From assembly GCA_002633005.1 (NCBI GenBank), contig NMRA01000186.1:622748-686747 (forward strand): a DNA stretch of 64,000 nt, in the 5' to 3' direction. Under the pieces are notes generated by a model. It saw nothing but the letters and a program-made list of their open reading frames with translations, searched no databases and was not told where the DNA came from. Each line of letters opens with the position of its first letter. Position 1 is the first letter of the stretch. This stretch comes from Phoronis australis (Eukaryota; Animalia; Phoronida). Positions 1 through 64,000 of this stretch are shown here, one piece after another. The translations under genes were made by a program, and so were the position numbers.

Positions 1-3000
1 TCCTTAGAATGATTTGGTAGACAGAGGCGCAGATGCAAAAAACAGAATTGAAAACAGTAAAAATGGCCACAAAATGCCTCAAATTCAACTGAAAACTGAA
101 TGATAGCATCACCTCAATAATAGATGCCTACCAAATTTTATGAAAATCCATTGATGACCTTTGAAGATGCAGTGGTAAACATAAAAAACTAAAATTGCCA
201 CCAGAGGGAACAACGGTAGTCTGATCAGTCTGAAAGTCGTCGTCCTCTGTTGCCAACTTCATATAAACACACCAGCAAAACTCAATAAAGATCCTGTAGA
301 GCATTTAGGAGATACAGCCATGGGCGCAAAAACAAACAAAACTGCCACTAGAAGGCGCCACAATAGTCGAAGTAATAGGAATATCATAGTCAGCCGCCCT
401 CACAGTAAGAATATATATGACAGTGTTCAAAATCATCCCTAGAGCGGTTTGGTTGATAGAAGGGGTGGATGCCAAAGAACAGACTCGGAAACAGTAACAA
501 TGGGCACTAGGTGGTGCAAAGTACCTCGAATCCAGCAGAAAACGGGAGGATGGATCATCACACTAACAGATGCCTAACTGCAAAATTTTATAAAAATCGG
601 TATAGAACCTCCGAAGATACAGAGGTCAGCATAAAAAATAAAATTGCCTCTAGGGGGCACACCGGCAATCGGAGAGGTCCAAAATTCGTTGCCAGCTGTC
701 GTCAGCTTCATAGGAACACATCTGCCAAATCTCATCAAGATCCTGGGAGGGGTTTGGAGATAAAGCTGTCTGTAGACGCCGTATGACCAGATAGAGATGA
801 CGACAATATCTGGGCGCATAAAAATGGACAGGTCCGTATCGACTGATGGCCTATTGAAAACATGGACAAATCCGTATCGACAGATGGCCCAATGCAAAAA
901 AATTAATAGACTGGTCCATATCGACTGATGGTATAACAAAAAAGGGCAGGTCCGTATTGACTGATGCACTAATGAAAAAATGGATAGGTCCGTATCAACT
1001 GATGGCCTAATGAAGACTGGACAGTCCCCTATCGACTGATGGCCTAATGAAACAAGGAACTTTAGAGAAACAGAGGAAAATGGAAAAAATGAAATTGCCA
1101 CTTGGGAGGAGAGCGTTCGTCGGATCCGTCTGAAAGTTGTTGTCTTCCATTGTCAGCTTCATATAGATACACTTACTATTTAATATACATCCTGCAGAGG
1201 AGTTAGGATAAACAGCTAAGGGCGCAAAAAAACTGCCACTAGGAGATGCCACAGTAATTGAAGTCGGAAAATCATTGTCAACCGTCCTCTTCACACTGAG
1301 AACATACAAGCCAATTTTCATAATCAACCCAAGAGTGATTTGGGTAGACACCAAAAACAGACTAGAAAACAGTAAAAATGGCCACTAGATGGTGCAAAAT
1401 ACATTGAATCCATCTGAAAACCAGAAAATATGGTCATGGTTTCTTTAAAAGGAAGATACTTACAAATTTCATGAAAATTCGCCGAGGAATTTCATAGGAA
1501 CAGAGGAAAACAGAAACAAGAGCAACGCGTAATGTTGAAATGCGCCCACGAATGCACCGCTAACGTTGTGCTTCTAGGGGTGTTTATTTCGGACATAAAA
1601 ATTTACAACCGGATGGCACAAAATTTGTCGAATCCATCTGAGAACTAATGTACGTGTGTGTGTCAAGGAACTTCTGAGAAAACAGAGGAATGAAAAAATG
1701 AAATTGCCACTAAGAGGCTATAAGCACAAAAAAACATAACCGCCACAAAGAGGCACCAAAGCAGATAAAATCATCCGAAAAACATCTTCAGACTTCCTCT
1801 TCCCATTAGGAATATAAATTCCAATTTCCACAACCATCCTTAGAGTGGTTTGGTTCACAGAAAGGCAGACGTCAAATAATAAGACTCGAAAACAGTAAAA
1901 ATGGAAGCAAGGTGGCGCAAAATGCCTCGAATTTTACAAAAACCGAATGATAGCATCACCTCACTTATAGATGCCTAACTACCAAATTTAATGAAAATCC
2001 ATTGACGATCATTTAAGGTACAGAGGTAAACGTAAAAAACTAAAATTGCCACTAGGGGGCACACTGGTAGGCCGATCCGTCTGAAAGTCGTCATCCTCTG
2101 TAGTCAACTTCATATAAATACACCAGCAAAATTCAATACAGATCCTGAAGAGCATTTAGGAGATACAGCCATAGGCGCAAAAACAAACAAAACTGCCACT
2201 AGGAGGCGCCATAGTATTCCAAGTCATCGGAAAATCATCATCAGCCGCCCTCTTCACAGTCAGAAAATCATACCTAGAGTGGTTTGGTTGATAGAATGGC
2301 AGACGCCAATAAACAGACTCGAAAACAGTAAAAATGGCCATTAGGTGGCGCAAAGTACCTCGAATCCGTCCGAAAATGAGAGGATGGCATCATCTCACTA
2401 ATAGATGTCTAACCGCCAAATTTTATGACAATCCGTTGAGGACCTCCAAATCTACAGTGGTAAGCGTAAAAAAATTGAAATTGTCACTAGAGGGCACTCT
2501 TGTAGTTGAAGAGGTCTGAAATTCCTTGTCATCTGTTGTCACCTTCATGGGAATACATCTGCCAAATCTCATTCAGATCCTGTGAAAGGTTTAGGAGATA
2601 CAGTCGAGGGTGCAAAAACAAACAAAAAATGCCACTAGGAGGCGCCACAGTTGTCGAAGTCGTCAGAAAATCATCGTCAGTCGACCTCTTCATAGTAAGA
2701 ACATATATGCTAATTTTCCAAATCATTCCTAGAACGGCGGACGCCAAAAACAGACTCGAAAACAGTAAAAATGGCCACTAGGTGGTGCAAAGTACCTTGA
2801 ATCTGTCTGAAAACGGGAGGATGGCATCATCTCACTAATAGATGCCTAACTTCCAAATTTTATGAAAATCCGTTGAGGACATCTGAAGATACAGAGGTAA
2901 GATTAAAAAATAAAATTGCCACTAGAGGGCACATCGGTACTCGGAGAAGTCTGAAAATCGTCGTCATCTGTTGTCAGCTTCATAGGAACACATCTGCCAA

Positions 3001-4146
3001 ATCTCATCAAGATCCTGTGAGGGGTTTAGGAGACAGAGATGACTGCAATATCCGATCACATATAGATATGTGGGCGCATGAAAAAGAAAATTGCCGCAAG
3101 GGGGCACAGTGTTCGTCGGATCTGTCTGAAAGTCGACGTCTTCTCTTAGTGTCGCTAACTTTAAATTTAATAAAGAGCCTACAGAGGGCTTAGAAGATAC
3201 ACGCATGGGCGAAAGAAACTGCCACTAGGAAGTGCCATTGTAGCCGAAGTCATCAGAAAATCATCGACAAACGTCCTCTTTATAGTAAGAACATTCATGC
3301 CAAGTTTCACAATCATCTTTAGAGTGGTATGGTTGACAGAGGAATGGATGCCAAAAAACAGACTCGAAAACAACAAAAACGGCCACTAGGTGGGGCAAAA
3401 AACCTTGAATCAACCCAAAAATGAGTGGCTGGCGTCATCTCACTAATAGATGCCTATCTGCCAAATTTTATGGAAATCTGTTTGAAGATACATGTACAGA
3501 GGCAAACGTAAAAAAACTAAAATTGCCATTAGGGGGCACCCCAGCAGTCGATCTGTCCGAAAGTCGTTGTCGTGTGTTGCCAACTTCTTATAAATAGTAA
3601 TAAAGATCTTGTAGAGTGTTTAGGAGTTACAGCCATGGGCGCAAAAAACAAACAAAAATGCCCCTAGGAGATGCTACAGTAGTCGAAGTCATTGGAAAAT
3701 AATTGTCAACCATCCTCTTCATAGTAAGAACATACATGCCAATTTTCACAACCATCCTTGGTTGATAGAGGGACGGACACTCGAAAATAGTAAAAATGGC
3801 CACTGGATGGTGCAAAATGCCTCGAATCCATCCGGAAATGGGAGAATAGTGTCGCCTCATTAATAGATGCCTATGTGCCTAATTTTATGAAAATCGCCTA
3901 AAGACCTTTGAAGATACAGAGGCAAACGTAAAAAAACTAAAATTGCCACTAGTTGAAACAACAGTATTCAGGTTGGTCCGAAACTTGTCGCCCTTTGTCG
4001 TCAACCCCATAGGTACACACCTGCCACATTTCAATAAGATCCTACAAGGGGTTTAGAAGATACAGCCACGGACGCTGGATGCCTGGACGCCAAGACAGAG
4101 ATGTCGGCAACATGCACCCACATATAAATATGTGGGCGCATAAAAA
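1..4146 (-). mobile_element. Cluster of nested Helentron-type non-autonomous (HINE/DINE-like) elements with internal ~435-bp tandem units
   Basis: Subterminal inverted repeats ATGCGCCCAC (~1540) and GTGGGCGCAT (~810 variant, 3070, 4132); terminal hairpin cccacatataaatatgtggg; minus-strand end ...GCTCTTGTT; A/T-run targets without TSD. Confidence 0.75.
826..1050. repeat. Minisatellite, ~39-bp unit (ggacaggtccgtatcgactgatggcc + A-rich linker), about 6 copies
   Basis: Directly visible tandem copies. Confidence 0.85.
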
Positions 4147-4599
4147 TTATGGGTCATGGGTTGAAGAAATGTAAGAAAAATATGGGCGATGGTAAGAAAT
4201 GAAAGTTCATTCCCCCTCCCATGCTTTTTACAGGAAAAGCCCTAAGCATATTATATTGGTTTAAAGTAGTAATTTTTAGCTTTCAACAACCGACAACTAT
4301 CTTCTACTAAAAATGGCAATAACTTAGCAGTCAACAATGAGTCCAGTCTAATTATCAAATCAATACATTGACGAAAAGTCATACTCACAGCACTATTAGG
4401 TCAAACCAAAATCACAAACCAGAATTAACCAACAATACAAGAGGTGCTGAATCTTCACGTCCATGACTTTAATTCAGATCATGGTTTTAACACTTGTACT
4501 AAGAACGTTTTATTGTACTAAAAATCAAACCAAATAAATATATCACGAGAACTTGTTAACTTTTGGTGATTTAAACAAGTCGTTGTCAGCATAACATAC

Positions 4600-4659
4600 C
4601 TGGTTGGTTTCTGTTAGATTCAGGCTCTGAATCCGAACTGGTGCTAGAAACAATAGGAT
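4600..4659 (-). CDS. EAF: EAF probable exon 5 (Ser/acidic segment); terminal exon(s) not found in window
   Basis: ttttgcag acceptor, gtatgt donor; DPIVSSTSSDSEPESNRNQP in frame, similar in composition to the EAF Ser/acidic region. Confidence 0.7.
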
Positions 4660-5550
4660 CTGCAAAAGCATTGACACCCACAATCAGTAAGTTGTGACGG
4701 TATAACCTGGCATTCTAAATGATAGGCTCGATGTTAAACATCCTTAAGTTATGATTTGAGAAGTCATATATTTGATAGATAAACATCCACAAACTAATGC
4801 GACAGCTCACTAGCCACGCGTTCTATAAACAGATATTACTATAAGCAGATATTAATCTTAGACTATTAAATTTGTGCCACATGACACCTCCATTGGTTGA
4901 TATGTGTGACAGCTCCAGCAACAGTTGTGACAATCTGGGATTGTTCTCGGCTTAGCCTGTGTCTGTAGCTTCTATGACATTAGCACATTGAGGTGACACT
5001 AAATGTGGACAGACTATGGGAAATACTATTGATCCTAGTACAAGTTTTATGTGCTTATAAATTAAAGCACAGAAAAGTCCAAGTAAATATTAAAAAATCT
5101 GCTAAGCTGTCACGGACCAATCACTGAGTGACCATTGTCCAACGGGACTTGCAGGACACTTCCCTCACCTGCTGCTGGGTGATAATTTCAATGACTATTG
5201 ATTGTACTGCCATTATATGTGTCATCAGAACCAGTACAGCCCCCAACAGTCATTCAGCTGTCTACTGTCTCATGCTACTACTATCTTTTAGGTCTTAACA
5301 TTAGACAGTTGAAGGACTATTCAATAAACCAAAAGCAAAAATAATTGAAAGCAACATGCATTAAAATCATTTATTAGCAATTACACTGTGCTTAAAAAAA
5401 CGAGTCATCCTATTTACAACAACGTGCCTATGACTATCTTAGCTACCACTGAATGTACAACCTTTTTATAAAACGTGTTTCCGATCTATTCCATAATAAA
5501 TGAATAGGCAGAATTACCCTCACTAAATTTACACAATTGCACAGTCATAC

Positions 5551-5714
5551 CTTTGTCAGGTGTAATTATAGCCGGTGTCTTTACTGCCTTGCTTGTTGTG
5601 CTCTTCTTTGTTTTGGGCTTTGATGGCGAGTTTTTGAGATCTTTCACTTTCACTGAATCAACTGGTGTTACAGGTCGGGAGGACTGCATTTGAGCCTTGC
5701 TGGCACCCTCCATT
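5551..5714 (-). CDS. EAF: EAF exon 4
   Basis: tag acceptor, gtatga donor; (R)MEGASKAQMQSSRPVTP... continues in frame into an S/T/K/P-rich region. Confidence 0.85.
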
Positions 5715-6646
5715 CTATAAGACAAAATGTTATTAAGGTTATATGTGAGACTCTACAAATATGATCAATTTTGGCCAACTTTGGAACATCACATTCACAT
5801 AAAATGTTCAGGCAAGCTTTATGCGGTGTTCTCCAAAACAATGTTAGGAATTGCTTTTGCATGAGGGATAATTGGATATGATTTTTGTGAAAAAAATAAA
5901 GTTGAATAAAATGAAAACAAAATAGTTACTTTAATAGAAAATTGTAACAATGTTTTTGAGATTTTATCTTGAAGATTAATCACATGCTAAATTTGGTCAT
6001 CAAATTGATCCTGTTGTCTTGCTATGAATGTACCTTTTAAAACTAAATTTTACTAAAAAAACCACAACACAAGAGTTCATTGAAGGTCTACTTGGCTACA
6101 GACTACTACATCCTCTCTCATCCAGAGCTAATGACTATATATACATATATATAGTATTACATAACAGAACCAGCCTGAGGTATACACCTGAGAGCTACTC
6201 ATTCACCACAGGTTTTTCGTAACTGATCATTAGCGATTCCAAAATCTTTGTCTGAAATGTGTCATTTTCAACATAGCGAATTACGGTATTGTCTACTATT
6301 TCTTGCCTAGTTATCTTTGGCCATGTTGGTGAACCAAACGATCTTGAATGGAGCCCCCTGCGTGTGTATGGACAACCCTCGGGAGAGAGAACCCACCCTG
6401 TGTTCTAAGTAACCCTGCTACTACCATTAATAACATTTCTAGTCCATACTGTACACAACAGTTCCCAAATATTTTGTTGAATGGGTTACCAGGAGGCGCC
6501 AGGATACCTAGATGATGTTAGCAGGGGATAGGAAGGCAGTCATACATCATACGTATGGATCTATTCTTCAGCTACTCTCTAGCCATCCAAACACTGCCCG
6601 TTTTACAAAATATTTGTGAAGCACAGTGTATCTCCAACCCAGCTAC

Positions 6647-6783
6647 CTTGTTTTCTTGACTTGTATGTTATAGCTGAGCCTCTCTAAAGTGAAAGTGCCG
6701 GTGTTGGGGCTGTAGAGTAGCAGGCATTCCTTGGCACACGGCCTCTTGTTACCCTTATACACAGTGTGAGAGGTGCCAGAACT
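6647..6783 (-). CDS. EAF: EAF exon 3
   Basis: [46 protein letters not shown] matches the EAF core (TVFKGNKRP...LEKLS..IQVKKTR); canonical splice sites. Confidence 0.95.
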
Positions 6784-8280
6784 CTGCAGCGATTGAAGAG
6801 AACACAGTGTAAATAGTTAACACAGTTAATGTTCTTCAACTTCAGACTTTCCATTTTGTTATGTACGTGGGATTTAATTTGAGAGGAGACAAAGAGGTCT
6901 CATGGCAAGAAACGTGTATTGAGAAAATCGAACTAATAGAGTAGTCTCTGACTGTTCAATACAGCACTATACAGAATGGAATTTTTCATTCAGCCAGTCC
7001 TTGGACTGGCAAAATATTTAAGAATTATCTGTACTGACTGCAAGTCAGCCTCGTAAAAAATGCGCACAGATTCCGAATATTAGTTTCCTTAAAATATTTT
7101 AAAATTGCACAGTTCAACATAACAACCAAACAACAAATAAAAACATACTAGGAAAAATTTTGTTTCGTCTGGAAAAAGTCGCACATTTTAGTAGAGCAGT
7201 GTTAAATTGACAACTAAATATGTTTATTATATGTTAAGCGCAGAATAAATTTGAATTCAAAATTCAAAACACTCCCTTTCAGTGACTCAGTTTACCTTCT
7301 TTCAAATGTATACTCTTGTAAGTTATGTAACCCAAAGATGCTCTCAAGCAAATCCAAGACCATCAGAACAAGGTTTGAGTTGCTGTTTAGTAGCAAAAAA
7401 GGCCTTTCTATTGAGCTCATTTTTGTTGTTCAAGTAGGAATAAGAAGTTGTGAACATGGATAAGTACATAGAAGCTACACACGACAGTCCACAGTGGTCT
7501 CAGTCCAGATCTCCCTTCTGAAGTTGATCGCTGGGATGGAACTAAAATTCAGCTAAAACTTGAATTAAACTATAAAGGTTTATCTCACTAAAATTTGTAA
7601 CTTTGACTCTTGTTTTAAAGCAGGATTTGTGATGATAAATCACTGCTTCAGTTATTATAGGAAGCGTGAGGGTAACTTTCTTCAGGGATTAAATTTGAGC
7701 AATCACCCGGTTCCTTGGACAGACGTGTCAAAAAAAGCAGTAGCAATAAATTTAGTTAACAGTATGGAGGTGAATCTTATTTTATTTTGGTAAACATTTC
7801 TCAAATAAGCAAACAATTAGGAAAAAGGGTTGACTTGGCGGGGACTCATGTTTCAGGGTCCTGGAGTTGTCGTCTTGGAACACTACTGGCAGAGTGTTTT
7901 TGTGAGAATCAGTAACAAGGTGCCAGGTGGTTCCCTAATGTAGAGACTATTTTTTCACTTAAGTGTTTGGTGTACAATTTACTCATTAAGTACTTCATCT
8001 GGAAGAATGATATTGTCTGTCATCAAAAAGAAAGTTAACTTCATCATTAATCTGGAACGGTTTGTGCCCTTCAGACGTCCTAGATTCCCCAGTGCATAAT
8101 GTTCACAATCCCTACCCTACATGGCTATTACTAGCTACCATATGACTAGCTGCTGCTATAAAACAGGCCATTAAATAGTCCTCATCACACACACACACAC
8201 AATGCTGGTAAATATATAAGAGCGTATAACTAAGCTCCAGTGACTATGCCACAGTACATTCACCAGGAGCATCACTTCAC

Positions 8281-8375
8281 CTCAATATTTGGCACAGTTA
8301 TCTGCACTTGATTCTTTTCACCTATTTCCACTGCAGCCATTTTCGTGGTATCAACAGATGCAGGTTTGAAGTCAT
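8281..8375 (-). CDS. EAF: EAF exon 2
   Basis: cag acceptor, gt donor; (Y)DFKPASVDTTKMAAVEIGEKNQVQITVPNIE contains the EAF DFKPAS(I/V)D motif; phase-compatible with exon 1. Confidence 0.95.
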
Positions 8376-9004
8376 CTGAAATAAAACGTGGCAGATGAAA
8401 TCTCTACCGGTGCACATCAGTTTAAAGGGGCATTTTGTCGCTGTTTGGCAGTCAATGTTGAATAAATTCTTATTTGAAGCCCATTATCATGCTCATCCAT
8501 TTTGAATTGCTGTTGAAACAGGCAATGGATACACGAGCCATTTTGAAATTGGCAATTTTAGGGTTGGACAACTCAAATTAACTCAGAAGCACTTTCTCTG
8601 ATAGCATCGATGTTCTTGTTACCAAATTCTGAGATCATTTGTATTAGCTAAGTGGCTAAATTCATTTTTCCATTTTTCTCAGCTAAACCCGTCATACCCC
8701 TTTCAAGCCAACTTTCTCAGTCAGATAAAAACATAGGAGACAGGTTGATACATAGTTTGAAAGCTATCAGTGAGACCTAACAATTGGTAGATAATTACTT
8801 TCTTAGGAGGAAATTTTTATCTCAATTGGTCGAAACATTCTCTGATTATACGTCGGTCACAAATGGAATTGCCCCACTATAAAATTGGATTCGCCTCGTT
8901 TCTTTACTCGAATCACTAATCATCAGAAGTGATTTTTGTTTTTACAAAGAGCTGACAGTTCATTACTCCTTACATCCACGCCATGACAAGCCAACTTGTA
9001 GGCG

Positions 9005-9122
9005 GCACTAGTTGGATATAATGGACCCTGACTTAGAGAACCAGGCAATCACTAAATAACGGGCGTTATTTAGTGGATGAAACTGGTTCTCTTAATCAGG
9101 GTCCATTATATCCGACTAGCGC
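9005..9122. repeat. Long imperfect palindrome (MITE-like hairpin) in EAF intron 1
   Basis: ctagttggatataatggaccctga..agagaaccag..cactaaataac / gttatttagtg..ctggttctct..tcagggtccattatatccgactag. Confidence 0.8.
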
Positions 9123-9645
9123 CCTTGTAAACCTTGGTTGGCCAGCAAATTCATCAGTTCTTTCAAGGCACTGAAATACCATCTAATTTGACAAATGCAT
9201 AATTTGAAATACAAAATAGTAACTATTTCATATTTTTATTCGTCTGTAATTGCATTGCAACATCTATTTGATTTCATAATTTGAAACCAATCTCATTGTG
9301 ATAAGTGGTCTAATTTTTGTTTGTGGTGGAAGATGGAATTTAAGCACGGTCTGGCATAGATCATGTAAAACACGGGCGGCTGGGCCAAGAGACAGTATGG
9401 CCGACCACTTTACGGTACGTACTAGATTAACAGTTTACTCGACAGTCGACATGTCTATAGCTATACCAAAAGGTTTGACACGATAACATTAATTTTGATT
9501 TACACCTAAACAATGGTGGACACTGATACCACAGGCAATGTCAGGAACCAATTTTGAACTACTATTTCGGGCACAGTCACAGACAATCTCTCGGCGCATT
9601 ATTCATTTATTGTCGTCGGAAACGTAACCGGCAAACTTTGCTTAC

Positions 9646-9745
9646 AACGGATAGTGTGGAATGCACTATCTGGATCAGAGTCGAAACTGTTCCCAAGTAT
9701 CAAATCATGTTCTTCTGTTCCCACAGAAAACGGGTTATCCACCAT
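9646..9745 (-). CDS. EAF: ELL-associated factor (EAF1/EAF2 family), exon 1
   Basis: ATG at 9745; MVDNPFSVGTEEHDLILGNSFDSDPDSAFHTIR resembles the EAF N-terminus (EEHxLxLGxSF...FHTIRY); gtaag donor, phase 1. Confidence 0.93.
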
Positions 9746-9820
9746 ATTCTCAATTTCAAATGTGAAATATGGACCCAGGGTGCTTCTGTTCGAACACACG
9801 ATCTCCAATTTGTTCGGATA

Positions 9821-9851
9821 CGGAAGTAAACGAATATGACTGAAGATGGCG
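9821..9851. promoter_or_regulatory. Possible EAF proximal promoter motifs (ETS-like CGGAAGT, YY1-like AAGATGGCG)
   Basis: Short motifs about 75-105 bp upstream of the EAF ATG; could occur by chance. Confidence 0.3.
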
Positions 9852-12709
9852 CTAGTGCAACACGCGTATTGCCAGAGGACCGTAAGAGACGCTAACTTTA
9901 AAAATATCAAAGCATTAACTTAAGGCAAGGAGACTTTCAAAAGGCTAAGGACCCGCTTGCATGTGAAAGTCACCTATTTCTACACATGTAGTTAAACAGG
10001 GCCGAAGGAAGGAAGGGGGGGGGGCACGAGCACCTCAAAATTTTTCAGGCATCAAGGTGGGCAACGTTGGCAAGCCGTGACAACCGACATAAGAGTTAGA
10101 CCGGTGACATTCGAGGAAAGAAAGACTGCATGCGAGAAAATTCTAAGAGAACATTTAACAACTCTGTTTTCAGTGCATGGTTTACCGTTTGAGGACCCTG
10201 GCCAGGACATTGTTGTTAGGGTCTCCGCTTGCATACATGGTAGGTCGTTTAAACGCACTTCAGTGAAAAGGTGCACCCAGTAGGCAATCACACACATATT
10301 TCGAACAAATGACAAAAATTGTAAAGCGAAGCTTTTGCGGAGCGTACTAATTTACCGGATTTTTGAATTCAATAAGTCATTTTTGTGAATGCAAAACTAT
10401 ATTTTTCTAGAGGCACCTCTCTGGCAAGGGGTAACCGAACTTGACGAAGATAACTCGCTTTATATTGTTTTCTCGAAACTGTACTATATCACTTTTGAAA
10501 AAATGATGATCTGACGGATAACATCAATTGATGTGCATTTCTTGATTCTTGAAAATATAAATATTTTCATATTTTGGGGCCCCGACATTGATGACATTCA
10601 AGTGCATGGCCACCCTTTTTGTGATTTTATTGACAAATTCTTCAAAGCCGGGGCCGCTCACGGAGAGAAGGCCCAGGGCAATGTTGGACTAGATTACCTC
10701 TATTTTCCTGTTTTTTGTGAAATCGTGCGACCGGCTTTCATGTTGTAGGAGGTCACCTGAGCATCGTTTTGAGGCCACACGACGATGGAATGAACTGTTA
10801 CTTTTTTCCAAGCTTAATGATGTTTAACCTTTAATCTTCAAGGTGTCCATTTCAGTGGAGCACTGAGTTCGGGGGAAATATCCCTTTGTCCCTCTATACA
10901 TATAAAAAGGCACTGCCAAGTACTGACGAGGGAAGTTGATATTCCAAATTCATCAAAAAACACAAAACATTCGTGTACAGCACAGCAGGATCGAGACATT
11001 TGATCAAAAAAAAACAAAAAATGTGAAAAGATACAATAGGATTGTCTGCCATCGAAAGGGTGGAATTTTGAGGAAAGTGAAGACCACTATTTGTGAATAA
11101 CACAAAAGGACTGTTTCCGATAAAGTAATGTTACCGTTTCCCAAAATAGCACAAGAATAGTATTTCTTTCGAAGGTAGTTACTGTGAGTTGTTTGTATGG
11201 AATTCTCGCATGTGGAAGACATAGCTGTCTAGGCTACTACTTGTGATGACCGTGTAGATGTCGAAATGGGGTAGCCAAAAAACTCTCGCAATCATAAACA
11301 AAGATTTCAGCGGTTTTTTGTCAGTGTAGTTAAAATTTACCTCGTGAACCGTTATAGGTACTGCAGAAATAAGCAAAAATACGTCTTAATACGAATGCCC
11401 CATCTCCCATGTTCCCCGGTTACCCGTCAAAAATCTATGAGTATGCATGCGGAAACTACTTATTACATTCCGTTTTGATAAACAAATTCGTTGTTTCTGA
11501 TTTACTTGTCTATGTATCTACGAAAGTCGATAGATTCATTTATGATGTTTGACAATTTGAAGCTAATCATGATCTTGTAAGAATTGATGATGTTTCAGTG
11601 AATTTAATGGCAGTCTGAAGTTGGAAAATCTCCATAATTCGATCCCCAAATAGTAAACTACACTTAGACGATTTTTGACTACAAAAGTTACTCTCAAAGA
11701 CAATGATGAAATTCGGACTCACAAACCGTGTGTGATAACTGTCTTAGTATATAGTGGGCGTGTCTTCCATCTAGTTTAGTTGTTAGAGACCTCACCTCGT
11801 CTGGTCAGTTCGGGTCTGGCTGTTGGCCAGAACGCATGTGTACTCATAGTTGCGCTAATATATAAACATGTAGTAAATGTGATCGTTTTAGCTGGTACAT
11901 TCGGTCATCACATCGTGGATGGAAAAACGTTTTAAAAGTCCTTAATCATACTCATTGCTTGGAAAGGTTGTCTGCACTTCCTTAGTGCTTTTAGTTTCCG
12001 GTAGTATTGAGCAATGAATTTTTGAAACTGAATTGTTTGCTTACCCTGATTCCCGTGTGTTCTGGCGCAGTGTCAGCGAACAATCGAGAGAAACACAGGT
12101 GATTCTACGTACGGACTAATTCTTTTATTCGAGTGCCGTCAGTACATAGACAAACCCTACAATCTCGACGACGAAACCAATAACATGCATACGTACACTG
12201 CACACAGATAAGTAATACGAAATACGAATGAATGGAACTGGCGGGTAAAACGCTTTTAAATGTCAGTGCCACGTGACAAGTTCACAATCTGCCGGGGGGG
12301 GGGTACTTGAAAATGAGTAGGCCCTACAACAGGAAACAATACTTAATATACACAGGCAATATGAATGATTGCGTCTGCAGTAACACCGTGCACGTTATCA
12401 CTAACGCCCCTGTTGAAATTAAGATGTAACCATACAGTAGACCCGCGTAGAATCTCAGTGATCTACGGGAACTGAACTCCAGGCGTTGAAGTGTGCACAT
12501 TTTTGGGACACACTCTGTATCATTTTCCCCAACCACCAGAAACTGGACTACCGCTCGTGTTTCAACGAGGGATTTTGAAACAGCCCCAAAGGCACTATCG
12601 ATACAAGGGATCTCGGGACCTCACCTTTTAAAAAACCTCCTTCAAAGAATGACCATAAAAATAAAGTTTTCCAGAAACCGGGTCACAATAAAACGAATCC
12701 TGAACGTAG

Positions 12710-12868
12710 CATGGGCGGATCCAGGACTGAGTTAGGGGAGCCAGGGCAGAGTATTAGCAAGGATTTTGTCTGTCAGACATTGGCACTCCCGAACTGCCCA
12801 ATGGAGTCTTGGAGAATTTTAGGGGGGGGGGGCATGGCCCCCTTGGCCCCCCTCTAAATCCGCCACTG
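12710..12868. mobile_element. Short hAT-like MITE; relatives near 13105-13235, 14994-15190 and 22336-22495
   Basis: Ends catgggcggatcca / aaatccgccactg; shared internal ggagaattttaggggggg..catggccccc. Confidence 0.55.
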
Positions 12869-13673
12869 CTTAGAGCCAGCGCAGACGGCCGGTACGAGCT
12901 GCCTGTCTCAAGTGAAGCATGGCTAAACTGACCAGCAACTAGAATTTCGGGAATTTGGTATTTTCACACAGTGAGATCTCAGCTATAGCTACTTGAGGCA
13001 GCTCCTCGCTACCGGTCAATGTACTGGTCCTGGGCCCTTTCTTACTCTTCGTGTTGGTTCACAGTTACTCAACTCTTGATGGCTTCATCCCCGGGATTGT
13101 CCCAGGGGCGATCAGTTAGGGAGGCCAGGACAGAGTATTAGTCGGGTTTTTCTAGTCAGAAATTCGCACCCAAAGGCAAATGGAAGCTGGAAGATTTAAG
13201 GGGGGGCCTTCCCCCCCCAAGTCCGCTGTACCCCTGCATAGGGCGGATTTCAGAGATTCAGTACAAATATGGTGGCATCGGGAGTAGGCTACGGGGGCGG
13301 GTGGGGGCGTTGGCAAAAGTGGTGGCGATGGTAGGGGGGTACTTTGGCGAAGTCGAAAGTGTTTGTGCCCCCATAATAATTTTTGCCTTCTTACGTTCCT
13401 GAGTTTGCCTACTAACTATATGATTTAAATTCATTACACAGTGCAGGGAAACAAGAGTCAGAGGTGATAGGTAAGACACATCTCTCAAATACTCAGTATG
13501 CAGAGCTACCTGGCTAGTGTTATATATTTACATAACCTTTGGTTTGTTTTTCTTACAATACTAACACGATCTGGACTGACCCAGGCAAATACCTCGTCAA
13601 ACCAATGACACTATTTCGAAGAAATCTATTCTTTGTTGATAACTTATAGTTTGGTAGTAGGACAAACCTAGCT

Positions 13674-14440
13674 ATGGCGTGTTTCAAGCCGAGCCTTGAA
13701 CCTGCCAGTGGGTGTCAACCGACAGTCACAGGTCGTATGTCAAAGGCTGATCTACAAAATCATCTGAAGGGATCCAAGGTACTGCATTGGGAGGACTTAT
13801 ACCGACATTTCTTTCGTAAGATTAGTGCCGACGAATTGGAATACACAATACCTACCATTTGTGATAAGCACTTAAAAGGAGGGTGCCACAAAGAAGGGAA
13901 GTGCCAGAGGCTTCACATATGTCCATATTTTGCAGTAGGTGGCGAATGTGGTCAAAATTGTTGTAAGTTTGGTCACAATTTCCTAGAACACCACAATAGC
14001 AAGTGTTTACGCATTACGGCAAGTGAAGGAATTACACATGTGCTGCAGTTTGCTTATAAAAACTGCAGGCTACAAAATACGTTGCCGAGAACGTGCAGGT
14101 ACTACAACTCCACATCAACAGGTTGCATTAAAAAGACGAGTTGTAGATTTTTACATGTGTGCGAACAGTATATAAACCAGACTTGTGAATCGGGAAATAG
14201 TTGCAACCGTTCACACAATATTTATGATGCCCAGCCAAAAACTATTTTGAAGAAATACAACGTTGACACTAATCGCTCGCCACAAGAAAATTTAGCTCAG
14301 CTTCGCCGATTTGAGATAGAAACAAAGGTTGGCACCGGGCACATTTCAAGTGCCCGTCAGAATAGTTCTGCAACAGATAAAGACGTGGAAATATGCATGT
14401 ACTTTTTAAATGGAAACTGCATCTTCGGAGACCATTGCAG
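13674..14440 (+). CDS. PARP12/ZC3HAV1(ZAP)-like protein, first coding exon: four CCCH fingers plus start of a fifth
   Basis: CDKHLKGGCHKEGKCQRLH, CPYFAVGGECGQNCCKFGH, CRYYNSTSTGCIKKTSCRFLH, CEQYINQTCESGNSCNRSH, then EICMYFLNGNCIFGDHC; gtaagg donor at 14441. Confidence 0.88.
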
Positions 14441-16551
14441 GTAAGGAATCAGTTGCCAGGCATGGCGCCCGGCCAAATTGATGCACTCCAGTAGAGGATG
14501 AAGGGAACTTTAATTTAAGGCACGTCTTCATGATGCTACATGTATGTTTCCCTACGCAAGCAAACAGTGTTAGATTTGGGAAGGGAGGGGGAGGGGGGTG
14601 ATTGGGGAACCACTTGAATTAGAATATCAAACAAATGACAATATTACTGATTCATAATTATGTCCCCTGCTAGAATCGGCCTTGTACCATTGCCAGTCTG
14701 CGGCCGTTAATTGTCGCATAGGCGCGGCCTCTGGTTCGTAGGCTATGATCGAGTGGCCGTGTTCAAGTGTCGATCGTCGTATTTTGGAAAACTTAATCCA
14801 AAATTCAAATTTCCCACTAGAATATTTTTTCATGCCCGTCCTTGTAGTTTACCCACTTAACTCGTATCTTGACAATTAAGTTGATTTCACCCGGCCAAAA
14901 CTGCCGACCGATCGAGATACTGCACAAACCGGAGAACTCCCCCAAGGGATATTAATCCGTTATTCAACTAAAAACAAACTTCCTCATTGCGTGCAGTGGC
15001 GGGTCTAGGATACCATAAGGGGCCCAACATATTGCTTCGGGTAATTGGGCAAAGGGCGATTGTATGTGCACAGTCGCGGGCCTGAAAGTTGCGGGGCTGA
15101 GGACAAGTTTGGACTTTCTGTTCAAATAATGTATCGGTGAACTAAAAAAAGGGGCCGGGACGCGATTCCGACACCTCATCCGCTACCGGTTCTAGTTGCT
15201 AACCTCAATATTTCCTCACGAAATCGGACTACATCGACTGTTGGCTATTAGAATTCCATATATCAGACTTACATGTACCATACCTTCACAGCTTACAGGT
15301 GCGGGTCCTTAGATACTGCACGTCCCAATAAGTGCATATGCAGAGAAGTGCCATAGTTGTTTTTCAATCCCCAGCCCTGTAAACAAACTATACACACGTC
15401 ATCACTAACCCATCTTTGTCTACGAATTCGCACCTAGTAACAATTTTGTTAAGTAACCGCGGTAAAACAGTGAAGTTCCCGCAGCTGTCCAAGAGGCATA
15501 TACCGTCATCATGTGCCGACAAAGATTTTTGGGAGGTATTTTTGGTATTTTCTTCTTATAATTGCTGCCCTTAAAAAGATAAAATAACTACTTTTGTTGG
15601 AAAACTCTGCGGTTTCATTCTGTGGAAACTTGGGGACAAGCTGTCATGTTCATTGCAGCGCACAGTTCAGGTAGGATGTTACTAGAGAGATTAAATTATT
15701 TATCGTTATGACCACCCAAAACAGTTACACCTTTGGGGGAAAAGGAAAATGAACCATAGTTACCGAAAAGCAACCTCTCATTAAATTGATTGTTGAAATC
15801 CTTTTTGAAATGGAACACGATAAACCATTTTATGGTTTAATCATATTTCCCGGTTTACTGATGAAAATCAGTGCAATTTTCCTCGAATTTTGGCGTCTTT
15901 TACACAAAATTTTGGTTACGTCGTACGCTTCTTTCTATTCTTAACTGAATGCCTCATGCGTTTGCTGTGAAAGAGAAGAAAAATTAAGGATTCACCGACT
16001 TTTTGAGATATTTTAGCTCAAACGTTACACAGGAAAGCGCTCACACAACCTCCTTCTGCATTTAGTGGTTATGTTGCTATGGATACGAAGGCATTGTCTA
16101 CACTAGTGTTAGTAGCTATGCTCGTGTCCATTATGACGTATTGTAAAATTTGGCGATGCTTCAGAAACAAAAGGCGCAATGCAAAATTAATATTTCTTTT
16201 TAAATTAAGTGTTCTTTTATTTCAGAGATCGAACATAACAAATGTGTGTGAGGAGTTAGTCAATTTCGTAAAACAACGGACTTCTTTAATGCCTCGGTCA
16301 CATAAAACTTCCGAAACCAACCCAATGAGTCTACAGCAGCGACATTGTTAAACATCAGCCAACACTCGGTCGATTATCCTACATGAGAGCCGAGCGGGAG
16401 TCGGCATTAACGATCACCAAACGCCTGTTATTGATCCAATGATATACCCCGATTATGCTTGGCATAATCCAATGCGATAGAACTCAGTTGGTCCAGCATC
16501 GTCCTATATGTGACTCTAGGCATATGTTCACGAAAACAACAACGGATTTAA

Positions 16552-16599
16552 AACTTGACATGTTTCGGTGTCATTTATTAAACACCATCCTCAGAAGTC
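16552..16599 (-). ncRNA. Mirror copy of the hammerhead ribozyme motif
   Basis: Reverse complement of 17106-17153. Confidence 0.68.
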
Positions 16600-17105
16600 A
16601 TAATACAGTGGCCACCTAGCTAGGCCCAGCAACAAGTAATGAAGCACAGATACAGTCAGTTACAGGGAGTGACAATGAACTATACCAACAATGACAACCT
16701 GTGGTGTGTCAGTTGCCTATTGAGATTGGGCTTGCACCAACTGATATGTAAAGCCTCACGAATTTTAAGCTCCTTTGTTGTTACTGCCTGGTCTATTATT
16801 GCAAAGTCATTGAAAGAGCNNNNNNNNNNNNNNNNTTCACATGTAAATATTCACCTGCAGAGCTCCAATCATTGTTATCAGCAGTGCTCTTTCAATGACT
16901 TTGCAATAATAGACCAGGCAGTAACAACAAAGGAGCTTAAAATTCGTGAGGCTTTACATATCAGTTGGTGCAAGCCCAATCTCAATAGGCAACTGACACA
17001 CCACAGGTTGTCATTGTTGGTATAGTTCATTGTCACTCCCTGTAATTGACTGTATCTGTGCTTCATTACTTGTTGCTGGGCCTAGCTAGGTGGCCACTGT
17101 ATTAT

Positions 17106-17153
17106 GACTTCTGAGGATGGTGTTTAATAAATGACACCGAAACATGTCAAGTT
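17106..17153 (+). ncRNA. Minimal type I hammerhead ribozyme motif in Penelope pLTR
   Basis: gactt-CTGAGGA-t-ggtgt[loop]acacc-GAAA-catg-TC-aagtt: core boxes, stems I and II, palindromic stem III (ACATGT). Confidence 0.7.
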
Positions 17154-17443
17154 TTAAATCCGTTGTTGTTTTCGTGAACATATGCTGTTACTTGCTATCA
17201 TGGAGACTCTAGGCATAGAATAGAAATTAAATTGGTTTTATTTGTTCAGCAGTTTATTCGCTTTTGATTTGCCCTAATGACAGTGTTATTTTACGTTGAC
17301 GCGGTATTTCGTAGCCCCTTAGCTGAAGTAATTTGATAATCTACACAAATGCACAAAAACCACTGGACGCCTTGCACCTCTGTTTACATGTACGTGTCCT
17401 ATTTATTTATAGGCGTATCGCAAATGCTGCATATTGGTCAGAC

Positions 17444-17852
17444 CATAGACATCAAATTAAATGACAAATTTGCGCGATCTTAGTGGTTTCTCTTAAAAAA
17501 CGAAAAAATAAAACGCTCGCAGTGGATTGACAGGCGTGCAGCCGCTCAGGCCACTCGAAAACCTGCCACTGGTTGCGATCTCCTAACAGTTTGGTATTTT
17601 CCCTGTCGACTGATTAATTCTTAAAAAAGCCATGTAAGTGCTGCATCATATGTTTTGTATGTTTCTTGTAGAAAAATCGCACTCTTCGGCCTATTTATTT
17701 GTTAGATATCGCGCTTTGAAAAGGACAATTTACCTCGTTCGTTTACACAGCAATTAGCCGTGTCACGTGACTAGTAGCACTCTCCAATATGGCGTCAAGT
17801 CAGCTGCAGTAGCGCGTGCGCCCGATTTATAGTATTTTAAAAGATGTCTATG
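17444..17852. mobile_element. 409-bp MITE, P/hAT-type
   Basis: TIR CATAGACATC / GATGTCTATG; perfect 8-bp TSD ggtcagac (17436-17443, 17853-17860). Confidence 0.85.
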
Positions 17853-17988
17853 GGTCAGACAATTGAAAAATATTGGCGGTTGCAAACGACCAGTTTTATC
17901 CAACCAAGTGGCCGTCAATGCATTGTCCGGCCATTCGGCTACTGTAAATTAGCTACCCTCATGTGACTTCGCTCTGTATATTTCCAAG

Positions 17989-18129
17989 AAATCTTCACGA
18001 TAAGACAAAGTACAGACGGCAATATAAAGAGGAAGAATGGACATCATTTACTGATGGAGATAACGACTGCCTCGAGAGTGCTTTTCGTGATCCTCAGCGT
18101 GACCATCACAGGGTGACATTGAGTACCGG
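17989..18129 (+). CDS. PARP12/ZAP-like exon 2: end of fifth CCCH and start of WWE
   Basis: In frame (R)NLHDKTKYRRQYKEEEWTSFTDGDNDCLESAFRDP supplies the finger His and a WWE-like YxWQ..W......LE.AF.DP pattern; donor position slightly uncertain. Confidence 0.8.
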
Positions 18130-20871
18130 GTAATTAAAGCGATTGATTTTGTGCTACTTAATTCTAGTAGCCTACAATTTGGACTTCCATTCTTGTCTTT
18201 GTAAAAAATATTAAAGTACACAGTGTATTTAAAAACACTCAGAGCGACAGATCTAGGGAAGAATTTTGACAAATATCTGGCACGTGACGTCTGGAAAAAA
18301 TATGACATCATCAAGTGCACTGAGTCTCTCAAGCCAAGACCCTCTGATACACTAGATCATTCGTGTACTCTAATAATAAGAACTTCCATATTGTGTCATC
18401 GCTGCTTCATTCACAATAATTGGCTTACAGAATTTGAATTCAATTAGTGGCATGATCGAAACATTTCGATTAGCGTATCTAAGTGAAAAACTAAATTGTG
18501 AGCTCTGAACACGCGCCTGTGTACCTGACGTGCTTGTTTGACTCTATATCCACATGCATTTCTAGAGCGACAAAATCACCTGCACATGTTGATTTTGTCT
18601 GCATGACGTTGACTACTGCACCCGTCGGCCACCGTATATGGGATTTTCTATTCTGATTCGAGAAAGGCACAAAAACACAACTAATTTTTCGTAAGATTGT
18701 TGATCACATAACTATTCTCCACGCGTCCCACATGATTTTCCTTTCAATTCCATGTCTGAATGCGATGTCAAAGAAAGGACGCTAAATATCACAGAAATAT
18801 TTGTTGCCTCTGTAGGCAAACAGGAGTGTTCCCTATACTTGTTTAGTATTGCAAAAATACTCTAGGTCAGTAGCTCTTTCATACTCGAGAACGTGTTCGG
18901 CACATGACGTGGCATGGCACGCTGACTTCTAGAGCATGCTGACAGTCTCCGGCAATACCGCACTGTTAATACTGTCAAAACTAAAAAACCAATAGCAATT
19001 TCCCAACGGAACGTTGTAGAAATCAAAAATTGATTCCTGTGATGAAAAACGGGTTTATAGTCGCTTGAAAATAGAAGAATTGTTCATGTAGAAAACGACG
19101 TCTTATGTTTTTGGAGCTCAGATCTCATTTGGGATATCATTTCTGCTGTCCATGAAGTTTTCATGACGTTTCACATTCTCATGCTTCCCTCTTTAGTACA
19201 TGTAAGTTCATATAATTACTGACCTGTGTGTTAAAACACGCTATGGCTACACAAATACGACAGTCAGGCGGGACACAGAGTTTCTGCAACACTGGCGGTG
19301 AGTCAGGAGGAAGTCTCTCACTTAACTTGGAGTGAGCTCTGAATTAATGGCAGAGTTTGAAAAATACGTCAGACGCATTTGGTAGATGTCATGATCGGGC
19401 TCAAGCACTATCCACAATAAGTCTACATTTTCTCGGAAAGCATCCCGAAGAAAACAGAATTGATCACTGACTAATACTAATTAAACGATCTTGTTTCCCG
19501 TATGTGTAAGATAATCTCAGAGCAAGTATTGAATGTCGCAAGTAGACGCTCACCAATATTCTCACCTTCCTTGACTTTATCTCAACTTTTCTCATACTCA
19601 TTTTACGAAAGCCAAGATGGGTATGGCAGACTGTGATTTATGTTGAATTTCGTCTGGCGATTTTATCAGAACATTTTACTAGAAACGTTATATACAATAC
19701 TTACTTCCTAAGCTCTCAATAGATCTTTATGGGGAATAATATTTTGAGAAACATTTGGTGTCACGAGACAAAAATGTGGGACGGAAGCCTATCTCAACTC
19801 CCGTGCTAGCTCAATGGTTGACTGGACTGCCGCACTTATCCCGGTCAGTCCTTCATCACCTACGGAAATAGAGCTACGTTTTATCAGCAACTCCTTCAGC
19901 TGGCTTAAGATGCAATTTGTGCCTCTCTGTTGAAATTTGCATCCCTTCTAAGACTTACCTTTGATCCTCTTGTCATTGTAGCTTCTGTTATCATGCTTCA
20001 AGTCATCATATCTCAGAAATACACTCTTCCGAGCACAGGAATCAAAACCATCCTTTTCACATTTAGGCACGTGTTTCCCGTATTTTCAAAGTTGCTACAA
20101 CAAGTTCCTTCTGTCAAAAGGAGTAACATTCAGTACAGCTGCTGACGTTCATGTGCTCTGTTTTCGTAAAGATGCGGCAATAAAGAAACATCGTTCTAAG
20201 TCATTTTTCTGGTGAGATTGTGTGACTAACGGGCCGGTCAGCATGTCAAGCTGCAGCCTCAGCTCGGGTAAATCAACCTAATTAGAGTCTTTAAGGTTAT
20301 GTAGGACCCTAAAACAATATCCGAATTTAGAATATCATCTCTATTTTAGGAATGAAACTTTCAGATAACTATTCTTTATGCAAGTATCTCCAAAAAATAA
20401 AGGAATAACTTTCAAAATGATCCACTTTTGCAAAAGGAATTATCGCGAAAAATAGAATTCTACAATGTTTATGAATAAACTCAAGAGTTGCATAAAATTG
20501 AAATCGAAATGATAATTACTTTGCGAGTGCAAGCGCATAGTACTGTTGTTGGAAAGCTATAATGGTGTTTTTGAGATTTCATCTTGAACAGTGATATTAA
20601 AGGGCATGTTGTTATGTTATTCCTGTCGTTTGCTGTGGATATACCCTTTTTGCTTGATTTTGCTAAAAGGACATCATCAAGTGACCATGTCCTTTTAGCA
20701 AAATTAAGCAAAATCAATGGATGATTGGTGTAAATACACAAATCAAGCTCTACAGGCTTTCATCGCGTGCTTATCAGGTAGCCCTGAAATGTTACCTTCA
20801 GCGATTTGTGAATAGAAACTTCAAGAGCATTTAAATGACAGAACTATTTAGTAACTTCACATTTTTCACAG

Positions 20872-20940
20872 ATCCAAGACAGAGAGAGAAGTTCGTCGAC
20901 GTCCAATAGATGTCCAAAGCAGTGATGCTGACAATCTCCG
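20872..20940 (+). CDS. PARP12/ZAP-like exon: WWE C-terminal strand
   Basis: ttttcacag acceptor, gtaagt donor; SKTEREVRRRP is the typical T.R.VRRRP end of a WWE domain. Confidence 0.75.
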
Positions 20941-22106
20941 GTAAGTAAATAAGTAAATATACTTGTTTTTTAACTGTTGGCTAGTCATGTCTTTTAAGAA
21001 GTAGCGTTGGTGGAAACCCAGAAATAATAAACTTGACCTTGCGTCGCTTTGTCCAAATGCAAGCCTGGTTGTTGGTTTCTCTGAGTGGTTAGCTGTCATT
21101 TCATCCAAGGGACTACCCATGTGTTTGCCTGTGTATCAATCTGCCTTTCACCTCTTATCAGTTGCCTTGCCCGTTTCCCTTTCTTGGTCGTTGCACGTAT
21201 TAAGTGGTTGGCCTACCTATCGCTGCTGCACCTTACTCTTTAAATGGTGTACCCGAGGAAGGACATTTGGGTATGCCTTTTTACCAGGTTCGACAAGGAG
21301 TTCTTTTCACCAATTGGCCTGTTGTGTTGACAGGTGTGTGAGGTACGGGTGGACCTTTTTATCGACACGTTTGTGATGGGAACGGGGTGACTTTGTGGTT
21401 GTTCTTTTTAGAATAAGAGTGAATACACAACGAGAACAAGTGGAAGTCGAGGATTTTTTCAAGCGTTTACTTTTTTCAGATTCCAAGAATTGTTTATCAA
21501 ATCATTACTCCCTGAGCACTGGGAAGACATCAAGTGCGATGATGACTTTAAACTTGTTCTTAGATATATTAGCACATCGATTGAAACCCTTTGTCACAAC
21601 AATCTTTTCATATGGCCCCATGGAATTCAATTAGTATTAAAACAATGGAAACCTTAATTTTTGCTCCGCAAACGAATGCGCATTCTATCTGCCTTCATGT
21701 CCTTTGCCTTTAAAAGTGACTTCTCTCTATCTCAGTCTATGTTCACTGCCAAGAACCATAAATCTGGCTTGCTTTTCTGCCAGAAACGCATTTCGGGATT
21801 AGTGGTGGATAAAATACTAACATTATTTTTTGAAGTAATAAACTGTGACCAGAGTTATACAACAACAAAATCAGTTGTACCTTTGTGATTTTATTGTATG
21901 TCCTCAATGCTCGCCATTGTCTGTCAAATACTATCAGACACCAAGGCCGGCGATTGTGTACCAGCAGTGGGTTTGACTACGACCCCGAAAAACGGTTCTA
22001 AGGTCGAAGCCGCCCTATGCTCTCAGATGACTTTTCTGGTCGATATTGTCATTTTAATGCCGTTATTAAAATAGAAATGTCTCAATATGTTATGTTATTT
22101 TTATAG

Positions 22107-22237
22107 ATAGAACCCTCTGGGAAAACGGGGCAAGAGTATAAAGAAGTTGAAAAAATCTTCCTGTAGACATTGCCTTACCGCAAGGTCACTAAGATCGAAC
22201 GAATACAGAATCAGGTTCTGTGGGAGAAATATTCACT
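22107..22237 (+). pseudogene. Disrupted first exon of the PARP (ART) catalytic domain
   Basis: IEPSGKTGQEYKEVEKIFL*TLPYRKVTKIERIQNQVLWEKYS matches the PARP EY..V...F..T....I.RIQN..LW..Y motif; in-frame TAG at 22164-22166; no downstream FHGT exon recognised. Confidence 0.75.
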
Positions 22238-23019
22238 GTAAGCAAATTATATTTATGATCGACATATGTCCTGAACGATATATAATAGTTCGTGCGCCAA
22301 AAAGCTCGTTACCATTACACTGACACATGGGCAGTCACGGGCGGATCCAGGATTTTAAGTTAGGGGGGACCATTTCAGATTATTAGCCAGGATTTTGCCC
22401 GTCAGGCAGGCGCACCCATATCTGACAGATGTAAACTGGGAGAATTTTAGGGGGGGGAGAGCATGGCCCCCCCTGCCCCCCTGAATCCGCCAATGAATGT
22501 GGGCTATAAAAGATGAGAGATAATGCTCGTGTGTGAAGGAGACCCATCTTGCTGAAACCGTAATTGTTTCCAGGATAAAGTCGCCTACAATCCGGGGAAG
22601 ATTTTCATCCAATATCTGCATATCGCGTTGACTTTTAACTTTGGCTCTATCAGTGTCAATAAAATGAATAATTTTTTTCGTTCCAGGGGAAACCATTACT
22701 TTTTTGGAAAATCTGGAAATTTCATGAGAGAGTCAAAAAGGGTGAATTTCTCGTTTTTGTTTCCCATCAACACGATCGTTTTGGCGAAAGTTTTTTTTCA
22801 TTAACGAAAATATTTCTTTTCACATCAGCGGCGGAATAGCGCCTTCGAAATTTTCTTTCCCTTCTAACATTTTTATCTCTCTATGAAACCCACATTCTTT
22901 TGAAGGGTTTTAACTCCATTCTTTGAAAGAAGGCTTGCTCACTTGTAAATCCCTTGCGACTTCTCTCAGAGATTTGTCATTCCCCGGGTGGTCCTCCTGG
23001 GATTGAATCAGTCCCCCAA

Positions 23020-24740
23020 AATAAATATGGCCACTTGATGACACAAAAACGTACAATCCAACCGAAAATGGGAAAATGTCATAGCTTCTTTAATAGAAAA
23101 CTATTCACCAAATTTCATAGAAATCTGTCACGGAACTTCAGTGAAACAAAGGAAAACAGAATAAAATGAAAACTGCCGCTAGGGGACACAGTCTTCATTG
23201 GATCCGCCTGAAAGTCGTTATTGTTTGTTGTTAGCTTCATATAGATGCACTTACTAAATTTAATAAAGACCCAGCAGTGGGTTTAAGAGATACAGCTATG
23301 TGCGCAAAACAAAACAAAACTACCATTGGAGGCGCCACAGTAGTCAAAGTCGTCATCGTCAACCATCCTCTTCACACAGAGAACATAAACGCCAATTTTC
23401 AAAAACATCCTTAGAATAATTTGGTTAATAGATAGGTGGACGCCAAAAAAACAGACTCGAAAACAGCAAAAATGGCCACTAGATGGCGCAAAATACCTCC
23501 ATTCTATACAAAAACTGGAGGATAGCCTCATCTCATCAACAGGTGCCTGTATTCAAAATTTTATGATAATCCGTTGAGGACCCTTAAAGATAGAGACGTT
23601 AACGTAAAATCTAAAATTGCCACCAGGGGGCACACCAGTAGTCAGATCTGTCGGAAAGTCGTCGTTGTTCTTCGTCAAAATCATATAAATACACTTATTA
23701 AATTTAGTAAAAATCCTGAAAACGGCTTAAGAGATACAGCCATGGGCGCAAAAAAACGAAACTGCCACTAGGAGGCTCCGCAGTAGCTGAAGTCATCGGA
23801 AAATCATCTTCAGCCGTCCATTTTATAGTAAAAACATACATACTAATTTTCACAATTATCCTGAAAGCAATTCGGTCGATAGAGGGGTGGATGCCAAAAA
23901 CCAGACTCGAAAACAATAAAAAACGCCACGAATCCATCTGAAAACGGAAAGATAGCGTCACCACCCTGAGAAGCCTGCACGTCAAATTTTTTGAAAACAC
24001 GTTGAGGACCTTTGACGATACAGAGGTTAACGTAAGAAAAATAAAATTGCCACCAGGGGGCACACAAGTTATCAAATCGGTCTGAAAGTCGTCTCTTGCC
24101 AACATCATATAAATGCACTTACTCAGTAAATTTAGCAAATATCCTGCAGACGGTCGGAGATACAGCCATAGGCGCAAAAAACTAAACTGCCACTAGGGTG
24201 CTCCACAGTTGTCGAAATCGTCGGAAAATCATCGCCAGCCGTCCTCTTCATAGTAAGAACATACATGCCAATATTTCTACAACCATCCTGTGAGCGGTTT
24301 GGTTGATAGAGTGGTGGACGACTCGAAAACAGTAAAAATGGCCACTAGGTAGCGCAAACTACGTCGAATCCATGCGGTAACGAGCAATGAGCTATATACA
24401 TAGTTATATTTATCTCATTGGTAACGAGAGGATGTCGTCGTTTCACTAATAGATGCCTTTATACCAAATTTCATGAAAATACCTTTAGGACAATTGAAGA
24501 TACAGAGGTAAACGTAACAAATAAAATTGCCACTAGGGGGCACACTGGTAGTCGGATCCGTCCGAATGTTCGCTCATACCGTCACGTCTATGAAAGAAAC
24601 ATATGTGTAAAATTTCATGAGTAACGTCCATCGGTTTTGGAGATAGAGCAGCGGACGCCGGACGGACGTCGCCCGTACGGACGGACGAACGCAGACGACG
24701 GCATAATGCGTCCAAAAATAAATATGTGGGCGCATGAAAA
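23020..24740 (-). mobile_element. Copy of the same Helentron-type family, one end missing
   Basis: Same internal units; ggacggacg-type microsatellite then atatgtgggcgcatgaaaa terminus. Confidence 0.8.
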
Positions 24741-25521
24741 CAGTAGACTTGAGACCCAGGAAGGCAATTTTTTTGGCTGACAGATGCCAGTACAGCGTGA
24801 ACACAATGAAAGCCACAGTGATATTGCATTTTTCACCCCGCTGTTTTGAATTTCACATTAGTTCTACAATTTTTTATATTTCTCTGAAGTACTTTGTATA
24901 CTTGTTGAAGAAACCCTGAAGATATATTGGGAAATTTTTAACATATTCGGTTGGTCATTTGCTGAGAAATTACTTGTCAAAAATCACTTATTGGGACACA
25001 TGGTGTTGTGATAAAACATAGAAAGTAACAATAAATATTCAGTGCCTCCGAAATCTCCTACCGAGTTCCTATCAACACCACTATAGGTGCCCTCGGCACT
25101 GATAGAGAATTGATAAAATTTGGTGGTAGTGCGGAAAGTAATCTACATCTCTTCTGGGCAGTCAAAACTGCCTATCAATGTTGATGCAAAATTTTTGCAG
25201 AAAATCACACTTCGCCGTAGCCAGTCAGTCAGCTGTATGAATATTAATTTCAAAACATGTGTTTATTTACAGTTTTGCATCAAGGCTAACTGCCATAAAG
25301 ATTAGTTTACATTGTCTATGTTTTTAACTTAACAGGTATCGCTCGTCCGATCATATACGCATAACACACTTTACGAACCGTCCAGTTCATATTGCAAACA
25401 TCACTTTCCTTTTACGATAATCAGCTTAACCAACTTTGAACATTTCCAAACGCAAATCCAGCCAACAATGAAATAAACTAGTTGTTAGATGCAACTGCGT
25501 GTTCTGTCTACATCTCTTTTA

Positions 25522-26727
25522 CTAATTCTCAAGTGGCAGCTTTTCGTTTGTGCTCTTCGCGCTCATCCCAATCTGTTCCACGAGTTGCCACACGTACCTC
25601 GATTTATCCTGCACCATCTCGACTACCTCTCGACAGCACATCTGTTTAGCATTGTGATACTCGTACAGGTGCATCTCTCGCTCAGACATGTTCAAATACT
25701 GCTGCCACTGGTGCTTCAATACTTCCCAGCATTCTGTTAATGTCTCGTCCATTATCTTCTTTTGTTGTTTGCTCGTGTAGGGAACCTCTTCCGAAGAAAG
25801 ACAGGCGAAAGGAAGTGGAGACTGGAAATCTTGGAAACTCTCAGACTTAGGCTCTCGACAGCAAGATTCAAGCTCGATATCACCAAAATGGATATCCATT
25901 ACTTTGCTTTGCTTTGAAGCCGGCGTTTTTTTGCCGGCTTTAGAGAACTGTTGGCGGTTACGTTCGGGCTTACCGTCCGTCTGGATTGTGTCTAGTTTAA
26001 CACGAACAGTGCCTTTGACCACTTCAAGTTTGGGAGAATCGACATTCTGTTCATGGCGTTGAAAATTCTTTTGTGGAGGGTTTTCAGATATCGGCTGAAA
26101 CGAAGTCATGTTAAATGTTTGTTGCAACCCTTGCTGTATTGTATTAGGATTAGGAATGAACACGGTTGTAATTTTATCGACGTCTTTTGGTGATTTTTCA
26201 GTTGATCTTCTCTGTGCCACAATGTCGGTCGGTATTCGTGAAACTGTGGGGCGAACACAGGGCTGAATATTTTTACTTCGCTTTGTAATTCCTAAACTGG
26301 ACGCATTCAAAGAATGCGTAGGCGGTGTGTACGGGGATCTTGGCGGAAGAAGTCGAATCACGGAAGACTTCGGCAACCGCTGTGTTGTCAAAGAAAGGGA
26401 AGATTTGGAAAATGGTGTCTTCAATGCTTCTTTAAAACCTGTGTATTCTGTGTAGTCCGGACAACTATTCGAGTTACTGAAAGCTTTTTGTGTCACGCGT
26501 GAGACAAGTATCTGATCGCTGGGAACAAAAACAGATTCATCCGAGAAAAATGGTACAGCGCACGAACCCTCATTAGATGCAGACGTTCTGCTTGTCGGGT
26601 AGTCGTTTCGTTCGTCGTTGTTACCGTTGTTGTAATCACTGTCTCCTCCTTTAGCAAGAATGTCCAGTATCTCTTGAACAGACTGATAAGTTTCTGCATC
26701 AGATATACCTCTGTTCTCACAAGACAT
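25522..26727 (-). CDS. Intronless uncharacterised 401-aa protein (S/P/T-rich middle, helical-looking C-terminus)
   Basis: 1206-nt stop-free ORF in non-repetitive sequence; AATAAA on the minus strand near 25263-25268; no domain recognised. Confidence 0.7.
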   Translation of the reverse strand: MSCENRGISDAETYQSVQEILDILAKGGDSDYNNGNNDERNDYPTSRTSASNEGSCAVPFFSDESVFVPSDQILVSRVTQKAFSNSNSCPDYTEYTGFKEALKTPFSKSSLSLTTQRLPKSSVIRLLPPRSPYTPPTHSLNASSLGITKRSKNIQPCVRPTVSRIPTDIVAQRRSTEKSPKDVDKITTVFIPNPNTIQQGLQQTFNMTSFQPISENPPQKNFQRHEQNVDSPKLEVVKGTVRVKLDTIQTDGKPERNRQQFSKAGKKTPASKQSKVMDIHFGDIELESCCREPKSESFQDFQSPLPFACLSSEEVPYTSKQQKKIMDETLTECWEVLKHQWQQYLNMSEREMHLYEYHNAKQMCCREVVEMVQDKSRYVWQLVEQIGMSAKSTNEKLPLEN

Positions 26728-29700
26728 ATCGCCAGCAATATTTTCCTTAATGTTTACTCGTGGCGTTCAAAGGCGCTCGTGCGTGTGATCTTTTGTACGC
26801 CAGTTTTCATACATAAAACTACGCCAGCTTAATTGACTGCTTTAAAGACAGACAAAGTGGTCTTTAGGTTCCCTTAACAGCAGGGAAGTTTTGTTCCTGC
26901 ACCCATTGGAGATGCGAGTCATTTTTGGTTCAAAATCTCAGAAAGTTCGTATGAATTTGCATGCCCTTAAATACTTAAGTTCCAGACACGATGGACTACA
27001 TGTACATGTACTTGTAGACACGGATTCATTGAGACATTCCTCCATCAATCTATCGGTAACGTACATTATACTCTCCTAGCTAGCTACACGAGTGTGTTCA
27101 TACAGCTTTGCGCCAACACTAAGTACATTTAGGCCTACAATGTTGCTTAGGTAGGCTGCAAGCTATATTAACTGCTTCGGGTTAAGGTAAAAGTGAGCTA
27201 CATGTAAACAAGATTTGATACAAAACTGTCGCCTTTAAGATTTTAAAACTTTAACGATGCTGAGATGCACCGTTTCTGTAGCTTGATATTGAGGATTTTT
27301 CTGAATAGTTTTGTAGCAGGTGTGTTTTTGCGGCTGAGGAAAGCGTGAATGGAGTGAGTAAATATCTTTTCATGGGCGGCGCACCGTAGGGGGCTTGGGG
27401 CTATAGCCCCCACCTTTTCAATGCTGCACCGCCCCCATGCTTTTCAATTATGTTTTGTGGAATAATTAATAAGTTTTGGATGAAAGTTGCGGAGGCTCTT
27501 GGCTTTAGTGAGTAGTATTGGTAATAATGGAGCCGTGGAAGTGTTATACAAAAATCAGCGTATCTTGAGGGGACATTTCTTTGTCGCTTGGATGAATCAA
27601 CATTGATATCATCATGAAAATCTGAGAAAAATGGGGGTAAGAGCTTATTGCAAGACTGATAGAAAACTTTTAGACAGGAAATATGGAAATGTCGTTCTAG
27701 GAAAAAGATTCAGTGACCGAAAAAACAGGTCAGTATGAGCTAGGAAGTACTATGATGAGGTAATATTTGGAACAGCACATTTTTGTAATACTTGTAGTCG
27801 ACGGCAGTTGAGGAAACCCCAGCGCAACGCACTGTCGCGGGTAACTCCGATCTGGGTCCGCGCGAGACTCATTGCCCGCGGAACGTCGTCATAGACGAGT
27901 CCTGTGGTTGCAGTTTTTATTGTCGCTTTTACACAATTGTTCCAATAGCCCAGACAAATTCTCAGGGATGACATAATTGCCATGAAATCCGATCTGGGAT
28001 GCGGCACCGGCGATTCCGCGCTGGGCCAGCTAGTCAAATGAGTGGCCGAGGGAAGGATTTGATGACCCAAATGAAACGTTCTCAACGGAGTTACCGAAAA
28101 TATCTGCTAAGACTGGTTGTTACAGGATGGAATTTCACTGCGGCCTAAAAGTACATTAGGCGGGCTATGCGCGTTCGCTCAAGTTAAACAACCGGACTGT
28201 GAGTACTTCAGACATTTGGAGGTTACGCTGATTTTGGGGGTCTCCCTCTAAAATGTTTCAGAATTTAAACGTGTTAACCTGAATTTACATGCATTGCATT
28301 AGTCTTGGTAGGTTTCGCTGTTCAATGCATATTTAAAAACATCAAAGAAATCCTCGTTTACGGCAGTCAATATTTTAAAGATTTCAAACTTTGGTAAAAC
28401 TTTCAGACCACCTAATCTTCAAAATCTCCTCTGACTATCCACGCTCGACAATGCAATGACGCACGAAAACATTACCATCTTCAAATTAAATGTATAGTAT
28501 TACTGATTGGAATACTCTTGTTGCGAAAATAATATTATGACACTACCGGGTATTATTCACAAACAGAGGTATTCGAGGCTGCCAAACATTCAACTTTTCC
28601 AAGTCCACAAAAATTGTTTCATGTGTACTTTTATTCATTTGTGATAAATTGCCATAACCCAACAACTGGCATTTTCCGAGTACTATTTTCAGATTTTGTC
28701 GGTCGTTTTTACCCCACAAGGGAATTGTTTACTTGTCGTTCTGCGTAAACATGTAACGAGTAACGAGTAGGTACGAAAAAGATTAACGATACATAAATTG
28801 GCGATCCGGCCTACCGTTGGAGCGCTTAGTGCTGTACATGATACCGGTGGCGGATTAAGCATGACGAGGTACGTGTTACAATTAAGTCGAAGCCCAGGGC
28901 CCCCACTCAAATGCTCATACAACGATTATCGCAAAACAAAAGGAAAGTAGGGTGTAATTTTTACTTTTGAGTTGTAAGCAAGTGAGGTGGTTTCTACACG
29001 ACGAGACAGATTGTCTCGGCTTGTGCAGTGCTAGCCAAGAATAAATTGGACAATTTCATGAATCACCGCTAATCAGGGGCTTCGCGATTGCGACAATTAT
29101 GATATATATATATATATGAATAATACCTATGCCAAATATATACCGGACGGGTACATTTTGTGCAAATTTCGCAGACTTTGTCGTCCAAGAGCCCGCTCCA
29201 AAACTGACTTAAGTTCAATTTTGTCTGTTAAGTCTAAAATTTGTCTCAAAGGCAAACTTTGAAACTTACACATCCCCCTTTCTTGAAACAGACTTTAGAA
29301 AGGAATTGACCAAAATATATTTTTGACAAGCTTTCGCGTTCCATACCTCTTTAGAAAACCCAACCAAACTTTAATTCAAGAATCGTCATAAAACCAAACA
29401 GACGCGTTATGATTAGTGAATCTCTGCACTTTTAGGGACCCGGCGCAGACTTTTATGAACATGTTTTGAGCAGCACGAAAACACCTATATTTTTTAACAT
29501 CGCTTACTCATTGGGGCCCCGCACTCGTGACCCTACACATAATGAAAATGGCGGTACCCCATCACTAACATCCCACTGGAAATCGGGTTCGCATCACGAG
29601 GCCAGTGCTTTCATAGCCGTCGAAACATGTGCGCACACGTTTGGTGCCCTTAAAAATGCTGTGATCGCGATGCCGCTCAACAAAGCGGGGGGCCCGTAGT

Positions 29701-30431
29701 ATATGTGCACATGCAACTTCTGCTACGTTATTAATCTGGCACAGCATACAACTCGATCGCGAGCGTTTCTTATTAGGATCAACCTGCTTATAGCAGAGCC
29801 CTATTTTCTTGACGTTCACGAAATGAAACAAAAATGCGGGAGGGATCAAGGGGCACAAATTCAGATCCCGTCGTCCACAACTTCTGCTCCATAACCCATT
29901 CGTCGCAAACATCTCTGGTCTTGGTGACGGTAGCGATCTAGACTAGAACACGTGACGCGAGTTAGATACGATTTTAGGATATAATTTTGACTTTCAGTAG
30001 TATTGTATTTTAAGAATGAAATTCACTTGATCATTGAGCCAAATAATCTTTAGGCCCATATAAAAAGTATCAAAAGCAGCTGCGAAATCCGGTGAAATAC
30101 AGGAAGAAATAAAAATCACCTTGGAAATGTGTAGCCTAGACGCGTACCGGAAACCTGGTTTATAGGTTCATCAATTTTAGAAAGTGAAAATGAGGATATG
30201 ATGCAGTTTGAAAAAAGTTCTTTTTATTAGCCTATGGTTTAAAGAAAGTGTACTTTGACTAAATGAGGAGGTTCCGTCGGAGCTCCCTCGGGTACATTGC
30301 TGTACGCAAAGGTCGTTTCGAAATCAATTCTTGGAACACGTTCAAACGCGTTTGTGTTGGGTGCCGGATTACTTCAGACAGGCAAAAATCATCTGCCGCA
30401 TGTTGCTGTCGGCTGACGCACATTTTCTTAA

Positions 30432-31397
30432 AGTGTACGCAACATGACTCTAGTACCTCAAAATAAATTTTATTATTATATCTTACTTGATTTCAGTGCC
30501 TTTAGTGCACAGCTCATAAAGAAACACGTAAAAATTGAAAAAAATAATAATTATGTACAACGTCATGGGTTGAACCCAAGTCGTTCGGCACACTGTTCGG
30601 ATTCAGCAACTAAGTGTATAGAGTGAAGTGAAAGTAAAGTATATTTAGCGTCGAGAAGGTTCGTAGAGTGATGAAAAGATGTGTTTGCGGAGGCTGCAGC
30701 AACAGCAGTCAGACGGAGAACGTCTCGGTGTTCCGAAGGACGCCAAAGTTGCGCAGTAGTGGCATCGCTTCGTGCGCCGAACGAGAGTGTGGGACCTCAG
30801 CGTGGACCAAGCGATTCTGTCCGGAGCCACTCTGTGTTATGTCCATTTTGAGAAGTCGTCTTTCGACTCCAATCAGAGGAGATGTTACGATGAAGGCCTG
30901 GTTCAATAAAGGACAATATTTACTATTCAGAAACATCGGCTCTTTATTCAGGATCGTCTGTTGGATGACTGGGTTGACTGGCCGAGCCCGAGGCCGCTTC
31001 TCTAGCGGGAGGATCCACTTCGTAAGGCCCCGAAGTAGAAAAGTACGCAGCTGAAAACATATCAAACTCGTTCTCGCTCTCGTGCAACCCCATTTCGTCA
31101 TCCTGGCCACCATTCTCGTACGTTTCTTCATAGTATTTGTTCATTTCTTGCTCATAATCGTTGTGGCTTTCAAATTCCCTACTCTCCGCCGTTGTTCAAT
31201 GCTAGTCGCTGATCTCTTGTGTTCAACCCATGATGTCACATGGCGGGAAATGTGAAAATTGGCAAAAATTGAAAGAGAAATCAAAATTTCGAGCTAATGA
31301 CACAAAATAATCATGGATTTGGCTAAATTTTACGTCATACATCTAGTCTGTGGCCACTGGTAATTCGAAATGTGCAAAAATCCATGGTGTGTACTGT
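30432..31397 (+). mobile_element. Non-autonomous Kolobok-like DNA transposon with THAP remnant, copy 1
   Basis: TTAA on both sides; imperfect TIRs AGTGTACGCAACATG / CATGGTGTGTACTGT; MKRCVCGGCSNS..VSVF THAP-like start. Confidence 0.7.
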
Positions 31398-33599
31398 TTA
31401 AATCTCGGCCCGGCGTCTGCATCTTAGCTCACAGAGGCATAACCAAGATTGCCTTAGTCGTGACTAAATCTTATGTTTTAATCAGCGACAGGATCTTCTT
31501 CTCAATCATTCGTTCTCCTCACATTGTTAAAATGCATTGATTTTTCATTCCCGTCATATATCTATAGGTAATTTCAGTATCTCAAATATAAAATTTAATA
31601 CTGAAATAGACAGAGTTAAAACATTTCGTTTGTGGCTTAGGACAAATAATTCAAGACTCAAAGGTCGTCGTGGGGATATCACATCGATGGCGTACGTCGT
31701 AAAATAAGCAAGTTTTCTGGTGTTTTAAACAGGAGGTTATAACACTACATTTCAGTATTGAGAATATTTTATAACAGTAAAATATTGCCTCACCTAAATT
31801 ATAGTACACTACCACGGGGCAGCGAACATAAGCAATGATTCGGTTTGCAGAAGAAAGTTATTAGAATTATACATTTTTGAAAATATGTCTCATTGTGCGA
31901 TCTTAAAATTGAAGATTTATATATGTCTGCCGTTACCAAATTTTTTTATAAATGTGTTAACCACATGCTAGCAGTTTCTGTACTATCAATATTGCTCCCC
32001 GTTCTAGCATTCACCATTACAACAGGCGACGAAATGTATTACAAACTGACTTTTGTTCTGAAAATGCTTTTTTAAAAATTCTCTGCGTAATGTTTTGCCT
32101 ATCCTTAAAAACAGCCTTCCATATTAATTGTATCCTAGACAAGATTTATACACATTCTCTATTAAGTGTAATAAATTATCTAAGAAGCTTTATTTGCTGT
32201 TATATCTATCTAATGTGGCGGTAAACCACAGAAGGGCTAGATGGCTATAGCACCACATTTTTCAGTGCTGTGGCGCCCATGAGTTACTTTTGTATACTTT
32301 ATGGGTGACCCTGGGGTAAAGTCTTTCGCAGTTAATTTCCTAATTCAATAAGAATTTTTAGTTTTGTATTCTACAGGGCATGAAATAAACGCCGCCGCCA
32401 CCACCACCATGTTACGAGCTGTGAAACGTCGCGTTCTACGGTGATTTTGTTATCGCAGACTTTGCCCAATTCTTAATACCAACAAAACAAGTTTCAGTCA
32501 AACCAGCGTTCAATTAGCAGTAAAATGCTTAGATTTTCCAGACTTTTCGATACTTTCCAGCTAAACTAGGCGGGGATTGAAGGCGAGCGTGTACGGTCCT
32601 TCCGCCTTTCGGGAAACTGCACGTAGTCGTCCGCACTAGTGAAAGAATTACACTGACGATGGTACTAAGCGTTTATTCTAAACCAATACTTCTCAAATTC
32701 TAGACAATGTGGTTTAAAAACAGAGGATTAGATAAAATGAATAACATTAAAAGTTTATATAAAAAGAATGAATTAAATATGCACAAATCTACAAATACTA
32801 GAAAGACAGCAGATATACACCAGGTAAAGAACGACACAAAGGCATTTAAGCAGACATTGAAAAATACATAATAACACTTCAAAAGATATATGTCATATAA
32901 ACACTTAAAAAGAAATACGCCATAAAACACTAAAAAAGATATAAGTCATAAAAATTAGATAAAGCCGTAGCAGAGTGAGCGACATGAGCTAAATCAACTT
33001 CACTCGGCTCGAAGAAATTCAAACAATACCAGGAACGAGTCGAACGACTTGAATTCGGGTCACAGAGTACATTTGGTTCTGGCAATCTGATATGGTATTT
33101 CAGTTGTCAACAAGTCAAAGAGGTAACTAGTATCTACAAATGCAAATGACATAATATTCACATATTTAACAGTATCTCACTCTCTGAAGCCTATTTTGCC
33201 GAAGGTTGCTTAGCCAGTCGTATCTTGGATTTTTACCGACACACTTTATAAAAAGTGTTTTGTGACCTATAAGTATGAACCTGAACAATGATAAGTTTAG
33301 ACCACGTCTACGTTTCCTACCATGAATAACACAGCATGGCACTCGCGATAACATTGTTGTCACTGCAGCTACGACCAGGCCTACGCCAATAGTTGTCACT
33401 GCAGCTACGACCAGGACTACGACCATGGATAAAACGAGTTTACTACCTTGAAAAGCATCTTCACTGCTTTTCGAAGTACAAAAGAAGAGGTCACTGACGA
33501 AAAGATCAATGCGGAACGTTGAAATGCGACCATGACTGTTTCTCATTATCACATAAATAGCCATTAGATGACGAAGGTTAAACCCGTCCGAAATTGGGA

Positions 33600-35362
33600 A
33601 AGCCCTATTGTCTCTATTTCAAAACTATTTGGCAAATTTCATAAAAGTCTACCAAGGAACTCCAAAGATACAGAGACAAACCTACAATAAACAAATTGTC
33701 ATTAGAGGGCACAGTGGTAATCGAATCCATCCATCTGTGGTCACCTGCCAATTTCCAAAATGACCATCTGAGCCGCTTGACCTACAGGAGCACACACCAA
33801 AAAGCAGATTCAAAAATAATTGACATAGTCACTACACTAAATACGTGGAATCCAACACAAATTCAAAAGGTCACATCATCTTCGCAAATGAAAATTATTC
33901 GCTAAACCTTAAGAAAACACGCCACTGCAGTGGTAAAAAATAATAACACTACTGGAGGGGGGGGTGCATGGTGGTAGTCAGTATTGTTCAAAGTCAAGGT
34001 CAGTCATTGCCACATCGAAAGAAAAACACTGGCAAAAGTTGATAAGGCATCAGGAGCTACAGTCAAGGTTCCCAAAAATACATAATTACCACCAGGGGAC
34101 GCCATAGGGCCTAAGGACGTCACCTCCATCCAAAATTTCCATGTCAGCCATGGTCTTCGCATGTGGAACACAAATGCTACGATTCAAAACGATCCTTTGA
34201 GTAGTTTGGCAGATAAAGAGGCGGATGCTAAAAAACGAACTCAAAATAACGCAAGGGGCCAAAAGATGACACACAATGCATTGAACTTGTTTGAGAAGAG
34301 AAAGATTTAGTTGTCACCTTAACAGAAACCTACTTTCCAAAAATCCATCAATGAAGTCCAAAAATACAGATGAACATAAAAAATCCAACACTGCCACTAG
34401 GGGGCACACTTGTAATCAGATTTGTCGGAAATTTGTCATAATCTGTAATCATCTCTGAAGGAATATATCTGCCAGATCCTCTATAGAGTTAAGGAGATAC
34501 AGCCATGGACCCCAAAAATGTCACTAGGGGTTGCTGCAGAATTCAAACCCCTCCGAAAATCAGTGTCAGCATTGGTCTTCTCATCAGGAAAACATCTGCC
34601 AATTTTCATAATGATCATTTGAGTGGTTTAGCGAATAGGCAGGTGGATGTCAAAAACTAAAAATTGTTAAACTTACCACCAGGTGTTGCAGAATACATCA
34701 AACCCATCCGAAAACAGGAAGGCGTCATTGTCTCTTCAACAGAAATCTATTTACTAAATTTCATGAAAATCCATCAAGGAACGCAAAAGATACAGAACCA
34801 AATGTAAAACAACAATAAAACTGCCACTACGGTGCACACCTGTATTCCGAAAGGTCTGAAACTCCTCGTCATCCGTTATCATCTTCATAGAAATATATCT
34901 GCCAGATTTCACAGAGATCCTTTGAAGAGTTAACAAGATACAACTGTCCATTTTCATAATGATCTATAAGCGGTTTGGTGGATAGGAAAGCCATCGTCAA
35001 AAACTTACTCAAAAATTTTAAATATTTTTACCAGGTGACGCAGAATTCGTCAAATCCCGTCTGAAGACTGGAAGACATCATGGTCTTTTAAACAGATACC
35101 TGTACGCCAAGTTTCATGAAAATCCATCAGGGAGCTACAAAGATACAGAGGCAAACATAAAAACACAATTGCTACTAAGGGGCACAGTGGTAGTAGAATT
35201 GGTCTGAAATACGGTTGTCGTCAGCTTCATAAAAACTCGTCTGACAAATATCATTATGATCCTACAAGGGGTTTAGGAGATATAGCCCTGTACACCGGAC
35301 TGCAAAATGGACGCCCTAACAGAGATGACGGCAATATGCACTCACATGTGGACGCACAAAAA
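33600..35362 (-). mobile_element. Older, diverged copy of the same Helentron-type family
   Basis: Degenerate units (gccactagggggcacac, aaatttcatgaaaatcc); end acagagatgacggcaatatgcactcacatgtggacgcacaaaa; left boundary approximate. Confidence 0.7.
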
Positions 35363-35566
35363 TGACATAAAGTTGTAGCTAAGTTCTCATTGTAGATAGT
35401 GTAGTGCCATTGTGGATGTCTAGCTCAGGCACTCCACAAACCAAGGGTCTCAAACAGTAACTGATGTTGCCTTCCACGAACATTGCGTCAACAAGAGGAC
35501 GTAGACTTATAGTAACTGTACATGCATTGGAGCAACGAAAACTTAATACAGCACTGCCGCAAAGTC

Positions 35567-37650
35567 CTACACTTTTAAGGGCACCAGCCTATGTTCTGTG
35601 ATCTTGAATTGGGCAAGTGTGGCGGCTATTGTTGTTTTCAACGAATGGTCTAAGTTGACCGTATAGGGTAAGAAATTTTCCAAATCCTTTAGCTTAAATT
35701 GGTGTATTTGAAGAAATCTTGTGAAGAGTTCAGGATCGTAATCTAAACTCAGCAGTGACTTCCAGTCTGCTGGTGTAGAAAGCTTTTTCTCATTCTCCTC
35801 ATAGACATCAAGCAGCAACCGATCTTTATCTACGCTAGTGCCAAAGATGGTAGCCAATTGACACGTGTCTTCATAAATCTGAATCAACCAGCTTATTCTG
35901 TAAGGCCATTGCTCTGTCAGCAGCACCCACCAGGCAACATCACGAACATCTTTGATGGGCCTTTGACTACCTTGTTTATTCGACCTCTCAATTAACTTCA
36001 TAACCAAGAGCAAGATATTGCAGATGCGAGTCATGTTGCGAGGATTGGCAAACACAAGTTCTGGTTGCAACTTATACTGATTTAAAGCCAGGATCAGTGG
36101 ATTTTCTGAAGCAACTGTTGAACCATCGTCCCTTGGAGGAGCATTCTTTGCAGTTCCATCAACAACATCTTTCTTCAATGGTATTCCATTACCCTCAGCA
36201 GCAGGAGCATTACTTAAAGCGGGATTACCATTGGAGGCTGATGGAAGAGCAGTTCTTCTATCATGGCTTTTGAGTTGGATAGCTTCAAGTTTCTGATTTA
36301 GAAAATCACAGACTTTATCACCGGTAATATCAGGAATGCAGAATGGAAGCTGCACAATCTTCTTCAAATACTCGTGTCCGTTGATGTTAGCATCCAGCAA
36401 CACTTGACTGAAAGACTGCTCCACTGCTTTCACTACAATTCGTGGATCTATGGCAATCACAGAAATAAAAGGCGAGGAGTCGTCGGACAATAAAATGTTA
36501 ATGGCCTCCAGAATCTTGAGAATCTTCTTATCTTCAACCCTGTCCAAGTCATCTATGACGAGCAAAATTCGAAACCTCTTCTGATACAAGCATTCCATGA
36601 ATGCGACAAGATGCTGGACAAGCAAAACCTCCATGCGAATCTTGTGCATGAAACCGAGTTGCTCTTCAAACTGAGGCCCAGTCATCTGCTGCTGCAGGTT
36701 GGATATTCTCTCTGCTTGTGATGTGTAAAGACTCTTGGAGATGTTATAGACAGATATGATTTGTGACAGTGTCGCTGCTCCCAACAATCCACCACTGACA
36801 GCCTGAAGTATGACAGCAATGTCGACAGTACTCAGAACAGTTGAATATATGATAATAGTCATTATAGAGACGAAAACAAAAGTACAAAATCCCAGCCATC
36901 CAAGGTATTTGGGCAATGAATCAAAAATCACTGTTCTGTCTTCCACTGGGACACTGTAGCAATTGGTTTGTGCATCATAGGAGTGTCCCATAGTGCTTTG
37001 GGAGGCACTAGTCTGACCAACCCTCTTGGCCTGGTCCACCGGTTGTCCACTCTTATTGGTGTCTTTCTGCACGAGATCCTCTAGTTGTTCGCTAACGTCA
37101 GCCTCTACTACACGGAACAGTCTCGTCTTCCAGTAGCCAAATTTCTTCTCCACGGCACTGCACAGGTTAGTAACTATACCCGCCCACAAGAAGTCTGAGC
37201 CTGCGTACTCCCATGCATTGAAATTGACTTGGATAATTTCTAAAGGTGCTGAATGGGAGTCTACTTTCTCTGGATGTTGCGGCTTCTTGCACAACAATAG
37301 AACAAACAGCTTGTTGATTTCCTCCAGAGAAACGCTTGAGCTGTATTTACCTAGTATACACATGCAACATGTTGCTATGACGAGAACAACAAAAATAAGA
37401 CCGACTGTACCAAGCCACGTGAGCACCGGGACAGGACTTGCTGGTGTCTGTGTGGTAGTTACTGCTGATGTGTTGAATACTGGAGAAGGCATGTCCTTCA
37501 AACCAAACCAAAACATCACAACACAGGCACCAGTGGCGACACACATGAACAAAAGAAGGAGGAGGATTAAATAAGCTAAAAACGGTACTTTTATGGAGCA
37601 ACACGGAGCTTTGTGAAAGCTTGTCTTGGTTTCCGCTTCGTTGTTCTTTG
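35567..37650 (-). CDS. KAP-family P-loop NTPase (NKPD1/Kidins220-like), terminal exon with four predicted TM helices
   Basis: FNAWEYAGSDFLWAGIV, Walker B LLVIDDLDR, YLKKIVQLPF, NPR, WVLLTEQWPYR; ttattccag acceptor at 37651; TAG stop at 35567. Confidence 0.95.
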
Positions 37651-37860
37651 CTGGAATAAAAATTATGTCTGAATCAATAAAACATAGAGATGTGGATTTC
37701 TTGCTAAATACTCAGCTATTATAGAGTGAGACAAGCTTTCCTCAAACTGAACAACATTCTGAAAGTACCACTGTTAAATCAAAACCTCACTGCACTGCTT
37801 AGATTCACTGTGTGTTGGACAATGCAGACTACAACAAAACCTGCATTTTTAATGGAGTTA

Positions 37861-38083
37861 TATAGTAGGTAAATAAAGCAACAAGAATGGATCAACTGAA
37901 ATTTTTGGATACAATAACATCCTTCGTCAACAAAAACAGAAATAAAGTAAAATAAAACACTATATGACAATTGACACTTAAAAGTGTGTGATTTTGCTTT
38001 ATTTCTGTTTCTGTTGACGAAGGATGTTATTATATCCGAAAATTTCAGTTGATCCATTTTTGTTGTTTTATTTACCTAATATA
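37861..38083. repeat. ~90-bp-arm inverted repeat, probable Penelope pLTR remnant
   Basis: Arms 37861-37953 and 37991-38083; contains TTGACGA-a-ggat[loop]atcc-GAAA-at-TTC. Confidence 0.65.
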
Positions 38084-38613
38084 TTCTACATTTCGTGAAA
38101 CAATAGTATCCTTGAGAGGATCTGGATCGTGTTATTTAGTTTCAGATTTATTTTCTCCATTAATGGAGTTAAAATTTCTTTGTGCTCATTTTTGCAGACA
38201 AATACTAACTAAACTAGCACTGTTTCTCTGCCAGTATGTATAAAATTGCCGTTCCCCGAAATACCTTGGAGACACTTTGAATTTGTGTTGTTTAACCATA
38301 ATACCACACTAAAGCAGGAAACTTATATGACTATAATGTTCTCTGGAAGCACATTAGTAACAATTTTACATCCAGATTGTCTCATCACTGTCCTGTCACA
38401 ATAGCACAGCCACTTATTCTACAGATGTCTGCATCTGGCAGGCTCAATGAGCAATGATATGTTTTTCTATACAATTCCCACTCAGCACAAGAGTGTGAGT
38501 TGGTGGCAGAACTGTTTTAAAAACTAGGCCAATCATACAATGCAATTTTCTACTTCCTAAATGATAAATAAATTAATAAAAAAAATCAACCAATGTTTTA
38601 TGCGGCAACAAAC

Positions 38614-38815
38614 CTTCTACTTCATTTGTTAACTGGTCCAACAGAAAAGTCTTTCCTTTTCCCCAGTTGCCATAGATACCAACAGTAATTCCAGTTGGTA
38701 CATCACTGTCTACTAGAAGGCTAACCAACTCTTGTGCGTAGTCTTGGTAACCAAGGCAGTCCCTTTTTCCTGCTGAACCATCGCCAGTGATGTGCGCATC
38801 TTGGACTATGAAGTT
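38614..38815 (-). CDS. KAP-family P-loop NTPase, Walker A exon
   Basis: DCLGYQDYAQELVSLL...ITVGIYGNWGKGKTFLLDQL = KAP N-terminal D.LG...YA..L motif plus Walker A (G.WG.GKT). Confidence 0.92.
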
Positions 38816-38859
38816 CTGAAAACAATCACTTATGACCATCAGTATGATTGAGACAAAGA

Positions 38860-39235
38860 ATGGTCAAAAGTGAGATGAAAGAGGATGGTAAGGTAAAGAA
38901 GGATGCAAAATGGAGGCAAGGACAAGGATATGGGAGCAAGGTAGAGAAAGAAGTAGAGAAGAGGAGGGCGAAGAAAGAGGTAAGATTTAAGGCAAGGTCG
39001 GGAAATGGGAGGTAGGGGGACAAAAAAGAGCAAAGAGAACAGTGAAGAAAGTGTTAGATGGGAGAAGGGGAAGAGAAAAAGAAAAAGAAAAAAGAAGAAA
39101 TGAGGAGGGTGGAGGTGAGAATGAGGGGAAAGGCAGGAAAATGTGAGGGAGGTGAGAAAGAGGAAAAAAGAAGAGAGTGATGTAGGTAAGGGAGAGGGAA
39201 GACAAAAAGGAGAGAAAGGGATGGTGAAGCAAGGG
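38860..39235. repeat. Purine-rich (GA) low-complexity tract; related tract at 40230-40470
   Basis: Strong G/A bias on the plus strand; aggt(a/g)aga..aggcaag..ggaaatggga..ggaca shared by both tracts. Confidence 0.75.
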
Positions 39236-41321
39236 TATTCCTGACCAGGTGTGAACCTGTGTGTGCCCTTTGGACACACCTGATAATAAAAAGTGTGCTC
39301 TTTTTCAAAAATTTGTGCCCAGTAGACAGTGAAATTAAAGTGGTGACATATGAAACAGAAACCCCAAGGGCAATCCATAATAGAATGCTGGGCTCGACCT
39401 GGGGTCGCCAATGTGACCTCAGATTGTGTTTGGCGACCTGGGAAAAATTCCAAGTCACCAAGATGTTGCCACTCATGGTTCCAGTTGACTTCAAAACTTG
39501 AAATTACTACAGATAAGTGTTTCTGGATTTATTACGGCCTTTGATTCACAATATTGTTCCGTATATTTCATAAATTGAATACATTCTGCCACCACATTTA
39601 AATTACAACAGGAAGTAAACAGACAGAAGTTGGAATGTTCAGCAAAAATTGGATTCGCGCCAGTAGGCTATGCGATCCTCTGCGTCCTATGCTTGCTCAT
39701 CGGTCGCCAGCAGGAACAGGGGTTAGAAACTGAATGTACGTATGTCTACGGGGAAAAGTAGAGAATTGAAAGGAAAATGAGTGCCTCCTTGGAAACGTCG
39801 GGGCCGATGATTTTGTTTTCAATTTTGGCAACCTTAGATTTCGTTTGGCGACCAGGCATTTTTGCTAGGCGACTTGAATGACATTTACCTATAGGTGTTG
39901 AGCATTGGAATGCCAAAGTCACAGCTGGAGCCAAGCGATGCGTTGTCATTAGTAAACAGAAAACATAATTTACAATCAAATATTCGAAAACCTAAAGGGT
40001 CTATATATTACCTAAGTGGCTGCAAGTTGACTAAATCTTGCATTTGAGTGTTGCCTTTTAAAAAATGCGCTGGGAGATGCACTGCTGCGATGTACTTGCA
40101 CCTTTTTATTTTTATTCGCTAATGGCGGGTCCAGAATATACCTGGTGAAGGACGTGAGACTGAGGCAAACACGGAAATCTCGAAATGTCGAAACATGTCA
40201 AGACGGTTTAATTCCATCACTGTTTTTATAGACAAGGAAGTGCAGAGGTAGGGAGAAGGGAAAGAGCATGGAGACAAAAAGACGGTGAAGGACAAGGTGA
40301 GACTGAGGCAAGAAAGAGGAAATGGGATGGAGGGAGGACAGAAAGAAAAAGGAGAAAGCTGTGTGAAGAAGCAGGTGAGACGGAGGTCAGGATGGGAGAA
40401 CAGGAGTAGACGGGAAGATAAGAGGAGGAGAGAGGAAAGTTGACAAGGTAATTTGGAAGAGAAAGTGAGGTAATGCAAGAATGGGATTCATGCTACAAAA
40501 TGAGGAGTGATGAACACCCACATTCAGCTTAATGCATATTGTGAAATGTGGACAATGGCAATTGGATAATAAGAGACAAATAGTGAGCAGAAAAAATGAG
40601 ATCCAAACAAGAAAACCATATTATAAAAACTAGTAGCCCGTTCAAAAATTGCACCCTGACTTCATTTGTCTTCAGTCACAGTCTCGGCTAACATACACTG
40701 AACTCCGACAGAAGTGACAATCAAAGAATAAGCAATTGTGACGGGACGTTAGTAACGCTTATTGTTATTCTTATTTAGTTGCAAATGTTCAGTTATTCTT
40801 ATGCTAATGTCTTTGTTGCGTCTCAGTGCGCCTTTGTTACGTGGGCATGCGGGCGCGACTGTATGTGTTGGGCACTTCGCTAGCAACAGGCTTAGGAGAA
40901 GGGTCTTTCCTTCCTTAATTTGCCTTCATGAAAATTGATTGTTATCATGTGTAACTGAACTGAAACATATGCCTGATGAGATGAAATACACATTTTTGAT
41001 GTTCAGTGGAGACTTGCTCTGTTACACAATGAAACTGGGTCAACGTGTCTTTAATGTTACCACCATGTAGCCATAAAGCACAAATGCCCCCCCGTCTCTT
41101 TATTCAAGCTGCATCACATTAGCATGAGCATGCACGCCACAGCTTTCAGAGAGACAAAACTATTAGACACCTGACATGGCTCTGAGAAGTGAGAGTTTTG
41201 TTGGGATACTTCCACGGGCTATTGTATTATGTTTACTTAATATTCTGCAATTCCTTGGTGACCAGAAAGAAATTTATGAGACAGTTCAGTCCTTAAACAA
41301 TTTGTACAAAAATTGTGTTAC

Positions 41322-41344
41322 CTTCTCTTGCCCATCTTGTTCAT
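41322..41344 (-). CDS. 23-nt linker micro-exon (DEQDGQEK)
   Basis: tctttgtttcag acceptor, gtaaca donor; converts phase 1 to phase 0, as needed to join the flanking exons. Confidence 0.62.
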
Positions 41345-41543
41345 CTGAAACAAAGAACACCAAAGATGATCAGATACAATATGTTATTTCACATACAACA
41401 AATCAGAATGTCATAGTATGGAGATTCTACAATCGACATTCCTTATGCTTATAACACCACGACTGGCTTTAAGGACATTTGTGATGAATTAAGTGATAGC
41501 TGTGAAATCAGATGTATTTAGGATGACTGTCCAAAGTAATTTA

Positions 41544-44376
41544 ATAAGAGCACTGCGGAGCGATGAAATGCGCCCACGAATGCATGGCAAATGGTGCGCT
41601 TCTAGGGATGCTTAGATTACGACACCAGATTACGCAAAGTATGTTGAATCGCTCCGAAACGAAAACATATCATCATTTCTCAAGTGAAAGCAATTTACCA
41701 AATTTCACAGCGTTTGTCGAATTCAATCTGAAAGTCGTCATCGTTTGTTGTCAACACAAATACACTTGCTAAATTAAATAATAAAGACCCTGCAGTGGGT
41801 TTAGGAGATACAGCTATGGGTGCAAAAAACAAAACTGCTAGTAGGAGGCGCCACAGTAGTTGAAGTTGTCAGAAAATTATTGTCAACTGACTTATTCACA
41901 CTAAGAACACATATGCCAATTTTCACAATCATCCTTAAAGTAGTTTGGTTGATACAGAGGCTGACGCCAAAAGGAGACAAGAAAACAGTAAAAATGGCCA
42001 CTAGATGACACAAAATATGCCAAATCCATCCCAAAACAGGAACATGTCATCGTTTCCTTAACAGAAAGGTAATTCTAAAATGTCATAGAAATCTCTCAAG
42101 GAACTTCAGAGAAATAGAGGAAAACGGGAAAAAATGAAAATGTCACTAGGGGGCGACAGCGTTCGTTGGATCCGTTTGAAAGTCATCATCCTGCATTATT
42201 AACTTCATATCAAGATACTTGCTAAAGATCCTGCAGTGAGTTTAGCACATATAGCTGTGGGCACAAAAAATGCCACTAGGAGGCGCCCCAGTGGTCGAAG
42301 TCATCGGAAAATCAACGTAAACTGTCCTCTTCACATTAACATATAATAATATGCCAATTTTCTTAATCATCCTTAGAATGGTTTGGATGATAGAGGGGTG
42401 AATGTAAAAAACTCAAAAACATTGGAGCATTGAAATGCGCCCACGAATGCATTGCAAATGGAGTGGTTTTAGGGTTATTTATTTGTATCATAAAATGGCC
42501 ACTAGATGGCGAAAAAACGTACAATCCTTCTAAAAACAGGAACATGTCATATTTCATAAAAATCTGTCACTGAATTTCAGAGAAACTAAGGAAAACAGAA
42601 TAAAATGAAATTGCCACTAGTGGGCAAAGCGTCCGTTGGAGCAGCCTGAAAGTTGTAGTCGTCTGTTGTTATCTTCATATAAATACACTTACTAAATTTA
42701 ATAAAAATCCTGCAGTGGATTTAGGAGATATAGCTATGAGCGCAAAACAAAGCAAAACTACCACTAGGAGGCGCCACAGTAGTTAGTCGCCATCAACAAA
42801 TGTTCTCTTCACACTGAAAACATATACGCCAATTTTCAAAACCATCCCTGGAATGATTTGGTTGATAAAGGGGTGGACGCCAAAAACAAGATTTGAAAAC
42901 AGCAAAAATGGTGACTAGGTCACCAGGTGAAAAATACGTCGATTCCATCCAAAGACAGGAAAATAGCATCATCTCACCAATAGATGCCTACATTTAAAAT
43001 TTTATGAAAATCTGTTGAGGACCTTTGAAGATTCAGAGTTAAACGTAAAAACTAGAATTGCCACTAGCGGGCACACCAGTGGTCAGATCTGTCTGAAAGT
43101 CGTCGTTGTCCGTAGTCAACATCATTTAAATACACTCGCTAAACTAAGTAAAGATCCTATAAAAGATTTAGGAAATACTAAATTTAATAAAAATCCTGCA
43201 GTGGGTTTAGGAGATACAGCTATGGGCGAAAAACAAAACAAAACTACCACTAGGAGGCGCCACAGTAGTTAGTCGCCATCAACAAATGTTCTCTTCACAC
43301 TGAAAACATATACGCCAATTTTCAAAACCATCCCTGGAATGACTTGGTTGGTCAAGGGGTGGATGCCGAAAACAAGATTTGAAAACAGCAAAAATGGCCA
43401 CTAGGTGGTGCAAAATACCTTGATTCCATACAAAAACAGGATGATAGCATCATCTCACCAATAGATGCCTATATTCAAAATTTTATGAAAATCTGTTGAA
43501 GACCTTAGACTACAGACTGGTAAATGTAAAAAACTAAAATTGCCACTAGGAGGCACACAAGTAGTCAGATCCATCCAAAAGTCGTCGTCCGTTGTCAACA
43601 TCATATAAATATACTTGGCATGCTAAATTAATTAAACATCCTATAAAAGATTTAGGAAATACAGCCATGAGCGCAAAAAACAAAACTGCCACTAAGAGGC
43701 TCCTCAGAACACAAAGTCGTCAGAAAATCATTGTCAGCTGTCCACTTCATAGTAAAAACATACATGCCAATTTTCACAATTATCTTGTAACTGTTTTGGT
43801 TCCACTTGATAGATGAGTGGATGCCAAAAAAAACACAATAAAAATGGCCACTAGGTGGCACAAACTAGGTTGAATTCATCTGAAAACAGATGCCTGTATG
43901 CCAAATTTTATGAAAATATGTTGAGGACCTTTGAAGATACAGAGGTAAACGTAAAAAATAAAACTGCCACTTGGTGGCACACCAGAAGTCAGATCTGTCT
44001 GAAAGTCGTCGTCGTCCGTTGCTAACATCATATTAATATACTTACTAAATTTCCTGCCACTAGGAGGTGCCACAGAAGTCGAAGTCATTGGAAAATCATC
44101 GTCAGACGTCAACCTATGTGGCAAATTTCATGAAAATCTGTTGAAGTCCTTTGAAAATACGGAGGTAAACGTAAAAAACTAAATTGCCAGTAGGAGACAC
44201 GCCGATAGTCGGATCCATCGGAAATTCGTCGTCATCGTCACCTTCACTAGGAACAAATCTGCCAAATCTCAAGATCCTGTAAGGGGTTTAGGAGATACAG
44301 CTGCAGACACCGGACACCCAGACAGAGATGACAGCAACATAATGCACCCACATATAAATATGTGGGCGCATAAAAA
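41544..44376 (-). mobile_element. Near full-length copy of the Helentron-type family, with an extra internal subterminal repeat near 42435
   Basis: Begins aataagagcactgcggagcgatgaaatgcgcccacgaatgc, ends cccacatataaatatgtgggcgcataaaaa. Confidence 0.85.
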
Positions 44377-44561
44377 GTACCGTTATTCAGCACATGCATA
44401 ACTTTCTCCAAGTAATCTTAGTTCATAAGATGAATCAATGCATGCAAGAGAAGTTTACAGTGAAAGGACTGGGGTTGCATGTTGATGTTTCGAATGAAGA
44501 ACGGTCATCCACAAAAAACTAATAGGAAATGGTGTACAGACTGAATGTTGGAGTCAAGGAA

Positions 44562-44658
44562 TGACTGAATAACACTCGGATAAACAGCTGACTGAATAAC
44601 ACTCAGATCCACAGCTGACTGCATAGCACTCAGATGACTGAATAACACTCAGATCCAC
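44562..44658. repeat. Short tandem repeat (tgactgaataacactcagat...), about 4 copies
   Basis: Directly visible. Confidence 0.75.
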
Positions 44659-45755
44659 CCATTTAAAATAAGGAAGCGATTCTTAGTAAGTTTTGTTCAT
44701 GGCAGTCGGTTGCTCACAAATTTACTTTCGCCATGACAACAAAAGTGAAGAGACCCAGCAATCTATTTTAATGTATCAATTGACACTGCTTGCCCAAAGA
44801 CAAGTGTAGTAAATGAATGGTAATGTGAAAATTAACATGTTTATGACATGTAATTTTACCACAAATTTACAATAAACTTATAAGCTACAATCAAAAATAA
44901 AAGTGTGCAATTTCTCTAATGATGACCAATTTCATCTCAGAAAGAAGTTAGATTTTGGTTTATCATATTGTTCTCATACTGGTAAACACCAATGATGCTT
45001 CATTTGGTAACTCAAAAATTAAGGCGAGGGTGTTAAACCGAGCATGCGTGTCAAAAATGCAAATTTTAAAAAGTGTTCAGTCACGGATGGTTGTTTACTC
45101 AGTTGATTCTGGTAAATACCCAAGGAAGTGCAATTACTTCAGAGTGGCACGGAAGCGTCAAATAAAAAGTTGTAGGAGAATATGGGTATCTTCCTGCTCC
45201 AATAAGGCCTGGTGCTACTACGAGTCTGACTAAACACTACTCAAGCTCAGGCAGCTAAAATTCACATTAGACAGGGGTGCACAAAGACAAAACCACATCA
45301 GCTTTTTAGGAAGTCATGGCTGTATAACTTGAGGGGCTGTTTGCCGGGTGAAAGCGTTTAATTTGTGAAAATCGTGGGGATTTTGGGGGTTTGTGGACGA
45401 GTATGGCAGGTGAGTTTAATTAAAAGAACTGAAGAAAGGTTTCTTAATGTGTAGAGCTTTCTGGAAAGGCTAAGAATACAGAAAAGAGGTAGAGGCGAAT
45501 AAATTTAAGGAAAGAAATCATTCTTATTTTAATTATCAAAGTAAAACAGTCAATGTCATTTCATTACATAAAAACAAATGTGATCATGACCTGTCAGTAC
45601 GCTTATTAAGTAAGCACTGTGTAACTGACATTGTCACTAATGTCATGGAGCACCTCGAATCCAATTTTTCCAAACCCATAACTTCGCAGATCTCATGCAT
45701 AAAGAACACACAGAGTTGGCAGAGTGCATGTACCATAATCTATGTCTGTAATTAC

Positions 45756-45932
45756 CTAGAAACCTCTTCACCAGACTTGGATGTGGTACATGGTTATGAA
45801 AATTCGTGAAGAAAGAATCTATCTCTTGAGTAACATAGTCAGTCCATCCGAGGGAGTTCTCATTTTCCTCCATGAAGCCTCGGCCTGCTTTATTATTTCT
45901 ACGCGTTTCAGCCAAAATCCATTTTCCAATTT
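45756..45932 (-). CDS. C-terminal extension of the CRAL-TRIO domain
   Basis: ttcttgcag acceptor, gtaatt donor; phase 1-1; EIGKWILAETRRNNK...DYVTQEIDSFFTNFHNHVPHPSLV. Confidence 0.72.
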
Positions 45933-46119
45933 CTGCAAGAAAACAATCAACAATAGTAAAGCTTATTATAAAACAGCTACTAGGAAATTACAACACTTAC
46001 AGCAAACATGCAGCGTGGATAAAAACGAAATATGAAATGTGCCATTGGTGATGTGCCTGAGACAAAGGCAATGGATGGGAGCCTAAAACTAACTAAAGTT
46101 AACTGTGACTAAAGGTATA

Positions 46120-47564
46120 CTGTATTTGCCCTAATAAGCGCCCTTAAATCTATAACCCCCCATGCGTTTTCAGACTTTGCTAAAACAAGCGCCCAGTCCA
46201 TGAACGTGTACATGTGAAAAATGCCTTACCTACAGTTCTAAAATTCGACAGTAATGTCTTCAATTTATCAATAACATGCGACAGTCCTGAAAAAAATCAT
46301 TGAACGTGGAATTTGTAGACCACAAGCCTCGCCACTATGTCAGTATTTAACTGCGACTGTACACTTCAAACTTCCGTTGTGCTTCAAAAAGAACGCAAAG
46401 TTTTTTTGCTGATCTTGCGAGGAATGTGTCCCCATTATGGCCTGACCTTTCAGAACAGACGCAGCGTACTGGTCCAGCAGACGCAGCGTACTTGTCAAAG
46501 GGATTGTATTGAATTTTGCCCGTACAGATGTTGTTTCTCAACAAGAATCTAAATTTCTTTGTTAACATGAAAACCGCGAATCGAAGACTAATAAAAAATT
46601 GACCTTTGTTAAAAGCACGGGGCCACGAAGCTCGCGCTATATACATGCACCTGTCATCGAAGACAGTTATCGGGAACTATCTATTCATGAAACGGGTAGC
46701 AAAGCATCGGCAAGAAATAAATATTGGCATTAATATCCCGTGGCTAACATTAAGGTTATTTTTAGGAGGAATTATCTAATTAATCATAATCGGTGTTTCT
46801 TAAGTCAACCCACTGATAGTGAACACTTTCGCACTCTTACACCACCCAAATCTCCTGGAAAATAACTGTTAGACTGTCACGCATTCAGTCACCCGGCGAT
46901 ACAATTCTTGAACATTTTTTAGCAGATGAGATCAACAAGTGCTAAATAAAACACATTCTGCTTTACTGCTTGTGTTAATTTCTTTAGTTACAACGCACAC
47001 CTGGATCATTACACTGCATTTATTCTGGCAAGTGAATTCTGATGACACAAACGCGCTCGTTCACTCACACAATATACAGACGAACTTCAAAACAAATGTC
47101 ACGTGTCACAATAGCATGTGTTCGTCCAGAAGTTTTTCTCATGTTGCAGAGTACGACCTAGCGCAGCTTTGGACTTAATCCTGACTCTACAGGAACTTAA
47201 AAATCTTAGGGACGCTATTTTGAAAACTTAAGGAGTACTTCATGTAATTTGTTGAGTCAAAACTGTATTTTTATGCAAGAATTCAAGTTGATCATCAGTT
47301 GACAAGTTTTCGCCCTGGGATTTCAGCACAATTTTCTGAAAAATGATCAAAATTTAACATCGAAATTTGATAGCAGTGCACTAAAATTTAGAAGAAAGTG
47401 TGTCATAGGTTACAGACATGTCACAGAGCATAAATTTGATGAATCCTAGCTTAAGAATTCACCCGTTTCGGAGACTGGGTTTCAACCTTCTTAGGCTATA
47501 ATAAGCGTCCCCCTCCTAAAATATTTTTTCTAAGCACCCTGGGCGCTTATTAGGGCAAATACGG
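46120..47564. mobile_element. Non-autonomous Tc1/mariner (pogo-like) element
   Basis: 24-bp TIR C(T/C)GTATTTGCCCTAATAAGCGCCC at both ends; TA on both flanks. Confidence 0.85.
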
Positions 47565-48216
47565 TACCTCACATGACCTGCAAACTGGGCATTTTAGGAG
47601 TTCAAAATGTCCATACCATACATATGCATGCACATAAATTTACAGCATGTATAGTTTTTTTCCATACTTCAAAAGCTGGACATGTCAAAATGTGTCAACA
47701 TCCAGCACAACCTGTCACAGCAAAAACGTAGTACTACATTGATCATTGGAGAAAAATCATTTGAAGATTACATTTACTTAACAGGAATAAAACTGTTTTT
47801 TAATTACCTCAGTTGCAACGATACCTATCCCTGATATTCCTTGACAAACATTTTCTCACATTTTAACAACTTTTGCCCTGGTGTGAATTTACTATCCATG
47901 CAACAATTGACAAGTGATGCAAATTGCTATCTAGACTATTGTATCAGCATCCACAAATTTTGAGAAAAGATTGACTTTTAAACAATTTCTTTCTTTCAAC
48001 GAAAGGCTAACATAAAAAAGTTACACGATGTCACAAACTGCTATTAGCGCCTCTGTTTGTACGACTAAAAACAGACAAACCAGAGACAGATATGGGTCAT
48101 GTGTTATGTTGACAAAAAGGCAACACTGACAGTGAAAGAGTTAAAGCGCTACTTACTATAATAAATCATTGTTTGTGAGATCAATAAATGGGATATATGA
48201 TGCTAATGTGAGCAAG

Positions 48217-50224
48217 CAGTGGCGGATCTACGGGGGGAGGGGTTCAGGGGGTTTAAACCCCCCCTCGGGCCAGGACCCAAAAATTAAAAAAACAAAAGCG
48301 TATCCAGCAAAACAAAAACGGCACCGCCAGCGTGTGTAAACCCCAAGTAAACCAACTTGGAAAAAATTGAGGGGGGGGTTCACTCTGAAAATATAGTTTT
48401 TTTGAATTGTGAATTGCTGAGTCTTTGTGGCTCATCGGCAAAACGCGCGGGGATTAATTGTGCGCGCGCTTCCATCGACACTTCTGAAGTAGCCTAGCAT
48501 TTTAGATGGATTCACCGCTGTAACAGCAGTTCTATAGCTGATTTCTTTTGGTAACTAGCTTCTTTACTCTAAGATATATTTTGATTTGATTAGGGAAAAT
48601 ACTGCGGTGCCGCAACCCTGATATTCAGGCGAATTGACGTGCTACGTTTTTACCTCATCTGTCATGCCGTGTCGTTCTATTACAATCCACACGTTTGTAA
48701 GTGATGTATAGTAAAGTTGTCTTGCGCAATACCATACAGTGTACATTACATGTACAGGTACATGTAATATTGTGTACATGTACATGTAATATTTTTGAAA
48801 AAAATTCTTTTTCCGAAGAATTGCTATTGTGGCGGGCGCCGTGGTCTGGTCGCGAGTCCGTTTGAAGACACACTCTCTAACAAGTTATGTCTATACAAGG
48901 AATGACCAAGGGGGCACTCACATTGAGAAAGTGACCGCATTCGCGAAAAGTGTACAGTACCAGAAATTGCGGGGAGGCTGTTCTTTCACAACAAAGTCTT
49001 GCGGGACTCGTGCGATGTTCAATAGGCCTCCTAAGGAGCCCTAGTTCCAACCTCAACACCTACCGTCTGTCTACCTGTGTGCCGTCTTCTATACTGGGAA
49101 TTTTCGCACAAAGGCTCACCCGATGAAATGCTCATACCCATGGGCATTTATTTGATATTAGTTCTTCGGGTTTCAAACGTTCAGACATTGGGACTTTTAT
49201 TTCGAAAATTGCAAGAGATGCAAATAGGTCCTGGGATGCTTCGTCAAGGTTTGAAGTAGTCCATGATGAACGGATCAAATTTAGTTGCGCATGTAAGTCT
49301 TTTGAATGGACTTGGCAACCTCAATGGTCTTAGTGTCAACTGAGCTGCGAAACGAGATGCTGACATTGTAGAGGCTTACAAGCTCATTGACACAGCAGTT
49401 GACGAAGTGCAAGCGTTGGGAACAAACATCGAAGATATNNNNNNNNNNNNNNNNNNNNNNNNNNNNNNNNNNNNNNNNNNNNNNNNNNNNNNNNNNNNNN
49501 NNNNNNNNNNNNNNNNNNNNNNNNNNNNNNNNNNNNNNNNNNNNNNNNNNNNNNNNNNNNNNNNNNNNNNNNNNNNNNNNNNNNNNNNNNNNNNNNNNNN
49601 NNNNNNNNNNNNNNNNNNNNNNNNNNNNNNNNNNNNNNNNNNNNNNNNNNNNNNNNNNNNNNNNNNNNNNNNNNNNNNNNNNNNNNNNNNNNNNNNNNNN
49701 NNNNNNNNNNNNNNNNNNNNNNNNNNNNNNNNNNNNNNNNNNNNNNNNNNNNNNNNNNNNNNNNNNNNNNNNNNNNNNNNNNNNNNNNNNNNNNNNNNNN
49801 NNNNNNNNNNNNNNNNNNNNNNNNNNNNNNNNNNNNNNNNNNNNNNNNNNNNNNNNNNNNNNNNNNNNNNNNNNNNNNNNNNNNNNNNNNNNNNNNNNNN
49901 NNNNNNNNNNNNNNNNNNNNNNNNNNNNNNNNNNNNNNNNNNNNNNNNNNNNNNNNNNNNNNNNNNNNNNNNNNNNNNNNNNNNNNNNNNNNNNNNNNNN
50001 NNNNNNNNNNNNNNNNNNNNNNNNNNNNNNNNNNNNNNNNNNNNNNNNNNNNNNNNNNNNNNNNNNNNNNNNNNNNNNNNNNNNNNNNNNNNNNNNNNNN
50101 NNNNNNNNNNNNNNNNNNNNNNNNNNNNNNNNNNNNNNNNNNNNNNNNNNGCGCCACGCGCCTAGGATTCGACCTTGGCGGGAATCTTAAACCCCCCCTT
50201 GCTGAAATCATAGATCCGCCACTG
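48217..50224 (+). mobile_element. Defective hAT transposon spanning an N gap
   Basis: TIR CAGTGGCGGATCTA / TAGATCCGCCACTG; relic LNGLSVN*AAKRDADIVEAYKLIDTAVDEVQAL resembles PRKRIR/ZMYM-type hAT transposases; flanks share gcaag. Confidence 0.75.
49439..50150. other. Assembly gap (N run); a second gap lies at 16820-16835
   Basis: Runs of n. Confidence 1.
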
Positions 50225-50605
50225 GCAAGCATTAATTTTTATACATAAACTGAAGATTAATTATTGTTTTTTAAACCATTCAATCTACATGGTGTTGCTA
50301 AGACGCCGACTTCCTACAAACCATTAAAATTGTGGGTCAGTTTGCGATTTGCAAATCAGACAGAGTAAGAATCTTTACGATAAGTATCCATGATGAGAAG
50401 ATAAAATAATTCCCATCTTTGAAAGCGTCCAAAACTACAGTAAATGAATTTGAACTGTTTGGCTATCGAACAACACACTTCTAAGTTCACCCACTACAGC
50501 TACATTTGACCAAACTTGGTTCACGCTTAGTGGTATGTGACCCTATTTGATATTTTCCCCTTGGTCCTCTACTAAATATTACCAAACTCGCCATTTTGAA
50601 CGTAC

Positions 50606-50809
50606 CATCTTGAGAGAGCTTAGATACCAGGTCAGCAGGTTCGACACATTGCACATTAAATGGTATGTCACGATTTCCAATCCATCTCTGAGTCTCTTCG
50701 CGCCATCTCCCTTGAGCATTGAGAATGTACACCTGAACAAAAGACCATGCACCAACAATGTTAGTTGGCACAAGGTTGTCCAGTGTGTGGATTTCATGAG
50801 ACCAAAAGC
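50606..50809 (-). CDS. CRAL-TRIO domain exon (second half)
   Basis: tttttcag acceptor, gtacgt donor; phase 1-1, stop-free GFWSHEIHTLDNLVPTNIVGAWSFVQVYILNAQGRW...; DMQ|GF junction and VYILNA strand fit CRAL-TRIO. Confidence 0.75.
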
Positions 50810-52449
50810 CTGAAAAACAAGCAACTGTTATACAATCATGACTGCAATACAAAACACTGAACAACAACAATCTTGGGACTAACAGATATCTCTTCACTGC
50901 TGGGTGTATCACGGTAAAAAAGTGCATGAGAAAAACTGGAGAAGAGACAACTGAGCCCATAGCTGAGTTTGCTGTATGAAAATTGATCATTAGTGAAGAC
51001 CCATCATAATGCACAGCCAATGAACATTGAATTCATATCATGATTAATCTAATTTTGTGACACAGCCCTAGCCCTACCAGGGCTGCATTTGGAGACCTAC
51101 AGGTCACAACTTCAGCTTTTGTTTGGAGAACCAGTAAAAATCTCAAGTAGCCACGCACTCAAAATACTTGGGGAAAATAGAGGCAGTCAGGCAACATGTG
51201 CCGATGACCTGCACTTGCAACAGAAGGTGAACCTGCATGGCATGTTGGACTCAACCACATCAGACACTCATCATTTTCCATTTGACTAAAACTACAGTTC
51301 TCTTCTACTGACAAGGGAGTTTCACCAGGACATACTCGACCAGTTGGCATTATGCAAACAATTAGTTCCTGACTACACTAAAATCCAGCATATGAACAAG
51401 CATACATTTGAATATGGAGTAGACACATTATTTTGCTGATTAGACCATGTTTACTATCTGAACTTAATAAAAAATGCTGTTTGGTTTTATTCACTCATTA
51501 GTCATTTTATGGCATAGTTTTAACCAGCCAATACCTAAATGACAGTACTTCTCATTGGGGCCATGGACCATTTTCAGAAAGTACTTAAGTATCAGTCCAC
51601 GGATCCACCGACCACTGTACAGCCAACAGGCGGCAAGGTGGGGGGTCAGTCATTCAGATCCATGTTTAGTCTGATAAATCACATTAGGGATGAGAGAAAT
51701 TGGGTGAAGTATGACACCACAAAGTTTGGTGGTTTAGGAGATACAAGGGAGGTGTTCTTGGGGGCAAAATGAGGCAATTTCTTGGTGTGGAATGAGTCAT
51801 TTTTGACCAAATTTTCTACTCCAGTTTCTGCTTCAAACAGAATCGTTTCTGAACAATTTTGATATCACATGATAGGTTCATGACCAATGTCAGTAAAAAC
51901 GGCACCGACACTGCAATATCGGTTACCATGGTAACACTGGAACTGTTTCCGTGGAGGTACATTTCCTTCTTGTGAAAAACCAGCAGTAAGTTGTACCCTT
52001 ATAGCGAAGCTGCCCCCGCGAGAAAACTAAAAATAATAACATGGACATGTAGAAGACTCCATGCCCTTGAAATTAATACAATAAAAACTTTGTCAGCCCT
52101 TCAGGCAGGCTTGGTAATAGGTGTCTGAATTTCACTATTTTCAGACCGCGTATGTGTATTTGTCATGTTAAACCAGTCACTAGTTGTGCGCCGTTTCTAC
52201 GCATTAATATGCCGTGGTATAATACAACAATTAAAAGAATTGGTTTGCTTAAATGTTTTTAATTAATTTTAAGGACACTAGCATTTCCCACTAAAATATG
52301 AAATTATACTAAATTTGTTCATCCAACTCGTCTGAATACCAAACTAAAGCTTACAATGCGTTAGTTGAATGATGGCTGACCTAAAGTGCGGGTTTGCGAA
52401 TTTATCTATTTATCTGGCACTGCCAGTCGCATCGAATGTGGTATTTCTA

Positions 52450-53610
52450 CAAATTGCGGAGAGAAACAACTTTGGAAACTCTTGGGAAATGCACAAGGTA
52501 TAGAGCGAGACATTTGAGCACCTTATAAGAGTACGTGGAGCTGATGTGGAGGTGGAACGTGTCCTCCTGAGAAGTAGTCTGTCTCAGTGTCTGCCTCGGA
52601 GGCAGGTGTGCAGCAGGAGCTACATAATCTACCTTATTAGATTCACTTGCCCGAATCATCGTTACAACACTCGAGATATATTGCTGTCGCCAAAGACACT
52701 GAGAACATCCACTGCACACTAGAGGAGAAATCTGATAGAGCCTGATAGAGGTCTGAAAAATGACCAAAGACGTTAAGTCAAGGTTCAACGTCCTGCTTCG
52801 TGTGAGCTCAGGTAGGAATCACTAAACTCCAGGGTCTGACCCTGAGGAATATTTTTAGAAGCACGTCATTCATGCAAAAATACTTTTATTGTCACACCGT
52901 GATTGCTTATAACTTGGGCCTTATTGCTTAATCATATCTTATTCAAATGTGTTGATGTTTATGCAACTACATGTATACATTGGCATAGAAAATAGGTAGT
53001 CATCATAACTTTTCATAACAACCACCAAATGTGTAACATGACTTCTGCCCATGAACTACTTTTAGAGACTAGGGAGTATGTTATGTCTGCCAATGAATTT
53101 CTGCGATTATGAAGTTAATTAAACATGCTAAAGCCGTCAAAAATATTGGTGCCTTCACTTTAGCTTGGTATTCATATTTTCTGAGCCGAAATGGCCACAT
53201 TAAATTTAATATGTTTAATTTTTTCATTAATACAATTTTAGGAATCGGGAAAGGCTTATGCTGAAGAAGTGGCTTCTGCTGAAGTTGGAGACTTGCCGAT
53301 TATTAGTAAAGGTTGGGTATGGAAAAGTTCACAACCAGCAAGAAGATACCCTTCTGGACAACTAAGTGAGGGGGCTAGAGAGAGGCCGTAAAGTCTACTC
53401 CCAGAAGATATGTCAAAGAGAATTTGTAGCTTGAGGAACGAGTCGGGGGAAAAAGTATTTGCCAAAGATTACTGGCTTATACCACAACAGGTCCAAAGTA
53501 ATTTGTTGAGATAGGCCACTCTCAGCAAATGTGGGGAAACTGGGACAGAGGAAGTGGAGTATGCATTGAAAGAGGCAATCTGCGATTGTCAAGGATGTAG
53601 CATTGTAAAA
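52450..53610 (+). pseudogene. Degenerate coding relic, possibly of a transposon-associated protein
   Basis: Stop-interrupted ISKGWVWKS..PEDMSKRICSLRNESGEKVFAKDYWLIPQQVQS, reminiscent of a marine-invertebrate repeat-borne protein family (GWALK..MR.ARDENG...F...EWL..QQI); from memory only. Confidence 0.35.
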
Positions 53611-56600
53611 ATTCAAAGGGAGGAAACAGTACAGTGGCTGGACCTGTAAATACTCTGGCTGATCTGCTAAATCCAGTGGGGGCATTATTGTATCAGCACA
53701 GCTGTGTAGGGAAGTAGGCTTGTGTGTTGTCGCAAGCTTTGTTTGCACCAGAACTGCTTGTGTGAACAGCACAAATCTAAAATTTACCTAGTCTAAGACT
53801 GAATTTTTGTCCAGGCACGGATCATGATCCTGGGCCACATGGTAATGGTACATTGTTCATTTTGTTTAGCCACTGGATTTTTTGGTCTGACAGGATTTCT
53901 CAGTGTGGCCATCACATTTAGATGATTTCTGACCACTGTACTGTTCCTTTTCCTTGAAGATGCGTAATTGATCTGAATTTATGTTTCCGCATTTTATTTA
54001 CCATTATAGATTTTTGTTTGTAAATGGGTATATATTACTGAAATTTGAGACCCTGTTGCAGTTAGGCTGGTTTTGTTAACTTATCTTTCTACCTGGGTTG
54101 TAAACCCATATTCTGTCCAGGAGGTAATAAGTTTTGATTTAGACCATTTACCTCTATAAACTTTGCTCAGTTTGTTCCTTATCCAGATGGGAAGTGATTT
54201 CTGGAATTGTAGCGAATTGACAGTTTGCTATTCCTTGAGACCATGCTGTGTGTATAAAATCGCACACTATTAGTCTGGTCTCTAGCAATTGCATATTGCC
54301 AGATCTTTCAAAGTTCTGAAATTGCTCAAAAGTGACCTGGAAGTAATACCTATTTCGTGATGGTAAAATATCTTCTAAATCAAAAGTTGTTTTATGTGAT
54401 TTTAGGCGAGTTTATGTCCACTTCAAATGATTTTTTGTTGCAGTACTGAAAAGTATTGGCACATTAGCTCTGGTGGCTCCTTGTTTTTTTGGCGAATTGA
54501 CCATTTTATGGTTCCCATGGGTAATTTTGTTACTGGTCTAGTATGTATGTACAACTGTAATCGTAGGGCAATTGTAATGCAAACCATGTTGCAAAAGTAT
54601 TTTTTCATGACCATTTCATTGTAAAATGCTGCCTAATTGGAACCGACAAGCCAATTTTTCATTTTGTGGTGGTTAGTTTTGATAAGAACATTGATGTGGT
54701 AAATACAGCTACCTCAAGTTTGTGAAGAAGAGATTTCCAGTGTTGTCAGCGATATTGCGAAATCACTTTTTCGCAGTGAGACTACATCACCTTAAATGTA
54801 ATTCCCTGACTTTATGAGCTTTGTGTGGTTGACTCTGTCCTGTAGCAATTAGAGTGTTGAAAAGATCTAGAAGGCAATTTTTTATTAGAGTCATAACATT
54901 TGCACTTTTGACTGTACAGTTATCTTTGCATTGTATTACGAAAACATATTTTGTAGTACACAAGTCTCTGGTTGGTATTTTATATTTTTTCACAAGGAAT
55001 ATTTTCAACTTAGATGAGTTGTCTGTGAGGTAGGCAATTTTCAAATAAGATAATGAATAAAATTGTCAAACATTGTTTTATTTTTTAGATGTGTGATCTT
55101 CCAATAAGTGATTACTTTTAAAAAACCTGTGCAGAATTTGATTTTTACTCTTCATTTGAAGGAGAATAAATCCATAAACCTGCATTGTCTAGAAATTTTA
55201 CTCAAACTACATATTACAGGGTTGGGGATTGGAATCTTAATACAACAGAGTCTGAACCCGTACCATGAGCAATACAACACAATACACGGATATAAAAATT
55301 TGGTGTTTAGGTTCCACGGAAAGGATTCGTGTGCGCGGTAATAGTTACTAAGGTGCGTGGTCATTGTTTGTGGATACTTTGGGATTCCTCTTCTGTGGTC
55401 ATCCACGGGAAACCTGGTCGCATAGAGAACAATAGATTAGCATCTTCATTGTTTCCGTTGTTATAATAAAGATATAATGACGAGCACTTATCGGCAACGG
55501 TCTGATGTACGCAAGGTTCTATATCCATGCGACCTGTGTTGTTACATCCAACAATGACACAACAAAGGAAAACAATGATAGGACCGATGGGCGAAAAACA
55601 TGCGACGAGTTGCCATGGACAGTGGTGGAGTTTGTCTTGTCATTCGAATGTTTTTACAGAACTGCAAACCCGGTATTTCGTCAGGAAAATTTCTGCGGTC
55701 TTTTGTTTTAAGTCGTGGGAAAAATTGCGGTCATGCAACCAAACTTATCCTTCATTTGATATTACAATGCATTGCATGAACATTTGATCAACAGAAAATC
55801 TGACTTGAATATGTGTGAAGAAATACCCATGAGGAAATTGCAAAGTAAAACAACTGTAAATCAAAATAACCTACATTTGTCGAGTTCATGTCTAACCCTG
55901 TTCACTGTGGAGGACATAATCGGCTTTTTACAAAATGGAGCCATGTATGGTATTTAGGGGTACTATAGCCCTAAGTGATCAGTAGTAAAACGTTCAAAAC
56001 ATTCAGGAGGAACTAACTTGTTGCAAAATATCGAAAAACATGAAGGACAATCGGATTTTACGGTGCTCACGCATCGATCTCAGATGTATGAAAATTTCTC
56101 ATTTTAGTACATTTGAGGTGCCAAAATATATAACTAATAAACTGGCTGACAAAGTTTTTATTTTATGAAATGAAAGTAACATGTTTTGTCAACATTTTGG
56201 CTAAGTTTCATTCTCATAGCAGTGGGGGCAGATTTGGTACAGCAGTGTACTGAACACAACCTCAAAATGGCATAACGGGGGGCAGTGTAGTAAAACTACT
56301 AAATGAGGGTGGTAAATCGGAATCGTGTTTCAAGACATCTGTGTAACAATCTACAGGCACCACTAAACAATGCCAAGTGAATAATAAATCAATAGCTTTC
56401 ATTCAAGGAAAAATATGAACAGTTAAAACTGGACAGTTTTTATACCGTGAAAACATGGCTGCGAAGCCGTAAAATGTGTTTGAGCCTATAACTTTAGAAA
56501 AACGCAATATTTTGAGGAAATATTTTACCGCTGTTTATAGATCCCATAGGACTACCTATGTGCCAAATTTGGTGAAAATCGGCTGACCCCCACCTTGCCG

Positions 56601-56906
56601 CTCATGGTTGGTGCTCTCGTGGACTAGTACTTAACCTGAGAAAACTAATGACTAGCTTGACCTCATGAAACCATAATTATGTCTTTATAGGTAATCCTGA
56701 AAGAACTCAAGGTCATCTATTCAGGAATGTTATACAGGTACACAAGAAATGCATTATTTCCTTTAAAATCCCGTTGACCTATATACAGGACTTAACTTGA
56801 AATAGCACACCTCTGAAACCCATGTTAAATGGTTGGGAGAATTTATAAGGTTCCAAGCAGTACCTATCCCATAACCAATATGCAACTTGTAGACGAAGGA
56901 AGTTTA

Positions 56907-57515
56907 AACAAGAGCAACACGGAGTGTTTAAATGCGCCCACGAATGCACTGCAAATGGTGTGCTTCTAGGGTGTTTATTTGCATCATAAAAATGGTCACT
57001 GGATGGTGCAGAATACTTCAAATTCATCAAAAAACGGGAAAATGTCATCGTTTTTCAACAGAAAGCTAATTACTACATTTCATGAAAATCCGTCAAGAAA
57101 CCTTAGAGAAACAGAGCAAAATGGAGAAAATGAATTTGCCACCACTGGGGCCAAGCATTCGTCGGACCCGTTTGAAAGCTGTCCTCTTCCGTTATCAACG
57201 TCATATGAATACACTTGCTAAATTTAATAAAGATCCTGCAGAGGGCTTAGGAGATACAGCTAAGAGAGCAAAAAACAAATCTGCCACTAGGAGGCGCCAC
57301 AGAAATTGAAATCGCAAAATCATTGTCAACCGTTCTCTTCACACTAAAGTCAATTTTCACAATCATCCTAAGAGTGGTTTGGTTGAAAGAGGGCAGATGC
57401 CAAAAACAGACAAGAAAACAGTAAAAATGTCCACTAGAAGGCACAAAATACATCAAATCCATCTGATAACTGGCAAAATGTCACTGTTTCTGTGAAAGAA
57501 AGATCTTTACCAAAT
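56907..57515 (-). mobile_element. Truncated copy of the Helentron-type family
   Basis: Begins aacaagagcaacacggagtgtttaaatgcgcccacgaatgc, followed by about one unit. Confidence 0.8.
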
Positions 57516-58142
57516 TAGTAGAATAACTTGACTTAGTAGCAGCGTTGTGTTTTTTGTGGATTATCTCGGTCCGTCAGTGAGATGGTTGTAAGTGTAGAAC
57601 ACTCAATTACACTTACCTATTAAAACCAACTGACAGTAGCAAGATGAGGACTGTCTTTATTAGACATTCAAGTGAATGGAATTATAATACAAGTTACGAA
57701 TATGTGGGTTGCATGCACTAAACTTCATGATTCAAGATTCTACAAGAAATAACAGTAAACAACTCTAAGAACTTTCATAGCAATCATCAGAACTATTCTG
57801 TTGTGTTTGCCATATGCGGTAATGCTCAGCTGTGTTGAGGCTATGATTCTGTGAATGACCATTACACAGTCTTGTTTACTACAGAGATCATCAAAACGTG
57901 TGGATGCACCACGCACCGGATGGGTCGCTTACTCGGCAGACAGCCAAAACAAGTTACTATAAACACAAACAATTTGCTAGCAAAGAAATAATATCAATAA
58001 TACTATCAAACTAGATATAGTAAATATATAGACGCTGCGGTTGGCTGGTAGTGAAATATATCAAATAAACGCAGAAAAATCTGCCGCTTATGGGATGTAT
58101 GGCATAACAGTTGGCTGTAAACAGTAATTGCGCAGATATCGG

Positions 58143-58216
58143 GTCCTCAGTAGCTCAGTGGTAAGAGCACTAGACCGGCAATCTAGAGACCTGTGGTTCG
58201 ATTCCAAGTTGGGGTT
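58143..58216 (+). other. tRNA-derived sequence (SINE head or tRNA pseudogene)
   Basis: A box TAGCTCAGTGG, B box GGTTCGATTCC, anticodon stem CTAGA/TCTAG with loop CCGGCAA; mismatched T and acceptor stems. Confidence 0.6.
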
Positions 58217-59828
58217 CCTGATTTTACTATCAAACTAACATACTAAGTAATATATATCATGAATTTCAAGGATTTCATGACACTCCTGCGCCACAGAGAA
58301 AGCTGAATATTTGAGCTAGGGTTTTAGCTCTTTCCATGTAGTGGATCGCCTTAATGTTGTCCAATGCTTTCCTTGCAGCATTACGTACTGGTCGAAAAGA
58401 GATGATGATGATGCTTTCAAAATCTATCTTTTAGTTACCACTGTAACCATCTTTGTAGGCTGGGTATAGGTTACGTCATCTGTGTTTGGGTGCAAGCAGA
58501 GTCCCAGGACAATGCATAGTCAGCTGTCTTTGTTACAAAACTCAAAAGGCGAGAGTTATGCTAGAAAATGACGTTTTAAGAATGTTTTTCACTTAAACGA
58601 CTGGAAACGGGCAAGGTGAGTCGGAATAGTATCCCAGATTGTGCATGCACCCCATCAGTCACTGGCTCTGCGATATACATTTCACGATGACGTAGAACTC
58701 GTACCAGGCTGTATGAAATTTCGTGCCCTAACATTAAAAATCTAGCTGTATTTTGGCGATAGTCTTCAAACAGTTAGTTGGCTGGCTGTGCAGTTTACTG
58801 TTTTGGCCCAGCATATAGGGCATCCAGCCAAAATCGGAATATTCTGATTTGGGTCGTTCCCATAGGCCTGAGTAATTGAATTCTGATACTGGCGGCCCAT
58901 ATCAGAATATATTTTTGATTGAATTTAAAACGTTCAATTGATTACAAATCCTTATAATTCGGTATATGTGTTCATGCAATCCAGACTTTATGGGCCCGTA
59001 TTTAAGAATGTGTAATAAATAATTGAATAAAAATTTTGAAAGTAATGATTTTGATCAATTTTAATATTAATTGACATGAACAATTAATGAGTTTCCTTGA
59101 TTTTCCACGTATTTTGCAATAAATTGAACGGCCAGTCATCGCTGATTCCAATACGATGGTGACATGGTAAAAGCCAAATTCCTTGTAATGATGATGTCAT
59201 AGACTTCGATTGGTGAAAGTATTATCTCAAGTTTTTTTGGGCTAAAAGGGGTTCGTGATGGGTTACTGTATTGTCAAAGGTCTACTTAATTAACAAGTGG
59301 GGTATGCTATGACACTGTATGTTGATGTTTTTCACCAATGCACGTATTGTAGATATAAAAATAGTCATTTTGTCACTATATTAGACCTTTAAAGATAATT
59401 AAAGTAACTGTTGTGAATGTCTGGTATTTCTAGACTTTGATGGGATACTAACACATTCACTTGTCTGGTAAAACAAAGAATGGCAAACTTGACTAATACT
59501 GCTAATGAAAAATGAGTAGTCAAAATATGATCCCATTCTCAGCAAAAAATTAAGCTTCGATTTGACCACTTATGGCTTTAAAATTGATCTCAACCATTTC
59601 CTTACTCAAATGAGAAGTGACTTTTGGTTTTGCAAAGTTGGATATCACGCTCCACAAACAGAAACACAATGACACGTCAACTAGTGCTTGATCTTAAGCA
59701 GTAACAAACTGTCAGTTCATTCCAAACACAGAAATCACTTATGAGACCAATGTTTAACACTAACAGTAAGTCATGTAAATCAAAATATAGGATTTTGCAA
59801 CGCAGGGCGGATTTTACAGACACTTTAA

Positions 59829-60796
59829 ACAGTACACACCATGGATTTTTGCACATTTTGAATTACCGGTGGCCACAGACTAAATGTATGACGTAAAGTT
59901 TAGCTAAACCCATGTTTATTTTGTGTAATTAGCTCGAAATTTTGATTTTTCTTTCAATTTTGCCAATTTTCACATTTCCCACCATGTGACGTCATGGGTT
60001 GAACACAAGAGATCAGCGACTAACATTGAACAATGGCGGAGAGTGCAGTGAATTTGAAAGCGACGACCATTATCAGCAAGAATTGAATGAATACTATGAA
60101 GAAACGTACGGGAATGGTGGCCAGGATGAGGAAATGGGGTTGCACGAAAAGGAGAACAAGTTTGATGTGCTTCCGGCTGCGTACTTTTCTACTTTGAGCC
60201 TTACGCACTGGATCCTCCAGCGAGAGAAGCGGCCTCGGGCTCGGCGAGTCAACCCAGTCATCCAACAGACGATCCTGAATTAAGAGCCGATGTTTCTGAA
60301 TGATAAATATTGTCCTTTATTGAACCAGGCCTTCGTCGTAACATCTCCTGTTACTGGAGTCGAAACACGAGTCCTCAAAGTGGGCACTGAGAACACAGAG
60401 TGGCCCCGTACCGAATCGCTTGGTCCACGATGAGGTCCCACACTCTCGTTCAGCGCATGAAGCGATGCCACTTCTGCGCAACTTCGGTGTCCTGCGGAAC
60501 ACAGAGACGTTCTCCGCCTGGCAGCTGTTGCTGCAGCCTCCGGAAACACATCTTTTGATCCCTCTACGAACCTTCTCGACGCTAAATGTACTTTGCTTTC
60601 ACTTCACTCTATACACTTCGTCTCTGATCCGAACAGTATGGCGAACGACTTGGGTTCAACCCATGACGTTGTACATAATTATTATTTTTTTTCAATTTTT
60701 GCGTGTTTCTTTATGAGCTGTGCAATAAAGGCACTGAAATCAAGTAAGATATAATAATAAAATTTATTTTGAGGTACTAGTCATGTTGTGTACACT
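59829..60796 (-). mobile_element. Kolobok-like THAP element, copy 2 (opposite orientation)
   Basis: Collinear reverse complement of 30432-31397; TTAA flanks; LCVLSAHFEDSCF THAP C..HF motif. Confidence 0.72.
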
Positions 60797-60858
60797 TTAA
60801 ATAGTTGAAGCATAACAAAACGCGTTGAAGATAAGAGAACATTGGAATAAAACCATAC

Positions 60859-61063
60859 CTTGCATATCAATATACCACACAATGCCTTGAACAGACGGGG
60901 TGTTACTGTCACTTCTATAGCGTGCAGCTTCTAACAGATTCTTTACATGGGTCCGATAATGATGATTGTACACTTCAGCACCAACCGACTCATCCCTGAA
61001 CTTGTCTTGTCCGAAACACATGTACAGCACCGCATTCCCGTCACGGTCATAACCCACTTGTCT
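60859..61063 (-). CDS. CRAL-TRIO (Sec14-like) domain exon
   Basis: RQVGYDRDGNAVLYMCFGQ...GIVWYIDMQG fits the Sec14 G.D..G..V and V.I.D..G motifs; canonical splice sites. Confidence 0.85.
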
Positions 61064-61789
61064 CTATAGAACACAACATGATAAAAATTGTTTCACACAA
61101 TTACTACAGCTACGCTTGTAACTACAAGCCTGCGTTATGTCTTTGAAATGAAGTTTTGATTTTGTCTTAGGTATGGCTATACATTAGTAGTCTCACCTTG
61201 TTTCTAACTCTCATTGTAAAGTGATAGACATGAAGCATATCTTGGCATTATAAGTCAAGTGCTTGTGCACTCAAGATATGTTTGTGAAATGCCAAATCCT
61301 TTTGAAGCCCAACAATACCCTCAAATTTGAACAGGGAGCAAGTTAAGGCTGAACATGTTCTTGTCCAGTGGAACTACTCCATCTAAACTGATACAAAGTG
61401 CGACGTTTTTTGGTGACATTCTCCTTTAACTAAAAAGAAATGGGTATGTAAATGCAGTGAATGCAATGCTACTTGGCGTATACAGCATGTTTGAGATCCA
61501 CACTGTGTACAGCCTTCAACCAAAATTCTGAATCTAGAATATGTAACCAGTGAATGAGGAATTCAATAACTAGCAGACCTTCTCAATAACTAGCAGACCC
61601 TTGGTCTTCCACTTACCAATCTTGTTGCATGTGGTGACAGCACTACAATTCAAGTATTGTCATAAAACTATTCATACTAAGTTCAGACACATTTTAATCG
61701 CCTGCAAACAGTTCAAACCTCAAATAAAGTTTAGCTATGAACTCAAATATTAAAACATTTTCCAGAGTAGCTGGTTAACAAAAATTGGC

Positions 61790-62250
61790 ATAGCATGGAG
61801 ACACCGCAAAATCCATGAGAACAGCACAGAATCCATGGAGATAGCATATAGTCCATAAGACAGGGCAGAATCTATGGAGACAGTACAGCACCAATGACAG
61901 CACAGCACTATGGAAACAGCACAGCACCTTGGAGCCAGCACAGCATCCATGGAGACAGCACAGCATCCATGGAGACAGCACAGCATCCATGGAGACAGCA
62001 CAGCATCCATGGAGACAGCACAGCATCCATGGAGACAGCACAGCACCACGGAGACAGCACAGCATCCACGGAGACAGGATAGCATCCATGCAAACAGCAC
62101 AGCACCAGGGAGACAGCACAGCATCCATGGAGACAGCACAGCACCATGGAGATGGCACAGCATCAATGAATAAAGGATAGCATTTATAGTGGAGCCGGCA
62201 CAGCATCCATGGAGACAGCCCATCACCATGGAGACAGCCCAGTATCCGTG
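61790..62250. repeat. Minisatellite, 20-bp unit ggagacagcacagcatccat
   Basis: Perfect central copies with degenerate flanks; explains the overlapping ORFs on both strands. Confidence 0.95.
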
Positions 62251-62785
62251 AAGACAGTAAAGCACCCATGTAATCAGAACAGCATTAGTGCTTTTGCCAC
62301 CCTAAGTATATCAAAAGCACTCAAATTACAACAGGATGTAAACAGACAGAAGTCGGAATTGTTTGACAAAAATCAATGTTTCCAATCATCTGTGTTCTGC
62401 AAGAATTCAGTTATATTGAGGTAGGCGAGCAAGTCAAAGGACAATTCCGTCAACATCGGGACCCCTATAGAATGAGGGAAAAGTCAGAATTGAGTTGCAT
62501 TGTGCGACGTGGCGATGTGTTGCGTAAAGGTATTAGAATGTATACTGCAGCACCCAGTGATGTGTGTATATTTACACAAGAATTGGACCAGGTAAGCTAA
62601 ATTTGTAATGACAATGACATTGCCACCTTTTTAGGTCAGTAATTTCCGACCTCAGTTTTATCGACCTGGGATTTTCGCCAAGTCACATTTGGTGACCTGG
62701 CATTAGGCTAAGTCTGCTAAGTATCAAGCACTGGCATGGCATCCATGGGGACAGTCTATTGGAAGTCATCACATGTTGCTATTAC

Positions 62786-62884
62786 CAGTGAGTGATATCC
62801 CAATGTATGTACACAGCGCCGGCATAGGACATGGTTTAGAGACTTGAGATGTTCCCGAACACGATATCCACCGCTTTCAGATGC
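62786..62884 (-). CDS. CRAL-TRIO-KAP fusion gene, first visible exon (5' partial)
   Basis: ttttttcag acceptor, gtaata donor; ASESGGYRVREHLKSLNHVLCRRCVHTLGYHSL joins RQVGYD in phase 0. Confidence 0.75.
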
Positions 62885-63157
62885 CTGAAAAAACAAAGGA
62901 AACATTAGGTACCATTCTCTAGGAGTGTAAAAATTACCACTATCACAATCTCATCTTGAATCAGGCTTGCTTAACTTGTCAAGCACGCCTTTTGTGTTGG
63001 TACACAATATAGTGTGGTTAAGCTGATCAGAACTTACAAAGCAAATCTGCTTCAGGATTTGTTGAAAGTAGGCTTTCACATGGTATTTTTAAATATTGAT
63101 TAGCATCAGACGAACTGTTTACAACATAATTGCTGGAGCCAGAATCAGATGAAACCA

Positions 63158-63656
63158 AACAATGAACATGCCCCACAGCCGCCATCTTGAAAGTGACTTC
63201 CGGTTCAATAATTTTTATAAAAGCTTATTAAACTCAACTAACACGTGACCAGTTTGAAAGTGATTGGTTTGCAATTGCGCCCTCTACAGGAGAAAACGTT
63301 TTTAGCCATATTTCGGGGTGCGCATGCGCCACGTCCAATATTTCCGCCATCTGTAACCGGAAGCCAACGATTTTCTGCACAATTGTAGCAAATGCGTTTT
63401 AGTATATTCGTACCGATTTTCAGCCATGTAGGTCAAAAAATGACGAGTATTTGACTGTGAAATCGGATACAAAATGGCCGCCACGTCCGCCATTTTGTAT
63501 CCGATCATGACCAAAAACAATAGCGTTCCAGTGATTCCCGATCTACATGTTGTGTGCAAATTTCGTGAAAATCGGACGAAAATTGCGACCTGTAGAGAGC
63601 GAACAAACAAAAAAAAAACGAGAGCGCTCGGAAGAGCGAAACTTGGCGGAATTAAT
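63158..63656. mobile_element. Probable second HINE-like element family
   Basis: Internal caaatttcgtgaaaatcggacg motif, gccgccatcttg and caaaatggccgcc, aaac microsatellite and terminal hairpin cgctcggaagagcg; boundaries approximate. Confidence 0.45.
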
Positions 63657-63659
63657 CGA

Positions 63660-63970
63660 AAAGACGACGATGGGGAGGACGACGACAGTTATGACGATCA
63701 AAGCGGCAATTATGAATAACACGATAACATTCGTGTGACTAGCGAAGGAATCAAATAGAGAGCATACAATCAACTACAATGAAGAAAAAGACGACGATGG
63801 GGAGGACGACGACGATCATGACGATGAAGGCAACAATTATGGATAACACGATAACATTCATGTGACTAGCGAAGAAATCAAATAGAGAGAATATAATGAA
63901 CTACAATAAAGAATCATGTGACTAGCGAAGAAATCAAATAGAGAGCATACAATCAACTACAATAAAGAAC
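63660..63970. repeat. Tandem duplication, ~128-bp unit plus partial copy
   Basis: aagacgacgatggggaggacgacgac..gtgactagcgaag..atcaaatagagag repeated. Confidence 0.85.
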
Positions 63971-64000
63971 AATAGATGGCGCAACATGACGGTCCAGTCT

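Follow-up and report, generated by a model that had tools for sequence, protein, structure and literature searches.

To our knowledge, neither an input nor a biochemical job has been assigned to the KAP P-loop NTPases of animals, and NKPD1 receives only passing mentions in the literature searched. PMC13552941 makes the same point about follow-up of the family in bacteria; it describes bacterial KAP fusions as anti-phage proteins whose KAP domains regulate the fused modules and need Walker B, and, together with 10.64898/2026.03.01.708804, the related Tmn as acting via the membrane. The layout given for Kidins220/ARMS in PMC11431642 comprises N-terminal ankyrin repeats and C-terminal SAM, KIM and PDZ-binding parts. 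In PMC9823006, the Sec14 domain of Kalirin, devoid of the CRAL_TRIO_N lobe and sealed, shows micromolar lysolipid binding in a surface groove, and head-group recognition requires CRAL_TRIO_N and the gate.

The window (64,000 nucleotides of Phoronis australis contig NMRA01000186.1) holds a gene that joins these two themes. Like NKPD1-like/Kidins220-type proteins (PF07693), its product has Walker A GxWGxGK[ST], Walker B hhhhDDLDR, the YLKK and NPR motifs and four predicted transmembrane (TM) helices. Its N-terminus is a Sec14-derived domain, whereas Kidins220 has ankyrin repeats and other relatives carry C2+ankyrin (Branchiostoma), PAW+ankyrin (hemichordates), TIR or DUF4062 (environmental) or nothing, most being without any Sec14 domain. 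Since Pfam detects neither ankyrin nor SAM in exons 1–4, 6 and 7, nor in the counterpart from Lingula anatina described below (P0001), the protein falls outside the Kidins220/ARMS layout. PifA, EF_KAP and Tmn (KAP/YobI) share the NTPase class and the possession of TM helices, but are bacterial anti-phage proteins, and the family HMM described below detected no Sec14 domain in bacterial-type KAP matches. A Sec14/CRAL-TRIO–KAP NTPase pairing, held in the first-pass annotation to be undescribed, was not found in the literature searched, outside of which lie Aravind et al. 2004 and Komlosi et al. 2024. Because invertebrate KAP NTPases swap their N-terminal modules freely, the Sec14-KAP gene adds a new architecture to a family already known.

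Gene model and transcript

The gene lies on the minus strand and consists of the following features.

62786..62884, minus strand: exon 1 (99 nt), CxxC...GYH motif of the CRAL-TRIO subfamily; AG/GT
60859..61063, minus strand: exon 2 (205 nt), first CRAL-TRIO core strands (RQVG.D..G..V.Y.CF.Q ... W..D..G)
50606..50809, minus strand: exon 3 (204 nt), probable degenerate middle of the Sec14 domain (pocket/gate region); 3' end spliced in reads
45756..45932, minus strand: exon 4 (177 nt), C-terminal extension of the CRAL-TRIO subfamily (W..E..N ... YV ... PHP)
41322..41344, minus strand: exon 5, 23-nt micro-exon, Sec14-KAP linker; fully read in 25 reads
38614..38815, minus strand: exon 6 (202 nt), KAP NTPase start, carrying Walker A (GNWGKGKT, model aa 285); PF07693 E 1e-9
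35567..37650, minus strand: exon 7, coding part (2084 nt including the stop); PF07693 E 5.6e-28, hydropathy and motifs
32672..35566, minus strand: likely 3' UTR (~2.9 kb), from RNA depth; AATAAA at 32677 near its end

On recheck, the coordinates, AG/GT boundaries and junction phases (0,1,1,1,0,1) of the first-pass model proved exact: the seven exons are each flanked by AG/GT and join into a single open frame of 2994 nt (997 aa), 5' partial and with a terminal stop only, the remaining two frames of the spliced model containing 56 and 68 stops. Exon 1 is an internal exon with no in-frame ATG. Upstream of it, the sole GTAAG donor, at 63037, was rejected because its phase does not fit the ATG at 63185; a weaker donor at 63123 is in phase with this ATG and offers a candidate 5' start. 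Junction 1–2 is supported by homology, exons 1 and 2 scoring about 40–47 bits when adjacent versus 20–27 bits apart (of 500 control shuffles, 359 were reported, with a maximum of 4.4), and junction 6–7 by the unbroken KAP profile. None of 13 candidates for an overlooked exon in intron 2 scored against the CRAL-TRIO family. Length and colinearity suggest the position of exon 3 within the Sec14 domain; by itself, this exon has no significant similarity to the Lingula protein (353/1000 shuffles as high) or to the stand-alone CRAL-TRIO protein P0099 (295/1000). A 712-N gap (49439–50150) lies inside intron 3, across which reads splice directly.

The two junctions around the micro-exon (45756->41344 and 41322->38815), on which the predicted fusion depended, are both crossed by RNA. 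In three runs of one study, 25 reads pass from exon 4 through exon 5 into exon 6, and 17 reads splice exon 3 to exon 4; since reads splice exon 3–4 and exon 4–5–6, the Sec14 and KAP parts are on one mRNA, and the fusion is one spliced transcript across the domain junction. Exon 4 attracted 56 reads from about 18–19% of each of runs X2–X4, and 0 from X1; the mapped RNA was confined to 45756–45932, bar a few X2 reads at 44850–45050, with the orientation expected for minus-strand RNA and a depth of about 3–22. Loose read ends before 45756 (3+4+18 reads, agreement 0.99–1) reproduce, letter-perfect, the predicted exon 5 followed by 7 nt from the start of exon 6, not intron. Behind 45933, the loose ends (4+13 reads) carry the last bases of exon 3; the match is exact in X4, and agreement is 0.93 in X3. 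No further loose ends at exon 4 reached the 3-read threshold. As annotated, exon 4 is free of stops before its donor, and an independent end of the CRAL-TRIO exons was not seen, all listed loose ends at this donor leading to exon 5/6. RNA depth is 4–7 over the exon 6 bin; on the minus strand it is about 3–24 over exon 7 and continues to the 32581 bin, with zero below, and contig X1-1 spans 32712–33753 in the likely 3' UTR. This UTR includes a repeat at about 34300–34900, and reads over 32000–49400 are dominated by intronic repeats. The reads also contain a second exon-4 haplotype with 6 clustered differences and 3 residue changes, which is represented by 5 reads and could instead come from a paralogue.

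The C-terminal part is an intact KAP P-loop NTPase with four predicted membrane helices and putative NTP hydrolysis, in agreement with the original assignment. KAP_NTPase matches exon 6 (profile 1–44, 38.5 bits) and exon 7 (profile 49–289, 98.5 bits) at a cut-off of 20; Walker A and Walker B (LVIDDLDR, aa 670) are both intact, and between them hydropathy predicts TM helices at model aa 331–349, 386–404, 553–571 and 575–593. Exon 7 further encodes the YLKK and NPR motifs and a helical C-terminal region, the protein ending ~150 aa past NPR. The 4-TM pattern and KAP motifs are the same in P0001, P0002 and P0009; the relatives include amphioxus and Ciona, and the top ones are 29–35% identical. An N-glycosylation sequon occurs in the TM1–TM2 loop of both the window protein and the Lingula protein. 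Neither an effector domain (Pfam scan of the exons) nor a solved structure resembling exon 7 was found.

The N-terminal domain and its Lingula counterpart

Of the two domains expected in the protein, an HMM scan returned KAP_NTPase but not CRAL_TRIO, PF00650 giving no match for exons 1–4 scanned one by one, nor for the whole of P0001. A family HMM built from 24 stand-alone CRAL-TRIO proteins, by comparison, gave 43.9 bits for the window model and 57.3 bits for the Lingula protein, versus at most 2.4 bits for the other 97 of 98 KAP matches. Exon 2 is the sole significant six-frame piece in the window against this HMM (34.1 bits, E 2e-9) and is matched by P0099 in tblastn (9e-6), to which the whole window N-domain aligns at 38.8 bits. 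Exons 1 and 4 align with Lingula residues 16–28 and 174–233 (0/1000 shuffles as high for each) and with P0099 residues 116–129 (1/1000) and 297–330 (8/1000), respectively. A search of 1.84 billion sequences with the P0001 N-domain recovered P0099 at E 3.2e-5; P0099 carries PF00650 at 1.4e-26, and its family matches Sec14p in the PDB at 2.8e-20. Judged from these similarities, the N-terminal part is homologous to a specific CRAL-TRIO subfamily (P0099 and P0101–P0123), as the first-pass annotation had supposed in more general terms. Its members, named 'random slug protein 5-like', 'real-time-like' or 'PITP 3-like', bear a CxxC-GYH signature with an HDPRG/PHP extension and range over echinoderms, molluscs, Trichoplax, a flatworm, choanoflagellates and Rhodelphis. 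They are soluble proteins of about 300–440 aa, mostly with CRAL_TRIO_N and with full HYPE-RL and N-P motifs, whereas the fused window copy is degenerate and 27–28% identical to them at best.

The same architecture occurs, unannotated, in one of the 98 KAP relatives, L. anatina XP_023930333.1 (P0001), recorded just as 'kinase D-interacting substrate of 220 kDa'. It is the best KAP match to the window protein (E 4.8e-83), with similar Sec14-KAP spacing, and its nearest Atlas cluster is NKPD1 (score 0.93). The two proteins are 37–38% identical in the trimmed KAP alignment and 23% in the N-domain, the homology of which is indicated by a score of 98 (0/2000 shuffles as high). In a word-index search with the Lingula N-domain over proteins of 560–1784 aa, it recovered itself alone among 516 candidates; there was no usable Atlas match, and a single-sequence PDB search gave nothing under E 0.3. 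In both KAP trees, of 44 rows (quick method; P0039 left out, P0045–P0098 unused) and of 21 chosen rows, Lingula is the nearest row to the window, but neither tree supports the two as a sister pair; in the 21-row tree the pairing has support of 49/23, within a 7-row set at 91/97 that also includes unnamed proteins. Podarcis NKPD1-like rows form long branches in an open fork, and mammalian NKPD1 is absent from the matches. A single fusion event for both animals is likely but unproven, because the sister support is low and the pairing of their N-domains in the tree is a meeting of long branches.

Built on the CRAL-TRIO alignment, the Lingula N-domain models as a Sec14 alpha/beta fold (pLDDT 75.5) with a confidently modelled beta-sheet core and residues 114–148 under 50; because of that alignment, and because it is of the Lingula domain, the model is not independent of the sequence result. 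The best 11 of 50 VIA rows are all Sec14-family (Z 7.7–4.3; next unrelated row 3.9), headed by the Kalirin Sec14 domain (7ur2; Z 7.7 against the tool's mark of 8, rmsd 3.7, 129 aligned), which Foldseek also ranks first (best E 7.9e-3). The whole Lingula protein folded without an alignment was unusable (pLDDT 38), and a complex prediction of its N-domain and KAP part, alignments not used, gave no answer (score 0.00). Like the Lingula domain, the Kalirin one is a lobe-less Sec14 domain at the N-terminus of a signalling enzyme, but it belongs to another Sec14 lineage (10–16% identity) and is joined to a spectrin-repeat RhoGEF instead of a membrane ATPase; it is a functional analogue, not kin.

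The fused domain is degenerate in the very part that forms the gated lipid pocket. Of 60 family-conserved columns, the window keeps 31 and Lingula 30, compared with a mean of 56 and a minimum of 43 in subfamily members. Those kept are mostly peripheral: CxxC, GYH, the first strands, and the C-terminal W..E..N and PHP. The pocket/gate motifs HYPE-RL, N-P and T..K are largely lost, the window retaining just the P of HYPE, and family HMM positions 151–218 have no match in either fusion. Two Cys and two His are common to the family, the window and Lingula; HDPRG is kept in Lingula and lost in the window. The Lingula model, beginning 15 aa before CxxC, is without a CRAL_TRIO_N lobe, and none was matched in six frames of the window, where the gene is 5' partial. 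End branches of the fused N-domains measure 2.7–3.0 versus a family median of 0.46.

Possible roles of the fused domain

We tentatively favor, at somewhat less than an even chance, a degenerate Sec14 domain that tunes the 4-TM KAP ATPase by sensing lipids with low affinity or by membrane targeting, rather than serving as a lipid shuttle; lipid binding and ATPase activity of the window protein are both putative. The two membrane hairpins would keep the Sec14 domain and both ATPase halves on the cytosolic face, a topology in line with the sequon shared by both TM1–TM2 loops, and the Sec14 domain may contact the same bilayer as the ATPase. Ligand binding may then alter nucleotide turnover or oligomer state, upon which the ATPase would assemble or dismantle a membrane complex in the way suggested for KAP proteins, the Sec14 domain being a swappable input module on a membrane ATPase switch. 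Kalirin provides a precedent for fused lobe-less Sec14 domains acting as regulators, and relatives hold ligand-binding modules in the same N-terminal slot, although 23% identity between the two N-domains is low for a conserved ligand site. Because the degeneracy hits the gated pocket, the alternative in the first-pass annotation of moving a lipid is less likely than being regulated by or binding one.

A role in defense, as a counterpart of the bacterial anti-phage KAP proteins, is doubtful but deserves comparison. The Sec14 copy would be an integrated, fast-evolving decoy or sensor directed at a pathogen lipid or at an effector that targets host Sec14 proteins, with the hairpins as output. The bacterial anti-phage fusions and the membrane-acting Tmn introduced above, the lineage-specific expansions of invertebrate relatives with shuffled N-termini, the long end branches of the fused N-domains and the second exon-4 haplotype agree with it; however, that haplotype is the one of 5 reads that may be a paralogue, no animal KAP immune sensor is reported in the literature searched, the Pfam scan revealed no effector domain, and the same architecture in two distant animals speaks for a stable role. 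In a related and similarly speculative proposal, invertebrate NKPD1-like KAP proteins would be modular sensor-switches, heirs of bacterial defense, in which the fast-evolving Sec14 domain senses a lipid signal of membrane damage or microbial lipid and fires the ATPase oligomer, making the product a lipid-gated KAP NTPase.

It is also conceivable, with comparably low probability, that the ligand has been lost and a pseudo-Sec14 scaffold, structural or protein-binding, caps the ATPase. The pocket may be dead because 31/60 columns are kept, exon 3 is without similarity and residues 114–148 have pLDDT <50. The kept periphery, the missing lobe in the Lingula model and the conserved Cys and His residues, for which we infer possible stabilizing zinc binding, fit such a cap; the retained beta-sheet core does not, nor does the lipid binding of Kalirin's similarly reduced domain described in PMC9823006.

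Quite unlikely is a machine in which the ATPase drives lipid extraction or flipping and the Sec14 domain ferries the lipid to another membrane. Stand-alone donor members are full two-lobed Sec14-like proteins, a human NKPD1 variant reportedly causes lamellar ichthyosis, and NKPD1 is said to be linked to skin lipids; but CRAL_TRIO_N and the gate, needed for head-group recognition in PMC9823006, are missing or degenerate in the fusion, the linker of ~30 residues from the last Sec14 motif to the KAP start is short for spanning two membranes, and most relatives function without a Sec14 domain. A read-through or mis-joined model of two genes, for which one may cite a possible KAP-only first exon and the short reads of one study only, none spanning exon 1 to exon 7, is largely refuted and highly improbable, given that 25/25 loose ends listed at the open exon-4 donor lead to exons 5 and 6 and that Lingula has the same fusion.

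If the domain is a dead cap, the finding reduces to one more shuffled architecture. In either case, a public record labelled Kidins220 conceals an unannotated domain, and a CRAL-TRIO subfamily with a Cys/His signature, widespread and scarcely described, comes to light. The gene offers one polypeptide on which the binding of lipids and the rate of the ATPase are measurable together, and a Sec14-derived fusion, invisible to Pfam and kept in two distant animals, suggests lipids as an input to KAP NTPases.

Transcript and surroundings

The seven minus-strand exons proposed in the first-pass annotation are each preceded by AG, the first six being followed by GT with junction phases of 0, 1, 1, 1, 0 and 1, and their joined frame indeed runs for the predicted 2994 nt to one terminal stop, whereas the other frames contain 56 and 68 stops:

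62786–62884 (−), exon 1, Sec14-like
60859–61063 (−), exon 2, Sec14-like
50606–50809 (−), exon 3, Sec14-like
45756–45932 (−), exon 4, Sec14-like
41322–41344 (−), exon 5
38614–38815 (−), exon 6, KAP NTPase
35567–37650 (−), exon 7, KAP NTPase

RNA was drawn from four runs (X1–X4), namely one contig set (a tenth of sampled words) and three runs of raw RNA from a single study, which carry the species label of the window. In wide read mapping, the joint tables were taken up by intronic repeats, and minus-strand RNA covered exon 7 at a depth of about 3–24, continuing to about 32600, near an AATAAA at 32677. Narrow mapping onto exon 4 placed 56 reads, which covered the exon and had loose ends of two types; 34 of the 38 X4 reads matched at ≥99% identity, and the RNA therefore comes from the same species as the window. 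In 25 reads (3, 4 and 18) the sequence before the 45756 donor is exactly that of the 23-nt exon 5 followed by the opening 7 nt of exon 6, and in 17 reads (4 and 13) the end of exon 3 lies behind the exon 4 acceptor. Since these letters are the exon sequence predicted by the model and differ from the genomic intron, exons 3-4-5-6 are spliced together in mRNA. Thus, the junctions 45756→41344 and 41322→38815, on which the proposed fusion depended, are crossed by 25 reads, and one mRNA spans the boundary between the Sec14-like and KAP parts, the read-level joins (short reads) being those of exons 3-4-5-6. That two genes were mis-joined in the model is, given these joins across the domain boundary, highly improbable.

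Upstream, 63037–63260 is a possible candidate, judged from its motifs, for the promoter and first exon of the KAP gene; its strong donor at 63037 does not keep the phase of the next exon, whereas a weaker donor at 63123 does. Other features of the window are as follows.

13650–14444 (+), PARP12/ZAP-like gene, exon encoding tandem CCCH zinc fingers (PF25261, E 1.8e-6)
near 14630–14848, possible WWE-like piece, judged by eye
16820–16835 (16 N) and 49439–50150 (712 N, intron 3), assembly gaps
25522–26766 (−), 414-aa stop-free frame of low complexity, downstream of the KAP gene 3′ end on the same strand, with no Pfam match; it may be a large exon belonging to another gene
34300–34900 (within the likely 3′ UTR), 37810–38390, 40700–44800 and 46000–49400, dispersed repeats with heavy RNA cover from other loci
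61794–62285, 20-bp tandem array
63037–63260 (−), E-box, CCGGAAGT and AAGATGGCGG (which we take to be ETS- and YY1-like motifs), ATG at 63185 and GTAAGT donor at 63037
63659–63913, 127-bp duplication

The KAP part and its relatives

Pfam KAP_NTPase matches exon 6 (profile positions 1–44) and exon 7 (49–289). Besides Walker A (aa 285) and Walker B (aa 670), the 997-aa model has YLKK and NPR motifs together with four hydrophobic segments (aa 331–349, 386–404, 553–571 and 575–593), arranged as in the relatives from Lingula, amphioxus and Ciona. The TM1–TM2 loop, which holds two sequons in the Lingula protein, has one here at aa 363; this fits a luminal loop, and the N-domain and both ATPase halves would therefore face the cytosol.

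The exon 7 search, in which fusions up to 1213 aa were reachable by the word index, gave 98 proteins of 381–1213 aa (7999 candidates scored), led by P0001 (Lingula anatina XP_023930333.1) and followed by amphioxus, hemichordate, tunicate, lizard, unnamed and bacterial-type proteins. Among the 11 relatives scanned, the N-termini differ (C2+ankyrin, PAW+ankyrin, ankyrin, TIR and DUF4062), and one protein bears OTU and EF-hands at its C-terminus. Invertebrate KAP architectures other than that of the window (P0002, P0003, P0007, P0010–P0012, P0014 and P0030) comprise C2-ankyrin-KAP and KAP-OTU-EF-hand in amphioxus and an expanded PAW-ankyrin-KAP group in hemichordates.

Identity and degeneracy of the N-terminal domain

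The CRAL-TRIO identity assigned to the N-terminal part was upheld by a subfamily profile, though Pfam scans of exons 1–4, each alone, gave no relevant match. Among the 98 KAP hits, the first 236 residues of the model match P0001 only (score 98, 0/2000 shuffles), so that the architecture extends beyond the window to this single protein. Searched against 1.84 billion representatives, the Lingula N-domain matched three proteins: P0001 itself, P0100, rejected as a repeat artefact, and P0099 (E 3.2e-5), a Rhodelphis protein with complete CRAL_TRIO_N plus CRAL_TRIO. The subfamily that P0099 defines (24 members at E ≤1e-20 among 1918 candidates) occurs in echinoderms, molluscs, Trichoplax, a flatworm and choanoflagellates. 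Its hallmarks are the motif CxxC-GYH and an extension, HDPRG/PHP, and its profile matches 32 PDB sequences including Sec14p, Pdr16, CRALBP and alpha-TTP (best 2.8e-20). This profile scores 43.9 bits on the window model and 57.3 on P0001, against ≤2.4 on the other 97 KAP hits and ≤4.4 on shuffles. Exons 1, 2 and 4 are individually significant against P0099 or Lingula; exon 3 alone has no significant similarity to either.

The stand-alone proteins (P0099, P0101–P0123; alignments A2, A3) spread widely over animals, choanoflagellates and Rhodelphis under inconsistent database names; their near-invariant CxxC, GYH, HDPRG and PH motifs could form a putative metal site. At 45808–45844, the RNA contains a second haplotype or paralogue with 6 clustered differences, 3 residue changes and no stop (4/5 reads in X2, 1/3 in X3, none in X4; 5 in total), nearer to the family's GC.SY motif and consensus than the window sequence.

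AlphaFold2, supplied with the family alignment, modelled the Lingula N-domain at pLDDT 75.5. With this model, Foldseek placed Kalirin Sec14 at the top (E 7.9e-3, none under 0.001), and in VIA the top 11 rows were Sec14-family (best Z 7.7, rmsd 3.7, 129 aligned). As CRAL-TRIO proteins made up the alignment, this structural match does not stand independently of the sequence evidence. The expected Sec14 fold is supported for the Lingula N-domain, the model being Lingula's and not the window's.

Both fused domains are degenerate. Of 60 columns that are the same in ≥80% of the subfamily, 31 survive in the window and 30 in Lingula, against a mean of 56 and a minimum of 43 among members. The end branches of the two are some six times as long as the family median, and the identity between them is only 23%. 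The losses lie in the middle, at the pocket and gate, and affect the HYPE-RL, N-P and T..K motifs; profile positions 151–218 are without match in the fused domains, and this region has pLDDT under 50 in the Lingula model. The CRAL_TRIO_N lobe is absent from the Lingula gene model; the window gene is 5′ partial.

Origin and possible role of the fusion

Lingula is the window's nearest row in the KAP trees, and the two group with unnamed proteins at support 93 (quick, 44 rows) and 91/97 (careful, 21 rows), the sister pair itself having 49/23 in the careful tree. The N-domain tree joins both fusions at 98, though as long branches. Nine unnamed proteins (P0004, P0006, P0013, P0015, P0018–P0020, P0022 and P0024), from contigs of 0.8–3.5 Mb, form one clade adjoining window and Lingula; they probably represent the last exons of a family that has expanded, and all lack Walker A, as expected of gene calls on the last exon only. 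The N-termini of their genes may also be Sec14-like. Because the same subfamily was taken at the same place in both, a single old fusion ancestral to window and Lingula would be the simplest reading.

According to PMC9823006, canonical Sec14 proteins keep their lipid in a gated pocket and depend on the N-terminal lobe for head groups, and the Kalirin Sec14 domain, fused, lobe-less and sealed, binds lysolipid weakly in a surface groove. Bacterial KAP domains govern fused modules via the ATPase site (PMC13552941), and the related Tmn is described in 10.64898/2026.03.01.708804 as an oligomeric membrane ATPase triggered by a cytosolic sensor. We tentatively read the Sec14 domain best as an input module that would sense or bind a membrane lipid and would thereby tune the KAP ATPase, all functional steps being predicted; we favor this because the pocket is degenerate, the linker short, and the slot filled by other modules (C2, PAW, ankyrin or TIR) in relatives. 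A defence sensor or decoy seems unlikely, and so, to the same degree, does a ligand-free scaffold, perhaps zinc-bound through the two Cys and two His that are retained throughout. A lipid-moving machine is still more doubtful.

The claim that a Sec14-KAP architecture is undescribed has held: the literature searched, mostly outside subscription journals, yielded no pairing of KAP with Sec14/CRAL-TRIO or invertebrate terms, CRAL_TRIO is in none of the ten best Atlas clusters for the Lingula protein, and the public record of that protein gives the KAP domain only. The finding is verified and testable, yet domain swapping is habitual in the known KAP family, of which this gene encodes a member bearing an undescribed, Pfam-invisible N-terminal module.
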